Below, in pieces: positions 1-64,000 of a stretch of DNA of 64,000 nt; positions within the stretch are counted from its first letter, which is position 1, and every line of letters begins with the position of its first letter. The notes beneath the pieces are model-generated. The model was not told the DNA's origin, ran no database searches, and saw nothing but the letters and a program-made list of their open reading frames with translations. Source of the DNA: an uncultured candidate division Zixibacteria bacterium (GTDB taxonomy: Bacteria > Zixibacteria > MSB-5A5 > UBA10806 > 4484-95); assembly GCA_963668625.2 (NCBI GenBank), contig CAXXKA010000006.1, positions 480,001 through 544,000 of the forward strand, read 5' to 3'. The position numbers and the translations under genes were made by a program.

Positions 1-1437
1 TGCGTCATGATATCCATCCTGTCGAACACCATACCAGTTTGGACTGCCATGACAATTGCTGTAAAAGATTACATAACTGGGATCACTTAATTCATCAATA
101 ACATCTTCTCCTGTTGGGCCGGTAGGAAAGGGATCATTTCCGGAAGGCTGCTCCGTAAGAGTTTCAATATCGACATTAAACCAGTATGGAATTCTTGATG
201 CTATTCGCTCATGGGAGCCATATTCGACCATTTGGTCGGCAGTTGCCATGATGACATCATTTGTATATCCACTGTTACCATTCCCTGGCGCTTCAATATA
301 GTTGATTAATTTTTCAGTCCAAACCGTGGCTTGTCCGGTATCGCTTATTGCAACTCGTCCAACCCATATATCTCCTACAAGGTCACAATTATAAGGTTCA
401 GTCCAATTATCCAATGCAGCGTAATACAGATCAGTAGGGATATCGCTTCGAGCGGGGTTTAAATCATTTCCATAATATCTTATCGGAACAACATCCATAT
501 TGCCCATTAGGAGTACAAACTCTGCGCCATGTTGGTACTTTTCTTTAATGTAATTCCTAATTTTTTCAGGATTATCACTCCCTGTGTATTCAGTGTAGAT
601 ATCCTCAACTGTTTTGACCTCAACTGAGAAACCTGATAAATTCTTATAGTACTCTATAGTATTCATTTCAGCTTCAAATTCATTAGATGTAATAATTAAG
701 TAATTTGGTTCAATATCAACAGGATCTGTAGGGTAATTATAGGAGTATGTTGTTATTGACGGCATATTACTTTCGACGGAACCAGGATTTTCGACCATTA
801 TTTTTAAGTGATCAATTATTCTTGCTTGAGTATACGTACTGCGGCTGATCACAGATAAAGCAGAAGCTCCTGATGAACTGGTGTGAATCGTGAGACTCAA
901 ACTTGAAACCACCCAGATTTTGTCATTGCTAAGATTATAGTAAATTGGCCTTACCTTTATACTTCCGATTGTCATTCCCGAAGCAAAACCATATTGTGCT
1001 TCGGCCAATGCAATTTGATCTTCTGGGGGGTAAATGGTTGAATCATACCATGAACTAGGCGTATCAAATACTGGGGCGGTGCAATCATAACATAGAGCAT
1101 GTGGTGATTGTCGGGGGTATACTTGATCACTTAAATTTGCGAGTAATAAGGTATCCATACTGGTAATAGTCACCGAATCAATCATCTCGCCGCTTGGAAG
1201 GCTATATGTATAAATAAACATCGGTAGTTCAGGACACCCTGCTGAATCCGGATATGCTTGTTTGGGTAAATCACTTGAAATTCTCACATAGTAATTAGAA
1301 TCAGGCGCTAAAACTGTAGCGGTATCAAAATCGCTAAAAGAAAACGATAATTGGTCAGTAATGTCAGCGTGTGTTATTGGTGAAAAAAATACCATTAGAC
1401 ACAGAGACAATAAAATAATAATAGAGATTTTAGACAC
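1..1437 (-). CDS. Secreted C25 (gingipain-like) cysteine peptidase with propeptide; partial, runs off the window edge
   Basis: Not in the ORF track. Hand translation from GTG at 1437 (RBS AAGGAGG) is open to position 1: signal peptide VSKISIIILLSLCLMVFFSPITHA, then GCPELP, YLIITSNEF, VKTVEDIY, EKIRNYIK, FVLLMG, TDLYYA, DIWVGRV and CHGS (candidate catalytic His). Confidence 0.8.
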   Translation of the reverse strand, partial: MSKISIIILLSLCLMVFFSPITHADITDQLSFSFSDFDTATVLAPDSNYYVRISSDLPKQAYPDSAGCPELPMFIYTYSLPSGEMIDSVTITSMDTLLLANLSDQVYPRQSPHALCYDCTAPVFDTPSSWYDSTIYPPEDQIALAEAQYGFASGMTIGSIKVRPIYYNLSNDKIWVVSSLSLTIHTSSSGASALSVISRSTYTQARIIDHLKIMVENPGSVESNMPSITTYSYNYPTDPVDIEPNYLIITSNEFEAEMNTIEYYKNLSGFSVEVKTVEDIYTEYTGSDNPEKIRNYIKEKYQHGAEFVLLMGNMDVVPIRYYGNDLNPARSDIPTDLYYAALDNWTEPYNCDLVGDIWVGRVAISDTGQATVWTEKLINYIEAPGNGNSGYTNDVIMATADQMVEYGSHERIASRIPYWFNVDIETLTEQPSGNDPFPTGPTGEDVIDELSDPSYVIFYSNCHGSPNWYGVRQDGYHDA

Positions 1438-1703
1438 TATTCCTCCTTAAAGTATCACTAAGTTGTTTGAATTAAACGAGTTAATGAATTTCCCTGATTT
1501 CCAGTTAAAGATTTTTACCAAAACTAACTTAACCATTTTGTACATAACATTTATGTTAATGTCAAGTTTTAATTGTCATAAAATAAAATAAATGTTATTT
1601 ATTATTGTATCAAATGGATCTGGCCTGCAGAATGCGAATGAAACTATGTTTATTTGATGTTTTTTACATCGTTTTAGTTGTCATTATATACAACACCACT
1701 TCC

Positions 1704-1735
1704 CCCTTGCATTTTAACCCGATTTTCCCTATATA
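1704..1735 (+). promoter_or_regulatory. Putative dnaK promoter CCCTTGCA-N16-CCTATATA
   Basis: Read directly, 59 nt upstream of the dnaK ATG; a near-identical motif lies upstream of xerC-hslVU. Confidence 0.55.
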
Positions 1736-1794
1736 TAGCCCTGTTTTTACGGATATTTGTTTAATTTGTAATAGATTGAAGGAGTTTAGATAAA

Positions 1795-3762
1795 ATGGCT
1801 AAAGTGATAGGAATTGATCTGGGCACCACCAACTCGTGCGTGGCTGTAATGGAGGCCGGTGAGCCTACCGTTATCACCAACTCGGATGGCTCCCGGACAA
1901 CGCCCTCGGTGGTGGCATTCACCAAAACCGGCGAGCGGCTGGTCGGGCAAACCGCCAAACGCCAGGCGATTACCAACCCCGAAAATACGATATTCTCGAT
2001 TAAACGTTTCATGGGCAGACGGTACAAAGAGGTCGGCTCAGAGGAGAAGATCGTGCCGTATAAAGTCAAGGCCGCCCCCAATGATGATGTCAGGGTAGAG
2101 GCGCAGGGCAAGGATTACGCCCCGCCGGAGATATCGGCCATGACCCTGCAATATCTCAAGAAAGCTGCCGAGGATTACCTGGGCGAGAAAATCACCCAGG
2201 CCGTGATTACGGTGCCTGCCTATTTCAACGACTCACAACGCCAGGCTACAAAGGATGCCGGAGAGATCGCCGGGCTCGAGGTGCTGCGTATTATCAACGA
2301 GCCGACTGCGGCCTCTTTAGCCTATGGACTCGATAAAAAGAAAGATCAGAAAATAGTAGTCTACGATTTAGGCGGCGGTACTTTCGATGTCTCCATACTG
2401 GAGCTGGGCGAGGGTGTGTTCGAGGTGCGCTCGACCAACGGTGATACGCATCTGGGCGGCGATGATTTCGATCAGCGTATCATGGATTACCTCGCGGATG
2501 AGTTCAAGAAAGAGCAGGGGATTGACCTTCGCCAGGATAGAATGGCCCTTCAGAGACTGAAAGAAGCGGCCGAGAAAGCCAAGTGCGAGCTTTCCTCCAC
2601 CATGCAGACCAATATCAACCTGCCGTTTATCACAGCCGATCAATCCGGCCCCAAGCATCTGGATATTACCCTGTCGCGCGCCAAGCTCGAACAGCTTTGC
2701 GATGACCTGATCCAGCGTACCCTGGAACCATGCCGTCAAGCGCTACGTGACGCCAAGCTGACCGCCGGCGATATACAGGAGATCGTGCTGGTCGGTGGTA
2801 TGACTCGTATGCCGAAAGTGCAGGAGGTCGTAAAAGAGGTATTCGGTCGCGAACCGCATCGCGGTGTCAATCCCGATGAGGTCGTGGCTATCGGCGCGGC
2901 TATCCAGGCGGGCGTACTGGCCGGGGATGTCAAAGACGTGCTTCTTCTGGATGTCACCCCGCTGTCGCTGGGAATCGAGACACTGGGCGGCGTGGCAACC
3001 AAGCTGATAGATCGTAATACCACCATCCCGACCAAGAAGACGCAGATATTTTCGACTGCAGCGGATAATCAACCGGCGGTGTCTATCAACGTGCTGCAGG
3101 GCGAGCGCGAGATGGCTATCGATAACCGTACGCTGGGTCGGTTCGACCTGGTTGGTCTTCCACCGGCGCCGCGCGGTATCCCGCAAATCGAGGTTACATT
3201 CGATATCGATGCCAATGGTATATTGCATGTCTCGGCCAAGGATTTAGGCACCGGCAAGGAGCAGTCGATCCGTATCGAGTCGTCCTCCGGTTTGTCCGAT
3301 GATGAGGTCGAGAAGATGAAGAAGGACGCCGAGGTTCACGCCGATGAGGATAAAAAGCGCAAGGAGCTGATCGAGGCCAAGAACAAGGCAGACAGCACTC
3401 TTTACGCTACCGAGAAATCCTTAAAAGATCATGGCGATAAAATCTCCGATGACGAAAAAGCCAAGGTCGAAAAGGCGATCGAGAATCTCAAAGAGGCGAT
3501 GAAGACCGAAGATGTCGAGCGTATCAACAAGGCCTCCGAGGAGGTGCTGACAGCCTCGCACAAGCTGGCCGAGGAGATATACAAGCAGGCGCAACAACAA
3601 CAGCAGGGTGAAGGCGGCGAGCAAGCCGGACCGCAACCGGGAGCCGAGCAAGCTTCCGGGGCCGATCAGTCACAACAGCAAGCGGGTTCATCCGAGGAGA
3701 AGAAGGATGACGGCGCGGTTGATGCCGACTACGAGGTTGTTGACGAGGATGATAAGAAATAA
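1795..3762 (+). CDS. dnaK: Chaperone DnaK (Hsp70)
   Basis: [25 protein letters not shown] and GVNPDEVVA motifs; RBS AAGGAG. Confidence 0.99.
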
Positions 3763-3789
3763 ACTATTTTAGATAGATATGAGAGATTG

Positions 3790-3817
3790 AAAGGGTGTCC
3801 GGTTGGATGCCCTTTTT
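3790..3817 (+). terminator. Intrinsic terminator of dnaK
   Basis: AAAGGGTGTCC-GGTT-GGATGCCC followed by TTTTT. Confidence 0.85.
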
Positions 3818-3842
3818 AAATATGGTTGATTTTTCAAGCGGC

Positions 3843-3897
3843 GATACGAAGCGCTGTTTCGTATCAAGGTTTTGGCTACTGTGCAAATAGTAAAGGG
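3843..3897. repeat. Degenerate AAGCGCTG-type REP hairpin; left copy of a direct repeat flanking the lipoprotein gene
   Basis: Hairpin GATACGAA-GCGCTGT-TTCGTATC; TTCGTATCAAGGT..TGGC..GC..AAAGGG recurs with identical spacing at 4694-4733. Confidence 0.55.
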
Positions 3898-3956
3898 AGT
3901 ATGCGATATATTCATATGCTCGTTTTTGTGCTAATTAATAATCGCAAATCAAATTA

Positions 3957-4568
3957 TTAAAACATATCTCCGGTCTGTTTCCCTGGGATTTGACTTTCCT
4001 TCTCGAATGCTTGTATCTCGTTGAAACATTGATTGGTGCAATCTTTCAAAACTTTCTGATATAACTGTTCGATATAATCTTTCGAGGCGTGCCATGAGGT
4101 TACCTCATACCAGGCCTCGCCCTTGTAGGAATACATGCATGGCTCATGTACTCCATCGTAGAAATTAAACCTCATCGCTACTTTCACGTATTCCGACTCT
4201 CCCCAGAATTTACAGTCGTACTTCATCTTGCCCTCGAGCAGCGTAACCACGATATCAACCTCGGTGCCCGTTCTTGTCGCCAGCTTATAAATCTCACCTC
4301 TAATCGTGTTTTTGTCATACTCGGTGAACTCGGGATATACTTGATCATCATGCCAGGGAAACGCCAATGATGGAATCTTGATCTCCCTATAAGTGATCTC
4401 CGGCCTCTTATCAACAAACGAGATGCTATTAACGATCAGATTCGCGGGTGTTCCCCTGACAGCGTATTCCTTCTCAAGATAGGCCAGTTTTGATGATGAT
4501 CCGCAGCTTACTAAAAGCACCAATAATGATAGCATAGTGATTGTTTTTTTCATCTGTTTGCCCTTCAT
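3957..4568 (-). CDS. Hypothetical lipoprotein
   Basis: 203-aa ORF; MKKTITMLSLLVLLVSC lipobox-type signal; no family recognised. Confidence 0.7.
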   Translation of the reverse strand: MKGKQMKKTITMLSLLVLLVSCGSSSKLAYLEKEYAVRGTPANLIVNSISFVDKRPEITYREIKIPSLAFPWHDDQVYPEFTEYDKNTIRGEIYKLATRTGTEVDIVVTLLEGKMKYDCKFWGESEYVKVAMRFNFYDGVHEPCMYSYKGEAWYEVTSWHASKDYIEQLYQKVLKDCTNQCFNEIQAFEKESQIPGKQTGDMF

Positions 4569-4725
4569 TTTATTGAGATATTGACCATAACATTATTCCC
4601 CGAGTAGCTTAATCTTGGAACAATATATTGATCTTGTTCTGAAAAAGCTATATTAAATTCGTTTGTAAAATATTTCATGCAAAGATGCAGCGATTCGTAT
4701 CAAGGTGCTGGCGGTTTAGCGATTT

Positions 4726-4754
4726 AAAAAGGGCGTCCAATCGAACGCCCCTAC
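4726..4754 (-). terminator. hslU terminator formed by a GTAG-type REP-like hairpin
   Basis: Minus strand reads GTAGGGGCGTTC-GATTG-GACGCCC-TTTTT. Confidence 0.7.
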
Positions 4755-4778
4755 ATGAGAAATCTATTTCAATGCAAA

Positions 4779-6131
4779 CTACAGGATATACCTGCTCAAA
4801 TCTTCATCCTCGATAATCGCTTTGAGTGTTTGCTCTACCATCTTTTTAGTGATACGCACCTTTTTCGATTTTACTTTCGGCGCCTCATACATCAGGTCTT
4901 CCAGCAGGGTAGTCATCACCGTATGTAACCTTCTCGCGCCGATATTTTCGGTGCTATTGTTTACCTCGGCGGCCACCCTGGCTATCTCCTGAATGGCGGC
5001 TTTGTCGAACTTGATATCGACACCCTCGGTCGCCAACATCTCGATATATTGCTTTATCAAAGCGTTTTCGGGCTCGGTAAGTATGCGCACGAAATCATTC
5101 TCGGTCAGCGTATCGAGTTCGACCCGAATGGGGAACCGTCCCTGCAACTCCGGGATTAGATCGGAGGGTTTGGACATATGGAAAGCCCCGGCGGCAATGA
5201 AAAGCACATGATCGGTTCTGACCATGCCGTACTTGGTCATGATATTCGATCCCTCGACTATCGGCAGTATATCGCGCTGCACGCCTTCGCGAGAGACATC
5301 GGGGCCGGACTTGGCATCCTTGCCGGCGATCTTGTCTATCTCATCGATGAAAATCAATCCCGAATTCTCGACTCGCTCCAAAGCGATATTTATTACCTCA
5401 TCGAAATCGATCAGTTTTTGCGATTCGTCCTGGGTGAGGATTTTGTAAGCCTCGAGTACGGTTACTTTGCGTTTCTTGGTCTTCTGAGGCATCATACCGG
5501 AGAACATCTCCTGTATGTTCATGCCTATCTCCTCGATACCCATAGGGGAGAAGACCTCCACGACCGGGAAACGATCACTGGGAACATCCAGTTCTATGAA
5601 ACGTTTATCGAGCTTGCCCTGCCGGAGTTGTTTGCGCATTTTTTCGCGAGTGGCCAGGGCTTTCTTGGCATGTTCCTCATCCTCTTTAGCGCTCTTCTTG
5701 TTCTTGCCGGCGCTCGAGGGCAAGAGTAAATCCAGGAGTTTTTCCTCGGCCAGCATCTCGGCCTTGGCCTCAACCTCTACCTGTTTTTCTTTTTTTACCA
5801 TGTTCACAGCCAGGTCGCACAGATCGCGCACCATCGACTCGACATCCCGGCCGACATAGCCGACCTCGGTATATTTCGAGGCCTCGACCTTCACGAACGG
5901 GGCGTTGGAAAGATTTGCCAGGCGGCGGGAAATCTCGGTTTTACCGACACCGGTAGGGCCGATCATGATAATGTTGTTCGGCATTATCTCATCTTTTAAC
6001 GGCCCGGTTACCTGCTGACGGCGCCAGCGGTTGCGCATGGCAATCGCCACCATTTTCTTGGCTTTATCCTGACCGATTATATATTTGTCCAGTTCGTTTA
6101 CTATTTCCTGAGGTGTTAATTCGTCTAACAT
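4779..6131 (-). CDS. hslU: ATP-dependent protease ATPase subunit HslU
   Basis: [46 protein letters not shown]; start placed at the ATG of MLDELTP. Confidence 0.98.
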
Positions 6132-6138
6132 ATTTACC

Positions 6139-6666
6139 TTACTTGAGTGTTTCCAATACAATGTTACCGTTGGTATAGATACAAATCTCAGAGGCTATCC
6201 GCAACGACTTTTCGACTATTTTGTCGGGAGTTAGCTTGGTGTTTTGTACCAGCGCCCGGGCCGCCGAAAGGGCGTAAGTCCCGCCCGAACCGATTGCCAG
6301 AATTCCGTCATCCGGTTCTAATACATCACCGTTACCCGTTATCAGGAAACCCTGTGATTTATCCATGATAACAAGTAACGCTTCCAGGCGCCTGAGATAT
6401 TTATCGGTTCGCCATTCTTTGGCCAACTCTACGGCCGCGCGTTGGAGGTTACCTCCGTACTCGTCCAGCCTCGATTCGAATTTCTCGAATAGCGTTAACG
6501 CATCTGCGGTAGCTCCGGCGAAACCTGCCAGTACCGTATCGTTATACATTCTGCGAATTTTTACCGCTGTCGATTTGATCACGGTATCATCCAATGATAC
6601 CTGGCCATCCGCGCCCATTGCCGCGCCATTTTTGGTTATCACGCCTATTACTGTCGTGCCTTTCAT
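6139..6666 (-). CDS. hslV: ATP-dependent protease subunit HslV
   Basis: N-terminal [42 protein letters not shown]. Confidence 0.98.
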
Positions 6667-7577
6667 TCAGCCTCCGCCCGGGGATGTGCTTTCTTGTAAA
6701 CCGAAATTAATCGCCCGGTAGTAATGTGGCTGTATTTCTGTGTGGTTTTCAACGAGGCGTGTCCAAGCATCTGTTGAACCGCCCTGAGATTAGCGCCCGC
6801 TGTCAGTAGATGAGTGGTGAAAGAGTGGCGAAGACTATGAGTTGAAAGACCGGTCTTCTCCGAACATCTCTGGAGATGCGCTTTCACGATTCTAGCGGCG
6901 CTGCGCGGGGTCAGTTGTCCGCCCCGGGTATTCAGAAATACAGCGTTTTGATTTGTTTTATTCTTCTCTATCAGTAAATCTTTTCTGTGTACTAGATATT
7001 TCTCGATCGATTCGATGACCATATCGCCAACCGGCACCAGGCGGTATTTTCCTCCCTTGCCGAATACCTTGATTTCGTTTTTATCGAAAATCAAATCTTC
7101 GAGATCAAGCCCGGTCAATTCCGAAAGTCTCAAACCGCAACCGTAGTAAACCTCGATCATAGCCCGGTCGCGTATGTCTTTGAACGAATCATCCCCCCAG
7201 CCGGTTTCAATAAGAAATTTGGCCTCCTCTTCGGAGATATATTTAGCCCGGTAAGGTTCGACTTTAATCGGCTCTATAAGCCGGGCGGGATTATGGCCGA
7301 CACGTTTGATGCCTGCGAGGAAATCGAAAAGCATTTTCAGCGCCTCCAGTTTGCGGGCGATGGAACTGCTTTTTAAGCCGCTTTTCCTGAGATTTATTAA
7401 ATATCGGCGAATCTCGAATTGGGTTAGATCCGTCTTGCTATCACATTCGTTTTTGATATATTTTATGAAATGTTCGATATCGGCGCCATAGGCTATACCG
7501 GTGTTTTCGGCGTAATTGCCGCTCTTTAAATGCTTTAGAAAGAGGATATAAGATTCATCCCAGAAATTAGTTTCCAT
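6663..7577 (-). CDS. xerC: Tyrosine recombinase XerC
   Basis: GLRLSEL, GKGGK, HSLRHSF and LGHASLKTTQKY catalytic motifs; xerC-hslV-hslU synteny; ATGA overlap with hslV. Confidence 0.88.
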   Translation of the reverse strand: METNFWDESYILFLKHLKSGNYAENTGIAYGADIEHFIKYIKNECDSKTDLTQFEIRRYLINLRKSGLKSSSIARKLEALKMLFDFLAGIKRVGHNPARLIEPIKVEPYRAKYISEEEAKFLIETGWGDDSFKDIRDRAMIEVYYGCGLRLSELTGLDLEDLIFDKNEIKVFGKGGKYRLVPVGDMVIESIEKYLVHRKDLLIEKNKTNQNAVFLNTRGGQLTPRSAARIVKAHLQRCSEKTGLSTHSLRHSFTTHLLTAGANLRAVQQMLGHASLKTTQKYSHITTGRLISVYKKAHPRAEAE

Positions 7578-7585
7578 AGGGGATG

Positions 7586-7617
7586 TATATACGAATTAGC
7601 GGTTTTTTATGCAAGGG
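7586..7617 (-). promoter_or_regulatory. Putative xerC-hslVU promoter CCCTTGCA-N16-CGTATATA
   Basis: Minus-strand match to the dnaK upstream motif, ending 8 nt before the xerC ATG. Confidence 0.55.
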
Positions 7618-7732
7618 ATAAGTTACTTTGATTGTGTTTAGGGTATGTTGACTTATTGCCAGTCGCTTCACTATATCCAATAACCACGAATGGGATATCC
7701 GCCCGCCTTCGGTTGAATATCCATAATAATAG

Positions 7733-7764
7733 AAAAGCGGGGCATGTATTATCATACCCCGCTT
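7733..7764 (-). terminator. Terminator of the S8 peptidase gene
   Basis: AAAAGCGGGGCATG-TATTAT-CATACCCCGCTT hairpin with a U-tract on the minus strand. Confidence 0.7.
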
Positions 7765-7771
7765 CGTATTC

Positions 7772-10030
7772 TTATTCCGGCAAAGGCGGTTTGCTTTCGA
7801 TCATTGATGAATTTAACAGATCTCCGGGAGGCGGTAATGCAGGACAGAAAAGTAATCCCGGTGTCAGGCCGCGGAAATAGTTTACCAGGTAGGTAACATC
7901 CGCGCCGATTAAAGCACAGTCCCCGTTAACATCCCCGGCAACATAAAGCCATCTCGATTCCGCATCCAGATAACAGGAGTCGACAGGCACTAGTCCTCCC
8001 CGGAAATAATTCACCAAGAAAGTGACATCACTGCCGATTACGGCATCATCCCCGTTAACATCACCGGGTTTATATACGCAATCAATCCCGACAAAATCAG
8101 CTATCAATGAATAATTTTGAGGGCCATATGGAATAGCGGTACCGTTAACGCGGATAGTCCACAATCCCTCCTCGGGCAAACTCACTATTACCTGTTCCAT
8201 GTTATTCAGATTGTCGATCCCGGTAGTCGCCGTATTGCCTGGATTGTCGGGGTCGAGAATAAACGGGTAGTAAGTCACGGCCGAGGGGCTAACCAGTTCC
8301 AGATCGATATTATTTACCAGTTTTATACTGGCGCCTGTCGAGGCTTCTTTGTCATCCCAGGCAATCGTAACTTTTATTCTCGGCTCACCGGCGCCAACCT
8401 CCACATAGTATTCATCTAGCGCGGAAGTTGAGATATCATCTTGAACGATTTTCAAACCATACCCGGCGTCGGCGATGATCAAATCGACTGCATCCTGGAC
8501 ATTGATTCTGCCATAGCCGTACAGGTAATCCGGTCCGTAATGACCCAAGTCCTCCGACGTATGATAAAATATCGCGCGAATAGTCGAGGGGAGAGGATCG
8601 GTACCGTTCAAGTTGTTGTACTCCTCGTACATCAAGATAGCGCTGCCCGAGGTGGCGGGGGAGGAGAACGACGTTCCGCAATAATTATCATCATAGCAAT
8701 TATCGGTGTAGGTAGTTTTAACTCCCGCGAAAGACTTGCATCCCGGCGCCGCTATATCCGGCTTAATGCGACCGTCCTGGGTGGGGCCACGGCTCGAGCT
8801 CGACCACCAACCATCGTTATTGGCATGTGTAGCCGAGACCGACAGGGCATTTTTGGAGGTTGCCACCGGGCCCGATACCGTGCCATAGGGATAGTCGGGC
8901 AACTCTCCCGAGCAGGTCGTACATTCGCCGTCATTGCCGGCCGAACCGATCACGGTAATCGGATACGTGTAGTATCCCCTGATAATTATATCGTATAATC
9001 TCGAATAAGTATCGTATTCGCCGAAACCATCGCAATAGCCGGCCTGACAGTTGTTATAACCCCAGGCGTGTTGGGAGACATCCGCGCCATAAGTATTAAT
9101 CGCGCTGTCATGCTCGCCGGTGTGGCTGTTCCAGTTATACGATACCACGTTGACATCGTTAGCGATTCCCCGGTAGTAGCCCTCGATCGTGCCGCATTCA
9201 TTGCCCCGGGAACCATCCCCGGCCATTATGCCGCAAACCAGAGTGGCGTGGTAGTGGGTACTGGAGCCATCCCCCGAGGTCAGTCTGCTGGAGTAGTCGC
9301 CATGAGCGTAAGCTACACCGGCATCCCACATAGCGGCGGTATAGCCAGTACCATGAAGGTTATACGGAGCTGCCTGAACCTCATCGGCGTTAATCTTATA
9401 ACGAACGTAATTGAGATGAGTGGTTTTTTCGCGCTCGGCATTCTCTATCCATTGAACCAAATCCTCATCGACGAAAGCGTCGAAATCAGCTTGATCGATT
9501 ACGATTTCCCAGGTATCGGCCAGAAGCATTTCACCGGCGCCATACTTCGAGAGCAAAGCCTCTACCTGTTCTTTGTTTACGTCCCGATGAAAGACAACGG
9601 TAAAAGCCACCCGTGTATCATCGAGCAGGCTTCTTTCGGCAAAACCATGTTGCTGTATTTGAGGGGTTATTTTAAGGGCGGGTTTGATTTTATCTATATA
9701 ACGAATTCCGTCGGGAAGAAGATTTGGTATGGCATCGAGATAAGCGTACCAGGCATTATGAGGCAGGTAGCTTAAAAGATGAATGCCGTTTGCCGCCAAT
9801 GATTGTTTCTCGGCAGTGGATGGTATATGATCGAACTGTATGAGTACGTGCCGGTTCAGATTTTCGGATAACTTACCGACTATTTCCTGCGATACCTGTA
9901 TCTCAGGGGTAAACTGGCCGGATAACAGTTTAATCTCATTATTGCTATCGTTCGCTTGAATTCCAGCACAGTAAAGCATGAAAATTACTAATACGAAAAA
10001 AGGAAGCTCGATTAATGACTTATTTTTCAT
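7772..10030 (-). CDS. Secreted S8 (subtilisin-like) serine peptidase with C-terminal dockerin-like domain
   Basis: Signal peptide; triad WDAG / HATLVCG / GTSFSSP; SAGNDG; SSRGPT-DGRIKPD; two repeats GDVNGD..IG.DVT.LVNYF. Confidence 0.92.
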   Translation of the reverse strand: MKNKSLIELPFFVLVIFMLYCAGIQANDSNNEIKLLSGQFTPEIQVSQEIVGKLSENLNRHVLIQFDHIPSTAEKQSLAANGIHLLSYLPHNAWYAYLDAIPNLLPDGIRYIDKIKPALKITPQIQQHGFAERSLLDDTRVAFTVVFHRDVNKEQVEALLSKYGAGEMLLADTWEIVIDQADFDAFVDEDLVQWIENAEREKTTHLNYVRYKINADEVQAAPYNLHGTGYTAAMWDAGVAYAHGDYSSRLTSGDGSSTHYHATLVCGIMAGDGSRGNECGTIEGYYRGIANDVNVVSYNWNSHTGEHDSAINTYGADVSQHAWGYNNCQAGYCDGFGEYDTYSRLYDIIIRGYYTYPITVIGSAGNDGECTTCSGELPDYPYGTVSGPVATSKNALSVSATHANNDGWWSSSSRGPTQDGRIKPDIAAPGCKSFAGVKTTYTDNCYDDNYCGTSFSSPATSGSAILMYEEYNNLNGTDPLPSTIRAIFYHTSEDLGHYGPDYLYGYGRINVQDAVDLIIADAGYGLKIVQDDISTSALDEYYVEVGAGEPRIKVTIAWDDKEASTGASIKLVNNIDLELVSPSAVTYYPFILDPDNPGNTATTGIDNLNNMEQVIVSLPEEGLWTIRVNGTAIPYGPQNYSLIADFVGIDCVYKPGDVNGDDAVIGSDVTFLVNYFRGGLVPVDSCYLDAESRWLYVAGDVNGDCALIGADVTYLVNYFRGLTPGLLFCPALPPPGDLLNSSMIESKPPLPE

Positions 10031-10383
10031 GACTCCCGTTCCTTCCGAGTATTACTTCAACTCTATATTGCCAAACTTTTATTTTCTAAACAGCTAAATA
10101 AGTAAACCAAAACCGCGCGTTCTATGTTTGATAAATTACAAAACTATACGATCAAATAAAAATCAAAACTCCCGATCGAGCGGTCAAGTAGTATCAACGT
10201 TAGCTTAAATAAAGTATATAGATATTTTATGTCAAGAAGAATTAATTTTGAGCATGGGTCTATAAGAAACGCTCAGGCCGATTCTTGCTGAATCGAAACA
10301 GAATTATATCGGGTTTTATATGCTCTCTATCGTTCGCTCCGAAATCCTAACCTACAGTGTTTAAAACAGAATGCTGCTAAAAC

Positions 10384-10578
10384 CACTACTGTCCGGACTT
10401 TCCTTCTCGTTGCGAAGCTTGATTGTTTATTTCGCTCCGCCCGTAATGATTGACCTTATACGATTTTTCAACAATCCCCGCGCTTGGAAACCAGGGGGAC
10501 TAAGCCTTTCATCACCAGGATGTGCCCGGATGAAAGCGAAGCGACATCCTGATACGCTGAAAACACCGGGCAATAGTG
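10384..10578. mobile_element. Degenerate second copy of the CACTAGTGTCCGG-ended MITE
   Basis: CACTACTGTCCGGACTTTCCTTCTCGTTGCGAAGC matches the reverse complement of the 16838-17092 element at 31/35 by hand; shared internal GCGCTTGGAAACCAG, GGATGAA and TGATACGCTGAA; right end AAAACACCGGGCAATAGTG; no clear TSD. Confidence 0.75.
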
Positions 10579-10603
10579 ATAAAATGTCATTAAACATATG
10601 AAT

Positions 10604-10635
10604 AAAAAAACCGGCGAATGAATCATCCACCGGCT
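10604..10635 (-). terminator. Terminator downstream of topA
   Basis: AAAAAAACCGGCGAATG-AAT-CATCCACCGG hairpin; U-tract on the minus strand. Confidence 0.7.
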
Positions 10636-10665
10636 GTAATTTGCAATTATCGAATACCTTATAGC

Positions 10666-12885
10666 TTAGCTTTTCACCTTTGCGGGCTCTTCCTCAACCA
10701 CACGATGTTTACACAGGGGGCAGTAGAGATGGTCGCCTTTGGCCTGGGTGCTTTTTTCAACCATGTAAGCGTTGCCACAACTGGGACATTGCTTGTTGAC
10801 CGGTTTCGACCAGAGCGAGAATTTGCAATCGGGATAGCGCGAGCAGGAAAAGAATATTTTACCTTTGCGGGATGAACGCTCGAGTATCTCGCCATCACAA
10901 CCATCCTCAGGGCATTTAACTCCGGTGGGTATACTCTGCGTGGTTTTGCAATCGGGATATTTGGAACAGGCCATGAACCTGCCGAACCTGCCGTGACGAA
11001 TCTCCATCGGGGAGCCGCAGTTGGGGCATTTTTTGTCGGTTTTCTCGATCTCGTTACCCAGCGGTTTGGTGTTTTTGCAATCGGGATAAGCGCTGCAAGC
11101 CAGGAATCGGCCGTTACGCCCGAATTTTATCACCATTGCCGAGCCGCATTTATCGCAAACCTCGTCGGTTTCCTCGATAGTTTGTTTTTTGATATTCTTG
11201 GTGTTGGCCTCGACCCGTTTCAAGTCATCACTGAAAGGATTGTAAAATTCCTTGAGCACTTTTACCCAATCCTCGCTGCCCTCCTCGATACGGTCGAGTT
11301 CCTCCTCCATCTCGGCGGTGAAATCGGTGTTGAAAATATCCTCGAAATTTTCAACGAGTATTTTCGTTACCATTTTACCCAGGTCGGTGGGTTTGAAACG
11401 CCTCTGATCCAACTCGACATATTTGCGAGCGGTCAGGGTAGTGACGATCTGAGCGTATGTTGACGGTCTTCCGATCCCTTTTTCCTCGAGTTCCTTAACC
11501 AGGCTGCCGGAGTTGAAACGGGGGGGAGGTTGCGTGAAATGCTGTTCGGGTTTTATCTCCGAAAGCTTCACTTTGTCGCCGTCCTTGAGTTCGGGTATTT
11601 TCTTTTTCTTGGAATCGTCATCGATGCCGTTTTTATAGGCTTTCAGCCAACCCTCGAAAACCAGTTCCTGCTCGGAAGCCCTGAAAGTATACTTGCCTCC
11701 GAGAAACTCGGCGGTTTTAGTCGCGTATTGCGCATCCGCCATCTGTGAGGCCATGAATCTCGACCAGATCAGGCTATACAGACGGTTCTGGTCGCGGGTA
11801 AGGTATTTTTTGACTGCGGCCGGATCTTTATAAGAGGAGGTCGGCCTGATCGCCTCGTGAGCATCCTGCGCTGATTTTTTGGTTTTATAGAAACGGGGTT
11901 TTTCGGGATTAAAATCCTTGCCGAAAGTTTCAGCGATATATTTAGCGGCTTCATCCTGGGCTATCTTGGCGATACGAACCGAATCGGTACGCATATATGT
12001 GATAAGACCGATCTGGCCCTCGCCGCCGATTTCCACACCCTCGTAAAGTTGCTGGGCGATTGTCATCGTTTTCTTGTTATTGAAACCCAGTTTACCATAA
12101 GCATCTTGCTGAAGCGTGCTGGTTATGAAAGGCGGCGGAGGTTGACGTTTTAAGCTGCCTTTCTTAAACGAGGAAACCTCGTATTTTTGCTCTTTGATAT
12201 CTTTGCATATTTCATCGGAAAGGTTCTGGTTATCTATCTCTGGCTTTTTGCCTTCTATTTTAACCAGACGAGACGGGATTTTGGTAGATTTACCGGCTAT
12301 GAATTCAGCATCGATTGTCCAGTATTCCTGGGCAACGAATTTGTCGATTTCATCCTCTCGCTCGCAAATAAGACGAAGAGCGACCGACTGAACGCGACCG
12401 GCAGATAATCCATAGGTGATAGTTTTCCACAGCAGGGGAGAGACCTTGTAACCAACCAGCCTGTCCAGTATTCGTCGTGCCTGCTGTGCGTTTACCAGAT
12501 TGCTATCTATCTCTCCGGCGTTTTTAATACCATCGAGAACCGCTTGCTTGGTAATCTCATTGAAAGTGACACGATAGACATTAGCTTTGGTTTTGCCCAA
12601 ATTATTAGCGATATGATAAGCAATCGCCTCGCCCTCTCGGTCTGGATCGGGAGCTAAGTATATATCACTGGCTTTCTTTCCCAGTTTCTTTATTTCGGTT
12701 AAGATCTTTCCCTTACCCTTGATTGTCACGAACTGCGGCTCGAAATCCTTATCGATATCCACGCCGAGTTTCGATTTAGGGAGATCGATGATGTGCCCGT
12801 TCGTTGAGGCAAGCTGATAGCTTTTTCCGAGAAATTTCTGCAATGTCTTAGTCTTTGTCGGCGACTCGACTATCAGTAATTTCAC
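10666..12885 (-). CDS. topA: DNA topoisomerase I with C-terminal zinc ribbons
   Basis: LIVESPTK, DPDREGEAI, SAGRVQS, ITYMRTDS, GIGRPSTYA and repeated C4 zinc fingers. Confidence 0.98.
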   Translation of the reverse strand: MKLLIVESPTKTKTLQKFLGKSYQLASTNGHIIDLPKSKLGVDIDKDFEPQFVTIKGKGKILTEIKKLGKKASDIYLAPDPDREGEAIAYHIANNLGKTKANVYRVTFNEITKQAVLDGIKNAGEIDSNLVNAQQARRILDRLVGYKVSPLLWKTITYGLSAGRVQSVALRLICEREDEIDKFVAQEYWTIDAEFIAGKSTKIPSRLVKIEGKKPEIDNQNLSDEICKDIKEQKYEVSSFKKGSLKRQPPPPFITSTLQQDAYGKLGFNNKKTMTIAQQLYEGVEIGGEGQIGLITYMRTDSVRIAKIAQDEAAKYIAETFGKDFNPEKPRFYKTKKSAQDAHEAIRPTSSYKDPAAVKKYLTRDQNRLYSLIWSRFMASQMADAQYATKTAEFLGGKYTFRASEQELVFEGWLKAYKNGIDDDSKKKKIPELKDGDKVKLSEIKPEQHFTQPPPRFNSGSLVKELEEKGIGRPSTYAQIVTTLTARKYVELDQRRFKPTDLGKMVTKILVENFEDIFNTDFTAEMEEELDRIEEGSEDWVKVLKEFYNPFSDDLKRVEANTKNIKKQTIEETDEVCDKCGSAMVIKFGRNGRFLACSAYPDCKNTKPLGNEIEKTDKKCPNCGSPMEIRHGRFGRFMACSKYPDCKTTQSIPTGVKCPEDGCDGEILERSSRKGKIFFSCSRYPDCKFSLWSKPVNKQCPSCGNAYMVEKSTQAKGDHLYCPLCKHRVVEEEPAKVKS

Positions 12886-12906
12886 GATGTCCTTTCCGTT
12901 CTGATG

Positions 12907-13164
12907 TTATAATTCCGGGAAGAGTTCCTCTTCTGAAGACGTATCTTCCTTAATAGTGAATTTAACTTTACCCTCGGCTAAGGCCGTGATAGCCTCGACT
13001 GTTACCTTGGTTTTGAAAGATGGCGGAATTTCCTCAGGGCCAACACTTTCAGTAACAGATAACCGCTCCAAATTAATCTTTCTGGAAAGCTTGGAGGCTA
13101 CTATAACAGCCTCGTACTTGTTGCTGGTGTATTTAGCCACTTTCTTCTTGATATCGTAATCCAT
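12907..13164 (-). CDS. rpoZ: RNA polymerase omega subunit
   Basis: NKYEAVIVASK..R.IN and K.TV.A..L..GK; located after gmk. Confidence 0.85.
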   Translation of the reverse strand: MDYDIKKKVAKYTSNKYEAVIVASKLSRKINLERLSVTESVGPEEIPPSFKTKVTVEAITALAEGKVKFTIKEDTSSEEELFPEL

Positions 13165-13196
13165 CTGCCTCCCAACATTGAAATCTATCGGCGTAT

Positions 13197-13835
13197 TTAT
13201 GTTAAACCTAACAGTTTACTGAGTGATTTGTTCCAATAATCTTTATCGTTAAGTCGATTCGTTTTTAATCTCTCTACGTTGATAATGCTATCCACTTCAG
13301 CAACAGCGTCATCCAGATCATCATTAACTACAACATAGTCGTATTCGTTCCATACATTTAATTCGTGGATTGCAGTATCGAGCCTTTCATTAATGATATT
13401 GTCGCTGTCGGTATTCCGGCCTTTCAGCCTGTTTTTTAACTCCTCCAGGCTGGGGGGAAGGATAAATATTGTAATCGATTCCGGCAACTGTTTTTTTATC
13501 GATTTTCCGCCCTGAATATCGATGTCTAGCATAACAACCTTGCCCTCGGCTATACTGGCCCGTAAAGGCGCTTTAGGAGTTGCATACCAATTGTTAACAT
13601 AACAAGCATGTTCGATAAACTCGTTACTATCTTTAGCTTTTTCGAATTCGGGCTCAGTCATGAACATGTAATCTACCCCATCAACTTCCTCGCCTCGGGG
13701 TTTTCTGGTGGTTGCCGAGATGGAATAAATATAGTCCTCGTGCGAGTCGATAAGCCTATGGCATATAGTGGTTTTCCCTGTGCCGGAGGGGGATGATACA
13801 ACAACTGCTAATCCCGGCCGTTTGTTTAAATTCAT
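13197..13835 (-). CDS. gmk: Guanylate kinase
   Basis: SPSGTGKTT, SISATTRKPR.EVDGVDY, LDIDIQG, FILPPS. Confidence 0.97.
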   Translation of the reverse strand: MNLNKRPGLAVVVSSPSGTGKTTICHRLIDSHEDYIYSISATTRKPRGEEVDGVDYMFMTEPEFEKAKDSNEFIEHACYVNNWYATPKAPLRASIAEGKVVMLDIDIQGGKSIKKQLPESITIFILPPSLEELKNRLKGRNTDSDNIINERLDTAIHELNVWNEYDYVVVNDDLDDAVAEVDSIINVERLKTNRLNDKDYWNKSLSKLLGLT

Positions 13836-13902
13836 GTGATGTTAATTTTGATTGCTACTTTTAGTTTTTATCACTACTTCGTTATTACTACATTAAATTC
13901 TA

Positions 13903-14781
13903 TTATTCGATATTCATTGCCTGTTCGCGAAGTTTTTCCAGTTCATCTTTAATATTGATAACTCGTTCGGAGATATTGTAATTAGATGATTTCGAGGCTA
14001 TCGTATTGGCCTCGCGATGCATCTCCTGAAGGATAAATGTCAGACGTTTGCCTATCGCGCCGCCTTTGGAGAGCGTGTTCTCGTAATTATCCATATGCGA
14101 TCTTAAACGAGTAAGCTCTTCCGTGATATCTATTTTCTCGGCAATAATAGCTACCTCAGTGGCGATTCTCTGCTGGTCAACCGGATAGTCTCCCTGAATT
14201 TCTTTGATTCTTTGGTCGAGTTTATCCCGGTAAGTATCGATATTAGTCCCCGCAATCTCAGTGATATCATCGATATAGTTGGCAAACATTTTTAAGCGGG
14301 TCATGAAATCCTGATAAAGGTTAGCACCCTCCTCCAATCTCATCTCGGATAAGCTATTGAGGGCATCTAAACATAACGGCTCGATATCTTGCCAAATATT
14401 TTCCAGTTCGATATCGTTGTTTTGCGGCGTAATCAAATCCGGCAAACCAACGAAAGCATCTATACTGAGATTGCCGTCAAGATTGTACCGCTTTTGAAGA
14501 TCGCTGTAGGCTTTGAAATACATATCGGCGATCTCGGTGTTTAACTCCATACGATTGCCCAACTCGACATTATCCTCGAATGAGAGGGAAAAGTTCAGTT
14601 TGCCGCGATGCACTTTTGTCGATAGCAGTTTCTTGACTTTCTGTTCCAGCCCTATTAAGGTGCGCGGCAGCCTTACCTGTAATTCCAGGTAGCGATTGTT
14701 AACCGAAGTTATCTCAACAACGGCTAAATGATCATTAAGGACGCGTTCGGCCCGTCCGTAGCCGGTCATACTTGAAATCAT
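13903..14781 (-). CDS. yicC: YicC/YloC family endoribonuclease
   Basis: SMTGYG, SVNNRYLE, DITEELTRL.SH, GKRL.F..QEM.REANT..SK, EKLREQ..NIE. Confidence 0.95.
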   Translation of the reverse strand: MISSMTGYGRAERVLNDHLAVVEITSVNNRYLELQVRLPRTLIGLEQKVKKLLSTKVHRGKLNFSLSFEDNVELGNRMELNTEIADMYFKAYSDLQKRYNLDGNLSIDAFVGLPDLITPQNNDIELENIWQDIEPLCLDALNSLSEMRLEEGANLYQDFMTRLKMFANYIDDITEIAGTNIDTYRDKLDQRIKEIQGDYPVDQQRIATEVAIIAEKIDITEELTRLRSHMDNYENTLSKGGAIGKRLTFILQEMHREANTIASKSSNYNISERVINIKDELEKLREQAMNIE

Positions 14782-14873
14782 AATCTCCTCAAAACAGCTT
14801 GATATAATATAAAAAACACGCGGGATGTCAATAAATTCTTGACATTGACCGCAAAATTAAATCAGTTTGGGTT

Positions 14874-16418
14874 ATGAAAACACAACTTCTCACCGCATTT
14901 GATATTCACTTTCTGGCCGTCGAATTATCGAGTCTGTTGACCGGTAAGGCCGTCAAATCTATAGTTTTTAGATCGGGAGACTATTATTTTACTGTAGATG
15001 ATATTAAATTCAAATTCAGCGTATTCAGGGGATCTCCATACTTAACTCATTGTGATAAAATCACTTCAGGGCAAAACCGTCTTAACATTATATATGGCGG
15101 AGTCATTCAAAAGGTCAACCAGATAAGATCGGACAGGCTTCTCGGATTCGAAATTGTCTCATTTGACAGATTGGGGAAACGGAAGACTTATTGTCTATAT
15201 CTCGAGATTTATAAAAATGGAAATATAGTCATGACCGACAGCCAGAATAAAATAATGTTCAGTCACAGAAAAAGTTATTCGAGCGGAGATATCTATAAGC
15301 CAGGGAGTAAATCCGGATTTAGTTTGCTCGATCACGATTTATCGAAAGAAATTACCCGGGAGAATATTGAGCAAATTATAGAGTTAAAAACATTCCAGCA
15401 CTCGGCCGTATTCGAAAAGCTATCCGGATACGATACGAATAAATTCATCGATAATTGCCTGCGTAAGCCTCAATATGGCTTATTACATGATAAGGCCGGG
15501 GAGCCAGCCGGTTTCGTATCGTACGGCCCGCCATATCGCGAAGGATTGGTATTCGAACCGTCCGATTCGCTTTTGGATACGATCACATTATATATCGATT
15601 CTCTGGCGGAGGATAAGAAGCCGCACATCGTTGATTATCAGAAAATGATAAAGAAAGCCGAGAAAAAACTTGCGGCAATCGCGGCGGAACTGGCTGAAAC
15701 CGAGAATTACAAACGCTATCGAATGAATGGCGAGTTGATCCTGGCGAATATGCATACCATTAAAAAGGGTCAGACACGGGTTGAACTGGAGAATCACGAT
15801 GCCGGTGACGACTCGGAGAAAATCGTGACGATTGCTCTGGAGCAATCATTACCGCCGGATAAAAACGCCGCCGCATATTTCGATAAAGCCCGCAAGCTCG
15901 AAACCGCTATTCCGATAATCAGCAAACGCTATGAAAAACAGAAAGCGGAAATAGAGAGGCTGAAAAAGCTCGATTCCGGCGAGATAGAGGACGATTTTCA
16001 GGCGAGGAAAACCGCTCGAGCCGGTAAGCAATATCAGTCTAAGATACCATTCAAGCAGTACGATTTCGGTAACGGTTGGAGAGCTTATGCCGGTAAATCG
16101 GCGAAATCCAACGATCAACTAACATTCGGTTTTGCCAATAAAGATGATTTATGGTTTCACGCCTGGCAGACACACGGCTCGCATGTCATCCTTCGCGCGC
16201 CGCAGAAAGGCATGGCAGCCGATCACAACCTGCTTTTGAAAGCGGCCTCGCTGGCTGCTTATCTATCCAAGGCGAAATCCTCCAGCAAGGTGCCGGTGAT
16301 ATATACGGAGGTACGCTATCTTCGTAAGGTGAAGAAGGTGCCGGGCAAGGCAATTTATGCCAATGAGAAAGAGCTGATGGTAGAGCCGGTATCGCCGGGG
16401 GATATTTTGGGGAAGTAA
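14874..16418 (+). CDS. rqcH: NFACT-family ribosome quality control protein (RqcH/FbpA-like)
   Basis: NFACT-N (SDRLL, LEIY..GNIV.TD), coiled coil with NA..YF.KA.K, NFACT-R (GKSAKSND.LT, DLWFHA, GSHV). Confidence 0.85.
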   Translation: MKTQLLTAFDIHFLAVELSSLLTGKAVKSIVFRSGDYYFTVDDIKFKFSVFRGSPYLTHCDKITSGQNRLNIIYGGVIQKVNQIRSDRLLGFEIVSFDRLGKRKTYCLYLEIYKNGNIVMTDSQNKIMFSHRKSYSSGDIYKPGSKSGFSLLDHDLSKEITRENIEQIIELKTFQHSAVFEKLSGYDTNKFIDNCLRKPQYGLLHDKAGEPAGFVSYGPPYREGLVFEPSDSLLDTITLYIDSLAEDKKPHIVDYQKMIKKAEKKLAAIAAELAETENYKRYRMNGELILANMHTIKKGQTRVELENHDAGDDSEKIVTIALEQSLPPDKNAAAYFDKARKLETAIPIISKRYEKQKAEIERLKKLDSGEIEDDFQARKTARAGKQYQSKIPFKQYDFGNGWRAYAGKSAKSNDQLTFGFANKDDLWFHAWQTHGSHVILRAPQKGMAADHNLLLKAASLAAYLSKAKSSSKVPVIYTEVRYLRKVKKVPGKAIYANEKELMVEPVSPGDILGK

Positions 16419-16452
16419 GGATTATTTGAGCTTTCTTTTCACCGCTTTTCCC

Positions 16453-16550
16453 CTCATTACGAAGCGCTGCTTCGTAATGTTTTTGCAAGCGGCACAATAG
16501 AATATCTCTTCCAACGTAAGCAAGGTTCCAAAGCAGCGCTTTGGAACCAG
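16453..16550. repeat. Inverted REP doublet (REPIN-like), copy A
   Basis: CTCATTACGAAGC-GCT-GCTTCGTAATG ... GGTTCCAAAGC-AGC-GCTTTGGAACCAG; 98-nt direct repeat of 17279-17376. Confidence 0.85.
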
Positions 16551-16582
16551 GGGGGAATAAACTACCAAAGGGAGAAGTCGAT

Positions 16583-17233
16583 ATGAAATCCAAACCTTCA
16601 TTGGCAAAATGGGAGCCTATCAAAAATGCCCCTAAAAGAATGATCTTAGATAGCTTACTTGATACTTATGAAGGATTTCGTTTGCTATTAAAGGATCCAG
16701 ATACCTCAGAAACACTGAGGATAACTTTTGAAAGTCCCTATTCGTATAGAAATACAAATGAGTCTTACTTACTAAAGACTTGGGGGGAATTGGAAGGAGT
16801 TGCTAAAAGCTCATTCCATATAATTGAAGGCTCTCAACACTAGTGTCCGGTGTTTTTCGTTAAATTTTAAATTTCTCCTTGGAATTGTTAATGAAAAATA
16901 TTTTCCGATATAATTATTTTATTCAGCGTATCATTCATCCTGACATATCCTGCCGATGTTAGGCTTGGTTTTCTGGTTTCCAAGCGCTGCTTGGAAACCT
17001 TCTTGAATCATGTAGAATGCGCATTCTGCAGGCAAACAAGCCACGTTGCGAAGCAGCGCTTCGCAACGAGATGAAAAGACCGGACACTAGTGGGCTCTCA
17101 ATATATTAAATGGTTTCATGAACAAAGTGAAGGAATATACGCCACCGAACCAGTGAAACATTATGCTATCTTTACAATTGAGGATTGCGTGGAGGTTATA
17201 ACACAATTTGAACCGGTGTGTGAATGGCTATAA
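16583..17233 (+). pseudogene. Hypothetical ~128-aa protein gene interrupted by a MITE
   Basis: RBS GGGAG and ATG at 16583; removing 16838-17101 restores ...FHIIEGSQYIKWFHEQSEGIYATEPVKHYAIFTIEDCVEVITQFEPVCEWL* in frame. Confidence 0.85.
16838..17092. mobile_element. 255-bp MITE with 14-bp perfect TIRs and 9-bp target-site duplication
   Basis: TIR CACTAGTGTCCGGT ... ACCGGACACTAGTG; TSD GGCTCTCAA at 16829-16837 and 17093-17101; no ORF; internal REP doublet. Confidence 0.93.
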
Positions 17234-17278
17234 TAATATGGTCAATCACATAACCGGATAAGGGAAGCTTTTTAACCC

Positions 17279-17376
17279 CTTATTACGAAGCGCTGCTTCG
17301 TAATGTTGCCGAAAATGGCAGGAAAATACATCTCTACCAGCGCAGTCAAGGTTCCAAAGCAGCGCTTTAGAACCAG
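17279..17376. repeat. Inverted REP doublet (REPIN-like), copy B
   Basis: CTTATTACGAAGCGCTGCTTCGTAATG ... GGTTCCAAAGCAGCGCTTTAGAACCAG; about 80% identical to copy A by hand alignment, with arms conserved and spacer diverged. Confidence 0.85.
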
Positions 17377-17504
17377 GGAAAAACCGAAACGGAGTTTCTC
17401 GAACACTATCATTACCAAATAGAGTTTGGTAACGAGAAGTATCAGGAACAGGCGAACGGAGTTCTTTATTTATGTCCCGGCTCTCAGACTTACATTTAGC
17501 CAAT

Positions 17505-17537
17505 AAAAAACGGCGGTCACCATAGCAACCGCCGTTT
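17505..17537 (-). terminator. Terminator of the C1A peptidase gene
   Basis: AAAAAACGGCGGT-CACCATAGCA-ACCGCCGTTT. Confidence 0.75.
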
Positions 17538-17560
17538 GTGTTTTCTTTATCTAACAAATA

Positions 17561-19690
17561 CTATTTGAGTAATGTCACTCGTTTGGTCTCTACCTCGGTG
17601 CCGTTGGTTAGCCTGATTAAGTAGATACCGGTGGCATACTCGCCGGCGTTCCAGATATAGCTGTGTTCGCCCGCTGATTGATGTCCATCGTATAAAGTCT
17701 CTACTTTCTGTCCCAGAAGGTTGAATATCTCCAGCGAGATATCGCTGTCTGAAGGCAGGCTGTAAGCAATCGAGGTGGAGGCGTTGAATGGATTGGGAGC
17801 GGCGTTCTTGAGAGCGAACGCGCCAGGTAACGCAATGTCATCCTCAGCCACATCGACCATCTCTTCAACGAACATCGTAACCGGGATCTCGATGATCGGC
17901 TGTTCCATGGAGGTGCACATTATGCTTATAACAGCCTGATGTGTTCCCCCGGGAATACCGGTGGCATCAAAGGTGATATTGATATCCTGAGAATTGTAAG
18001 GCTCGATAATGTCGTTTTCGGGGTCGGGAGTTATCCAGGTCATCTCGGGTGGTGGATCCCCGACTATGAATTCGATTGCCAGGTTATCATGAACGAACTC
18101 CTCGTTATATGCCACCTGTGAGCCAATCGCGCCGGTGCCGTTTTCGATACCGACAGTGCATTCATCCAGGCGACCCGGGCCCATCGAGTTGTATTGATAT
18201 ACCACTTTATTGGGAGCAACGAGAATTATCTGGAACGTGAAAACACCCTGCTCCAGATCATCGGGAATAGCATCCCAGGTAACTATCGCGGAATCGGTTT
18301 CGTTGGTGTAGTACAACACCTGACCGCCTAATTCCAAATTGAGATTATCGAAAAACGCCGCCAGCATATTGTTGGGCTGATTGTAGCTGGGAATAGGTGA
18401 GTTCTCCCATTCGAGTATGAAAGCGTTGCTCATAGACGCCCAACCGTTGGTACAGATACTTATCTCATCCTCGATTTCACCATAATATTCGAAATCGAAA
18501 CCCAAATCGAGCGGGCCGGAATTACCATCATTATCGTAACCCCAGAAATCTACCACCGTAGCGACATCGGAGATATCCACCCACTCGTAGTCCGGGCCGT
18601 CTGGTTGATCGCTGTCACGATAGTAGTAGCCGAACTCATCCTGATCGGTAACCGAGAATCTGTTTATGTAATAGCGAAGATCACCATCGCCGACATTTTC
18701 CAGATGGAGCGGTAGTGTAACTTGATCGCCCTGGACGATATCTATATCGTAGGATTCGGGGGACCATTGAGCTTCGCCGATTCCGGCGTAATCGTAAAAT
18801 GGTGCGTTAGTGGCCGTGCCGATAGCGGCGGCATCATACTGGATATAGAAATAACCACCCAGTCGGCCGAACCCCGGTCCCCAGCTATTTTTAACTATCC
18901 AGGCTCCGTTGCCGTTACATTCATCATCATCCCAACCGACTATTAAAACGGCGTGATTGGTCGGTTCGGTATCGGCATGGTAGTAACATCCGCGTTGATA
19001 TGAATAAAAATCATCATATACCGTGAATGAGGTCGAAACTGGTGCTATTGCCAAAAAGCTTTTTATCACATCTACGTTATTGGGGATTGGCTGATAACCC
19101 TGAAGATTCGCCAATACCTCGCATTCCTCCTGGGTGCAGGGGATATCATCTCTTTGTAGATAAGGCATGCAAGACTCATCTATGGCGCCGAAATCCATGA
19201 ACATATTATAAGCGCTACCGCACCAGCCGCCCTCGCAACCGTCACATTCCACGACACACGAGACAATGGCCTGCTCGGATATATCCAGATCAATACCGGT
19301 GGCTATTTTATAAGCTGACTCGAAACCGGCGGTTGCCGCGAAAGCCCAGCACGAACCGCAATCCCCCTGATTGGTAACCGGGGTAACACCGCCCATCACG
19401 CGCCAGTCGAACACGGATTGGGTGTTGGTTATTGTAGGCGGGTCAACCTCGAGGTTTTCGTACATCAGGCGGACGCTGTCAGGAATAATATGGCCGAGCC
19501 GCATTCGTCTTTCCTCGAGAGGTAAATCCATGATCTCGTTATAGCCGGCCTCCCAGCTTAGTCCTTGATCCTTTATTTTACTCTGGATTGCCTCGATTTC
19601 TTCTCGTACATCGGCTTCATCGGCGTACAATGATATGCAAAATACTGCAAAAAATACGTACACCAATAACACGATAGCCTTTTTGCTCAT
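17561..19690 (-). CDS. Secreted C1A (papain-family) cysteine peptidase with C-terminal sorting-type domain
   Basis: Start reset to MSKKAIV (RBS GGAGG); FDWR, QGDCGSCWAF, NHAVLIVGW, WIVKNSWG; C-terminus PNPFNASTSIAYSLP...GIYLIRL...KRVTLLK. Confidence 0.92.
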   Translation of the reverse strand: MSKKAIVLLVYVFFAVFCISLYADEADVREEIEAIQSKIKDQGLSWEAGYNEIMDLPLEERRMRLGHIIPDSVRLMYENLEVDPPTITNTQSVFDWRVMGGVTPVTNQGDCGSCWAFAATAGFESAYKIATGIDLDISEQAIVSCVVECDGCEGGWCGSAYNMFMDFGAIDESCMPYLQRDDIPCTQEECEVLANLQGYQPIPNNVDVIKSFLAIAPVSTSFTVYDDFYSYQRGCYYHADTEPTNHAVLIVGWDDDECNGNGAWIVKNSWGPGFGRLGGYFYIQYDAAAIGTATNAPFYDYAGIGEAQWSPESYDIDIVQGDQVTLPLHLENVGDGDLRYYINRFSVTDQDEFGYYYRDSDQPDGPDYEWVDISDVATVVDFWGYDNDGNSGPLDLGFDFEYYGEIEDEISICTNGWASMSNAFILEWENSPIPSYNQPNNMLAAFFDNLNLELGGQVLYYTNETDSAIVTWDAIPDDLEQGVFTFQIILVAPNKVVYQYNSMGPGRLDECTVGIENGTGAIGSQVAYNEEFVHDNLAIEFIVGDPPPEMTWITPDPENDIIEPYNSQDINITFDATGIPGGTHQAVISIMCTSMEQPIIEIPVTMFVEEMVDVAEDDIALPGAFALKNAAPNPFNASTSIAYSLPSDSDISLEIFNLLGQKVETLYDGHQSAGEHSYIWNAGEYATGIYLIRLTNGTEVETKRVTLLK

Positions 19691-20195
19691 GATAATACCT
19701 CCTAAAAGTACACTCAAAACACTACTAATTTTCAATCTACCAGGTAAATGAATATAGTCAAGCGAAAACTGGAGAGGCAGTTGCGGCAAAATGGTGTATA
19801 GTCAAGTAATCTCGCAGTTAAAGGCGCTTTAACTAAGCTTTACTTAATACATATAAGCATAATAGTTAACAAAAAGCCAGCCATTTATATAATTGTATCT
19901 ATTCTAATTTAATGTAAAGCGGGCGATTAAAAATGGAATAACGTTTTTTAACCTGAAATAAGTAATCGATTTACGTCATATGAGTATTAGTATTATGAAG
20001 CGGTATTTTTTCAGTAAATTGGCAAAAAAAATCGGATACCAGGGAGTTAGATATGGTAAATGTCAAGGAGGCCTTACTTAATAAGCGACTATATGAATCT
20101 ATGTCTAATATAAGTTGAATTATCCGATGAAATTAATTATAAGCAGTGGGTTGTTTAGGCTGGCACAAAAGGAATAGTGGCAGCGTATTATAAAG

Positions 20196-23100
20196 ATGAT
20201 GAGGTCTATGAAACTAGCGATAATCATACTTGCTTTGTTATCGGTATTTTGCCTGGCGGACACCGATGTGGGCGAGCCACTTGATTTAATCCATGCCGAT
20301 AAGCTTCTAACTACAGGCAAGGATGTTAACAATCAGACTAATCTGATTGGTAACGTGCATTTTCATCACGGCACAACCGATTTATGGTCGGATAGGGCGA
20401 TCTGGTATCGCAAAACCAATCTGGTGGTGTTTATCGACTCGGTTCGGGTGGTCGATAGTACGCGGGTTCTAACTTGTCAGCATCTTACATATTACCGCAA
20501 CACCGGCTCAGCCATGGCTGTCGGTACGGTTAAAATCGAGGATAAAATCGAAAAGGTAAGACTCGAGGCCAATAAGGTGAATTACTATCGCGAGGAGGAT
20601 AAATTTATCGCTACCGGTGGCCCGATGTTTACTTTAAACCCCGAGGATGACTCCGCTAAAACCGCGATCGAGGGTGAGGAGATCGTGTTTTACGCCGGCG
20701 AAAAAACCGGCGAGGTGCTCAATGACGTTATTATAACTCGACAGGATTTGAAAGCCACCGCCGATCGCGCCGAGTTTTACGATTCGGGCGAGATAATCAA
20801 GCTGTTGGAAAATCCTCTAGTAATCCAGGATAATAATGAACTCGAGGGCGATGAGATTACCGTATATACCAAAGAGAAAACTATCAACAACATGCTAATC
20901 GAGGGGGATGCCAGGGCAACCTACCGTCAGAGAGACGATACCACCGCGACAGACTATACCGAGGCGATACTCGAAGGCAAGCAGTTGGAGGTTTTCTTTT
21001 TCGATGATGAGATAGAGAAAGCCGTGATGAGGCGAAACGCTACCAGCTATTATAATCCATCCTCAAAAGATACGGTCGCCCGGGGTAGAAACGTAGCCAG
21101 CGGTGATTCGATAACACTGTTTTTCAAGCAAGGTGATATAGAAAGGGTGCAGATCTTAGGTGGCGCCCAGGGATTTTACGAGGAGTCGAAAACAAGACGA
21201 GTGGAGGGCGAGCTCGAGACCTACGCCGATACGACTTTCTATGAGGGCGCCGAAATCGATTACAACGTAGAGAATAATGTTATCAAGCTGATCGACCGGG
21301 GAAAACTCAAGTATCAGAACATGACTCTCGAGTCGGCGGATATTCGTTACGATGTCGGCGAGGAGATACTGGTAGCCGAGGGGCGATATATTCAGACTGA
21401 TTCAGGCGAGGTATATGACCAGGGTCCGACCTTGAACGAGGGCAGCGATAAACTTCGCGGACATAGAATGACCTATAACATAGGTACGCGCAAAGGCAAA
21501 GTGGAACTGGGAAAGACCAAGCTGGAGGATAAACATTTCTTCGGGGATGAGGTGCGGCAGGTGGATAAGGATGTGCTCTACGTGCGCTCGGGTAAGGTTA
21601 TCCCATGTAAAGATGAAAACGCCAATGTTCATTTCTATGGCCACAAGATGAAGATTATCAATAAGGATAAATTAATTGCCCGGCCGGTTATCATGTTTTT
21701 AGGGCCGTTGCCGGTATTCGCTTTACCTTATATCGTGTTCCCGATCGAAAAAGGCAGACGTTCTGGAATCACGACTTTCACTCTGGGGAGTTTCGAGGAG
21801 GGCGAGAGATATATCCGGGATATCGGCTATTACTGGGCGGCCTCCGATTATTGGGACGCGAAAGCAACGTTGGATTATTACGAGAATTCGAGAACCACGT
21901 TAAACGGTACTTTAAGATACAACGTTAAATATTTATTGAGTGGCAATATCAACACCTCCTACACCAGGGCTTCCAGCTGGAGTAATTATTCTCAAACCCG
22001 GCGTAACGACTGGCGCGTAAATTTCAGGCACAATCAGAAAATTACGGAAACCATGACATTAGCGGGAAGCGGCACGTTCGTTTCGAGTAAGACTTATAAT
22101 CTCGATAACACCTACGATCAGGATGAACGACTTCAGAGAACGATAAGCTCCAATATGAGCCTGACGAAAAGTTGGCGTGACGGTATTCTTCGTAACCTTG
22201 TCATCGCCGCCGATGAGAATTGGAATCTCGACACCGACGTTAAAACCCGTCACCTGCCTATAATTACTTTAAGCAGTAACAGCATACAATTGTTCAAGCC
22301 CAAAGAGAAAGATGAGTCTCTCCGGGTGTTGCCGTGGATAGAGGAAGAGGATGAGGATGATGATCGCTGGTACCATTCGGTCAGGTTGAGTTTTAACAGC
22401 AAGTTTAATAATGACCAACGTTATTATACCAGTAATGAGATCAAAGACTGGAAGAAAATCAACACATTATATTCGACAATGCGGCTTTCTATGAACCCCA
22501 AACTGTTCGGAGTTTTAACGTTCACTCCCTCGTTAAATCTTCAACAAACATTTTATAACATACAGAAGGTTCATGATGCCGATTCTACCGATGTGGAAAC
22601 CGGAACCATAGCCAGCCGAGAGGTCTGGTCGGCGAGTATCGGAACCGGTACTACGATGTATGGCACGTTTTATCCCAATTTCCTCGGTATTACCGGATTC
22701 AGGCATGTGATCTCGCCCAGTGCCTCGTACAATTTCGCCCCGGAAACGAAGAAAAACGAGGAATACCAGGATTATACCGGAGTGGGCAGTTCGAGTCGCC
22801 GGCAAAGAAATTTCAGCTTCGGATTGTCCAATAATTTCCAGATGAAGATAGGTTCGGGGGAGAACGAGAAAAAACTGGATTTGCTTACCGTCAATTTTTC
22901 CTCCGGCTATGATATAGAAGCGGATGCGAAGAAAGTTAAACCTCTCCGCACCTCGGTAAACACGGGAGCTATTAAAATCGTGAATCTTTCGGCAAGTTTT
23001 GCCCATGATTTTTATGATGAATCCATTTCTCTTAACTTGCTTGATCCTTACCTTACCAGTCTTTCGCTTTCGGCCTCTTTTTCCAGGAAAATCGTTATTT

Positions 23101-23552
23101 TTAAAGGCGAGGGCTCCGGTAGCGGCTCGAAGCAGGACATAAGTGATGATGGTGAGAGAGGGAAGCTTCTGTCAATTCCCGGTAAAGGTGGTGAGGATGA
23201 TTTTGAGGGGTCGGATGAGGCCTCTCTGGGCATAAGCCTCAGTCATCGCTATACAGAAAGCAGAAGTTTCGGTCATGTCACCGGCAAGACACGATTTTTA
23301 GAATGCGATTTCGATTTGAATCTTACTAAAGGGTGGAAAATCGAATCGAGTTTTCGTTACGATCTGGAGGATAAACGAACCGAGTTCCCGGTGGTAAGTT
23401 TCTCCCGCGACTTGAATTGCTGGGCCGGCGTATTCGAATGGCGACCCTCGGGAAGTTTATCCGGTTATTTTTTCAAGATATATATCAAACAACTGCCCGA
23501 TATAAAAGTTGAGCAGTCTACCGGCGGTCTGGGCGGTTCGTCTTTCCGCTAA
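20196..23552 (+). CDS. lptD: LPS-assembly protein LptD with an extended N-terminal LptA/OstA-like region
   Basis: Signal peptide; repeated beta-jellyroll-like segments (HADKL, GNVHF.H, L.GDEI, SGDSITL); PVFALPY..FP....R.SG, GYYWA.SDYWD, RDLNCW C-terminal barrel motifs. Confidence 0.8.
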   Translation: MMRSMKLAIIILALLSVFCLADTDVGEPLDLIHADKLLTTGKDVNNQTNLIGNVHFHHGTTDLWSDRAIWYRKTNLVVFIDSVRVVDSTRVLTCQHLTYYRNTGSAMAVGTVKIEDKIEKVRLEANKVNYYREEDKFIATGGPMFTLNPEDDSAKTAIEGEEIVFYAGEKTGEVLNDVIITRQDLKATADRAEFYDSGEIIKLLENPLVIQDNNELEGDEITVYTKEKTINNMLIEGDARATYRQRDDTTATDYTEAILEGKQLEVFFFDDEIEKAVMRRNATSYYNPSSKDTVARGRNVASGDSITLFFKQGDIERVQILGGAQGFYEESKTRRVEGELETYADTTFYEGAEIDYNVENNVIKLIDRGKLKYQNMTLESADIRYDVGEEILVAEGRYIQTDSGEVYDQGPTLNEGSDKLRGHRMTYNIGTRKGKVELGKTKLEDKHFFGDEVRQVDKDVLYVRSGKVIPCKDENANVHFYGHKMKIINKDKLIARPVIMFLGPLPVFALPYIVFPIEKGRRSGITTFTLGSFEEGERYIRDIGYYWAASDYWDAKATLDYYENSRTTLNGTLRYNVKYLLSGNINTSYTRASSWSNYSQTRRNDWRVNFRHNQKITETMTLAGSGTFVSSKTYNLDNTYDQDERLQRTISSNMSLTKSWRDGILRNLVIAADENWNLDTDVKTRHLPIITLSSNSIQLFKPKEKDESLRVLPWIEEEDEDDDRWYHSVRLSFNSKFNNDQRYYTSNEIKDWKKINTLYSTMRLSMNPKLFGVLTFTPSLNLQQTFYNIQKVHDADSTDVETGTIASREVWSASIGTGTTMYGTFYPNFLGITGFRHVISPSASYNFAPETKKNEEYQDYTGVGSSSRRQRNFSFGLSNNFQMKIGSGENEKKLDLLTVNFSSGYDIEADAKKVKPLRTSVNTGAIKIVNLSASFAHDFYDESISLNLLDPYLTSLSLSASFSRKIVIFKGEGSGSGSKQDISDDGERGKLLSIPGKGGEDDFEGSDEASLGISLSHRYTESRSFGHVTGKTRFLECDFDLNLTKGWKIESSFRYDLEDKRTEFPVVSFSRDLNCWAGVFEWRPSGSLSGYFFKIYIKQLPDIKVEQSTGGLGGSSFR

Positions 23553-23580
23553 GGATATTAAAATTAATCCAAAAAAAAAT

Positions 23581-23610
23581 TTGACAGGATAATTAAGGCT
23601 ATGCTAAGCT
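23581..23610 (+). promoter_or_regulatory. Sigma70-type promoter for the HU gene
   Basis: TTGACA-N18-TAAGCT with extended TG. Confidence 0.5.
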
Positions 23611-23653
23611 TTTTCCAGATGATTAACTAAACCTAATACAATAGGGAGCGAAA

Positions 23654-23926
23654 ATGAATAAAGAGATGATTGTGGAGAAAATTGCCGAGGAAGCTGGAAT
23701 TAATAAAGCACAGGCAGGCCGCGCATTCAAAACCGTATTTGATTCCATTACCGACACACTTAAAGGCGGCGACAAGGTGACCTTGACCGGTTTCGGCACA
23801 TTCCTGGTTTCCGAGCGTAAAGAACGCGAGGGACGTAACCCGCAGACCGGTGAAGCTATAACTATCCCCGGTGGAAACGTTCCGAGATTTAAAGCCGGCA
23901 AAGCTTTAAAGGATGCCGTAAAGTAA
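23654..23926 (+). CDS. hup: DNA-binding protein HU
   Basis: MNKEM, GFGTF, REGRNPQTGE, PRFKAGKALKDAV. Confidence 0.97.
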   Translation: MNKEMIVEKIAEEAGINKAQAGRAFKTVFDSITDTLKGGDKVTLTGFGTFLVSERKEREGRNPQTGEAITIPGGNVPRFKAGKALKDAVK

Positions 23927-23952
23927 CATTAACCGAAAATTAAACATATCAT

Positions 23953-23975
23953 AGCCCGGCTCCGGTCGGGCTTTT
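23953..23975 (+). terminator. HU terminator
   Basis: AGCCCGGC-TCCG-GTCGGGCT-TTT. Confidence 0.75.
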
Positions 23976-24059
23976 AATTTTATCGTATGTATGGAACAGA
24001 AATAGGTTTAATCCATATACTTAAACGTAAAATTGTGCTAAGAGAATGCTTTAAATGGA

Positions 24060-24088
24060 TTGACAGACTTTTCTGGGAATTGTAAAAT
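24060..24088 (+). promoter_or_regulatory. Sigma70-type promoter of ftsK, probably giving a leaderless mRNA
   Basis: TTGACA-N17-TAAAAT; ATG only 6 nt downstream; no canonical Shine-Dalgarno. Confidence 0.7.
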
Positions 24089-24094
24089 CAGGGT

Positions 24095-26431
24095 ATGGCA
24101 GGAAGAAAAAAGAAAGACACGGTAAGAAATAATCGAATTCTGGGATTATTGTTGGCTATTTGCGGGCTATTGATCGCCGTTAGCCTGGTCTCACATAACC
24201 AGTTGAATGATTCCGAGGTGCTGTTAAAGGCATTCGAGGATAACAAGCTGATAGAGTTGTTCGATACTCCATTCGATAATAGAGGGGGGATCATAGGTGT
24301 ATTCATATCCTACGGTTTACTCTCATTATTCGGCTATCTGGCGTTCTTTTTGCCGTTGGCAATCTGGTCTGTCAGTTTCTGTGTATTCTTCTCGACTAAA
24401 TTCTTACCGACATTCAAACGCATCGGTTATGCGGCTATGTTTTTATATTTTATCGGTATACTATTTTCTCTTCACGGGGCCGATACTGAATTTTTCTCGA
24501 TCGACCCGGGGGTCGGTGGATTAATCGGGCATTATAGCGCTGCGCTCATAAAGTTGCTCACGGGCAGCGTTATCGCATACACCATAACGATCTCGCTTAT
24601 AATAGGTAGCATTATCTGGGTGATGCCATCCAATATGAAAATACCGGGTAGAAATTTGCCCTCTCAATTCATCAAGTTCAAAAATATGATATTCGATTCG
24701 GTCGGCTCGGTTAAAGTGAAAAAGCCTAAGAAAGCAAAAATAGGAGTGGCCAAACCCGAAACCGAATCCGATGTTGATTTTGATATACCTCCAGTCGCCG
24801 AGGCCGAGCCGGGGCTGTTAAAGAGGATTGTCCGTATTAAGAAAGCTAAGCCGAAAGGCACCATGAACTTACCGGCTGGTCTGGGGCAACCGGAACTCGA
24901 GTTGGATTCAGGCAATGGCGATCATGATTTCGATCCGGCCACTGCTGCCGGTATCGATGGTCCGCAGATGAGAATACCTACCACGGAGAGCGGCGAGCGC
25001 GAGGATGATGTCGCCGTGGGATACGTGTTCCCCTCTACTGACCTTTTGGCCGACCCGCCCGATAACGAACCCTCGATAAGCAATAACGAGTTAGAGGCAA
25101 CCGCCGAGGCGTTAAAAGATACGCTGGCGACATTCGGAGTGACCCTGGCCAATGGCGAGGTGGAGATCTATCCGGGGCCGATCATCACTCGTTACGAGTT
25201 CAAGCCGGGGCCGGGAATCAAGGTTTCGCAGATAGTAAATTTGGCTGATGACCTGGCGTTGGCGATGAAAGCCAAACGTATCAGGATCGTGGCTCCCATA
25301 CCGGGTAAATCCGCGGTGGGTGTCGAGATACCGAATCGTCTGAGCCAGACCGTATATATCAAGGAAATCATCGGTAGCCGTAAATTCCAGGAAAATACTT
25401 TAAAACTGCCGCTAGCGATAGGTAAGACTTTATCGGGGCAGCCGCATGTGGTGGATCTGGCCGCCATGCCGCATCTTCTAATAGCTGGCGCCACCGGCAC
25501 GGGAAAATCAGTGTGTTTGAATTGTATTATCACCAGCATGTTATACCATCTCTCGCCGGAAAACCTTCGGCTGATTTTGATAGACCCGAAGATGCTGGAA
25601 CTTTCGGTGTATAACGATTTGCCGCATCTGGAAAAACCGGTAGTAACCGAGATGAAATATGCCGAGCGAGTACTGGCGGAGGCCGTCGTCGAAATGGAAG
25701 ATCGGTACCGCAAGCTGGCTAAAGAGGGTGTGCGAAACATCGCCGATTTCAACGAGACAGCCGACAAGCCGATTCCGTACGTAGTAATCATAGTGGATGA
25801 GCTGGCGGACTTGATGATGGTCGGTTCGAATCGGGTGGAGACTTTGATAACCCGCCTGGCGCAAATGGCGCGCGCAGTGGGGATACATCTGATACTGGCT
25901 ACGCAGCGTCCCTCGGTGGATGTTATCACCGGTCTTATCAAGGCCAACTTTTCTACACGTATCGCGTTTCAGGTGGCTACGAAAGTCGATTCGCGTACGA
26001 TTCTCGATTTGAACGGCGCGGAAAAATTGCTGGGCCGAGGCGATATGCTGTACATGAACCCATCATTCCCCGAGCCCAAGCGAGTTCACGGTGGCTTTAT
26101 CTCGGGTAAGGAGACTAAATCATTATGTAAGTTCTTAGGCTCGCAGGAATATGCCCCGGAGAAAATCAAAAATTTCGATTCGGATGAAAATAAACCGATG
26201 CAATACGATCCGGCCGCCGACGCGGTGTATCGCGAGGCCATAAAAGTCGTGGTGAAACATAAACAGGGTTCGGTATCTCTTCTGCAGAGACGATTGGGGA
26301 TCGGTTACCAGCGGGCGGCCAGGCTTATCGATCAACTGGAGGAGAACGGTATCGTTGGGCCTTACGATGGCTCAAAGGCACGCGAGGTGCTCATGGATGA
26401 GGACGCGCTCGAAGAGATGTTCAGCGAGTAA
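24095..26431 (+). CDS. ftsK: DNA translocase FtsK
   Basis: N-terminal TM helices; PHLLIAGATGTGKS, IDPKMLE, DELADLM, ATQRPS; gamma domain SLLQRRLGIGYQRAARLID. Confidence 0.97.
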   Translation: MAGRKKKDTVRNNRILGLLLAICGLLIAVSLVSHNQLNDSEVLLKAFEDNKLIELFDTPFDNRGGIIGVFISYGLLSLFGYLAFFLPLAIWSVSFCVFFSTKFLPTFKRIGYAAMFLYFIGILFSLHGADTEFFSIDPGVGGLIGHYSAALIKLLTGSVIAYTITISLIIGSIIWVMPSNMKIPGRNLPSQFIKFKNMIFDSVGSVKVKKPKKAKIGVAKPETESDVDFDIPPVAEAEPGLLKRIVRIKKAKPKGTMNLPAGLGQPELELDSGNGDHDFDPATAAGIDGPQMRIPTTESGEREDDVAVGYVFPSTDLLADPPDNEPSISNNELEATAEALKDTLATFGVTLANGEVEIYPGPIITRYEFKPGPGIKVSQIVNLADDLALAMKAKRIRIVAPIPGKSAVGVEIPNRLSQTVYIKEIIGSRKFQENTLKLPLAIGKTLSGQPHVVDLAAMPHLLIAGATGTGKSVCLNCIITSMLYHLSPENLRLILIDPKMLELSVYNDLPHLEKPVVTEMKYAERVLAEAVVEMEDRYRKLAKEGVRNIADFNETADKPIPYVVIIVDELADLMMVGSNRVETLITRLAQMARAVGIHLILATQRPSVDVITGLIKANFSTRIAFQVATKVDSRTILDLNGAEKLLGRGDMLYMNPSFPEPKRVHGGFISGKETKSLCKFLGSQEYAPEKIKNFDSDENKPMQYDPAADAVYREAIKVVVKHKQGSVSLLQRRLGIGYQRAARLIDQLEENGIVGPYDGSKAREVLMDEDALEEMFSE

Positions 26432-26436
26432 ATGAT

Positions 26437-27060
26437 ATGAACCGACATTCGTTGATTAAAGCTTTTGGCAAGATGTCGTTTTTTCTGGCCTTGATGATTG
26501 CCTTGCCGGTGGTGCTGTCTTTCACCGGCGAATATCCTAAACCGGCGCTGGCTAGGTACCTCGATAAAGACAACGTTTACTGGAAAATAGAGCAGATAAA
26601 TATTTCGCCTATATTCGATGAGCCGGAAACTACCTTAATAGAATTATATTTTCAGAAACCGGATAATTTATATCTGGTTACTGATGTCAGTATGATACTC
26701 ACTCGTGCCGATACGATCTGGACTTATTCACCCGATAACAGGCAAATTCAGAAAAACATAGGCGGCGGGGTGTTCAATCCGTTTAATTTTATCGATACCT
26801 CTCAGACTCACTATAAGATAGTGGAATCCGACGCTAACTCGGTTTCGCTGAAATGTATCGATGGTACGCTCGAACCCGACAGCCTTCAGGTTACCTATGG
26901 CATCGATGGAGTGATACGGTCAGTCTCGTATCTCGATATCAACGAGAATGAAATAAGTCTCGTGTTCAAAGATGAGTCATTCGATAAACTCATTCCCGAG
27001 GATAATTTTCTGACCAAAACGCCCGAGGGGGTACAGATAATAGATTTCAGCGATGAGTAA
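26437..27060 (+). CDS. lolA: Outer-membrane lipoprotein carrier LolA-like protein
   Basis: Follows ftsK; LYFQKPD, IWTYSPD.RQ and the C-terminal F...PEGV.IID pattern. Confidence 0.7.
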   Translation: MNRHSLIKAFGKMSFFLALMIALPVVLSFTGEYPKPALARYLDKDNVYWKIEQINISPIFDEPETTLIELYFQKPDNLYLVTDVSMILTRADTIWTYSPDNRQIQKNIGGGVFNPFNFIDTSQTHYKIVESDANSVSLKCIDGTLEPDSLQVTYGIDGVIRSVSYLDINENEISLVFKDESFDKLIPEDNFLTKTPEGVQIIDFSDE

Positions 27061-27069
27061 GGATTTCCC

Positions 27070-27909
27070 ATGATAAAAAAATATATCGGATTATTAATAG
27101 TTATAATATTAACGTTATCGGCAACCTCCCGGAGCCTGGCTGGGGAGGTTTTTAGATATAAGTTCGAACGAGATACTCTTCACTACAATCTTTCGATCCT
27201 GAGCAACCTTCAATTTACCCAGCTCCAAAGCCTGGCGGAGTTGCTCGATATCGACTCGTTGAAAAACGTATTCGATATGGATATCGACATGGTCGCCAAG
27301 CCGGGTAAAGGCAAAAACGGTTCGATCGTGAAGTTGAGATTCAATCGCATCAGTTCGGTGACGATAGTCGGTGACTCGGTTATCAGTGATGATAATGTCG
27401 GTTGGGGAAGGGTCAAGCCCGGTTCGGAATTTCTGCTATTGATTTCCGATAGGGGAGAGATAAGACTGATGAATAAGATTAATATCAAAGCCGGGCGGCA
27501 GGTAGTCGATATGATTCAACGATTCATGCCCGTTTTTCCCGAAAAACCCATAAGCGAAAAGTACGGTTGGCCGGATACGGTCAGTTTCGATATCGAGTTG
27601 CCTCAGCAGGAAACCCGGCAGATCGAGACGATAGTGAATTACACCTACTCGGGAGATGACCCGACGACCGGCATGGAGAAATTCGATTATCTGCTGAATA
27701 ACTCCTCCAGCGATTCCTCTCAGATATATCTTGCCGGGTATGGTAAGCTCGAATTCGACAGCGATGAAGGATTTATCGAGTATAACGAGGGTGATATCAC
27801 GATCGATACCGAGATCAGCTTGTCGGTGTTCGGTTTGCCTGAAATGTTAGGCACTACGCCACTCCATATCGACTCGAAAATCAAATTGAATTTGGTTGCC
27901 AATGAGTAA
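27070..27909 (+). CDS. Hypothetical exported protein
   Basis: 279-aa ORF with a signal peptide, within the operon. Confidence 0.7.
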   Translation: MIKKYIGLLIVIILTLSATSRSLAGEVFRYKFERDTLHYNLSILSNLQFTQLQSLAELLDIDSLKNVFDMDIDMVAKPGKGKNGSIVKLRFNRISSVTIVGDSVISDDNVGWGRVKPGSEFLLLISDRGEIRLMNKINIKAGRQVVDMIQRFMPVFPEKPISEKYGWPDTVSFDIELPQQETRQIETIVNYTYSGDDPTTGMEKFDYLLNNSSSDSSQIYLAGYGKLEFDSDEGFIEYNEGDITIDTEISLSVFGLPEMLGTTPLHIDSKIKLNLVANE

Positions 27910-29176
27910 AAACTATTATTTCTTAAACCTCGGCTGTCCTAAAAATCAAACGGATGGCGATTTCGTACGCGGAGCTTTGAATGATCTTGGATTTGACGAG
28001 ACATTGGATGTTTCCGATGCCGATTTCGTTTTCATCAATACCTGCGCATTCATCGATGACGCCCGTCGCGAAACCGAGGGCGAAATAGATATACTCCTAG
28101 AATATAAAAACGAACATGCCAAATTGGTTGCTTTAGGATGTTACCCCGCCATACCCGAATACGATAAGTACAAGCTCGAGGTTGATGCCTCTTTCAAATT
28201 CAACGAGGTGGAGGAACTTCTAAAATACGTAAGCGGCGATAATAGCTACTGCCTCGATCCGAAAAATATCAACCGTGTGGTAAACGACTTGCCATATGCC
28301 TACCTGGTAATCTCCGATGGCTGCAATAATAGATGCAGTTACTGTGCTATTCCAGATATAAGAGGGGGATATGGCAGTCGCAGTCCGGAGACAATCCGCA
28401 AAGAGGCGGAATATTTAGCGGCTAACGGTGTAAAAGAATTGATACTCGTAGCGCAGGACACCTCGATCTACGGCAGGGATCTGGATGAGGATATCGATTT
28501 GCCCGGACTGTGCGAACGGTTGGCTGTTATCGAGGGGATCGAGTGGCTGAGAATCATGTATATGCATCCGGCGCATACGGATGAGGCCATGCTCGACAGG
28601 CTGTTCGCCATACCGAAAGTATGCCGTTACCTGGATATGCCGATACAGCATATCAGCGATAATGTACTGAATGATATGCGTCGCGGATACAATTCCGAGC
28701 GGGTGGTAAGGCTAATAAATCATTTGCGAAAGTTGGATAAAGATATATCTTTACGAACTACTTTGATGGTAGGGTTTCCGGGCGAGTCGGATGATGACTT
28801 CAAACAGCTTCTGGATTTCGTCGAGGAAACCAAATTCGATTTTCTTGGAGCGTTTGTTTACAGCCCGGAACACGGCACGCCGGCCGAAACTATGCCCGGT
28901 AGGGTAGATAAGGAACTGGCGTTGCAGAGGCATGAACTGCTTTACGATATCTCCGAGGAGATATCATTACGCAAAGCCGAAAGCAAAATCGGTAAAACGG
29001 TGAAATTGTTTATCGAGGATGTTTCAGCCGAGTACGATGAATGCTACGAGGCCCGTACCGCCGGGCAAGCGCCGGAAATTGACGGCATGTATATCGTAGA
29101 GATGTTCGAGGGAGTAGGTATCGGCGATATGGTCATGGCAAAGATAACCGATATCTCGTCGGCAATAGTAATTTAG
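27902..29176 (+). CDS. rimO: Ribosomal protein S12 methylthiotransferase RimO
   Basis: LGCPKN, INTCAFI, radical SAM C-x3-C-x2-C (GCNNRCSYCAIP), QDT, VGFPGE, APEIDG. Confidence 0.88.
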   Translation: MSKNYYFLNLGCPKNQTDGDFVRGALNDLGFDETLDVSDADFVFINTCAFIDDARRETEGEIDILLEYKNEHAKLVALGCYPAIPEYDKYKLEVDASFKFNEVEELLKYVSGDNSYCLDPKNINRVVNDLPYAYLVISDGCNNRCSYCAIPDIRGGYGSRSPETIRKEAEYLAANGVKELILVAQDTSIYGRDLDEDIDLPGLCERLAVIEGIEWLRIMYMHPAHTDEAMLDRLFAIPKVCRYLDMPIQHISDNVLNDMRRGYNSERVVRLINHLRKLDKDISLRTTLMVGFPGESDDDFKQLLDFVEETKFDFLGAFVYSPEHGTPAETMPGRVDKELALQRHELLYDISEEISLRKAESKIGKTVKLFIEDVSAEYDECYEARTAGQAPEIDGMYIVEMFEGVGIGDMVMAKITDISSAIVI

Positions 29177-29179
29177 GAG

Positions 29180-29791
29180 TTGATGTTGATAGGAAAACGC
29201 GGTGTAATCTCGATTACGATATTGATACTGGCGTTTGTCGTTTCGGTTTATGCCGGTAATCCCCCGACGAACGAAGAATTCGTTGCCGGGGCAGTCTCGA
29301 CCGAGTTCGTGAAATTGCTGGATAGCTTGAATATAGATCGCGGCCCGATAGTGATTGAATCCGAACGCGGTATGAACTCATTGATCGCCGACGGGGCTAA
29401 AAGTGGCGCGCTCGAAAAAGGTTTGCTATTGCTCAATGGTAAAGACGGGCAAGCCGAGTACGCATACCTGATTACGATATCTCTCAGTTCGTTCGATTTT
29501 AATTACAGCAACGGCAAGTCGAGAGGATTTTTTCATCGTCCTTATATCAAAAGAAATCTTTTCGGCCAGATGCTGATAAGTATAACCGGGGCTGATGTGA
29601 ATTACCTCGGATTTCGGGGGTTCGATAATTCCGATGAGGTCGAGCCTGGCTCGTTGAACTATATATCGAGTATCCGGTATAATCAACTATCTCCCCGCCC
29701 GCCGGGCGCCGGAGTGAAGAAGTATCTCGAACCGCTGGCGGTCACGGCGACAGTGGGCGGTTTGATCTACCTGTTTTTCATCAATCGTTAG
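29180..29791 (+). CDS. Hypothetical protein with signal peptide and C-terminal hydrophobic segment
   Basis: RBS AGGAG; C-terminal EPLAVTATVGGLIYLFF; upstream of bamD. Confidence 0.7.
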   Translation: MMLIGKRGVISITILILAFVVSVYAGNPPTNEEFVAGAVSTEFVKLLDSLNIDRGPIVIESERGMNSLIADGAKSGALEKGLLLLNGKDGQAEYAYLITISLSSFDFNYSNGKSRGFFHRPYIKRNLFGQMLISITGADVNYLGFRGFDNSDEVEPGSLNYISSIRYNQLSPRPPGAGVKKYLEPLAVTATVGGLIYLFFINR

Positions 29792-29809
29792 TTTTAGGAG
29801 AAAAAGAGC

Positions 29810-30580
29810 GTGAAAAAGCTTTTAATTTTGATAGCGGTAACAGCCCTGACAATTTCATACTGCGGTAAGAAACCCAGAATGATCCTTCCGGCCAATCAGC
29901 AATTCGCGAAAGCAATGGAACTGTACGAGGATGGAAAATACGTGAAAGCCCAGGTAGAATTCGAGAACCTGATCTATACCTATCCCGGTAACACGGTTAT
30001 CGATACCGCCCAGTACTATCTCGGGATGTGTTATTATGAAGATGAGGACTACGGTCTGGCGGTTGGCGAATTCCACCGGCTTCTGACAGTATATCCCTCC
30101 TCGGAGTTTGCCGATGACGCCCAGTACTATGTTGCCATGTCGCATTATGAGATGTCACCGAAATACAGTTTGGATCAAACCAACACATTCCAGGCTATCG
30201 AGGAGTTCAATAACCTGATCGCCAATTTCCCGACCAGCGATTTCCGCGATGATTCCCGGGCTAAAGTAAAAGAGCTGGAGGATAAGCTGGCGCATAAATC
30301 TTTCAAGGCCGGCGAGCTGTATGTAAAACTGCATGATTACAAATCGGCGATGGTGTATTTTACGTTTGTCAGGGATAATTACCCGAGCACCGACTGGGCG
30401 ATCAGATCGTTTTACTATAGCGGCGAGGCTCAATTCCAACTCGAGCAATACGACGAGGCCAGGGACACTTTCGAGAAATTCCTTCAGGGATTTTACGAAC
30501 ATGAATTGGCCGAGAAAGCCCGCGACAGGCTTCGGGAAATACATGAAATCGATGAGACGGTAAACTCGAAAGAGGGCTGA
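29810..30580 (+). CDS. bamD: Outer membrane protein assembly factor BamD
   Basis: Lipoprotein signal (ISYC); TPR repeats AQYYLG, YPSSEFADDAQY; LDQT.T..AI..F....FP.S. Confidence 0.9.
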   Translation: MKKLLILIAVTALTISYCGKKPRMILPANQQFAKAMELYEDGKYVKAQVEFENLIYTYPGNTVIDTAQYYLGMCYYEDEDYGLAVGEFHRLLTVYPSSEFADDAQYYVAMSHYEMSPKYSLDQTNTFQAIEEFNNLIANFPTSDFRDDSRAKVKELEDKLAHKSFKAGELYVKLHDYKSAMVYFTFVRDNYPSTDWAIRSFYYSGEAQFQLEQYDEARDTFEKFLQGFYEHELAEKARDRLREIHEIDETVNSKEG

Positions 30581-30581
30581 G

Positions 30582-31154
30582 ATGGCAAATCTCGGCGTAT
30601 TCGGCGGTACATTCGATCCGCCCCACATAGGGCATCTGATACTGGCGCAAAGCGCTTGCGAGCAGCTAAATCTCGATAAAATTATTATCATACCCGCAGG
30701 TAAACAGCCACATAAGTCAAATCTGAATATATCATCGGGAAAAGCGCGTTTGGAGATGCTCGAGTTGGCTATTGCCGGAGATGATCGGTTCGAGATATCC
30801 GATATCGAACTAGGCAGCGATGACATCTCGTATACGTACAAAACGATTTCCCGCCTGCGCGAATTATACCCCGAAAACGAGTTGTATTTTCTGATCGGCG
30901 GTGATAATATCTCCGATATCGAAACCTGGATGAAACCGGAGGAGATATTCGGGAAAGCCGTAGTGGCGGCGGCCATGAGACCCGAATACGAACCCTCGGG
31001 CAAGTTCAAAAATGACATTAGATTGTTTAACATGCCGCCTATCGGTCTGTCATCCACGGAGATTAGAGATATGGTTAAAAACAAACGATCGATCAAATAT
31101 CTGGTACCCGAAAAAGTTGAAAACTATATCAGAAAGAATAAGTTATATATCTAG
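30582..31154 (+). CDS. nadD: Nicotinate-nucleotide adenylyltransferase
   Basis: GGTFDPPHIGH, PHK, SYTY.T, LIGGD, SSTEIR. Confidence 0.97.
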   Translation: MANLGVFGGTFDPPHIGHLILAQSACEQLNLDKIIIIPAGKQPHKSNLNISSGKARLEMLELAIAGDDRFEISDIELGSDDISYTYKTISRLRELYPENELYFLIGGDNISDIETWMKPEEIFGKAVVAAAMRPEYEPSGKFKNDIRLFNMPPIGLSSTEIRDMVKNKRSIKYLVPEKVENYIRKNKLYI

Positions 31155-33845
31155 ATGAGTAAACTACTGCTTCTAATAGACGGCTCGGCGGTCGCGTATC
31201 GGAGTTATTTCGCGTTTATCCGCAATCCGCTGGTTAACTCGCATGGGGAAAATACCGGCGCGCTTTTCGGATTCACCGGCTCCATCGTAAAGATACTCGA
31301 ACAGGTCAAGCCTGATTACCTGGCCTGCGTTTTCGATACCGCTGCCCCGACATTTCGCCATGAACTATATGATGAATACAAATCGACTCGCGCTAAAATG
31401 CCCGATGAATTGGCCGATTCGCTGCTCTGGATAAAACAGATGCTGGAGGGATTCAAGATTCCCGTTTTGGAGATGCCGGGATACGAGGCGGATGACATTA
31501 TCGGAACGCTGGCGCGCAAAGCCGCCGACAAAGGTTTCGAGGTTGGGATGTTTACCGGCGATAAAGATTTTTATCAACTTGTTAACGATAAAGTCAAACT
31601 TCTGCACCCTAAAACATTCGAATGGTTCGGCAGTGAACGAGTCGAGGAGAAATTCGGCGTACCTCCCGATAAAGTCATAGATTTTCTGGCCCTGATGGGA
31701 GACAGTTCGGATAACGTTCCGGGCGTACGAGGAGTTGGCGAAAAGACAGCATTGAAACTACTGAATGAATTCGGCAGTTTCGAGAAAGTGCTCGATTCCG
31801 CCGATCTGGTCAAACAAAAAAAAATCTCGAATTCACTAAAAGAGAACAGGGAACTGGCGGAGCTGTCATACAGGCTGGTGACTATCGATACCGATGTACC
31901 GGTCGAGTTGGACGAGGATGCTCTCAAAGTGGAAAACCCCGATAGCGCCTCGTTGGCCGAATTATTCAAGCGTTATGAGCTTGGTATGTATTATAAACGT
32001 TTCGCCGCCGAGGACACTGCAGTAGAACAAAGCTCGCTTAACCTGGCGGCCAAAGCCGACTACAAAACCGTCGAAGACCCGAAGGAATTCGAGAGAATTT
32101 TGAATGAGGCGAAGAAGCTCGGCGAGATCGCGATTGATACCGAGACCACCTCGACCGTGGCGCTGGAGGCCAAACTGGTTGGTGTATCGCTGGCCTTGAA
32201 AGAGAACGAGGCGTTTTACGTTCCCTTGAATCACGAGGGCGGCGAAAATAACTTGCCGTTCGAGAAATCGATTGAGCTGTTGCGAGACTTTTTCGAATCT
32301 GGAACGAAATTGATCGGCCATAACTTGAAATACGATCGGCAGGTGTTCGCCAATCACGATCTTGTCATGGCGGATATCACTTTCGATACGATGATCGCCT
32401 CGTACTTGATTAATCCCGGCAGGAGATCGCATAAGCTCGATGATTTAGCCGATGAGTATCTCGGTTATCGCATGCAGCCGATCACCGAGCTTATAGGCAG
32501 CGGCAAAAAGCAGATCACATTCGATAAGGTTCCGGTGGGCTCAGCCTCGTTTTACGCCGCCGAGGACGCCGATTACACGCTGAAGCTTAAAAACGTATTA
32601 GAGCCGCTCTTGAAAGAAAATAAGCTCGAATCGCTTTTCTACGATATGGAGATGCCTCTTCTGACCGTATTGGGCGATATGGAGGCCAACGGCGTATCTA
32701 TCGATCTGAAATTCCTGAAAAATCTATCGGAGGATTTCGGCGAGAAACTGATCGGTGTGGAAAGCAAGATATACAAGGAAGCCGGCCGCGAGTTCAATAT
32801 TAACTCGCCGTTGCAGCTCAGGGGCATATTGTTCGATGAGCTGCAGTTGCCATCATCCAAGAAAACCGCCAAGGGTGGTGAGAAGTCCACCGATATCGGC
32901 GTGCTCGAGAAACTGGCCTTAATTCATCCGTTACCCAAATTGATACTCGAATACCGGCAATTGAACAAACTCAAATCAACCTATATAGATGCTATACCCA
33001 GCCTGGTAAATAAACATACCGGCCGGGTTCACACCAGTTTTAACCAGACCGTAGCCGCCACCGGCCGGTTATCCTCAACCGACCCGAACCTTCAAAATAT
33101 TCCTATCCGCACGGCCCAGGGACGAGAGATTCGCAAGGCGTTTACGGCCCGTGAGGGATTCAATATATTATCCGCCGACTACTCCCAGATAGAACTTCGC
33201 TTGATGGCCCATTATGCGGGCGACGAGGCGCTCATCGATTCATTCAATAAAGGCGAGGATATTCACAGCCGAACGGCAGCCGAAGTGTTCGGTGTCGATT
33301 TGAAGGATGTCACCTCCGACCAGAGGCGCGCCGCTAAAACCGCTAATTTCGCTATAATCTACGGTGTCTCGGCGTATGGCCTTTCGATGCAGTCGGAACT
33401 GAGCGTGGGTGAGGCCAAAGATTATATCGAGGCATATTTCGATCGTTACCCCGGCGTGAAAAAGTACATGGATGATATGAAAGAATATGCCAGGGGAAAA
33501 GGCTACGTGGAGACCCTGCTGGGTCGTCGGCGTTACCTGCCGGATATTAAAGCGAAATCCCGTCAGGCACGCGAGTTTGCCGAGCGTACCGCGATTAACA
33601 CCCCCATACAGGGCACGGCCGCCGATCTGATCAAGCTGGCTATGATAAAAATAGCGGATAAGCTTAAAGGCAAAAAATCCTGGATGATTTTACAGGTGCA
33701 TGATGAACTGGTGTTCGAGCAACATATTAAGGAGAAAATTTTCCTGAAAGAGATGGTAGCCGAGCAAATGGAGGGCGCACTCGAATTGAAAGTGCCGATT
33801 AAGGTTGATATGGGCGAGGGCGAAAATTGGCTGGAGGCTCATTGA
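31155..33845 (+). CDS. polA: DNA polymerase I
   Basis: 5'-3' exonuclease (LIDGS, EADD, GDKD), 3'-5' exonuclease (DTETT, HNLKYD), polymerase motifs ADYSQIELR and LQVHDELVFE. Confidence 0.99.
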   Translation: MSKLLLLIDGSAVAYRSYFAFIRNPLVNSHGENTGALFGFTGSIVKILEQVKPDYLACVFDTAAPTFRHELYDEYKSTRAKMPDELADSLLWIKQMLEGFKIPVLEMPGYEADDIIGTLARKAADKGFEVGMFTGDKDFYQLVNDKVKLLHPKTFEWFGSERVEEKFGVPPDKVIDFLALMGDSSDNVPGVRGVGEKTALKLLNEFGSFEKVLDSADLVKQKKISNSLKENRELAELSYRLVTIDTDVPVELDEDALKVENPDSASLAELFKRYELGMYYKRFAAEDTAVEQSSLNLAAKADYKTVEDPKEFERILNEAKKLGEIAIDTETTSTVALEAKLVGVSLALKENEAFYVPLNHEGGENNLPFEKSIELLRDFFESGTKLIGHNLKYDRQVFANHDLVMADITFDTMIASYLINPGRRSHKLDDLADEYLGYRMQPITELIGSGKKQITFDKVPVGSASFYAAEDADYTLKLKNVLEPLLKENKLESLFYDMEMPLLTVLGDMEANGVSIDLKFLKNLSEDFGEKLIGVESKIYKEAGREFNINSPLQLRGILFDELQLPSSKKTAKGGEKSTDIGVLEKLALIHPLPKLILEYRQLNKLKSTYIDAIPSLVNKHTGRVHTSFNQTVAATGRLSSTDPNLQNIPIRTAQGREIRKAFTAREGFNILSADYSQIELRLMAHYAGDEALIDSFNKGEDIHSRTAAEVFGVDLKDVTSDQRRAAKTANFAIIYGVSAYGLSMQSELSVGEAKDYIEAYFDRYPGVKKYMDDMKEYARGKGYVETLLGRRRYLPDIKAKSRQAREFAERTAINTPIQGTAADLIKLAMIKIADKLKGKKSWMILQVHDELVFEQHIKEKIFLKEMVAEQMEGALELKVPIKVDMGEGENWLEAH

Positions 33846-34477
33846 TTCGGTTTACTAAAAACAACCCACTTACAATCGGTTTGACAGGCGGTCCGGGTGT
33901 AGGCAAATCGGAGGTGGCTGCTGAGCTCGAAAATATGGGGGTATATGTAATCAACGCCGATAAAATCGGCCATGAGTTGATTGAAAGTAACGGGACGGTT
34001 CGGCGTAAACTGATCAAACTTCTCGGAGGCGATATTGTCGGCCGAGATGGCTCGCTGCAACGTAAAATTATCGGCGGGATCGTGTTCAGCGATCGGCATA
34101 TGATGTCCGAGTTTAATGCGATTATTCATCCGGCGCTGCTTAAAGAGTTGAAAACAAGGTTAAAACAGGCAGCCCTGTCAGGAAGGTATAATGTAGTTGT
34201 CGTGGACGCCGCCCTTATTTTCGAATGGGGGATAGCCGACTGGTTCGAGATGATTCTGGTAGTAGATGCCCTTCGAGATTTAAGGTTATCCCGAATATCG
34301 AAAAACGGCGTCAGCAAGAGCCAGGCCGCCAGGCGGATTGGTTCGCAAATACCGCAAAGGGAGAAGATCGCCCTGGCCGATTATGTGATAGCAAATAATG
34401 CCACGAAAAGCGTATTGAGGAAAAAAGCAAAGTCTTTTTATGCCGAGTTGATAAAGTTATCTTTAATAAAAAAATGA
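33827..34477 (+). CDS. coaE: Dephospho-CoA kinase
   Basis: IGLTGG.GVGKS, NADKIGH, IIHP, DAALIFE, RI.SQ, ADYVI.N; exact start uncertain. Confidence 0.93.
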   Translation: MAGGSLIRFTKNNPLTIGLTGGPGVGKSEVAAELENMGVYVINADKIGHELIESNGTVRRKLIKLLGGDIVGRDGSLQRKIIGGIVFSDRHMMSEFNAIIHPALLKELKTRLKQAALSGRYNVVVVDAALIFEWGIADWFEMILVVDALRDLRLSRISKNGVSKSQAARRIGSQIPQREKIALADYVIANNATKSVLRKKAKSFYAELIKLSLIKK

Positions 34478-34523
34478 GCACTATTTTACTTGATTTCGGA
34501 GCACACTCATGATACATTCCAAC

Positions 34524-34871
34524 ATGCAATTAACGAAACTTTTCACATACAAATTCTGGATGGGATTCAACGGCTTCGTTCTCCTATTTTTATCGGTTAA
34601 CATTGCCACCATCGGGGTAGAGATCGATTCGGGTTTGCCTTTCCTTTTGGCGCTTGGTTATCTCGTTTACTTGTTCGTATATCTTTCCAAAAACGCTTAT
34701 TGGAAGATGGTTACTTTGCTGGGGATTGCCGTTGTCGGTGTTCTGGTATATCTGATTGGAATTATTTCCGGGATTACCGCCTCGGATATGGCGCCTCTGG
34801 CATGGACTCATATCGTTCTTTCGTTATTATTACTGGGCGGGGCTATAGCTCACTGGAAATCTGACAAATAG
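34524..34871 (+). CDS. Small integral membrane protein (about 4 TM helices)
   Basis: Hydrophobic ORF; start placed at ATG 34524 behind a TTGATT-N17-TACATT promoter-like motif. Confidence 0.65.
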   Translation: MQLTKLFTYKFWMGFNGFVLLFLSVNIATIGVEIDSGLPFLLALGYLVYLFVYLSKNAYWKMVTLLGIAVVGVLVYLIGIISGITASDMAPLAWTHIVLSLLLLGGAIAHWKSDK

Positions 34872-35031
34872 TTTTCCCCGAGTAATTTATTTGACAATAA
34901 AAAATTGCGATTTATATCATCTATAGTAATTTTGATGGTATAACTGTTTTTGAATAAATTCTCTGTTTTTTAGGGGGATAAAACTGCGCGTACACGAGAC
35001 TTATTTAATATAAACGAAAAGTGAGGGATAA

Positions 35032-36195
35032 ATGCGACTTGCTGAAAGGCTCGATCACTTGGGCACGGAGACGGCTTTCATCGTATTCTCGAAAGCTCTG
35101 GAGCTCGAAAGACAAGGCAAGGATATAGTTCACCTGGAGATTGGAGAGCCTGATTTCGATACTCCCCGCAATATTATCGATTCTGCCATAGATGCGTTAA
35201 ATAATCACTGGACACATTATTGTCCATCAGCCGGTGTATACGAGTTACGAGAGGCGGTTGCCGAGGATTTCAGCAAACGCCGTAATGTGAATGTCAAGCC
35301 GGAAAACGTTGTCATCGCGCCCGGTGGCAAGCCGGTGATTATTTTTACCTTGCTCGCCCTGATCAATCCCGGCGAGGAGGTCATTTACCCCAATCCCGGA
35401 TATCCCATCTATGAATCAGTTATTGATTTCATAGGAGCAAAGGCTGTTCCTATCAAAATGAGGGAGGAGCGTGATTTTCGCCTGGATGTCGATGAGTTGA
35501 AATCACTGGTGACGCCGAAGACGAAAATGATTGTTATCAACTCTCCTCATAATCCTACCGGCTCTGTGCTTACCGAAGATGATTTGAAAGCAATCGCTGA
35601 GATAGCCGTCGAAAACGATTTGTACGTACTTTCCGATGAAATCTACAGTCGTATTATATATAACGGAGAGCATACTTCGATAACCCAATTCCCGGGGATG
35701 CTGGAGCGGACTATTGTTCTGGACGGCTTTTCCAAAACCTATGCTATGACCGGCTGGCGAGCGGGATATGGTATCATGCCGGAGGAGTTGACCTCGCATG
35801 TTTCCAAGCTCGAGACGAATATCAATTCCTGTACATCGACTTTCACGCAGGTTGCCTGCATCGAGGCGATCAAAGGCGATCAGAGCGCGGTTGATATGAT
35901 GGTATCTCAATTCAAGAAGAGGCGTGATTTCTTCCATGAGGGATTGAATGACATAAAAGGATTCAACTGCCACAAGCCGCACGGAGCATTTTATCTTTTC
36001 CCGAACATCCGGGAGTATGGCATTAAGTCATCCGAGATGGAGGACAAGTTGATGCATGATGGTGGTATAGCGGCGCTTACCGGCACTTCATTCGGAGAAT
36101 ATGGCGAGGGGTATGTGCGTTTTTCGTATGCTACCTCATTGGAAAACATAGAAAAGGCTCTTTCAAAGCTGGCTGACTTTGTTAAGAAATTTTGA
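35032..36195 (+). CDS. PLP-dependent class I/II aminotransferase (AspC-like)
   Basis: LEIGEPDF, NSPHNPTG, SDEIY, GFSKTYAMTGWRAG, GAFYLF, RFSYA. Confidence 0.95.
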   Translation: MRLAERLDHLGTETAFIVFSKALELERQGKDIVHLEIGEPDFDTPRNIIDSAIDALNNHWTHYCPSAGVYELREAVAEDFSKRRNVNVKPENVVIAPGGKPVIIFTLLALINPGEEVIYPNPGYPIYESVIDFIGAKAVPIKMREERDFRLDVDELKSLVTPKTKMIVINSPHNPTGSVLTEDDLKAIAEIAVENDLYVLSDEIYSRIIYNGEHTSITQFPGMLERTIVLDGFSKTYAMTGWRAGYGIMPEELTSHVSKLETNINSCTSTFTQVACIEAIKGDQSAVDMMVSQFKKRRDFFHEGLNDIKGFNCHKPHGAFYLFPNIREYGIKSSEMEDKLMHDGGIAALTGTSFGEYGEGYVRFSYATSLENIEKALSKLADFVKKF

Positions 36196-36410
36196 TATTA
36201 ATCGCCTAACCAGCTGTTATATCAATAGCTTACATTCATTTGTATGGCAATTGATTCTATCCTTTTTACGATTTAGGGGAATAAATACTGTAATATTTAA
36301 TATTTAATGTAGTGTTAAGAATTAAATGGTTATTCCGAAAAGTTTATTAGGTAACAGATATCTAACTGGTTTTTGCGTAAAATGTTAAATAAAAAATTGT
36401 ACTTTTTTCC

Positions 36411-36516
36411 CTTGACAGGGATCAGTCATCACTCATATATCCGAATAATGAAATGGGAATATATTACTTATGAAATTGTATCAGATAGTGTGGGTAATTG
36501 TGATAACATCACTATT
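36411..36516 (+). promoter_or_regulatory. Putative promoter and operator of the TonB-receptor locus
   Basis: CTTGACA..CATATAT at 36411-36440; imperfect palindrome AATTGTGAT-AAC-ATCACTATT at 36496-36516. Confidence 0.4.
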
Positions 36517-36623
36517 AATTAAAAGCGTTAAAAGGAGGTATATATAGTTTAAACGCTAGAAGTTTGTTTGATTAGGAAAATCAATTCATTAAACAGTTAA
36601 CTCTAATCAAGGAGGGAGAAGAC

Positions 36624-39600
36624 TTGTTGGTGAAACTATTGGCAAGGCTTTCGGTCGTGTTAGTGGTAGTATTACTTGCTGCAGCAGCATTTGCCGGTAC
36701 TACCGGTAAAATTGCGGGTACTATTACCGATAAACAGACCGGCGAGCCACTTCCCGGTGTAAACGTACTGATATCCGGGACTAACATAGGAGCCGCCACC
36801 AACATCAAGGGCGAATTCTTTATAATCAACGTTCCTCCAGGTGAGTATCTTCTTAAAGTGAACCTTATTGGTTATCGTCCCTTAGAGGTGACCAATGTTC
36901 TGGTGACTTTGGATCTTACTACTAATCTGGATCTCGAACTCGAAACCGAGACTATCGACATGGGTACAATCACTGTCGAAGCGGAACGCCCGATGATTGA
37001 GAAGGACGTGACACATACTCGTTTACGTCTATCGCCAGATGAAATTACCAATTCGGCGGTTAGTGGTCTGATTAATCGTGTTGCGATTAATGCAGGCAAT
37101 GTTTTAGGTTCATTTCGTGGTAGTCGTGATGGCACCGGTGAAGTCGTATATCTTCTCGACGGTGTAAACATGGCTAACCCGCTGGGCGCTTATTCCGGTG
37201 TTGGTCCGGGATCGGGTCCAGATGACGCTTTGGCCGCTTATGTACCCGATGAGGGTATTGCCGAGGCTGAGGTGTTAACAGGTGGGTTCGGCGCCGAGTA
37301 TCCGAGCGTGCAGTCGGCGGTGGTTAATGTCGTTACCAAAGAGGGTTCCAAAACCTTCACCGGTAAGGTCAAGTCACAATCATCGTTGGATGCTATTCTC
37401 GGCTGGGATTATTTCGGTGATCGTACTTACAACAGTCAGGGCGACGCTGTTCGCCTGATGGAAGTTAAGGACTCGACCGGAGCTATAACCGGTTACGAGT
37501 GGACCGATGATCCGGTGCTCGATGATCACAGACGTTACAAAGTCAGAGATCAACGCAGACACGACTGGTCGTTAAGCGGTCCTCTTCCGCTCGCCAGCCT
37601 GGACATTCCCGGCGAGATGAGTTTCTCGACATCCGGTATGTACGAGTTCATTCGCGACTACCGTGATCCTTCATACTGGCGGGAATCGCAATCGTTCCAG
37701 GGAAAACTCAGCTATCAAGTTAGCTCGAGCAAGAAATTGACGATTTCCGGTTTGTCGTCGACCTCAGATCAGCTTCCCTACGATTTCAGTAGGGCGCCGA
37801 TTCTTACCTGGGGTCAGACATACAATTTCAGCGGCCCCGTTTACTGGGCCGGTTCGACCGACCAGTATTACAGGCCCGATACCATACCCGAAGGTTTGGA
37901 GCAGTATTATGTCATGACCAATGACGGGTTGGATTCCGTTTATTCTTATACGCCTTATGGATGGATCGTATCCCAGGGTTATACCTTTGTGGATGCCGAT
38001 ACTACATTCTTTAACCTGTTAAACGGTGAACTCGGATTAGCCGAGGGTGATGACGGTTATTGGGATGATTTCCCCGATGGCGAATTCGATGACAGCGATA
38101 CTCTTCTGATGGCCGCCGTTCAATCGGCTACCGATAGCCTCGAGGCTCTTGGTATAGCTCGTACTTATTCGAATTACGAGATGGCCAGTACCAGGTTTAA
38201 AACCGAGGGTAAGTCGAGCAAGATTGCTCTTAACTTTACGAATAATTTGAGTCCCAGAAGTTTCTATACTCTTATTTTTTCGCGTTTCAATACCGAGGAA
38301 TCACATCGCCAGTACGATCCCTGGGATGGTCACCCGTTAAGCTACGATGAGATGCAGGAAGCTCGTTTCCTGAGTATGGGGACCACTCAGTATCAGGAAT
38401 TCTTCGTTAACCCGATGTACCTTGGCCGCCGCCGTACCGGTGATGACAAACAAACTGTCTACACCTTCAAGGGCGACTTTACCAGCCAGGTCAATTCGAT
38501 GAACTTGATGAAGATGGGATTCGAGTATAAGAACTTCGATCTGTTTAAAGATCATACCTCGATTGCTTCCGGGGGTAACGACTATAACGATCAGTTTGCC
38601 GTTAAGCCGTTCCAGGTTGGCGCTTATGTGCAGAACAAGCTGGAAACCGAAGGCATGATTTTGAATGTTGGTTTGCGTTACGATTTCTTCGACCCGAAGA
38701 CTTTCGTACCTGCCAATCCTAACGATCCGCTTCTTCAGGATTATCTTAAAGATCCGCAGGATGTATCGACATTGTTCGATCTTCCCAAACGTCTTAAAGG
38801 CGCTGTTGATGCGAAGACCAAACAGCAGATTTCTCCTCGTATCGGTGTCAGCTATCCTATCAGCGAGAGAGACGTATTGCATATAACTTATGGCCATTAC
38901 TTCCAGCTTCCCAAGATGTACTACATGTACCAGAACCAGGGATACGATTTAAGAGGCGCGCATAAGTATATGGGCAATCCGGATCTTAAAGAAGAGAAGA
39001 CCATTGCTTATGAGGCCGGTTTAGAACACGGTTTCTCCGACTATCTCAAGTTGGCGGTAACCGGTTTCTATAAGGATATCTCGAATCTTATCACTTACCA
39101 GAAGGTTTACTACGGTAATGCTTTCTATTGGCTGTATACCAACTCGGATTACGCCAGGGTGAAAGGTTTCGAGTTAACCATGTCTCAACGCAGATGGCGT
39201 GGTTTTTCCGGTAGGGTAACTTATACTTACCAGATCGCTACCGGTAGGGCCTCCGATGGTTATCAGACATTCCAGGATGACTATGACAATCGTAAGCCTA
39301 GAACCGAAGATTTCCCGCTCGAGTGGGATCAACGTCATACCGCCAGGATTAATGTCAATTATCGCGTGCCGTTCGATTGGGGTCCGACGATAGGTGATTA
39401 TAATTTCCTTGGTGATTGGGCCGTTGACTTCTTATGGCAATACGGATCGGGTGTTCCTTATACCAGCTCGGAAAGCGTTCCGCAGCCGGAGATTCCTCCG
39501 ATCAACAACAAGAACTTCCCGGAATCATGGACGATGGATTTACGATTCGATAAAGCCTTCAAGCTGTACAAAACTTACAGGGCTAATTTCTTCGTAATCG

Positions 39601-39758
39601 TAGATAATCTTACCAACCGTGCAAACATAGTGGATGAATACACAGAGTTCGATGCCGAACGTTATGGCTTAACCGGCGATCCGGGCGGACAGTTTAACGA
39701 TCCGGATACTTATGATGCTCCGCGTAAAATCATGCTTGGAATGGAGTTCATGTTCTAG
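36624..39758 (+). CDS. TonB-dependent receptor with N-terminal carboxypeptidase-regulatory-like domain
   Basis: GTTGKIAG.ITD..TGEPLPGVNV; plug YLLDGV..NP and GGFGAEY..SAVVN.VTK; barrel N.GLRYD, SPRIG.SYP, GNPDLK.EKT..YE; terminal Phe. Confidence 0.93.
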   Translation: MLVKLLARLSVVLVVVLLAAAAFAGTTGKIAGTITDKQTGEPLPGVNVLISGTNIGAATNIKGEFFIINVPPGEYLLKVNLIGYRPLEVTNVLVTLDLTTNLDLELETETIDMGTITVEAERPMIEKDVTHTRLRLSPDEITNSAVSGLINRVAINAGNVLGSFRGSRDGTGEVVYLLDGVNMANPLGAYSGVGPGSGPDDALAAYVPDEGIAEAEVLTGGFGAEYPSVQSAVVNVVTKEGSKTFTGKVKSQSSLDAILGWDYFGDRTYNSQGDAVRLMEVKDSTGAITGYEWTDDPVLDDHRRYKVRDQRRHDWSLSGPLPLASLDIPGEMSFSTSGMYEFIRDYRDPSYWRESQSFQGKLSYQVSSSKKLTISGLSSTSDQLPYDFSRAPILTWGQTYNFSGPVYWAGSTDQYYRPDTIPEGLEQYYVMTNDGLDSVYSYTPYGWIVSQGYTFVDADTTFFNLLNGELGLAEGDDGYWDDFPDGEFDDSDTLLMAAVQSATDSLEALGIARTYSNYEMASTRFKTEGKSSKIALNFTNNLSPRSFYTLIFSRFNTEESHRQYDPWDGHPLSYDEMQEARFLSMGTTQYQEFFVNPMYLGRRRTGDDKQTVYTFKGDFTSQVNSMNLMKMGFEYKNFDLFKDHTSIASGGNDYNDQFAVKPFQVGAYVQNKLETEGMILNVGLRYDFFDPKTFVPANPNDPLLQDYLKDPQDVSTLFDLPKRLKGAVDAKTKQQISPRIGVSYPISERDVLHITYGHYFQLPKMYYMYQNQGYDLRGAHKYMGNPDLKEEKTIAYEAGLEHGFSDYLKLAVTGFYKDISNLITYQKVYYGNAFYWLYTNSDYARVKGFELTMSQRRWRGFSGRVTYTYQIATGRASDGYQTFQDDYDNRKPRTEDFPLEWDQRHTARINVNYRVPFDWGPTIGDYNFLGDWAVDFLWQYGSGVPYTSSESVPQPEIPPINNKNFPESWTMDLRFDKAFKLYKTYRANFFVIVDNLTNRANIVDEYTEFDAERYGLTGDPGGQFNDPDTYDAPRKIMLGMEFMF

Positions 39759-39823
39759 CACCTGACACCGGTCTAGTTGCTTGTTGAATTGTTTAAGAAG
39801 AAATTATGGAGGATTACCTTAAG

Positions 39824-41668
39824 ATGAGAAGATTTAACCCGGGAAATAAAGCCGGTCTTCTGTTTATCCTGGCACTGTTTGCTATCTGCCTGATAGGGGC
39901 GGAAGCAATGGCCATGGATAAAGAAGTGGCTGAAAACCCGCTTCGTGATCATCAGGGCCTGGGAAAGACGGCGGCGATCGATGAAGTAGTTTGTGAGATT
40001 GGAAATGTTTCTAATCTTATCACGAACAGTACTTCGGAGAAAGCCACCGGTACGAATGACTGGACTATCATCGTAGGTGATGATTCGGCCGAGTTGCCAT
40101 CAATGATATGGAAAACTCCGAGCCAGTATGCGAGTAATAACCATTACTTGTATTTTGCCAGTATGCGTGTCGCTTACAACGGACACAACATTCGTCTTTC
40201 GAATGATCAGGCCACTAATATCACGGTATTAGAAGGCGGGACTGATCCTAATTCTATTAGTTTATTCGATACCGAATTCTATATTGACGACCAGTCGGCG
40301 TTGGTGCCTGCTCAGTATAAAGTAGGCGTCGGCGTTCGTCAAAAAACATACGCCTGGTCGGAATCCTATCGTGATGATTTCATCATCTACGATTGGTGGA
40401 TTTACAACCTGAACGAAACCGGAATACTGGAAGATGTCTATATCGGTGTGCACGCGGATGCCGATATCTCGACTGCTGAAGGTGGTACCGGTACTCAGGC
40501 GTGGTCGCGCGATGATTTACCGGGATATTACCGGGATGATGTCAACAAAGAGTATATCTCGTATATGTTCGATGGCGACAACCCGACCGTACCCGGTAAC
40601 GATATCGGCGGTAGACTTTCACCTAAGGAAAGCGCCGGCTATATCGGTAGCCGTTTGATCTATGCTTCGGCTAATGCCGATGGTGTCGAGACGGTCCAAA
40701 CAGGCCATGCCTGGTGGGATTGGAACTCCGATCCCTCGGACGATGATGCTCAGGCGGAGTGGGCGGCACTGATTAGCGACGGTATCTGGATGGACCCGCC
40801 GCCGTCACCGCACGATTTCCGTTATTTGCAGAAATTCGGACCCTTCGACATTGAGTATGGTGATTCTATCAGAATCATGGTTGCTTTTGGTATTGGCGAG
40901 GGTTTCGATGGTTTAAAAGCCAATCTTGCCTGGGGCGACAGTTTGTTCAATAACAACTGGATCGGCCCCTCGGCCCCTACAGCTCCCAGTTTTTCGGTGG
41001 AGCCGGGCAACCAGGAAGTTACAATCACCTGGGATAATTTAGCAGAGTCCTCTCTTGACCCTGCTACGGGTGATGCCGACTTCGAAGGTTATCGTCTTTA
41101 CAGAGAGACCGCAACCGGATGGGCTCTCCTGATGGAATGCGATATTGTGGACGATCAGGGTTTCAATACCGGCCTGGTTCACTCTTATGTCGACTATGAT
41201 GTGCAGAACTATTTCCAATACACTTATGTTGTGACTTCATACGACAAGGGTGATCCCGCGAACGGTATCGAATCACTGGAGTCCGGACGTGGAAGTGGAG
41301 TTTCCGCAGAACCGGGAACTTTTGATTTAACTGCAAACGCTGAGGAGACAGAAATTCATGTGGTTCCGAACCCATTCGTGGCTCAGTCCGCTCCGAATTT
41401 CGGTTTCTCTCCTACCCAGGATAATCCGTCAACCGAAAGAATCGTCTTCGTTAATTTGCCGGATCAGTCTACGATCAGGATATATACCTTAACTGGCGAT
41501 CTCATTACCACGATTCGTAATGAGGGAAGCGACGATATTTACGCTAAAACGGCCAGTTGGGATCTTATCACTGATAATATGCAGACAATTGTAACCGGAC
41601 TTTATCTCTATGTAGTTGAAGCTCCCGGTGAAGATGATTTCATTGGCAAATTCGCGGTAATCCGCTAG
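39824..41668 (+). CDS. Secreted acidic protein with FN3-like domain and C-terminal sorting-type domain
   Basis: Signal peptide; PTAP..V.PGNQEVTITWD, DFEGYRLYR, Y.YVVTSYD.G; CTD HVVPNPF..FVNLP..IRIYTLTGDLI..WDL..GLYLYVVE..GKFAVIR. Confidence 0.8.
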   Translation: MRRFNPGNKAGLLFILALFAICLIGAEAMAMDKEVAENPLRDHQGLGKTAAIDEVVCEIGNVSNLITNSTSEKATGTNDWTIIVGDDSAELPSMIWKTPSQYASNNHYLYFASMRVAYNGHNIRLSNDQATNITVLEGGTDPNSISLFDTEFYIDDQSALVPAQYKVGVGVRQKTYAWSESYRDDFIIYDWWIYNLNETGILEDVYIGVHADADISTAEGGTGTQAWSRDDLPGYYRDDVNKEYISYMFDGDNPTVPGNDIGGRLSPKESAGYIGSRLIYASANADGVETVQTGHAWWDWNSDPSDDDAQAEWAALISDGIWMDPPPSPHDFRYLQKFGPFDIEYGDSIRIMVAFGIGEGFDGLKANLAWGDSLFNNNWIGPSAPTAPSFSVEPGNQEVTITWDNLAESSLDPATGDADFEGYRLYRETATGWALLMECDIVDDQGFNTGLVHSYVDYDVQNYFQYTYVVTSYDKGDPANGIESLESGRGSGVSAEPGTFDLTANAEETEIHVVPNPFVAQSAPNFGFSPTQDNPSTERIVFVNLPDQSTIRIYTLTGDLITTIRNEGSDDIYAKTASWDLITDNMQTIVTGLYLYVVEAPGEDDFIGKFAVIR

Positions 41669-41694
41669 ACGAGATGATTGGAGGATTTGAGGAT

Positions 41695-42759
41695 ATGAAA
41701 AAAATCAACCTTGTTATGGTAGCAATTGCCTTGGTGCTTCTTATAGTACCGGCTCATAGCCAGAACAACAAGGTCGGAACAGTCGGTTTCAAGTTTTTAG
41801 ATATTGGAGTCGGCGGCCGAGCTCAGGCTATGGGGGAGGCATATGCTGCTTTAGGTACTGATGCCTCGGCGGTGTTTTGGAACCCTGCGGGTGTTGCCAA
41901 TATCCAGGGTGGAGATTTGTTTGCTGGTTTTACGAAATGGCCGGCTGACATCAGTCTTACCTCGGTGGCCTTGGCATATCGCGTATCGTTACCGGCAATA
42001 GGTCCGGGCACCATGGCGCTGTCAGGTACAGTGTTAAATACAGGTTTAATGAACCGTACTTCCGAATATGATCCGGATGGCGATTACTCAGGTACATTTG
42101 CCTACGAGGATTATGCTTTCGGCGTGACATTAGGTAAATACCTAACCGACCGATTCGCTTTTGGCGGAACATTTAAAGTAATCCATGAAAAAATCGCTGA
42201 TTGGGATGAGACCAGTTGGGCTTTCGATGTCGGTACTTATTATGAGACCGGTTTCAAGTCTATTCGTATTGGTATCTCTATCCTGAATTTCGGCCCCGAT
42301 GTAACATTCTCGGTCGATGATGACGGCGATGGTCGTGTGGATGAAGATCCGGTTGATGGTATCAGCCAGGATGATGACAATAATGATGGTGTTATCGATG
42401 GTCTTGATCTGGATGGTGAAGACGTAGAGCAAAAAGCTACTCCTTTACCATTAACTTTCAGGGCCGGTATTGCTATGGATGTTCTCCAGACGGAGTCATC
42501 CAGAGCTACGATTGTCGCCGAATTGGCACATCCTCCGGATAACGAAGAGCGCTATCAACTCGGCGGCGAGTACTGGCTTGCCGAGATGTTGGCTGTTAGG
42601 GCTGGATATAGACTCAATATGGACGAGGGTGGATTTACGGCCGGCGCCGGATTTAAATTCCCCTTCAGTGGTTCGAGCGCCTTCTCGGTGGATTATGCTT
42701 TCACCGATTTAGGCAGACTCTCCTCTACCCATAGAGTCTCAACCAATATTTCGTTTTAA
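41695..42759 (+). CDS. PorV/PorQ (UPF0164)-like outer membrane beta-barrel
   Basis: FLDIGVGGRAQAMGEA..A...DASAVFWNPAG, N.GP, PL.FR.G, VDYAF...G.L...HR.S and terminal Phe. Confidence 0.85.
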   Translation: MKKINLVMVAIALVLLIVPAHSQNNKVGTVGFKFLDIGVGGRAQAMGEAYAALGTDASAVFWNPAGVANIQGGDLFAGFTKWPADISLTSVALAYRVSLPAIGPGTMALSGTVLNTGLMNRTSEYDPDGDYSGTFAYEDYAFGVTLGKYLTDRFAFGGTFKVIHEKIADWDETSWAFDVGTYYETGFKSIRIGISILNFGPDVTFSVDDDGDGRVDEDPVDGISQDDDNNDGVIDGLDLDGEDVEQKATPLPLTFRAGIAMDVLQTESSRATIVAELAHPPDNEERYQLGGEYWLAEMLAVRAGYRLNMDEGGFTAGAGFKFPFSGSSAFSVDYAFTDLGRLSSTHRVSTNISF

Positions 42760-42789
42760 TTAACCGCTGAAAGATGATGGAGGAAAGAA

Positions 42790-44538
42790 GTGAATATGAA
42801 GAAAAAACTGGGTTTTAAGGTTTTAGGCCTGGTGGTTTTCTCGCTCCTCTTGGCGGTTAACTGTGCAGAAGAAGGAACCGCACCGGACGAGAATATTCCA
42901 CCTAATACCTTTATAACCAACTACCAGATCGAGATTGGCCCTGATTCGGCAACCGCTTATACGACTGATATCTATTGGAGCGGAAATGACGTTGACGGCG
43001 CTATTTTCTGGTATGAGTGGAGTGCAATTAATGCCACTGGAGATAGCTTGAAATGGTACATCGATACCGATGGTGTCATTGATACGGTAAATATCTCCGA
43101 ATGGCAGACAACCAATACCCTGAGCATGTCGATATTGCTTGATTTCCCGAATTTCGACACCAAGTACATCTTCAGGGTCAGGGCAATGGATAACGATCGA
43201 GAAGTCGATCCGACTCCTGCTGTCGATACGATTTCGATCGACAGAATTCGTGATTTTAACTACGCACCTAATACGGATATCGTAGAAGGCCCGAAAGTCG
43301 AATCGCAACCTAATATAACCACCTCCGGCATTCATTTCATTGTCAGGGGAATGGATATTGATGGTGCAGTCGAATTTATCGAGTATATGGTAGATACGCA
43401 AGCTGAATGGACACAGGAAAGCACTGATATCACAACCAGTACCCTGACATTCGATATCACCGACTTGACTGAAGGTCCTCATACGATATCATTCAGATCG
43501 GTTGACAATTTCGGAAAAGTCGATCCATCGCCATACACTGTCAGTGTTGTGGTTGATACGACTCTAAGACCTGATCTTACAATCGTATCCGGACCTATTC
43601 CGAATGCATACTATTACCTGCCTGCCGGTGGGACTTCATTGGACCTTGCAGCCGAATGGAGTGGATCGGCCGCCTGGTATTTCAGCTCGGTACAATATCA
43701 GTATGCCGTAGATGATACCACAACCTGGTCTGATCTCATGGATGGATCCACGGCCACCTTAATGGGGCTTTCCGCTACGAGCCATGAATTCTATGTTAAA
43801 GCCATAGATCTGGCAGGGAATGCTTCAGTCTATAAAACCGATTTCGCGGTTGGTGCCTTTGTCGGCGATCAAGGCGTTCTGGTTATGAATGGCATACATC
43901 AGGGCGCTTATGGGGCCGAATTCGATGATTTCTGGAATGGAGTCGATTTTGAATTCGATTTCGATTTCTGGGATGCTTTTGGCGGCCAGGATTATTCGAG
44001 TATACCTACGCTAGATGATGCTTATATCGGTAATGGGATATTAGATGGTTCGACACTGTCGCATTACAGCTCGTTCGTGATGATCATGAATGGCTATAAC
44101 GGCGACCTTGAAGTCTACCAGGCTATGTTTCCGCTTATCATGTCGTACTTGAATGCCGGTGGTAACGTTTACCTCGGAACTCGTTACGCCACTAGTAATA
44201 TTTATGGTGATCTTGAAACTTACGCTCACATCGATAGTTGGGATCAAGAAGGGGTTATCCTTGACCCGGGTATTGTGGCGGCTGTTGAGGGATTGATAAA
44301 TATCGATGGCGCCGACCTAGCGGGATCTGATCTACCTGCTATTCCAACCGATCCTGAAGTGACTGTAATTTTCACTCACCCATCTTATCCCAATGCCGCT
44401 GCCGGGATATATGTTGAACCGAGTGCAACTGGTAAATTCGCTTTTATTTCCGGCAGGCCTTATCGTTACAATCAGGCGGCTTATGGGGATAATGTGAATT
44501 ATATAGTCGATAACTACTTTGGCGAAGGTGCCGAATAA
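42790..44538 (+). CDS. Acidic lipoprotein with Ig-like repeats and a C-terminal alpha/beta domain
   Basis: LAVNC lipobox; repeated PP.T.I..W.G.D.DG and FRVRA.DND..VDPTP; SYLNAGGNVYLG. Confidence 0.8.
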   Translation: MNMKKKLGFKVLGLVVFSLLLAVNCAEEGTAPDENIPPNTFITNYQIEIGPDSATAYTTDIYWSGNDVDGAIFWYEWSAINATGDSLKWYIDTDGVIDTVNISEWQTTNTLSMSILLDFPNFDTKYIFRVRAMDNDREVDPTPAVDTISIDRIRDFNYAPNTDIVEGPKVESQPNITTSGIHFIVRGMDIDGAVEFIEYMVDTQAEWTQESTDITTSTLTFDITDLTEGPHTISFRSVDNFGKVDPSPYTVSVVVDTTLRPDLTIVSGPIPNAYYYLPAGGTSLDLAAEWSGSAAWYFSSVQYQYAVDDTTTWSDLMDGSTATLMGLSATSHEFYVKAIDLAGNASVYKTDFAVGAFVGDQGVLVMNGIHQGAYGAEFDDFWNGVDFEFDFDFWDAFGGQDYSSIPTLDDAYIGNGILDGSTLSHYSSFVMIMNGYNGDLEVYQAMFPLIMSYLNAGGNVYLGTRYATSNIYGDLETYAHIDSWDQEGVILDPGIVAAVEGLINIDGADLAGSDLPAIPTDPEVTVIFTHPSYPNAAAGIYVEPSATGKFAFISGRPYRYNQAAYGDNVNYIVDNYFGEGAE

Positions 44539-44566
44539 CCATTAACCGGATGAAAGGAGTAAAGAA

Positions 44567-46123
44567 ATGAAGAAATTACTAGCCTTGCTTACTGCCGGTT
44601 TGATGGTTATGATCATCATAGCCGGTTGTACCGAAGATCCGTGGGAACCTGAACCATCAAGGCCTTTGGATTTGTTTATCGTGTCCGCGCCAGGTGACTC
44701 TACTGACGTGCCAGCCTATTCGACCGTGAATTTTACATGGGCGGCTAATGGCGGCAGCGGTGATATTGAATATCGGTGGTCTTTGGTACTTGCAGATAGT
44801 GCTGCGGATTACAACGATTACAATGACTTTACCAGCGCTATGTATGATAGTGTTGGTGACGTTGATACAACGAACTATGAATTTTCGGTGATGGCACGGG
44901 ATGAAGATGGAAATACCGATACCGAAACAACGACCTTTATGGTTAGCCCTTATTCGGCGCCACCTGCGGATGTCGATACGCCTACAGTCGAAATTACCAT
45001 GAGTCCCGCGGCAGGGGCTTATGTCGCTGTTGGCTCTAATATCTCATTCGCCTGGGAAGGTGATGATGGCAATAGCAACGATGATCAGTTGCTTTATCAA
45101 TACGCCTTCCCGACAGCTGCAGATACTATTAATACCTGGGTACAGTCCACAGCGGTATCATTCAGTAATGTTGCTGCAATTGTTAATGCCGGATTCTATA
45201 TTAGGGTAAAAGACCAAGCTGGTAATATGTCTGGTTGGGTTTCTGTTTTGTTCGTTATCCAGAACGCTAATATCCTGTACATAGACGATTATCAGTTCCA
45301 TGATGATTGGGGTGATGTTGACAATGTCAAGGAGCGCGATCAGAAACAATTCTATCGTGATGCTCTTGAGGGGTATGCTTTTGCCGAGTGGGATAACGAT
45401 GTTCAGGGAACTCCTACCATTGGCGACTTAGCAGGTTTCGATGTCGTAATATGGTGTGCAGACTCAGAAATCGGTTCCGCTGATCCCAGCTACCGCTTAT
45501 GGTTTGATGTTGGTGTTTTAGGTGGAGGTGTACTTAAAGACTTCATGGATGGTGGCGGTAAGCTGCTTATCACGGGGTCAGAGGTGCTAAACTACGTTAA
45601 TAACTCGGTTCCACCATCTGCCGGTGATTTTGAATCACAATATCTAGGTGTTGCCGATTATGACGCTACACCCAGCGAGATAGATACGACATGGTGGTTG
45701 GACGAAGAACAGTATGATACCTTGGTCGTGACTCCCGATTCGGTAATTGTCGATACTACATGGGAAGATCCCTGGGCAACTGAATGGACGTTTACCTGGG
45801 CTGTTAAACACCCGGATACGCCGTTTGATTTACCTGATTCGATGAAAATCGACGTCGCTAAACAAGCTGATCAGGATGATTATGCTACCGGTATATTCTA
45901 TTTCCGTGATGATGCCACTGTTACTACTGAACCTTTATACGCATGGGGTTTATGGGTAGATGGTTCAGCTCCGGATCCTCCTTACTATGGATCAACAGTG
46001 GGGCATATTACATATTGGAGTAGTAATGCTGTTTCAGCAATGCTTAACTTCGATACTTACTCTATGCCACCTACCGCTATTCGTCAGACATTCCAGACTA
46101 TTCTTACCGAATTCGGTGAATAA
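44567..46123 (+). CDS. Acidic lipoprotein with Ig-like repeats and a C-terminal alpha/beta domain (resembles the previous gene)
   Basis: IAGC lipobox; FSVMARDEDGN, FYIRVKDQAGN; ILYIDD..FAEWD..DLAGFDVVIW..DFMDGGGKLLITG. Confidence 0.8.
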   Translation: MKKLLALLTAGLMVMIIIAGCTEDPWEPEPSRPLDLFIVSAPGDSTDVPAYSTVNFTWAANGGSGDIEYRWSLVLADSAADYNDYNDFTSAMYDSVGDVDTTNYEFSVMARDEDGNTDTETTTFMVSPYSAPPADVDTPTVEITMSPAAGAYVAVGSNISFAWEGDDGNSNDDQLLYQYAFPTAADTINTWVQSTAVSFSNVAAIVNAGFYIRVKDQAGNMSGWVSVLFVIQNANILYIDDYQFHDDWGDVDNVKERDQKQFYRDALEGYAFAEWDNDVQGTPTIGDLAGFDVVIWCADSEIGSADPSYRLWFDVGVLGGGVLKDFMDGGGKLLITGSEVLNYVNNSVPPSAGDFESQYLGVADYDATPSEIDTTWWLDEEQYDTLVVTPDSVIVDTTWEDPWATEWTFTWAVKHPDTPFDLPDSMKIDVAKQADQDDYATGIFYFRDDATVTTEPLYAWGLWVDGSAPDPPYYGSTVGHITYWSSNAVSAMLNFDTYSMPPTAIRQTFQTILTEFGE

Positions 46124-46143
46124 TCGATTCACTAGCTGAAAAC

Positions 46144-46176
46144 AAAGCCCATCCGCATTATGTGGGTGGGCTTTTT
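46144..46176 (+). terminator. Intra-cluster terminator between the outer-membrane module and dacB
   Basis: AAAGCCCATCCGCA-TTA-TGTGGGTGGGC-TTTTT; the dacB ATG lies 12 nt downstream. Confidence 0.8.
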
Positions 46177-46188
46177 AAATGAGGTAAA

Positions 46189-47637
46189 ATGAATAAAATA
46201 ACTGCAGCACTTATTATAACGATATTAATCTCAAGCATGACATCAGCCCAAAACGCCATAAAGGATTTCATGAGCGATCCTCGACTGGAGGGAGCATCGT
46301 ATGGAGTGATGTTCAAGGATGTCAAAACTGATTCTATGATTTATGCTTATAATGAAAATAACAGATATACGACCGCCTCGAATTTAAAGCTTTTCACATC
46401 CGCCGCGGCAATCGAGTTATTAGGCTCGGATTTCAGATTTTACACTCGTTTTTATACGAACGGTAATATCGCTAAGGGAGGAGAACTGTCAGGTGACCTG
46501 ATAATAGTGGGTGGGGGAGACCCGCTTATCTCCGGCAGGTTCCGTGACTCGATTACCGAGGTACTAGAGCTATGGGCCGACAGCCTGAAAGACGCCGGTA
46601 TCAAGCTTATTAAAGGTAATATCGCTGTAGATAATAACTATTTCGAGACTGATGATCTGGGCCCCGGTTGGTCATTCGATTATCTGAGCTACTGGTATGC
46701 TTGCCCGATATCGTCGCTATCGTTCAACGATAATTGTGTGGATTTCCGGTCATACCCGGGGAAGAATATAGGCGATACCTGCCGATTCGAATTCAAACCC
46801 GAAAACGATTATCTCACCGTAATAAATAATACGACTACTTTACCCGCCGGCCTGACAAATACTCTGGATTACTACCGTCACCCCGAAACCAACACGGTTG
46901 AATTCACCGGCGGCGTGGATATTAATGACAAAAACGGTACGGTCGATTATGTCTCGGTGTATAGACCGCATCTTTACTGTGCGCATATATTCAACGATAT
47001 ACTAAAAAGCAAAGGAATCGCGGTTGATGGTGAGATCCTGAATATTGAAGCTGATGATAAGAATCAAGACTACCGGTATAATGATTTAACTGCGCTTTTC
47101 GAGTGGCAATCCGAACCGATGAGTATTATCGCTAAGGTCATCAATAAAAACAGCCAGAATTTTTTCGCCGAACAGACATTAAAAACCATAGGCGCTGAAT
47201 ATGCGGGCGAGGGATCATATGCTGTATCTACGAAAATAGTCAGCGATTGGCTGGTTTCCATCGGTATTCCCGAGGATGATGTATTTTACTACGATGGTTC
47301 CGGGCTTGCGCATATGAACCTGGCCACACCCTCTTCAATAGTAAATCTTATGGAACATATGTACCATTCCGGGAATTTCGATATATATTATGAGTCGATG
47401 GCGATACCCGGTGTCGATCGATCTGTTCGCGGCAGGATGGAGGGGCAACCACTGGCCGAGAAGATGCGCACGAAAACCGGCACGATCGCTAATACTCGCA
47501 CATTTTCGGGATATTTGACGACCTCGAGTAGCAGGTTAGTGGCATTTTCGATCCTGGTAAATAACTATGGATCGACTCGGGATGAAATAGATCACTGGAC
47601 AGACGCATTCTGTGGATATATAATAAGCACTTATTGA
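46189..47637 (+). CDS. dacB: D-alanyl-D-alanine carboxypeptidase/endopeptidase (PBP4, S13)
   Basis: Signal peptide; SxxK (ASNLK), GGGDP, SxN (NSQN), DGSGL, KTGT. Confidence 0.93.
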   Translation: MNKITAALIITILISSMTSAQNAIKDFMSDPRLEGASYGVMFKDVKTDSMIYAYNENNRYTTASNLKLFTSAAAIELLGSDFRFYTRFYTNGNIAKGGELSGDLIIVGGGDPLISGRFRDSITEVLELWADSLKDAGIKLIKGNIAVDNNYFETDDLGPGWSFDYLSYWYACPISSLSFNDNCVDFRSYPGKNIGDTCRFEFKPENDYLTVINNTTTLPAGLTNTLDYYRHPETNTVEFTGGVDINDKNGTVDYVSVYRPHLYCAHIFNDILKSKGIAVDGEILNIEADDKNQDYRYNDLTALFEWQSEPMSIIAKVINKNSQNFFAEQTLKTIGAEYAGEGSYAVSTKIVSDWLVSIGIPEDDVFYYDGSGLAHMNLATPSSIVNLMEHMYHSGNFDIYYESMAIPGVDRSVRGRMEGQPLAEKMRTKTGTIANTRTFSGYLTTSSSRLVAFSILVNNYGSTRDEIDHWTDAFCGYIISTY

Positions 47638-47638
47638 A

Positions 47639-48910
47639 ATGGATTATTTCGTAAGAAAAAATGGCAGGCTTCACTGCGAATCGGTTCCGCTGGCAAAGCT
47701 GGCGTCTAAATACGGCACGCCGCTTTATGTCTACAGCTTGCGGACATTCGTCCGTCATTTCAAAATTGCTTCCCGGGCTTTTGGCAAAATACCTCATGCT
47801 ATATTTTACTCGGCCAAGGCAAATTCAAATCTATCAATACTTTCTGCAATCGCCAGGCTTGATGGCGGGTGTGATGTTGTCTCGATAGGCGAATATCTTT
47901 CGGCTCGCAAAGCGGGTATCAAGCGGATAATATTCTCCGGCGCGGGCAAGCAAGAGCATGAGATAGAGGAGACGCTTGGCAAAGGGCTCGAGTTCTATGG
48001 CGTGGAATCGGAAAACGAGCTGAACTTGATCGAGAAAGTAGCTAAAAAAATCGGTAAAACCGCCCCAATATCATTAAGGGTAAATCCGGATGTTGATCCC
48101 AAGACTCATAAACATATCGCGACAGGTTTGAAAACCGAGAAATTCGGTATAGATTATAAAAAGATACTGGCTATCTATAAAAGATGCGCCAAGTCTGACA
48201 ATCTCAAGCCGGTGGCTATCTCTATGCATCTGGGATCTCAGATTCAAACTACCAAACCGTTTGTCGAGGGATTTAAGGTATTAAAAGATATCTATTTAAG
48301 ATTACTGGAACAAAGTATCATTTTAAAGCATATTGACTTAGGAGGGGGATGGGCAGCCCCGTTCGATAGATATCAGAAGCTACCCGGACCCTCCGACTAT
48401 ATCAAGGCGTTAATCCCATATATGAAAGGGTTGGATGTCGAGTTTATAGTCGAGCCAGGCAGATCTCTTGTTGGCAATGCCGGTGTGCTTTTAAGCAGAA
48501 TAGTATATATAAAGGATGGTTTCGGTAAGAAATTCGTCATTATCGATGCCGGTATGAACGATTTGATCAGGCCTGCCCTTTATAGCGCATATCATAGGGT
48601 AGAGCCTGTAATAGAGAGACCGGGGCAGTCGTTTAAGGCGGATGTTGTCGGGCCGATATGTGAAAGCTCCGATACTTTCGCCCGCAAGATAAAGCTTAGT
48701 GGGCTTAAAGAGGGGGATTTACTTTGCATGTTCACCACCGGGGCCTATGGACATTCTATGTCCTCGACTTACAACAGCAGACCCCGTTCGGCGGAGGTGC
48801 TAGTTAAAGGCAGCAAGGATTATCTAATACGTGAAAGAGAGAGTTATTCCGATCTATGGAAGAAACAAAAATTAATAGACTTGAAGAATATAAATCGCGT
48901 GAAAATATAG
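47639..48910 (+). CDS. lysA: Diaminopimelate decarboxylase
   Basis: YGTPLYVY, YSAKAN, RVNPDV..TH..I.TG...KFG, HLGSQ, EPGR, GPICES, GAYG..MSS.YN.RPR. Confidence 0.96.
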   Translation: MDYFVRKNGRLHCESVPLAKLASKYGTPLYVYSLRTFVRHFKIASRAFGKIPHAIFYSAKANSNLSILSAIARLDGGCDVVSIGEYLSARKAGIKRIIFSGAGKQEHEIEETLGKGLEFYGVESENELNLIEKVAKKIGKTAPISLRVNPDVDPKTHKHIATGLKTEKFGIDYKKILAIYKRCAKSDNLKPVAISMHLGSQIQTTKPFVEGFKVLKDIYLRLLEQSIILKHIDLGGGWAAPFDRYQKLPGPSDYIKALIPYMKGLDVEFIVEPGRSLVGNAGVLLSRIVYIKDGFGKKFVIIDAGMNDLIRPALYSAYHRVEPVIERPGQSFKADVVGPICESSDTFARKIKLSGLKEGDLLCMFTTGAYGHSMSSTYNSRPRSAEVLVKGSKDYLIRERESYSDLWKKQKLIDLKNINRVKI

Positions 48911-50019
48911 CTACCTCAAGGCCATCATACCTGGAAATCGACCTGGGAGCGTTTCAGCGTAATTTTAACAGGATTAAAATGCTGGCCGGGAAGAATACCT
49001 CCATTATGGCGGTAGTCAAGGCTAATGCTTATGGTCATGGGTTGGTAGAGATAGCCCGAAGCGCGATTAAGATGGGCGCGAATCTTCTGGGTGTTGCCCT
49101 GGTAGAGGAGGCAGTCAAACTTCAGGAGGCGGGTGTACGAGCGCCTATCGTAGTGCTATATCCTGATATCCCCGAACGCGCCTCGAACCTGGTGCAGGCC
49201 GGTTTGGTCGCTACGGTCGATTCCGGAGAGTATTTGCAGGCTCTATCGAGACAATCGGTGGAACAGGGAAAACGAACCGAGGTGTTCGTAAAGATCGAAA
49301 CAGGCATGGGGCGTTTTGGCGTCACCGAGTCGGGATTGCAAGATTTGGTTGAGACGGCCAATAATTTGCCCGGTATTAAGGTAATCGGGCTTTCGACTAA
49401 TTTAGCAGATTCCTCCAACGGAGATACCTCATTTACCGATGGTCAGTTCGATCGATTCAAATTTTTAAGCGATTTATGCAATCTTAACGATATCAAGTAC
49501 TTAAGCATTGAAAACTCTAGCGGCTTGCTTTTCCATCACCATAACTATTATAATCTTGTCAGGGTTGGTTTACTGATGTATGGTTATTACCCGAAACAGG
49601 CGGCCGAGGCCGAATTCGAGCCGGTGATGAGCTTGAAAAGCAAAATCGTCCAGATACGTAATTGGCCTGCCGGTAAACCGATTGGTTACGGCGGTAAGTA
49701 TGTTCCCAGAGAGGATATACTTCTGGCAACCGTTGGTGTGGGCTATGCTGATGGTTATCCGTGGGCTTTGTCGAATGAAAGCCAGGTGCTGATCAGGGGA
49801 AGACGCGCGCCTGTCGTGGGCAGGGTTTGCATGGATGCTTTGATGATTGATGTTAGTAGTATATCCGGCGTAAGTAAAGGTGATGAGGTCGTGCTCCTGG
49901 GCAAATCTGGAGATGAGTTTATCGACGCCAATGAGCTGGGCGAGTTGGCCGGGTCGTTTTCATATGAAATAATAGCCGGTATGTCCGAAAGACTGCCGAG
50001 AGTGTACGTGGGAGGATAA
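48856..50019 (+). CDS. alr: Alanine racemase family protein (variant motifs)
   Basis: AVVKANAYGHG, TGMGRFG, VRVG, IGYGG, GYADG, GRVCMD, YEI; start uncertain because of overlap with lysA. Confidence 0.88.
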   Translation: MEETKINRLEEYKSRENIATSRPSYLEIDLGAFQRNFNRIKMLAGKNTSIMAVVKANAYGHGLVEIARSAIKMGANLLGVALVEEAVKLQEAGVRAPIVVLYPDIPERASNLVQAGLVATVDSGEYLQALSRQSVEQGKRTEVFVKIETGMGRFGVTESGLQDLVETANNLPGIKVIGLSTNLADSSNGDTSFTDGQFDRFKFLSDLCNLNDIKYLSIENSSGLLFHHHNYYNLVRVGLLMYGYYPKQAAEAEFEPVMSLKSKIVQIRNWPAGKPIGYGGKYVPREDILLATVGVGYADGYPWALSNESQVLIRGRRAPVVGRVCMDALMIDVSSISGVSKGDEVVLLGKSGDEFIDANELGELAGSFSYEIIAGMSERLPRVYVGG

Positions 50020-50804
50020 TGTCTTACAGAGTTAATATCAATATAGCAAATATCAGGCTCGAGCCGAAATTCCGCTCCGAGCGGATCAGCCAGGCCCTGT
50101 TTAACGAGCCGGTGGAGATACTCGAAAAAGGTGAGGATTTCTCGAAAGTCAAATTGCCCGATCAGTACGAGGGATATATCAGGAATAGTTTTTTATCCTC
50201 GGATGATGTCCAGAAAGAGGGCGATTTCATGGTTTCGGCCACTATCGCCATAGGCTATATCGGGGCTGATGAACGCGCGCCCTCGGCTACTATGCTGCCT
50301 TTTACCTCGGTAGTTAAAGCCGCCCGTATGGCCAATAATTTCGTGGTGATAGAGACGCCACGTTATGGCGATATCTATATCATGCAGGATGATTTAATCC
50401 CGCTGACACATCGCCCGAAACTTACCCGCGAGGATACCCGGACGTTTCTGGAGAGCGCCAGACGGTTCATTGGCGTGCCTTATTTATGGGGCGGCAAGAG
50501 CTTTTTCGGTATAGACTGTTCGGGATTAACTCAGGTTAATTTCAAGTTTTTCGGAATTGATCTTCCACGGGATACCAAGGACCAACGTCATGTCGGCAGG
50601 GAGATCGAGCGTAAGGATATCCTACCGGGTGATCTTCTGTTTTTCGAACGTCATGTAGCAATTGCCATCAATGAGATGACCTTTATCCATTCCAGCAATA
50701 AAACCGGCGGGGTATATATCAACAGTTTAGACCCAGAGCAGGATAATTACCTGGAGCATCTGGATAAAGGGCTTCAAGCCGTAAGGCGGGTTATTGAGGA
50801 CTAA
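50019..50804 (+). CDS. SH3b-NlpC/P60 gamma-D-glutamyl-diamino acid endopeptidase (YkfC-like)
   Basis: SERISQALF.E SH3b-like region; GVPYLWGG..GIDCSG, LPRD, PGDLLFF.HVAI..FIHS; no signal peptide; TAATG coupling to alr. Confidence 0.88.
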   Translation: MSYRVNINIANIRLEPKFRSERISQALFNEPVEILEKGEDFSKVKLPDQYEGYIRNSFLSSDDVQKEGDFMVSATIAIGYIGADERAPSATMLPFTSVVKAARMANNFVVIETPRYGDIYIMQDDLIPLTHRPKLTREDTRTFLESARRFIGVPYLWGGKSFFGIDCSGLTQVNFKFFGIDLPRDTKDQRHVGREIERKDILPGDLLFFERHVAIAINEMTFIHSSNKTGGVYINSLDPEQDNYLEHLDKGLQAVRRVIED

Positions 50805-51918
50805 AGCCATACTGGTACTCGCTGCGTTTATCATCTGCCTGATAATAGTGGTGATGATACGGCAGTCATGCGAGGGAACCATAAAGCTCCACCATCACGA
50901 CTTTTACGAACAAAAAGCTGATTGGAGCGGTTATACGCTCGAGAATATGCGGTTTGATGACCGTAAGGATTTGCTTGTCTCTGAGGTTCTAAAGCTACCA
51001 TCTCAGCTCCGATCCGGAGAACATCACACAGTTTATGAATTCTATGAGATATTGTTATCGTGGAACATGATGGTTGAGCCGGGTGGCGGTGTTTTCGTGG
51101 AATTATCAGTTAGTCCGGATAGCCTTAAGTGGTATGACTTTCACTATCAGGTATGGGGGGATATGAACCCCGATACGCTGGATTTGCCAGAGTTACCTGC
51201 GAGAATAGAAAATGTAGGCTACGTGGATGAGGATATAATACGCTTGAAGCAACCGATGAATTATTACAGGTATGCCTTATACATGTATCCTGGCGAGCCT
51301 GCCGGTAATATCAGTTTCCGTCGGGCGGTGGTTTGCTATACTAAAACCGAGGCGAGTATGAGGGAGTATCGTAAGTTCACCGGTGATTTCCCCGACATTC
51401 AGCCTGTCAAGCTTTCAGTACCGTATAAATCTCAGCAATGGCTGCCAGATTCTATCTCGGGTAGAACATGCAGCCCCACCAGCGTGACCATGGTGTTAAA
51501 CCATCATTTGCTGGACTACGACCACCTGGAGGTAAGCGATGAACTGTACGATCGCTACAATGATATTTACGGAAACTGGCTTTACAACGTACAGGGGGCT
51601 TACATGCTGGGTATGAAACGAACCTGGGTTGGCAGGCACAACTCGTTTAATGAGTTAGTGCCGGAAATCCTGGATGGCAAGCCGGTTGCTATAAGCATTG
51701 CCGTTAGAGGCGATCAGGCGCTAACCGGCGCTCCGTATGAGAAGACCAGCGGCCATTTGATAGTGGTACGTGGTTTTGATGAGGCGGGCAACGTGCTGGT
51801 TAACGATCCGGCGGCCTCTAATCAAGATGATGGAATAGTGACTTATGATATAAACGAGCTAACCGATGTCTGGGTCGGTCACGAGGGGGTGGCGTATCAT
51901 TTATGGCCAACAGAATGA
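50794..51918 (+). CDS. C39-like cysteine peptidase, membrane-anchored or exported
   Basis: N-terminal hydrophobic helix; VPYKSQ, CSPTSVTMVL, YGNW..N, GHLIVVRGFD..GNVLVNDPA. Confidence 0.8.
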   Translation: MRTKAILVLAAFIICLIIVVMIRQSCEGTIKLHHHDFYEQKADWSGYTLENMRFDDRKDLLVSEVLKLPSQLRSGEHHTVYEFYEILLSWNMMVEPGGGVFVELSVSPDSLKWYDFHYQVWGDMNPDTLDLPELPARIENVGYVDEDIIRLKQPMNYYRYALYMYPGEPAGNISFRRAVVCYTKTEASMREYRKFTGDFPDIQPVKLSVPYKSQQWLPDSISGRTCSPTSVTMVLNHHLLDYDHLEVSDELYDRYNDIYGNWLYNVQGAYMLGMKRTWVGRHNSFNELVPEILDGKPVAISIAVRGDQALTGAPYEKTSGHLIVVRGFDEAGNVLVNDPAASNQDDGIVTYDINELTDVWVGHEGVAYHLWPTE

Positions 51919-52847
51919 GAAAACCAAAAGCGCTCGAACCGGGCGATAAAATAGCTATAGTGGCTCCGGCATCCTCGGCGCCGAAAGATAAGCTGACACT
52001 GGGAGCTAACCGTCTACGGGAGGCCGGCTACGAGGTGTATATTCATCCGCAGTGCTACAAAAAACGCGGTTACCTGGCGGGCGAGGACAAAGTGCGGGCG
52101 GCGGCTCTGATGGAGGTGTTCACTGATGATCAATATAGCGCTGTTGTTTGTGCTCGAGGTGGTTTCGGTTGCCATCGACTGTTAAAGCATCTTGATCTGG
52201 ATCTGATAAGGAAACATCCCAAGGTATTCGTGGGCTACTCCGATATCACCGTACTACACGCGGCTTTTCAAAAAAATGGCTTCGTCACATTCCATGGCGC
52301 GATGCCCTCGATTGATATCTGCAGCAGAAATTATCATTATAACCTGGTCAATTTCATTAACGCGGTTAGTTTTAACGAACCAATAGGCCTGCTGGAAAAT
52401 CCTGATTCACTCGGTGCCATGAGAAAATATCACGATGGGCAAGCAGAGGGCGTGCTGGTTGGCGGTAATATCTCTCTTCTGGATAAGCTGATTGGCTCGA
52501 AGTATGTACCATCATTTAAAAATAAAATAGTGCTTTTGGAGGATACAGATGAGGAGCCATACCGCATTGACGGTTACCTCGGGCATCTTTTCCAGAATAC
52601 TGATATAGAGAGTGCGGCCGGTTTCGTTATTGGCGAGTGGGTGAAAGTTGGGATTACTCATCGCAACAAGGTAAGCCTGACACTTGCTCAGGTATTCGAT
52701 GACTATTTCAAAACGATGAAAGTGCCGATAATAACTAATGTGGCCTGCGGCCACGGAAAAAATGTCTTAACCATCCCGCTGGGTGTGAAGGCTCGTATTG
52801 ATGGTGATAAGAAACGTTTCGAGATAGTCGAGAAGGCGGTTAGCTAA
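51915..52847 (+). CDS. ldcA: Muramoyltetrapeptide LD-carboxypeptidase (S66)
   Basis: IVAPAS, RGGFG, GYSDIT, GGNIS, LEDTDE, GHG; ATGA overlap with the previous gene. Confidence 0.93.
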   Translation: MRKPKALEPGDKIAIVAPASSAPKDKLTLGANRLREAGYEVYIHPQCYKKRGYLAGEDKVRAAALMEVFTDDQYSAVVCARGGFGCHRLLKHLDLDLIRKHPKVFVGYSDITVLHAAFQKNGFVTFHGAMPSIDICSRNYHYNLVNFINAVSFNEPIGLLENPDSLGAMRKYHDGQAEGVLVGGNISLLDKLIGSKYVPSFKNKIVLLEDTDEEPYRIDGYLGHLFQNTDIESAAGFVIGEWVKVGITHRNKVSLTLAQVFDDYFKTMKVPIITNVACGHGKNVLTIPLGVKARIDGDKKRFEIVEKAVS

Positions 52848-53846
52848 ATGAATATCGAACATAAGATTGTCAAAGTACATATGAAGGAGACGTTCAGGAT
52901 TGCCCATGGCGCCTCCGATGATAAAGACCTCGTGATAGTCAATATCGAGGGCGGTCTGGGTGAGGCCTCGCCGGTTCATTACTACGGCGAATCGGTTGAC
53001 ACTATCACCAGTTTCGTGAAAAAGGCCGGCGATGTCATCGGTGATGATATTTTCAAGCTTGAGGATATCGTTGATAATCTTAGCAACATGATGGCTTACA
53101 ACACCGCCGCCAAGGCTGCCATAGACATGGCTCTTCATGATGCGGTTGGTAAGAAGTTGGGAATCCCGGTCTACAAGATGCTGGGAATTACGCCGCGTGA
53201 TGATATCCCTACCTCGTATACGATCTCGATAAATACACCCGATAAGGTGAAAAAGCAAACCGAGGCCAATCCCGGTTACCAGATATACAAGCTGAAAGTG
53301 GGAGTGCCTGGCGATATCGATATGGTCGCAGCCGTGCGGGATGTTACCGATGCCCGTATCCGTGTGGATGCCAATGAGGGTTGGACGCTGAAAGAGGCTA
53401 TCCAGAAAATGAAGCATCTGGAGAAATACGATGTCGAGTTCATAGAGCAACCGTTGCATCGTCTCGATTTCGAGGGGATGCGCATACTCCGCGCGAAATC
53501 GAACCTGCCTATTATCGCAGATGAGGGCATTTTCAATGCGGCAAGCATCCCGATATACAAAGACCTGGTTGACGGCGTTAATATCAAGCTGCAGAAATCA
53601 GGAGGTATCCGCGAGGCATTCAAGATGGTGGCCGTTGCTCGGGCGTTCAAGCTTAAGGTGATGATCGGCTGTATGGTGGAAAGCTCGGTCGGTATCTCGG
53701 CCGCCGCCCAGATAGCGCCGCTGGTGGATTATGTCGATCTCGATGGTAATTTGCTTATCGGTGATGATCCCTACGATGGCATTGGCGCGGTAAACGGCGT
53801 GCTTAAATATAACGATCGCCCCGGTATCGGCGTAGTGGAAAAATAA
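52848..53846 (+). CDS. L-Ala-D/L-Glu dipeptide epimerase (enolase superfamily)
   Basis: F.IAHG, GEA.P, KLKVG, VDANEG, EQP, ADE, NIKLQK, MIGCMVES, DLDG. Confidence 0.92.
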   Translation: MNIEHKIVKVHMKETFRIAHGASDDKDLVIVNIEGGLGEASPVHYYGESVDTITSFVKKAGDVIGDDIFKLEDIVDNLSNMMAYNTAAKAAIDMALHDAVGKKLGIPVYKMLGITPRDDIPTSYTISINTPDKVKKQTEANPGYQIYKLKVGVPGDIDMVAAVRDVTDARIRVDANEGWTLKEAIQKMKHLEKYDVEFIEQPLHRLDFEGMRILRAKSNLPIIADEGIFNAASIPIYKDLVDGVNIKLQKSGGIREAFKMVAVARAFKLKVMIGCMVESSVGISAAAQIAPLVDYVDLDGNLLIGDDPYDGIGAVNGVLKYNDRPGIGVVEK

Positions 53847-53848
53847 TA

Positions 53849-55636
53849 ATGTATCGAATAATATTTATCATACTTGTTTTATCATCTATATGCTACGCTC
53901 AAAATCATATCGAGGTTGTTTATCCCAAAGATGGCCGGCAAATTGCGGCGGTCGATTCGACATTTATTTTCGGTAATACTAATCCCAAAGCTAAACTCAC
54001 TATCAACGGCTATCGGGTTGAGGTGCATAAAAGCGGCGGATTCCTGGCGTTCCTGCCCGTAAATCGAGGTGAATTCGAGTTCGAGTTGATATCAGATTAT
54101 AAAGGCGAGATAGCTATCTGCCATACCCGGGTGCATATAGGTAACGGTTTCAGTGAATCGGACAGTGGCCTAATCGATCACAGCTCTGTATCACCCTTGG
54201 GAGAAACTATTCTCTTGCGTGATGATGTTTTAGAATTCAGTATCCGGGCAAAATCCGGGCTCAACCTGTATTGCTTTTTCGAGAGTGATTCTATTTGGAC
54301 AAGAATGTACGGACAAAACAACGGACAATTGAGTTCGGTGTTCGGCGAGGTGGCTGATTTTCATAATAACGGTGGCATTGATACTTATACGGGCTACTTG
54401 TCGATAAGCTCTATTCCCGACTCCTCGAAAGTGTATTATATGTACGATAGCGAGGTTTACGATACCACCGGCGAGCTTGAATACACCGAATTCGAGATTT
54501 TCGAGACCGAGTATTATGTTAAAGCCTTAGATGAGCTTCCGTATCGCACGTTGGCGCTAACCGGTCGGCCTCATATAATCCGCGTTGGCGCGGGAAAGGG
54601 GAACAGGATGGTGAATTTGCCGGAGGGCGTGAGATTCCTTTATAGCGGCGAGACACCCGCGTATTACAGGGTGCGATTAGCTGATGCCGTAAGCGGCTAT
54701 ATTCGCAAATCCGATGCCAAGATGCAGCCGGAGGGTACGCCCGTACCGGAGGGCGAGGTTGCGTTTGTTACACTGGATAATTACGATGATCATATTCTGC
54801 TAAAAATGAAAACTGGCGATATGCTACCGTATGAGATTCACACCGATGGCAATATCATGACAATAGATTTCTACTACCTGATATCCGATACAGACTGGAT
54901 TCGTTTCAACGATAACTCGCAGGAGTACATCGAATCGATCTGGTGGAGCCAGCCTGTCGATGGTGTCTACCGTCTGCATTTAAAGTGGTGTGATTCGCAT
55001 TTCTGGGGTTATGCTCCGGGTTATGATAATAATACGTTTACATTGAGGCTTCAAAAGAATCTGGCTTCGCAATCTGTTTTCAACTCGCCTGTTAAGGGGG
55101 TGCGTATAGTACTCGATCCGGGGCACTCGCATGATAACGGCGCGGTCGGACCAACCGGACTGACCGAGAAAAACGCTAATTTATGGCTAGCTTACGAGCT
55201 GCGAAGAATCCTTCAGGATAAAGGCGCTGAGGTGTTGATGACCCGTATGGGCCATGAGCATCTGGGGATTTACGACAGGGTAGACAGCGCTAATGTATGG
55301 GATGCCGACCTCTTGATCAGCATACATAATAATGCTCTGCCTGATGGTATCAATCCATACGAGCATAACGGTACCTCGACATTTTACTATTTCAATCAGG
55401 CGCGGCCGCTGGCGCAGGCGATTCATCGAAATATGATCAAAGCAACCGGTCTGCCTGATCATGGATTATACTATGGCAATCTGGCTTTATGCCGGGTGAC
55501 CGAATGCCCTTCTGTATTAGTTGAGTGCGCTTTTATGATGATACCCGAACAGGAAGCGGCGCTCAAAACCGATAAGTTCCAGCGTAAATGCGCTAAGGCG
55601 ATTTATAAAGGGATATGTGAATATCTGCGGCCGTGA
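53849..55636 (+). CDS. N-acetylmuramoyl-L-alanine amidase (Amidase_3), exported
   Basis: Signal peptide; LDPGH, GL.EK..NL, MTR, R...AN..ADLLISIHNNA, PSVLVE. Confidence 0.93.
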   Translation: MYRIIFIILVLSSICYAQNHIEVVYPKDGRQIAAVDSTFIFGNTNPKAKLTINGYRVEVHKSGGFLAFLPVNRGEFEFELISDYKGEIAICHTRVHIGNGFSESDSGLIDHSSVSPLGETILLRDDVLEFSIRAKSGLNLYCFFESDSIWTRMYGQNNGQLSSVFGEVADFHNNGGIDTYTGYLSISSIPDSSKVYYMYDSEVYDTTGELEYTEFEIFETEYYVKALDELPYRTLALTGRPHIIRVGAGKGNRMVNLPEGVRFLYSGETPAYYRVRLADAVSGYIRKSDAKMQPEGTPVPEGEVAFVTLDNYDDHILLKMKTGDMLPYEIHTDGNIMTIDFYYLISDTDWIRFNDNSQEYIESIWWSQPVDGVYRLHLKWCDSHFWGYAPGYDNNTFTLRLQKNLASQSVFNSPVKGVRIVLDPGHSHDNGAVGPTGLTEKNANLWLAYELRRILQDKGAEVLMTRMGHEHLGIYDRVDSANVWDADLLISIHNNALPDGINPYEHNGTSTFYYFNQARPLAQAIHRNMIKATGLPDHGLYYGNLALCRVTECPSVLVECAFMMIPEQEAALKTDKFQRKCAKAIYKGICEYLRP

Positions 55637-55666
55637 TTATTTTATTATCAATTGGAAATATCTCCT

Positions 55667-56230
55667 ATGGGCATTTTAATTCAAAACGATAGCATTATCA
55701 TTCGTGAGTATCTGCAATCTGATGTTGAGACCTACACGCGCTGGATGATATCAGAACGGTGGCGCAAAACAGATGGCCCCTAGCACAAGAATGATGATGA
55801 GACTCCTGATATAGATGAGATACGCCGTAGTTTCCTTGATATTTGCAGCACCGAGCAACCGACGCCTGTACGAAAAGCACTGATAGCAACCTCTGAAAAT
55901 AAGCTGATCGGGAGGTTGAGTCGCTACCCGCATAACGGCTCGGAGGATGCCTGGTTGATCGGCATCGCTATTTGTGAGGATAGTTATCTCGGCAAAGGCT
56001 AAGGCGCTTCAATACTACGACTGTGGTCTGATTATCTGTTTGCTAACTCTGGGGTACATCGCCTGGGGCTGGAGACCTGGTCGTTCAACAAACCGATGAT
56101 TAGAGTGGCCGAGAAAGCAGGTTACAAGCTCGAGGGGATATAACGAGAGGTGCGCAATTGGGAAGGGAAGTGGCTGGATTTGTATCATTATGGTTTGATG
56201 CGGGAGAGTTAGCGGAAGCTTACGCTATAG
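55667..56230 (+). pseudogene. RimJ/RimL-type GNAT acetyltransferase pseudogene
   Basis: One frame from ATG 55667 gives IGIAICEDSYLGKG*G..LWSDYLF..HRLGLETWSFNKPMIRVAEKAGYKLEGI*RE..W.D..HYGLMR; in-frame stops at 55781 (TAG), 56000 (TAA), 56141 (TAA) and 56210 (TAG). Confidence 0.85.
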
Positions 56231-56290
56231 CTAATTGATTGAGTATGTACTATTTCTTAGTATAAGATTGTATATATGATCTAAGTTATA

Positions 56291-57058
56291 TTAATTGTTT
56301 TTATAATAGTCATAGTAATCATCTATACCTTTGGGGAGTACAGGATGTGAAGTTTCCAAGAGTCCTATTGGAGTGGATATTTTAATATTTAGATATGGCA
56401 TAATTAAAAATAGGTTCCCTACTACAATAGGTACTAAAAATAGCCAGTTATTAAATCCACATATGTAAATATAAATACTTGATAACCATAAAACTATAAA
56501 TTGAATGATAAAAGCTACTTTAATATATTTAGGTATAATTTTACTTATGTTTAATTTGTAATTTTTGTCTTTTTCTTTGATTTCCTTTTTAGGGGATGTG
56601 ATCAATGAAATTAAGTTTGAAAACAGGTTTTCATAATTTTGACGAGCATTCCCATATGGATTTCCTGTTAAAAGGTCATATCTATAAGCTTGTTCGATAG
56701 CAATTAAAGAATCCGCAGTTTTTCCCATTCTGCTAAGTACCACAGCTAAATTATTCCAAGGTGTTCCGACTGGTGGTATCCCATTATAAGGATCTTTATA
56801 AGCTACTTCGTGCGCAATTTGAAGTAGAGCTTCCCATAATTTCTTTGATTCATCAAGTCTGTTATTTTCTAATAAATATAGTCCTATCCAATTCCAGGGT
56901 CTTACATTAGGTTTTCCCGTTTCATCACTAGCTAAATTTATTCCACTTTCTTTTGGTGGTTTACGAGTTAATTCTTTAAGATGCTTAATTATAGAATCAA
57001 TCGATTTGCCACCTTGATATCTTCTTATTATGTTTCTTGCTAAATCATCTCCGGACAC
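56291..57058 (-). CDS. AT-rich hypothetical protein with TPR-like repeats and C-terminal TM helices
   Basis: WNWIGLYL..., WNNLAVVLSRMGK..A..AY; two hydrophobic segments; RBS AGGAG with GTG start; visibly lower GC than neighbours. Confidence 0.7.
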   Translation of the reverse strand: MSGDDLARNIIRRYQGGKSIDSIIKHLKELTRKPPKESGINLASDETGKPNVRPWNWIGLYLLENNRLDESKKLWEALLQIAHEVAYKDPYNGIPPVGTPWNNLAVVLSRMGKTADSLIAIEQAYRYDLLTGNPYGNARQNYENLFSNLISLITSPKKEIKEKDKNYKLNISKIIPKYIKVAFIIQFIVLWLSSIYIYICGFNNWLFLVPIVVGNLFLIMPYLNIKISTPIGLLETSHPVLPKGIDDYYDYYKNN

Positions 57059-57080
57059 TTTAAGCTCCTTTTTAAACTAT

Positions 57081-57899
57081 TTACCCTTTCACCGCGCCGG
57101 CGGTTATGCCCTCAGTAATTTGTCTCTGGAAGAATAAAAATACTATAATCACCGGCAACGCTGCGATTGTCGAACCGGCCATAAGCTGTCCTAAATTAAT
57201 TTGCTGCAAGCCCTGTATCATCGCCAGACCAACAGGCAATGTATATAGCTTGGGGGAGGATACCAGTATAAACGGGTAGAGAAAAGAGTTCCAGCTTGTC
57301 AGGAACACCTGCACCGCTAGCACTGCTATAGCGGGTTTGCAAAGCGGCATAACTATCCGGAACAGAATCGTGAACTCGCCCGCGCCATCGATACGAGCCG
57401 CTTGCTCGCACTCATCGGGGAGATTCGAGATATACTGTTTCATGAGGAAGACCCCCAGTGGATTAACCAGCCAGGGGAGTATCAACGCCCAGTAGGTGTT
57501 GTGAAGACCAAGTTTGCTTATCAGTATGTACACCGGTATGATAACTACATGTTGGGGGATCATCAAAACGGCGGTGGCCGCTATAAATAGAAACTTATTG
57601 CCGATGAATTTCTTGCGAGCCAGTGCATAGCCCACCATCAAACAGAAAACCATATTGCCTGCAGTAACGACTGTCGAAACTAAAATGCTGTTTAGCACGA
57701 ACCGGGTGATACCGCCGTGCGAGAATATATCGAAATAATTCCCTAACGTGAAAACGCCGCTGAGCAATCCTGTCATGCTGCCGGCGAACTCTATCTCTTT
57801 GAATGAGGTGATAATCATATAGATAAGAGGGAATAACATTCCGATCATCACGACGGATAACACCACACTCAGCATTATTTTAGTTGTTCTGGTTCTCAT
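57081..57899 (-). CDS. Carbohydrate ABC transporter permease (MalG-like)
   Basis: FP..YM..TSFK, NS..VS, GYALA, EQAARIDGA (EAA motif), WNSFLYP, G.TAGAVKG. Confidence 0.93.
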   Translation of the reverse strand: MRTRTTKIMLSVVLSVVMIGMLFPLIYMIITSFKEIEFAGSMTGLLSGVFTLGNYFDIFSHGGITRFVLNSILVSTVVTAGNMVFCLMVGYALARKKFIGNKFLFIAATAVLMIPQHVVIIPVYILISKLGLHNTYWALILPWLVNPLGVFLMKQYISNLPDECEQAARIDGAGEFTILFRIVMPLCKPAIAVLAVQVFLTSWNSFLYPFILVSSPKLYTLPVGLAMIQGLQQINLGQLMAGSTIAALPVIIVFLFFQRQITEGITAGAVKG

Positions 57900-58756
57900 A
57901 CGGCGTTCTTTCTCGATACTAATTTCATCTGCAGCAACGAGAATAGCAATATTATCACGAATAGAATATATGCCGCCGCCGAGGCGTAACCGATATTGAA
58001 TTTCTGTAAGCCCTCATCGAATACGAAATAGACGACAGTCGAGGTCGAACCCAGCGGGCCGCCGCGTGTCATCACGTATATCTCGATAAAGACCTGGAAT
58101 GAGCGGATGGTGTTGATCACCAGTATGAATAAAAGCATCGGAGTTATTTGCGGCAGTGTCACGAGAATCAGCCTTCGCCAGAAACCCGCGCCATCGAGTT
58201 TAGCGGCCTCGTGTATCTCCTCGGGTATGCTTTTTATGCCGGCCAGAAACAGCAGCACATAATAACCGATAGCAACCCAGACATCCATGAGCATAATGGA
58301 TACCAGCGCGGTACCGGTAGAAAACAGGTATCCGTTTTCGGGTGGGTCGAGCCCGATCATGTCGCCTAGCAAATACAGGTAGCCGTTTTTGGCGTAAAGC
58401 GAGGTGAATATCAGGGCTATCACCACCATTGAGGTAATGGAGGGGATGAAATAACCGGCCTGAAATATCCTGTGTCCGGGTACTTTTTCGGAAATCAGAA
58501 ACGCCAGTACCAATGCTATTACCGTAGTGAATGGGATAGTGCCGAATACGAATACCGAGGTATTAATAAGCGCCTGTATGAACGAACTATCACTAAACAG
58601 CTTTATGAAATTATCGAATCCTACGAATGAAAACGAGCCGAATATCGTGTAGTCGGTGAATGCCAGGAACAGCGAATAACATACGGGAAACGCCCAGAAT
58701 ATCAAAAGGGTCAGTGCCCAGGGGGAAACCAGTATGGCGGTATTCGGACTTTTCAA
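57896..58756 (-). CDS. Carbohydrate ABC transporter permease (MalF/UgpA-like)
   Basis: FVGFDNF..LF.D, YF.PSITS, EAAKLDGA, FQVF..MT.GGP, GYASAAA. Confidence 0.93.
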   Translation of the reverse strand: MKSPNTAILVSPWALTLLIFWAFPVCYSLFLAFTDYTIFGSFSFVGFDNFIKLFSDSSFIQALINTSVFVFGTIPFTTVIALVLAFLISEKVPGHRIFQAGYFIPSITSMVVIALIFTSLYAKNGYLYLLGDMIGLDPPENGYLFSTGTALVSIMLMDVWVAIGYYVLLFLAGIKSIPEEIHEAAKLDGAGFWRRLILVTLPQITPMLLFILVINTIRSFQVFIEIYVMTRGGPLGSTSTVVYFVFDEGLQKFNIGYASAAAYILFVIILLFSLLQMKLVSRKNAV

Positions 58757-59931
58757 TATTTCAGGGTCTCATCGATTTTATGCTGGGCGTCTTTGATTGC
58801 CTGTTCGGGGGTACTTTCTCCCAGCGTAACACTTTCAACCATCTGCTCGATTATTGCTTCGACATAAATCCATCTCGGATGAACCGGCGTGGAGCGCGAA
58901 TTATGCAATTGTTCGAATAGCATGTGTCGTTTCTCGGAAAGCTCCGGCCTCACTCTGGTTTTGTACGGCCCGAAACCGAAACCGACCGAATCGCACAAAG
59001 CAGCTAAATTCGCGGGTCTCAGGATAATATCTATTAATTTACGAGCGGCCTCTTTTTTCGATGATTTATATGGTATCACCAGATACTCGCCACCGGAAAA
59101 CGATAATCCGCGTGATTCGGCGTTTTCGGGAAGCATCGGAACCATGGCATACTCGAAATCGACCTGATCGCTTTCAAGTCGTTTGATAAACCAACCACCC
59201 GAGATAACAAAACCAAGCTTGCCCTCCAGGAAACTGTCCTCAAGGAAGCGTTGTTTTTCGATATGCGAGTACTCGGTCAGACTTCGGTAGAATTTCAGCG
59301 CTTTTAAAACCTCGGGATTGTCCAAATTAATTTTGCTATCTTCGATAATATCGCCGCCGCAGCTCCAGACAAACGGCAGGAATTTCTTGTACAGACGATG
59401 AGGTTCGGCCGAGTTTGCGCCGAAACCGGAGATCAATGGATCGAGGTTATCGATAGCCTTGCAGGCCTCGAGCATGCTTTGCCAATCGGTGGGGATATTA
59501 ACGCCCGCTCGATCGAGTAGTGTTTTGTTAAAATACAAAATACGCGAGGCTAAAAACCAGGGATGTGCATAAACCTCATCCTCGAACGTACCCGGCTCGG
59601 TCAGTAAAAATTGCGAGGTATCAAGCTCGATAGGGGAGAGCGCGTTACCGGCGGCGAACTCGGCGATCCAGTCTGAGCCAAGCTCCAGCAGGTCGGGCGG
59701 GTTGCCCGCGCCGAATGCCACTATTATTTTTTGATGACCATCCGACCAGGTTAAATCGGTTACGTTAACAGTCCAGCCGGGATTTTCCTGTTCGAACTGC
59801 TCGACTATCGATTCGATGACCGGTTTGGCTTTCGGGTCCGTCCAGAACTGCCAGAACTCCAGAGTTTGGTCTTGACTTCCGCCACCACAGGCGAGAAGTA
59901 TTGTTGCAAAAAGTAATATTGTTTTTTTCAT
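58753..59931 (-). CDS. Carbohydrate ABC transporter substrate-binding lipoprotein
   Basis: LLAC lipobox; FEQENPG..V, GNPPDL, LYFNK.LL..AG, P.DW, F.EGK. Confidence 0.9.
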   Translation of the reverse strand: MKKTILLFATILLACGGGSQDQTLEFWQFWTDPKAKPVIESIVEQFEQENPGWTVNVTDLTWSDGHQKIIVAFGAGNPPDLLELGSDWIAEFAAGNALSPIELDTSQFLLTEPGTFEDEVYAHPWFLASRILYFNKTLLDRAGVNIPTDWQSMLEACKAIDNLDPLISGFGANSAEPHRLYKKFLPFVWSCGGDIIEDSKINLDNPEVLKALKFYRSLTEYSHIEKQRFLEDSFLEGKLGFVISGGWFIKRLESDQVDFEYAMVPMLPENAESRGLSFSGGEYLVIPYKSSKKEAARKLIDIILRPANLAALCDSVGFGFGPYKTRVRPELSEKRHMLFEQLHNSRSTPVHPRWIYVEAIIEQMVESVTLGESTPEQAIKDAQHKIDETLKY

Positions 59932-59937
59932 GTGGCG

Positions 59938-59966
59938 ATTTTAGAATAGATACGCAGTTCAGTCAA
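59938..59966 (-). promoter_or_regulatory. Sigma70-type promoter of the ABC operon, probably giving a leaderless mRNA
   Basis: Minus strand TTGACT-N17-TAAAAT-CGCCAC-ATG; no Shine-Dalgarno. Confidence 0.7.
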
Positions 59967-60105
59967 GGAAAGATTCGTGGTTAGCTGGAAAGCGTACTAT
60001 AAGAATAGGGATGTATCGAGTACGCCTTTGGCAGATAGTGGAAACTAACGGAATCAACCTTGCCGCGTGATCAACCTGTCTCATCTCAGGTTTAGCCGTG
60101 AGGAT

Positions 60106-60200
60106 GTAGGGACAGCCACACCAGTGCTGTCCGGGGGGATGGGGAAAACAGGCTGCATATTCTAAGCGGAGACTCGGACAGATCAGTGATCTGTCCCTAA
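60106..60200. repeat. GTAG-type REP inverted doublet
   Basis: GTAGGGACAGC..GCTGTCC, and on the opposite strand TTAGGGACAGATCA-C-TGATCTGTCC. Confidence 0.65.
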
Positions 60201-60230
60201 GTTAATCCCGCGAGGACAGGTAGTTTAATT

Positions 60231-60611
60231 TCATCGCTTATGCTCGGCTAATGATTTCCCGCCAAAACCGATCGAGTCGTCATCCGGTTCTATGAAATAT
60301 ATCACCGGCGCCCAATCGGGATTGCCTAGAGTCTCTGTCAGCGATTTCGTGAACGCTCGAATCATTTTACTTTTTTCGGATTTAGTGCGAGCAGGGATTA
60401 ACATCTTGAAATGAATATAGGGTTTGCCGGTCTTACCATCCCACAACTTACCGGCATTTGCCGACTCTGAGACATCGTATTCATAGAATCGAATACCGAA
60501 CGCCTCGACATCATAGTTGGCGTACTGTTCGAAATCCGAGGTAAGGCGGCCAACCAGTTTCTCTTTTTGATCCGGTGATAATTTTGGTATTGAAATTTCA
60601 AGGCAAGGCAT
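60231..60611 (-). CDS. Tautomerase superfamily protein (Pro-1)
   Basis: Met-Pro N-terminus; two beta-alpha-beta-like units (LS.DQKE.LV..LT / RT..EK..MI..FT); GFGG near the C-terminus. Confidence 0.75.
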   Translation of the reverse strand: MPCLEISIPKLSPDQKEKLVGRLTSDFEQYANYDVEAFGIRFYEYDVSESANAGKLWDGKTGKPYIHFKMLIPARTKSEKSKMIRAFTKSLTETLGNPDWAPVIYFIEPDDDSIGFGGKSLAEHKR

Positions 60612-60667
60612 TGATTTTTTCCTGGTTTTCTGTAGTTAATCCAATGAATAGTGTGTTTCATATATAA

Positions 60668-60700
60668 AGATTGCTTCGTCCCTCCGGTGCTCGCAGTGAC
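60668..60700. repeat. Single CGTC/GTCA-type REP-like unit
   Basis: Reverse complement GTCACTGCGAGCACCGGAGGGACGAAGCAATCT resembles the GTCATTGCGAG..GAAGCAATC repeat type. Confidence 0.5.
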
Positions 60701-60711
60701 CGGTTGTTGAA

Positions 60712-61449
60712 TTAGCAGTGGCCTTCAAATGTCTCCAGTTTGAACTCGCCGTTTTCCAGCACCACGTAGGTGTTATGTGTCAGCCAGTCGCCGGTGTTTA
60801 TATATAAACCATCCTCTAGATATTTCATTTCCGGGTAATGCGTGTGTCCCACCATGACGACATCCGCGCCTTCTCTTATCTTGCGGGCGGCATAATCGTA
60901 ATATCCCTGGAGGTCTTTCGGTTTATTGGAGGTGTACTGACGGGAGGTATGCGAACTCTTGTTGGCGATTCGATAAGCCAGATCGACCGGCAATAACTTG
61001 TATAAAGATATCAGGAAACGATTACGAAACAGTTTCTTGATAAAACGGTAGCCGTGATCGCCATAGGCTAAACCATCCCCGTGATAGAAATGTATTTTCT
61101 TGCCTGAATGCTCCGCCTCGTAGGTGTCATCGCAAAGCTTTATACCTGCCTGACGTTCCAGATAATCCATCATCCAGAAATCATGATTGCCGGGCAGATA
61201 GAAAATCTTTACGCCGCTTTCGGAAAGATTGAGAAGAGTGGAGAGAGTTTTGAGATAACCGGCTGGGATCACATGTTCGTACTCCAGCCAGAAATCGAAG
61301 AGATCGCCAAGAATGTATAAGTGACTTGCCTTATCTTTGATACTATTGAGGAATTTAACGACTAATTTTTCAACATCCCCATTATTTAATGATAGATGAA
61401 CATCGGAGAGGAAATATATTGCGTTTTTGTTTGTATTACTATTAGACAT
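60712..61449 (-). CDS. lpxH: UDP-2,3-diacylglucosamine diphosphatase (LpxH-like metallophosphoesterase)
   Basis: FLSDVHL, LGDLFDFW, PGNHDFW, HGDGL, GHTH, NTGDW; start placed at MSNSN. Confidence 0.85.
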   Translation of the reverse strand: MSNSNTNKNAIYFLSDVHLSLNNGDVEKLVVKFLNSIKDKASHLYILGDLFDFWLEYEHVIPAGYLKTLSTLLNLSESGVKIFYLPGNHDFWMMDYLERQAGIKLCDDTYEAEHSGKKIHFYHGDGLAYGDHGYRFIKKLFRNRFLISLYKLLPVDLAYRIANKSSHTSRQYTSNKPKDLQGYYDYAARKIREGADVVMVGHTHYPEMKYLEDGLYINTGDWLTHNTYVVLENGEFKLETFEGHC

Positions 61450-61578
61450 ATTTACCGTGATCGTTTGTTTGACAACTTTCAACTGCGAAAGTATAATCCA
61501 TTTGGATTAAACTTTCAAGGCTTTCGAATCAATTTAAGGCCTTGAATCGTATAAAAGATACCGGGAGCGGGAGTAATT

Positions 61579-62841
61579 ATGGATAAATTTGTCGTGAGAG
61601 GCGGGACTAAATTAAGCGGTTCCGTAACTATATCAGGTTCAAAAAACGCGGCTTTGCCGATATTGGTAGCCGGATTATTAGTTGAAAAAGGCGAGACAGT
61701 TATCAGGAACGTGCCTGATTTGGCTGATATCAGTACCGTATTAAACCTGCTTAAGCACCTCGGTGTCGAATATCATTGGCATAAGGATGAAAATACCGTC
61801 ACTCTGGATGCCTCGAATTTGAAAAGCCATGAGGCGCCTTACGATCTGGTTCGTAAGATGAGAGCCTCGTTTTTAGTGATGGGGCCTCTCCTGGCCAGGT
61901 TTGGCAAAGCGAAAGTATCAATGCCCGGAGGCTGCGTGTTAGGGCCGAGGCCAATCGATTATCATTTGATGGCTTTCATGAGATTGGGAGCGCAGGTTAT
62001 AGATAAACAGGGTTATGTAACAGCTAAAGTTAGCTCTTTAAAAGGCGCTGATATATTTTTCGACAGACCATCCCATACCGGCACAGAAAACGTAATGATG
62101 GCCGCCTGCTTAGCGAAAGGCAAAACCACGATAATAAACGCCGCCTGCGATCCTGAGGTTGTTGATGTAGCCGAGTTCCTGAAAAAAGCCGGCGCGAAAA
62201 TCAGCGGTGCGGGCAGTACCGTGATCGAGATCGAGGGTGTGAAAAAACTCAGAGGCGTGGAATATTCGGTCATGCCCGACAGGTTGGAGGCAGGCACGTT
62301 TATCATGGCCGTTGGCGCTACAGGTGGTGAGATAAGGATCAAACCCAATTGTGATAATATACTGGGTATGGTAAATGCCAAGATGCGCGATGCCGGCCTG
62401 AGTTTCAAATCCGGTAAGACCGGAACGACTGTCAGTTCCAACGGTAAACTGAAAGCTATCGATTTCACAACCTTCCCGTTTCCGGGATTTCCCACCGATT
62501 TACAGGCATCAGCAATGGCGATGTGCTGCCTGGGGGAGGGGACATCACATATAAAAGAAACTGTATTTACCGATAGATTCACTCATGTAATGGAATTAGT
62601 CCGCCTGGGCGCCGATATAAGAATAGCCGGTCAGGAGGCAATCGTTACCGGTGTCAAGGAATTACGCGGAGCGTCAATTATGGCCTCTGATATCAGGGCG
62701 GGAGCAGGTCTGGTCGTGGCCGCATTAGCAGCCCGGGGTGAGTCGGAGATACTGAGGATTTATCATATCGACCGGGGTTATGAGGCAATAGAGTTGAAGC
62801 TACAAGCCCTTAACGCCGATATAGTTAGACAAAAGGTTTAA
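61579..62841 (+). CDS. murA: UDP-N-acetylglucosamine 1-carboxyvinyltransferase
   Basis: SGSKNAALP, MRAS, PGGC.LG.RPID.H, PDRLEAGT, PGFPTDLQ, DIRAGA, HIDRGY. Confidence 0.98.
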   Translation: MDKFVVRGGTKLSGSVTISGSKNAALPILVAGLLVEKGETVIRNVPDLADISTVLNLLKHLGVEYHWHKDENTVTLDASNLKSHEAPYDLVRKMRASFLVMGPLLARFGKAKVSMPGGCVLGPRPIDYHLMAFMRLGAQVIDKQGYVTAKVSSLKGADIFFDRPSHTGTENVMMAACLAKGKTTIINAACDPEVVDVAEFLKKAGAKISGAGSTVIEIEGVKKLRGVEYSVMPDRLEAGTFIMAVGATGGEIRIKPNCDNILGMVNAKMRDAGLSFKSGKTGTTVSSNGKLKAIDFTTFPFPGFPTDLQASAMAMCCLGEGTSHIKETVFTDRFTHVMELVRLGADIRIAGQEAIVTGVKELRGASIMASDIRAGAGLVVAALAARGESEILRIYHIDRGYEAIELKLQALNADIVRQKV

Positions 62842-62906
62842 AACACGGAGGAACCGCCCAAAATATACAGTGGTTACTTTATGTAAATACGGCAAAGGTG
62901 GTTAAC

Positions 62907-64000
62907 ATGAGAAAAATCGGTTTACTTGCATTAATATTGGCGTTGCCGGCGGTTGTTTTCGGACAAGTCGAGTACTTTGGCCAGAATAAGGTGCAATATA
63001 AGTCTTATGACTGGCATTATATACAAACTCATAATTTCGATATTTACTACGACCAGGGACAGGATTCGCTGGCTTATTTTGCCGCGGATGTTATGGAGAA
63101 GTCACATGAAATCATCGCCAATCAGCTCAATCATGAGCTAACCTCGCGAGTACCGGTTATAGTTTATACCTCTCCAAACGATTTCCAGCAAACTAACGTG
63201 ACCTCAGGCTTACTGCCGGAGGGCGTAGGCGGCTTCACCGAGGTATTTAAGACCCGTGTGGTAATTCCGTTTAACGGCTCCTACGAGGATTACCGTCATG
63301 TGCTTCACCATGAGCTAACCCATGCCGTATCGTTTAACCTTCTATACGAAAACGCTATTGGCTCGCTGATATCGAGAAACGCGTTTTTCCGCCAACCGCT
63401 ATGGCTGGCAGAGGGCTACGCCGAATACTCATCCCGTCTCGGCTGGACTTACGAGGCCGATATGAACGTCCGTGATGCCATTATAGAGGGCTACCTGCCG
63501 CCGATACAGGGCTTGTTCGGACTTCTTAATTACCGCGCAGGCCACGCCTTGATATTATACATAGCCGAAACTTACGGCGAACAGAAGATAGCCGAGATTA
63601 ATAATAAGGGTAAAGTTTTATTAACTATCGACAGAGCGGTTGACGCCGCGCTGGGAACCAGTATCGAGAAAATCTCGAAGGATTGGCATCGCGAGTTAAT
63701 GAGAATATACTGGCCCGAGCTGAACAAACGCCAAACTGTCGAGGAAGTTGGTAAGATGATGACCGACCATCAGAAGGACGGCTCTCTCGTGAACATGAAT
63801 CCTCAGTGGTCGCCGAGGGGAGACAGGATCGCGATTACCTCGGATAGAGGCAGCCCGGCGGACGGTTACAGCGACAGGTTTACCGACATGTTCGTGATCT
63901 CGGCCATTGACGGCGAAGTCATCGAGAAGCTGGTATCGGCGGAGAAAACCGGCGATTTGGAATCGCTGCACTCGTATTATTCGAGTATGTCATGGTCTCC
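62907..64000 (+). CDS. Exported zinc-metallopeptidase-like plus PD40/TolB beta-propeller protein; partial
   Basis: Not in the ORF track. ATG at 62907 with signal peptide; FGQNKVQY..YDW..IQT.NFDIYY, DFQQTN, EGVGGFTE, HELTH (HExxH), PLWLAEG, NPQWSPRGDRIA; open to the window end. Confidence 0.85.
   Translation, partial: MRKIGLLALILALPAVVFGQVEYFGQNKVQYKSYDWHYIQTHNFDIYYDQGQDSLAYFAADVMEKSHEIIANQLNHELTSRVPVIVYTSPNDFQQTNVTSGLLPEGVGGFTEVFKTRVVIPFNGSYEDYRHVLHHELTHAVSFNLLYENAIGSLISRNAFFRQPLWLAEGYAEYSSRLGWTYEADMNVRDAIIEGYLPPIQGLFGLLNYRAGHALILYIAETYGEQKIAEINNKGKVLLTIDRAVDAALGTSIEKISKDWHRELMRIYWPELNKRQTVEEVGKMMTDHQKDGSLVNMNPQWSPRGDRIAITSDRGSPADGYSDRFTDMFVISAIDGEVIEKLVSAEKTGDLESLHSYYSSMSWS

Follow-up and report, generated by a model that had tools for sequence, protein, structure and literature searches.

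A TonB-dependent receptor cassette adjoining a stem-peptide enzyme block in a Zixibacteria genome, with a possible role in cell-wall scavenging

Results

Thirteen genes in two adjoining units

The 64,000-nucleotide window analyzed here (the whole stretch of DNA under study) comes from a Candidatus Zixiibacteriota MAG of an uncultured sediment bacterium. Thirteen open reading frames, all on the + strand, were verified at 36624-55636 of the window, separated in gene order by 47, 5, 30, 28, 65, 1, -55, -1, -11, -16, 0, and 2 nt, just as an earlier note on this DNA had placed and named them. They make up two adjoining units, a cassette of five envelope-protein genes (36624-46123) followed by eight enzyme genes (46189-55636). 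Profile matches recovered the families that the note had listed, except that its "Alr-like" proved an understatement for a full alanine racemase by NCBIfam equivalog, and the five envelope proteins that it placed first can now be specified as a receptor, a predicted T9SS cargo protein, a PorV/PorQ-like barrel, and two lipoproteins, the second and third genes being newly assigned. The division into exported and cytoplasmic enzymes is likewise as described, from N-termini judged by eye: these were hydrophobic in all five proteins of the first unit and, among the enzymes, in DacB, the amidase, and the C39-like protein (a signal anchor), and not so in LysA, Alr, NlpC/P60, LdcA, and the epimerase. 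Upstream of the locus lie housekeeping genes (ftsK, polA, coaE, and an aminotransferase).

The envelope cassette

The first gene (36624..39758, +) encodes a 1044-aa TonB-dependent receptor with an N-terminal CarboxypepD_reg domain (PF00593, 105.9 bits; PF13715, 71.3 bits) and a weakly matching Plug domain (18.7 bits vs a cut-off of 23.9). Assignment to the SusC/RagA type was rejected (TIGR04056, 64.8 bits vs a cut-off of 368), and SusD is absent from the whole genome, the latter bearing out the description of this uptake module as SusD-less. The second gene (g2; 39806..41668, +) encodes a 620-aa secreted protein, a proposed surface ligand binder, whose parts are a beta-supersandwich at the N-terminus, an FN3-like domain, and a C-terminal domain (CTD) of T9SS type. 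No Pfam family matched it and the T9SS tail scored weakly (TIGR04183, 19.6 bits, under the cut-off of 23); one homologue carries the NCBI name "T9SS type A sorting domain-containing protein", and the T9SS translocon SprA was found in the genome. The AF2 model of g2 has a pLDDT of 81.7, and the N-domain weakly resembles (TM ~0.3) the non-catalytic N-domains of GH94/GH161 phosphorylases.

The third gene (41674..42759, +) encodes an outer-membrane barrel of the PorV/PorQ family (NF033709, 192.2 bits, cut-off 90; PorQ and PorV models, 86 and 63 bits), which we propose as a private anchor for g2. When the barrel was modeled together with g2 residues 380-614, the predicted complex scored 0.90, the best of three controls scoring 0.00, with at least 83% contact agreement among runs and a partner pLDDT of at least 80; 58 of 80 solved complexes attain the pass mark for this score, vs 2 of 110 mismatched pairs. 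The model predicts that g2 docks through its C-terminal domain on the adjacent barrel; resemblance to known complexes may account for the pass, since PorV-CTD structures may exist. The cassette ends with a 582-aa lipoprotein bearing Ig-like repeats (g4; 42790..44538, +; N-terminus lipobox-like by eye) and a 518-aa lipoprotein (g5; 44567..46123, +; by eye, a classic lipobox at the end of the N-terminus). Weak Big_13 and OmpL47-type matches assigned no family to the former, and profile searches returned none for the latter. The closest Atlas clusters to g4 were without name, from Ignavibacteriota and Fidelibacterota, the closest named one being DUF4960 (0.91); the outcome for g5 was identical, and the two lipoproteins are weakly similar to each other (E 0.001).

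A conserved hairpin between the units

The 65-nt gap between g5 and dacB (46124-46188), to which the earlier note had drawn attention, holds a terminator-like hairpin (46145..46176, +) with a GC-rich stem of 13-14 bp, a 3-nt loop, and a T5 run, whose 3' end lies 12 nt from the dacB ATG. Its folding energy of -22.4 kcal/mol (z -6.05) was equalled by none of 200 shuffles, and a similar element lies between the two genes in all 13 loci examined; a consensus terminator scan did not include the hairpin among its listed terminators. Because a conserved terminator-like element divides the modules, a single operon of simple design is unlikely, and co-transcription of the units is not assured. In families f1-f3, the space between hairpin and dacB (12 nt here) leaves no room for a promoter, and the enzyme genes would therefore have to be read through from inside or upstream of the cassette. 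As a terminator or attenuator, the hairpin would probably keep cassette expression high relative to that of the enzymes, which would be reached by read-through.

The stem-peptide enzyme block

The second unit opens with an exported DacB/PBP4 DD-carboxypeptidase/endopeptidase (46189..47637, +; TIGR00666, 253.6 bits, cut-off 107.8; PF02113, 290 bits; signal-peptide-like N-terminus), followed by a cytoplasmic LysA diaminopimelate decarboxylase (47639..48910, +; TIGR01048, 454.3 bits, cut-off 297.9) and an Alr alanine racemase (48856..50019, +; TIGR00492, 346.9 bits, cut-off 168). This lysA is the sole genome copy above the LysA cut-off, a C8 paralogue falling below it at 260.3 bits, and a second alr lies at C6:561623-562771 (270.3 bits). 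Next comes a cytoplasmic YkfC-like SH3b-SH3b-NlpC/P60 gamma-D-Glu-diamino-acid endopeptidase (50019..50804, +; PF00877, PF08239, PF18348; no signal peptide), whose best solved relatives, 3npf (89 bits) and 3pvq (87 bits), are named "dipeptidyl-peptidase VI" and align over the full length with the Cys and His motifs conserved. The membrane-anchored Peptidase_C39_2 protein that overlaps it (50794..51918, +; N-terminal hydrophobic helix) matches PF13529 at residues 207-340 (70.2 bits); its residues 1-206 match no family, and no solved relative was found.

A cytoplasmic LdcA-type LD-carboxypeptidase (S66; 51903..52847, +) has both N and C domains (PF02016, 134.8 bits; PF17676, 105.6 bits) and scores 128.5 bits against NF008424, under the equivalog cut-off of 378. 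The enolase-superfamily (MR/MLE) dipeptide epimerase of L-Ala-D/L-Glu type (52848..53846, +; PF13378, PF02746) likewise reaches no NCBIfam equivalog cut-off; its best solved relative is 3iji (251.9 bits), followed by 3jva ("Dipeptide Epimerase") and 1jpm ("L-Ala-D/L-Glu Epimerase"). The last gene (53849..55636, +) encodes an exported N-acetylmuramoyl-L-alanine amidase in which ~415 aa of beta-sandwich domains precede Amidase_3 (PF01520, 152.5 bits). That domain is free of the regulatory insertion: it aligns in a single stretch with CwlV (1jwq) and in two stretches with AmiA and AmiC, its fold has a TM of 0.88 to CwlV and 0.70 to AmiA, and the genome's other amidase carries ~46 aa where this one has none.

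Elsewhere in the genome, DapF and MurQ are present. AmpG had no match, and the absence of an Mpl ligase noted for the cluster extends to the genome, where nothing exceeds the family cut-off (best 206 bits vs 388.7, inside the mur cluster); we thus found no E. coli-type re-ligation route. The cluster encodes neither a glycan-cleaving enzyme nor an inner-membrane peptide transporter; a single SBP_bac_5 protein is encoded elsewhere in the genome, and the POT family has no match there. The families support the proposed stem-peptide enzyme set, though not its purely catabolic character: since the sole LysA-grade copy lies here and DapF is present, the block is partly biosynthetic housekeeping.

Linkage among relatives

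The arrangement is conserved over three families of the order or class (20 related loci; receptor identity 43-74%), with g2 orthologues in families f1, f2, and f3. A wall-peptide enzyme gene directly follows g5 at 15 of the 16 informative loci in relatives (dacB in 13, lysA in one, alr in one); at the locus where it is alr (L050), dacB and lysA are missing. A further 20 distant loci were fetched around the epimerase, with receptors sought within the fetched 20 kb. In seven of these (families f8, f17, f5, and f16), the enzyme block is immediately preceded by co-oriented genes for a TonB receptor and a PorV-like barrel, and 13 have the block with no receptor in that span; lysA is missing from the block in all 20, and dacB belongs to the cassette-free block in families f15 and f11. 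Block and cassette are also split in three genera, including g7 (G013, G021), where dacB remains with the cassette, and g5 (G006; G009 by contig); in both, the alr-to-amidase block has an aminotransferase on one side and a sugar ABC transporter on the other, the same two neighbors as the locus in the window. Being cassette-free in 13 of 20 distant loci and after these splits, the enzyme block is a self-sufficient unit.

In a tree of 26 receptors, the six from distant linked loci group as a clade (100/99), as do those of f1-f3 (100/100), and both lie within a clade of 18 (100/99) that also holds three unlinked copies; eight other paralogues fall outside. The linked receptors are thus kin, and the linkage is ancient. 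A receptor search of five genomes gave 3 to 7 matched stretches each, representing 2 to 5 receptor genes, so that chance adjacency is unlikely; the best match in the distant genomes missed the wall-linked copy in four of the five. Unlinking of the modules in related genomes, which the earlier note had named as a refuting outcome, was mostly not observed, and a related receptor clade extends the linkage to four further families.

The cassette itself is a general recurring module. Two more copies lie in the same genome beside other genes (e.g., TldD/PmbA, an NHL protein), and others occur in a Tariuqbacter MAG, one other MAG, and a Bacteroidota MAG. Seven of nine paralogue loci keep the order receptor, g2-like, PorV-like, and an eighth keeps receptor and barrel but gave no match to g2-like proteins.

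Discussion

A possible route for wall peptides

We propose that the first unit works in capture and import at the outer membrane, playing the role that SusC/SusD has in Bacteroidota: the receptor would transport a muropeptide ligand inward, g2 would be kept on the surface by its docked C-terminal domain, and the two Ig-like lipoproteins would complete the assembly. The second unit would break down peptidoglycan stem peptides, carried into the cytoplasm by an importer encoded outside the locus. There, LdcA would remove D-Ala4, the YkfC-like enzyme would cut gamma-D-Glu-mDAP, the epimerase would convert L-Ala-D-Glu to L-Ala-L-Glu, and LysA and Alr would turn mDAP into L-Lys and D-Ala into L-Ala. 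All non-standard stem-peptide residues would end as L-Ala, L-Glu, and L-Lys, instead of being re-ligated by Mpl. Taken as a whole, this explanation seems to us about evenly poised. The locus suggests that the organism feeds on the wall debris of other cells, and such uptake is plausible, with the balance again near the middle. The proposal of a PUL-like system gains from the gene content, the exported and cytoplasmic division, the missing SusD and Mpl, and the linkage; these do not favor foreign over own wall, and DacB and amidase are ordinary periplasmic wall-remodeling enzymes, which counts against scavenging.

The strongest alternative is that the eight enzymes salvage only the cell's own periplasmic turnover peptides, released by amidase and DacB, while the cassette takes up some unrelated nutrient and lies next to them by inherited gene order, with no link in function. 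Own-wall salvage is the published role of YkfABC-type core enzymes, as far as that account describes them (PMC2954226), and the self-sufficiency of the block, the dividing hairpin, the housekeeping lysA, and the unrelated neighbors of the sister cassettes all fit. Against it stand the preserved linkage in three families, a sister receptor clade tied to the same enzymes in four others despite so few receptor genes per searched genome, and the promoterless hairpin-dacB spacing of f1-f3, by which the enzymes would have to be read through from the cassette or upstream. We regard self-recycling alone as possible, though rather unlikely.

Less probable still is a housekeeping reading, in which the work of dacB, lysA, alr, ldcA, and the amidase would be to synthesize the wall and separate cells, not to recover nutrients. 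A cytoplasmic YkfC-like endopeptidase with a dipeptide epimerase has no biosynthetic role in the pathway as set out in PMC2954226. The sole lysA, DapF, D-Ala provision by alr, and the housekeeping neighbors upstream agree with such a role, but a second alr and a second, insertion-bearing amidase are available for housekeeping elsewhere in the genome, and lysA is outside the block at every distant locus. An outward-acting system, in which the receptor-like barrel would turn lytic DacB, amidase, and C39-like protein against neighbors by exporting or displaying them, is very improbable: the Oar-like domain order (CarboxypepD_reg plus barrel; Myxococcus Oar is needed for protease secretion), the weak Plug, the retention of dacB beside the cassette in genus g7, and the secretion of DacB homologues into prey by Bdellovibrio recall it, but amidase and DacB have no T9SS tail or other surface signal, dacB sits within cassette-free blocks in f15 and f11, the L050 cassette abuts alr with dacB and lysA missing, and the cytoplasmic half of the pathway is sensible only with inward-moving peptides.

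Relation to known systems

[quoted passage not shown] Here, by contrast, the block also includes dacB, lysA, alr, and genes for a C39-like protease and an unregulated amidase that is exported, and it is tied to an outer-membrane receptor cassette rather than a Dpp/Opp ABC transporter; its genome has no AmpG match and no Mpl above cut-off. Among Gram-negative bacteria of the FCB group, Tannerella forsythia is proven to live on other bacteria's wall fragments, using AmpG and MurT-MurK-MurQ to salvage the sugar for its own wall synthesis (PMC7670621), whereas the present locus would target the peptide; the accessible portion of that source names no outer-membrane transporter for the scavenging.

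As in SusC/SusD (RagA/RagB) PUL cores, a TonB-dependent receptor and surface accessory proteins adjoin enzymes for what would be one substrate, and the module is duplicated next to different enzyme sets. The differences lie in the failed SusC/RagA model and missing SusD, in the partner, here a predicted T9SS cargo paired with a private PorV/PorQ-like barrel instead of a lipoprotein lid, and in the putative substrate, which would be a piece of wall carrying peptide rather than a plain glycan. The earlier note could name no precedent for this architecture, and our literature search found no published account of it; if the proposal is true, an undescribed type of outer-membrane import sits beside a full wall-peptide enzyme set. 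PorQ-PorZ and the PorP/SprF-type B CTD pairs offer precedents, in the sections of those reports that describe them, for a cargo CTD held on the surface by a dedicated barrel encoded next to it (PMC9143113, PMC12618676, PMC10947112). In the locus, the barrel is a PorV/PorQ-family member onto which the model docks the g2 CTD, a predicted binding; in Bacteroidota, such pairs are known from secretion-system assembly and from gliding adhesins, whereas this one lies beside a TonB receptor, in a putative nutrient locus of another phylum.

Gene organization of the locus

The 13 plus-strand open reading frames (ORFs) between positions 36624 and 55636 of the window, in a 4.3-Mb Zixibacteria genome (G000; 10 contigs, 95.9% complete), comprise an envelope cassette (36624-46123: a TonB receptor, a 620-aa protein termed g2, a PorV/PorQ-family barrel, and lipoproteins g4, 582 aa, and g5, 518 aa) and an enzyme block (46189-55636: dacB, lysA, alr, a YkfC-like NlpC/P60 gene, a C39-like gene, ldcA, an epimerase gene, and an amidase gene). 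From the first gene to the last, the intergenic gaps are 47, 5, 30, 28, 65, 1, −55, −1, −11, −16, 0, and 2 nt. Housekeeping genes lie upstream (ftsK, polA, coaE, and an aminotransferase gene), and a convergent sugar ABC transporter gene follows downstream. Searches of Pfam and NCBIfam recovered the same families that an earlier note on this DNA had listed for the 13 genes, and the split between exported and cytoplasmic enzymes that it had proposed agreed with our inspection of N-termini by eye, which placed the five envelope proteins, DacB, the C39-like protein, and the amidase outside the cytoplasm and LysA, Alr, NlpC/P60, LdcA, and the epimerase inside.

Enzyme block

The enzyme block, whose core enzymes are already known, very probably encodes a murein-peptide salvage or catabolic pathway. 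DacB (PBP4, family S13) scored 253.6 bits against TIGR00666 (cut-off 107.8) and LysA 454.3 bits against TIGR01048 (cut-off 297.9; a paralogue reached 260 bits), with the in-cluster lysA being the sole genome copy above the LysA cut-off. Two alr copies in the genome exceed their cut-off, one of them in the block; the second (G000:C6:561623-562771, or 3618-4790 of fetched locus L004; 270 bits) adjoins a sodium/solute symporter gene. The NlpC/P60 protein has the domain order SH3b-SH3b-NlpC/P60 (PF08239, PF18348, PF00877) and aligned end to end with 3npf, 3pvq (“dipeptidyl-peptidase VI”), and 3h41, which we take to be the structures of YkfC from Bacteroides and B. cereus. In the alignment to 3npf, the Cys-containing and His-containing motifs were kept, whose Cys and His are presumably the catalytic residues of the YkfC-type enzyme, and this combination of SH3b and NlpC/P60 domains with Cys/His marks the protein as a predicted YkfC-type gamma-D-Glu-L-diamino acid endopeptidase. 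Its gene is found in tandem duplicate in some genomes of family f2 (L024 14529-16201, L028 3994-5657, and L070 9148-10823).

Pfam placed the epimerase in the enolase superfamily by its MR/MLE fold domains. Its best solved relative was 3iji (251.9 bits), followed by entries named dipeptide epimerase and L-Ala-D/L-Glu epimerase, and the alignment to 3iji kept the motifs that we assume to be the Lys pair, metal ligands, and dipeptide recognition. Against NCBIfam equivalogs all scores fell below the cut-offs (bits/cut-off: DgcA 228/400, Thermotoga AE epimerase 184/500, PRK15129 128/343), with the N-acetyl-D-Glu racemase DgcA as the top row, and the exact substrate is therefore read from the neighboring genes. 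The LdcA-type S66 protein carries both family domains (PF02016, 134.8 bits; PF17676, 105.6 bits) and reached 128.5 bits against equivalog NF008424, below the cut-off of 378. For the C39-like protein (Peptidase_C39_2), the search returned no solved relative, and its N-terminal half matches no family.

In the amidase, the Amidase_3 domain follows ~415 extra N-terminal residues, the first 400 of which gave generic Ig-like fold matches only. The domain aligned in one unbroken stretch with CwlV and in two stretches with AmiA and AmiC, and its model superposed with a TM score of 0.88 on CwlV versus 0.70 on AmiA. A second Amidase_3 gene (C6:763097-763747) has a 46-48-residue insertion, presumably the autoinhibitory helix of regulated amidases, exactly where the in-cluster amidase has none; this second gene is probably the regulated division-type amidase. 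That role (AmiA/AmiB/AmiC) was rejected for the in-cluster amidase, as the insertion is missing.

In PMC2954226, the YkfA/YkfB/YkfC scheme leads from an LD-carboxypeptidase through a gamma-D-Glu-DAP endopeptidase to an L-Ala-D-Glu epimerase, a sequence of steps that the block's three core enzymes in the cytoplasm match. With LysA, which would convert mDAP to L-Lys, and Alr, which would convert D-Ala to L-Ala, added to this Ykf-type core, each unusual stem-peptide residue would, by pathway logic, have a converting enzyme in the block, and the set predicts L-Ala, L-Glu, and L-Lys as products.

Recycling of the E. coli type (AmpG-AmpD-Mpl) was rejected because neither AmpG nor Mpl lies above its cut-off in the genome: TIGR00901 (AmpG) gave 0 matches in this 95.9%-complete genome, and the best genome-wide TIGR01081 (Mpl) match, within the mur gene cluster, reached 206.3 bits versus a cut-off of 388.7, which extends to the whole genome the earlier remark that the cluster has no Mpl ligase. 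DapF is present in the genome, as is MurQ, whose gene stands alone with no wall-sugar locus in its neighborhood; the genome further encodes no POT transporter and one SBP_bac_5 protein (C6:175540), whose system is the first candidate for the inner-membrane peptide transporter.

Receptor and surface proteins

The receptor combines an N-terminal CarboxypepD_reg domain with a TonB-dependent barrel domain (PF00593, 105.9 bits, residues 521-995). Its match to the Plug domain (PF07715) is weak at 18.7 bits versus a cut-off of 23.9, and a paralogue on contig C8 has a clear Plug domain (45.8 bits). Assignment to the SusC/RagA subfamily was rejected (TIGR04056, 64.8 bits vs. a cut-off of 368.25). PF07980 (SusD_RagB) gave 0 matches across the whole 95.9%-complete genome, with a positive B. 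thetaiotaomicron control, so that the module is SusD-less, as had been claimed for the locus, at genome scale; with both the SusC/RagA model and SusD/RagB failing, a SusCD-type polysaccharide utilization locus (PUL) was rejected.

The barrel belongs to the PorV/PorQ family (NF033709, 192.2 bits, cut-off 90), of which eight members above cut-off occur in the genome, and it scored below the cut-offs of both equivalogs (PorQ, 86.4 bits; PorV, 63.3 bits). [quoted passage not shown] The AF2 model of g2 (pLDDT 81.7) comprises a beta-supersandwich, an FN3-like domain, and a C-terminal beta-sandwich, and its N-domain shows a weak likeness (TM ~0.3) to non-catalytic N-domains of GH94 and GH161 phosphorylases.

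Complex prediction for the barrel with g2 residues 380-614 gave a score of 0.90, which may owe something to a resemblance to PorV-cargo complexes already known, and the best of three controls scored 0.00; 58 of 80 solved complexes attained this mark, compared with 2 of 110 mismatched pairs. The runs shared at least 83% of their contacts, partner pLDDT was at least 80, and the predicted barrel contacts fall on g2 residues 461-614. The prediction supports putative binding of the C-terminal part of g2 by the barrel. The closest published principle is that of the PorP/SprF and PorQ-PorZ pairs, the latter reportedly being another case of a dedicated barrel encoded beside surface-held cargo. As described in PMC9143113 and PMC12618676, the dedicated barrel of PorP/SprF pairs is encoded beside its cargo and keeps the cargo on the surface.

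Lipoproteins g4 and g5 match no family and show weak mutual similarity. By language-model features in the Atlas, unnamed clusters of Ignavibacteriota and Fidelibacterota resemble both, and the nearest named family is DUF4960 (0.91). A single 1324-aa ORF in locus L058 (9842-13816) contains a g2-like N-domain (47-52% identity) together with g5-like and g4-like regions, with similar matches in L059, L061, and L063; the flanks contain no wall enzymes. This natural fusion of all three in some relatives hints that g2, g4, and g5 may act together.

Conservation of the cassette-enzyme link

Full-length g2 orthologues occur in 10 of 10 genomes of family f1 (G000 counted), 13 of 14 of f2, and 2 of 2 of f3, and other families gave tail-domain matches only. 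In a phylum sample of 151 genomes, 12 had a g2 orthologue and 56 the epimerase (E ≤ 1e−50). Among 22 loci examined, 16 reach past g5, and the earlier claim of a cassette joined to the enzymes mostly stood in these close relatives: the gene after g5 is a wall-peptide enzyme gene in 15 of the 16 (dacB in 13, lysA in one, alr in one; the exception is genome G006). The enzyme run is full, or reaches the end of the contig or locus, in 13 of 16, and it ends after dacB in G013 and after lysA in G021. In G006, G013, and G021, alr-nlpC-C39-(ldcA)-epimerase-amidase is located elsewhere in the genome, and in G006 and G013 this block directly follows a 387-aa ORF, matched to the aminotransferase of the window by size alone, with convergent or nearby ORFs equal in size to the ABC transporter genes. 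The cassette, along with dacB(-lysA), therefore acts like a unit that can be inserted.

The link did not hold throughout the more distant families. Across 20 epimerase-centered loci, a receptor and PorV-like barrel lie directly upstream and co-directional in seven (f8 twice, f17, f5 three times, and f16), and no receptor or barrel was found within the fetched stretch in the other 13 (f18, f15, f11, f4, f19, f6, and f7); lysA was found in 0 of the 20.

Orthology by best hit was dropped because, by summed scores, the receptor's top match was wall-linked (directly upstream of wall-peptide enzyme genes) in only one of five distant genomes, and a maximum-likelihood tree of 26 receptors was built instead (fragments L092_5100 and L097_16167 excluded). 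The six wall-linked receptors from distant loci group together (100/99), as do those of f1-f3 (100/100), and both groups nest, along with three unlinked copies, in a clade of 18 (100/99) that leaves eight other paralogues outside. The wall-link label needs two changes on this tree, whose members are kin rather than independent, and the link could have arisen once, long ago, with one duplicate escaping it, or have been recruited twice.

Hairpin between g5 and dacB

The 65-nt gap between g5 and dacB, already flagged in the earlier note, holds a hairpin (46145-46173) whose trailing T run stops at 46176, leaving 12 nt to the dacB start codon (ATG). Its folding energy is −22.4 kcal/mol (z −6.05; 0 of 200 shuffles as good), and it was found by reading the gap and then folding it, as a consensus terminator scan did not list it. 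All 13 loci examined have a hairpin with a T-rich tail at this site (−20.7 to −33 kcal/mol), in which both arms vary in sequence and pairing is kept; the cross-locus search selected the top hairpin with four or more T among the 8 nt after it, and the shuffle control applies to the window copy only. A similar element follows the cassette in L055 and in five of six distant linked loci, and the candidate in L086 is not a clean terminator. There is no promoter room between hairpin and dacB in f1-f3, so the enzymes would have to be read through the hairpin, which may act as an attenuator or incomplete terminator, or may stabilize the cassette mRNA at its 3′ end. Three sequencing runs that contain the locus were identified, each of DNA or of unknown type and none of RNA.

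Cassette copies beside other genes

Two further copies of the order receptor, T9SS-tail protein, and PorV-like barrel occur in G000. One (C4:292024-297675; L001) precedes a PfkB-like kinase gene and two TldD/PmbA peptidase genes, and the other (C8:313000-328000; L002) lies amid genes for large unknown proteins and an NHL-repeat protein. Receptor searches in five distant genomes of the class gave 3 to 7 matched stretches each, corresponding to 2 to 5 receptor genes. The order receptor, g2-like, PorV-like was found in seven of nine fetched paralogue loci, one more had receptor and barrel with no g2-like match, and none of the nine contained wall enzymes. The same trio occurs in a Tariuqbacter metagenome-assembled genome (MAG) and another MAG, and a Bacteroidota MAG has the receptor with a PorV-like barrel. 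By analogy, and from its recurrence beside degradative genes, the cassette is probably an import module.

Substrate of the cassette and its significance

Whether the cassette imports peptidoglycan fragments is an evenly balanced question. The conserved adjacency and the receptor tree point to a peptidoglycan-derived ligand, and we put the chances of this at about even; the sole ground for a foreign source, as in the claim that the cell feeds on the walls of others, is that TonB receptors take up material from the cell's surroundings. Against peptidoglycan uptake stand the enzyme block often occurring alone, a housekeeping lysA inside it, the terminator-like element that separates it from the cassette, and its composition, with neither a glycan hydrolase nor an inner-membrane transporter.

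Joining these lines, we tentatively propose, at somewhat less than even confidence, that FCB-group phyla lacking SusD possess a TonB-dependent uptake machine of a class not yet described, in which a private PorQ-like barrel holds a T9SS-secreted substrate-binding partner beside the receptor. The Zixibacteria copy and its sister clade would have been dedicated, before the families split, to importing peptidoglycan fragments of other bacteria, the stem peptide would be converted fully to L-amino acids, and the conserved attenuator hairpin would set the cassette-to-enzyme ratio. For comparison, life on foreign wall is proven in Tannerella, where the sugar is salvaged through AmpG (PMC7670621).

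Sediments and soils store much carbon, nitrogen, and D-amino acids in the form of peptidoglycan, and we found no established route in the literature searched by which fragments of ~1-2 kDa cross the outer membrane of Gram-negative cells. The earlier note knew of no account of this architecture; likewise, our search of the main texts of open-access papers found no description of it, of a TonB-dependent route for wall fragments, or of the receptor/T9SS-cargo/PorV-like cassette, and supplementary gene tables of Zixibacteria MAGs could list the genes. If true, the joint proposal would link the turnover of peptidoglycan necromass in sediments to a lineage and to a path across the outer membrane. 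The locus supplies testable candidates in the receptor, three surface proteins, the anchor barrel, and the enzyme set with its predicted products. The locus would also represent a non-glycan case of a cassette type that seemingly replaces SusC/SusD in SusD-less FCB phyla and, if confirmed, would change nutrient-locus annotation for many uncultured lineages.

Interrupted reading frames

The g2 orthologue matches G004:C5:44447-46312 and G024:C51:121478-123256 each cross one in-frame stop (TAA and TAG, respectively), which may reflect a disrupted gene, an error in sequencing, or alignment beyond the true end. Rows L022 and L035 were excluded from the alignment of g2 orthologues (A1) for a stop codon inside the cut stretches. 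At the far end of the locus, ~650 nt (window 55637-56290) separate the amidase stop codon from the gene that follows, which is convergent; this stretch has no ORF of at least 100 aa and contains an apparent short coding remnant broken by in-frame stops.
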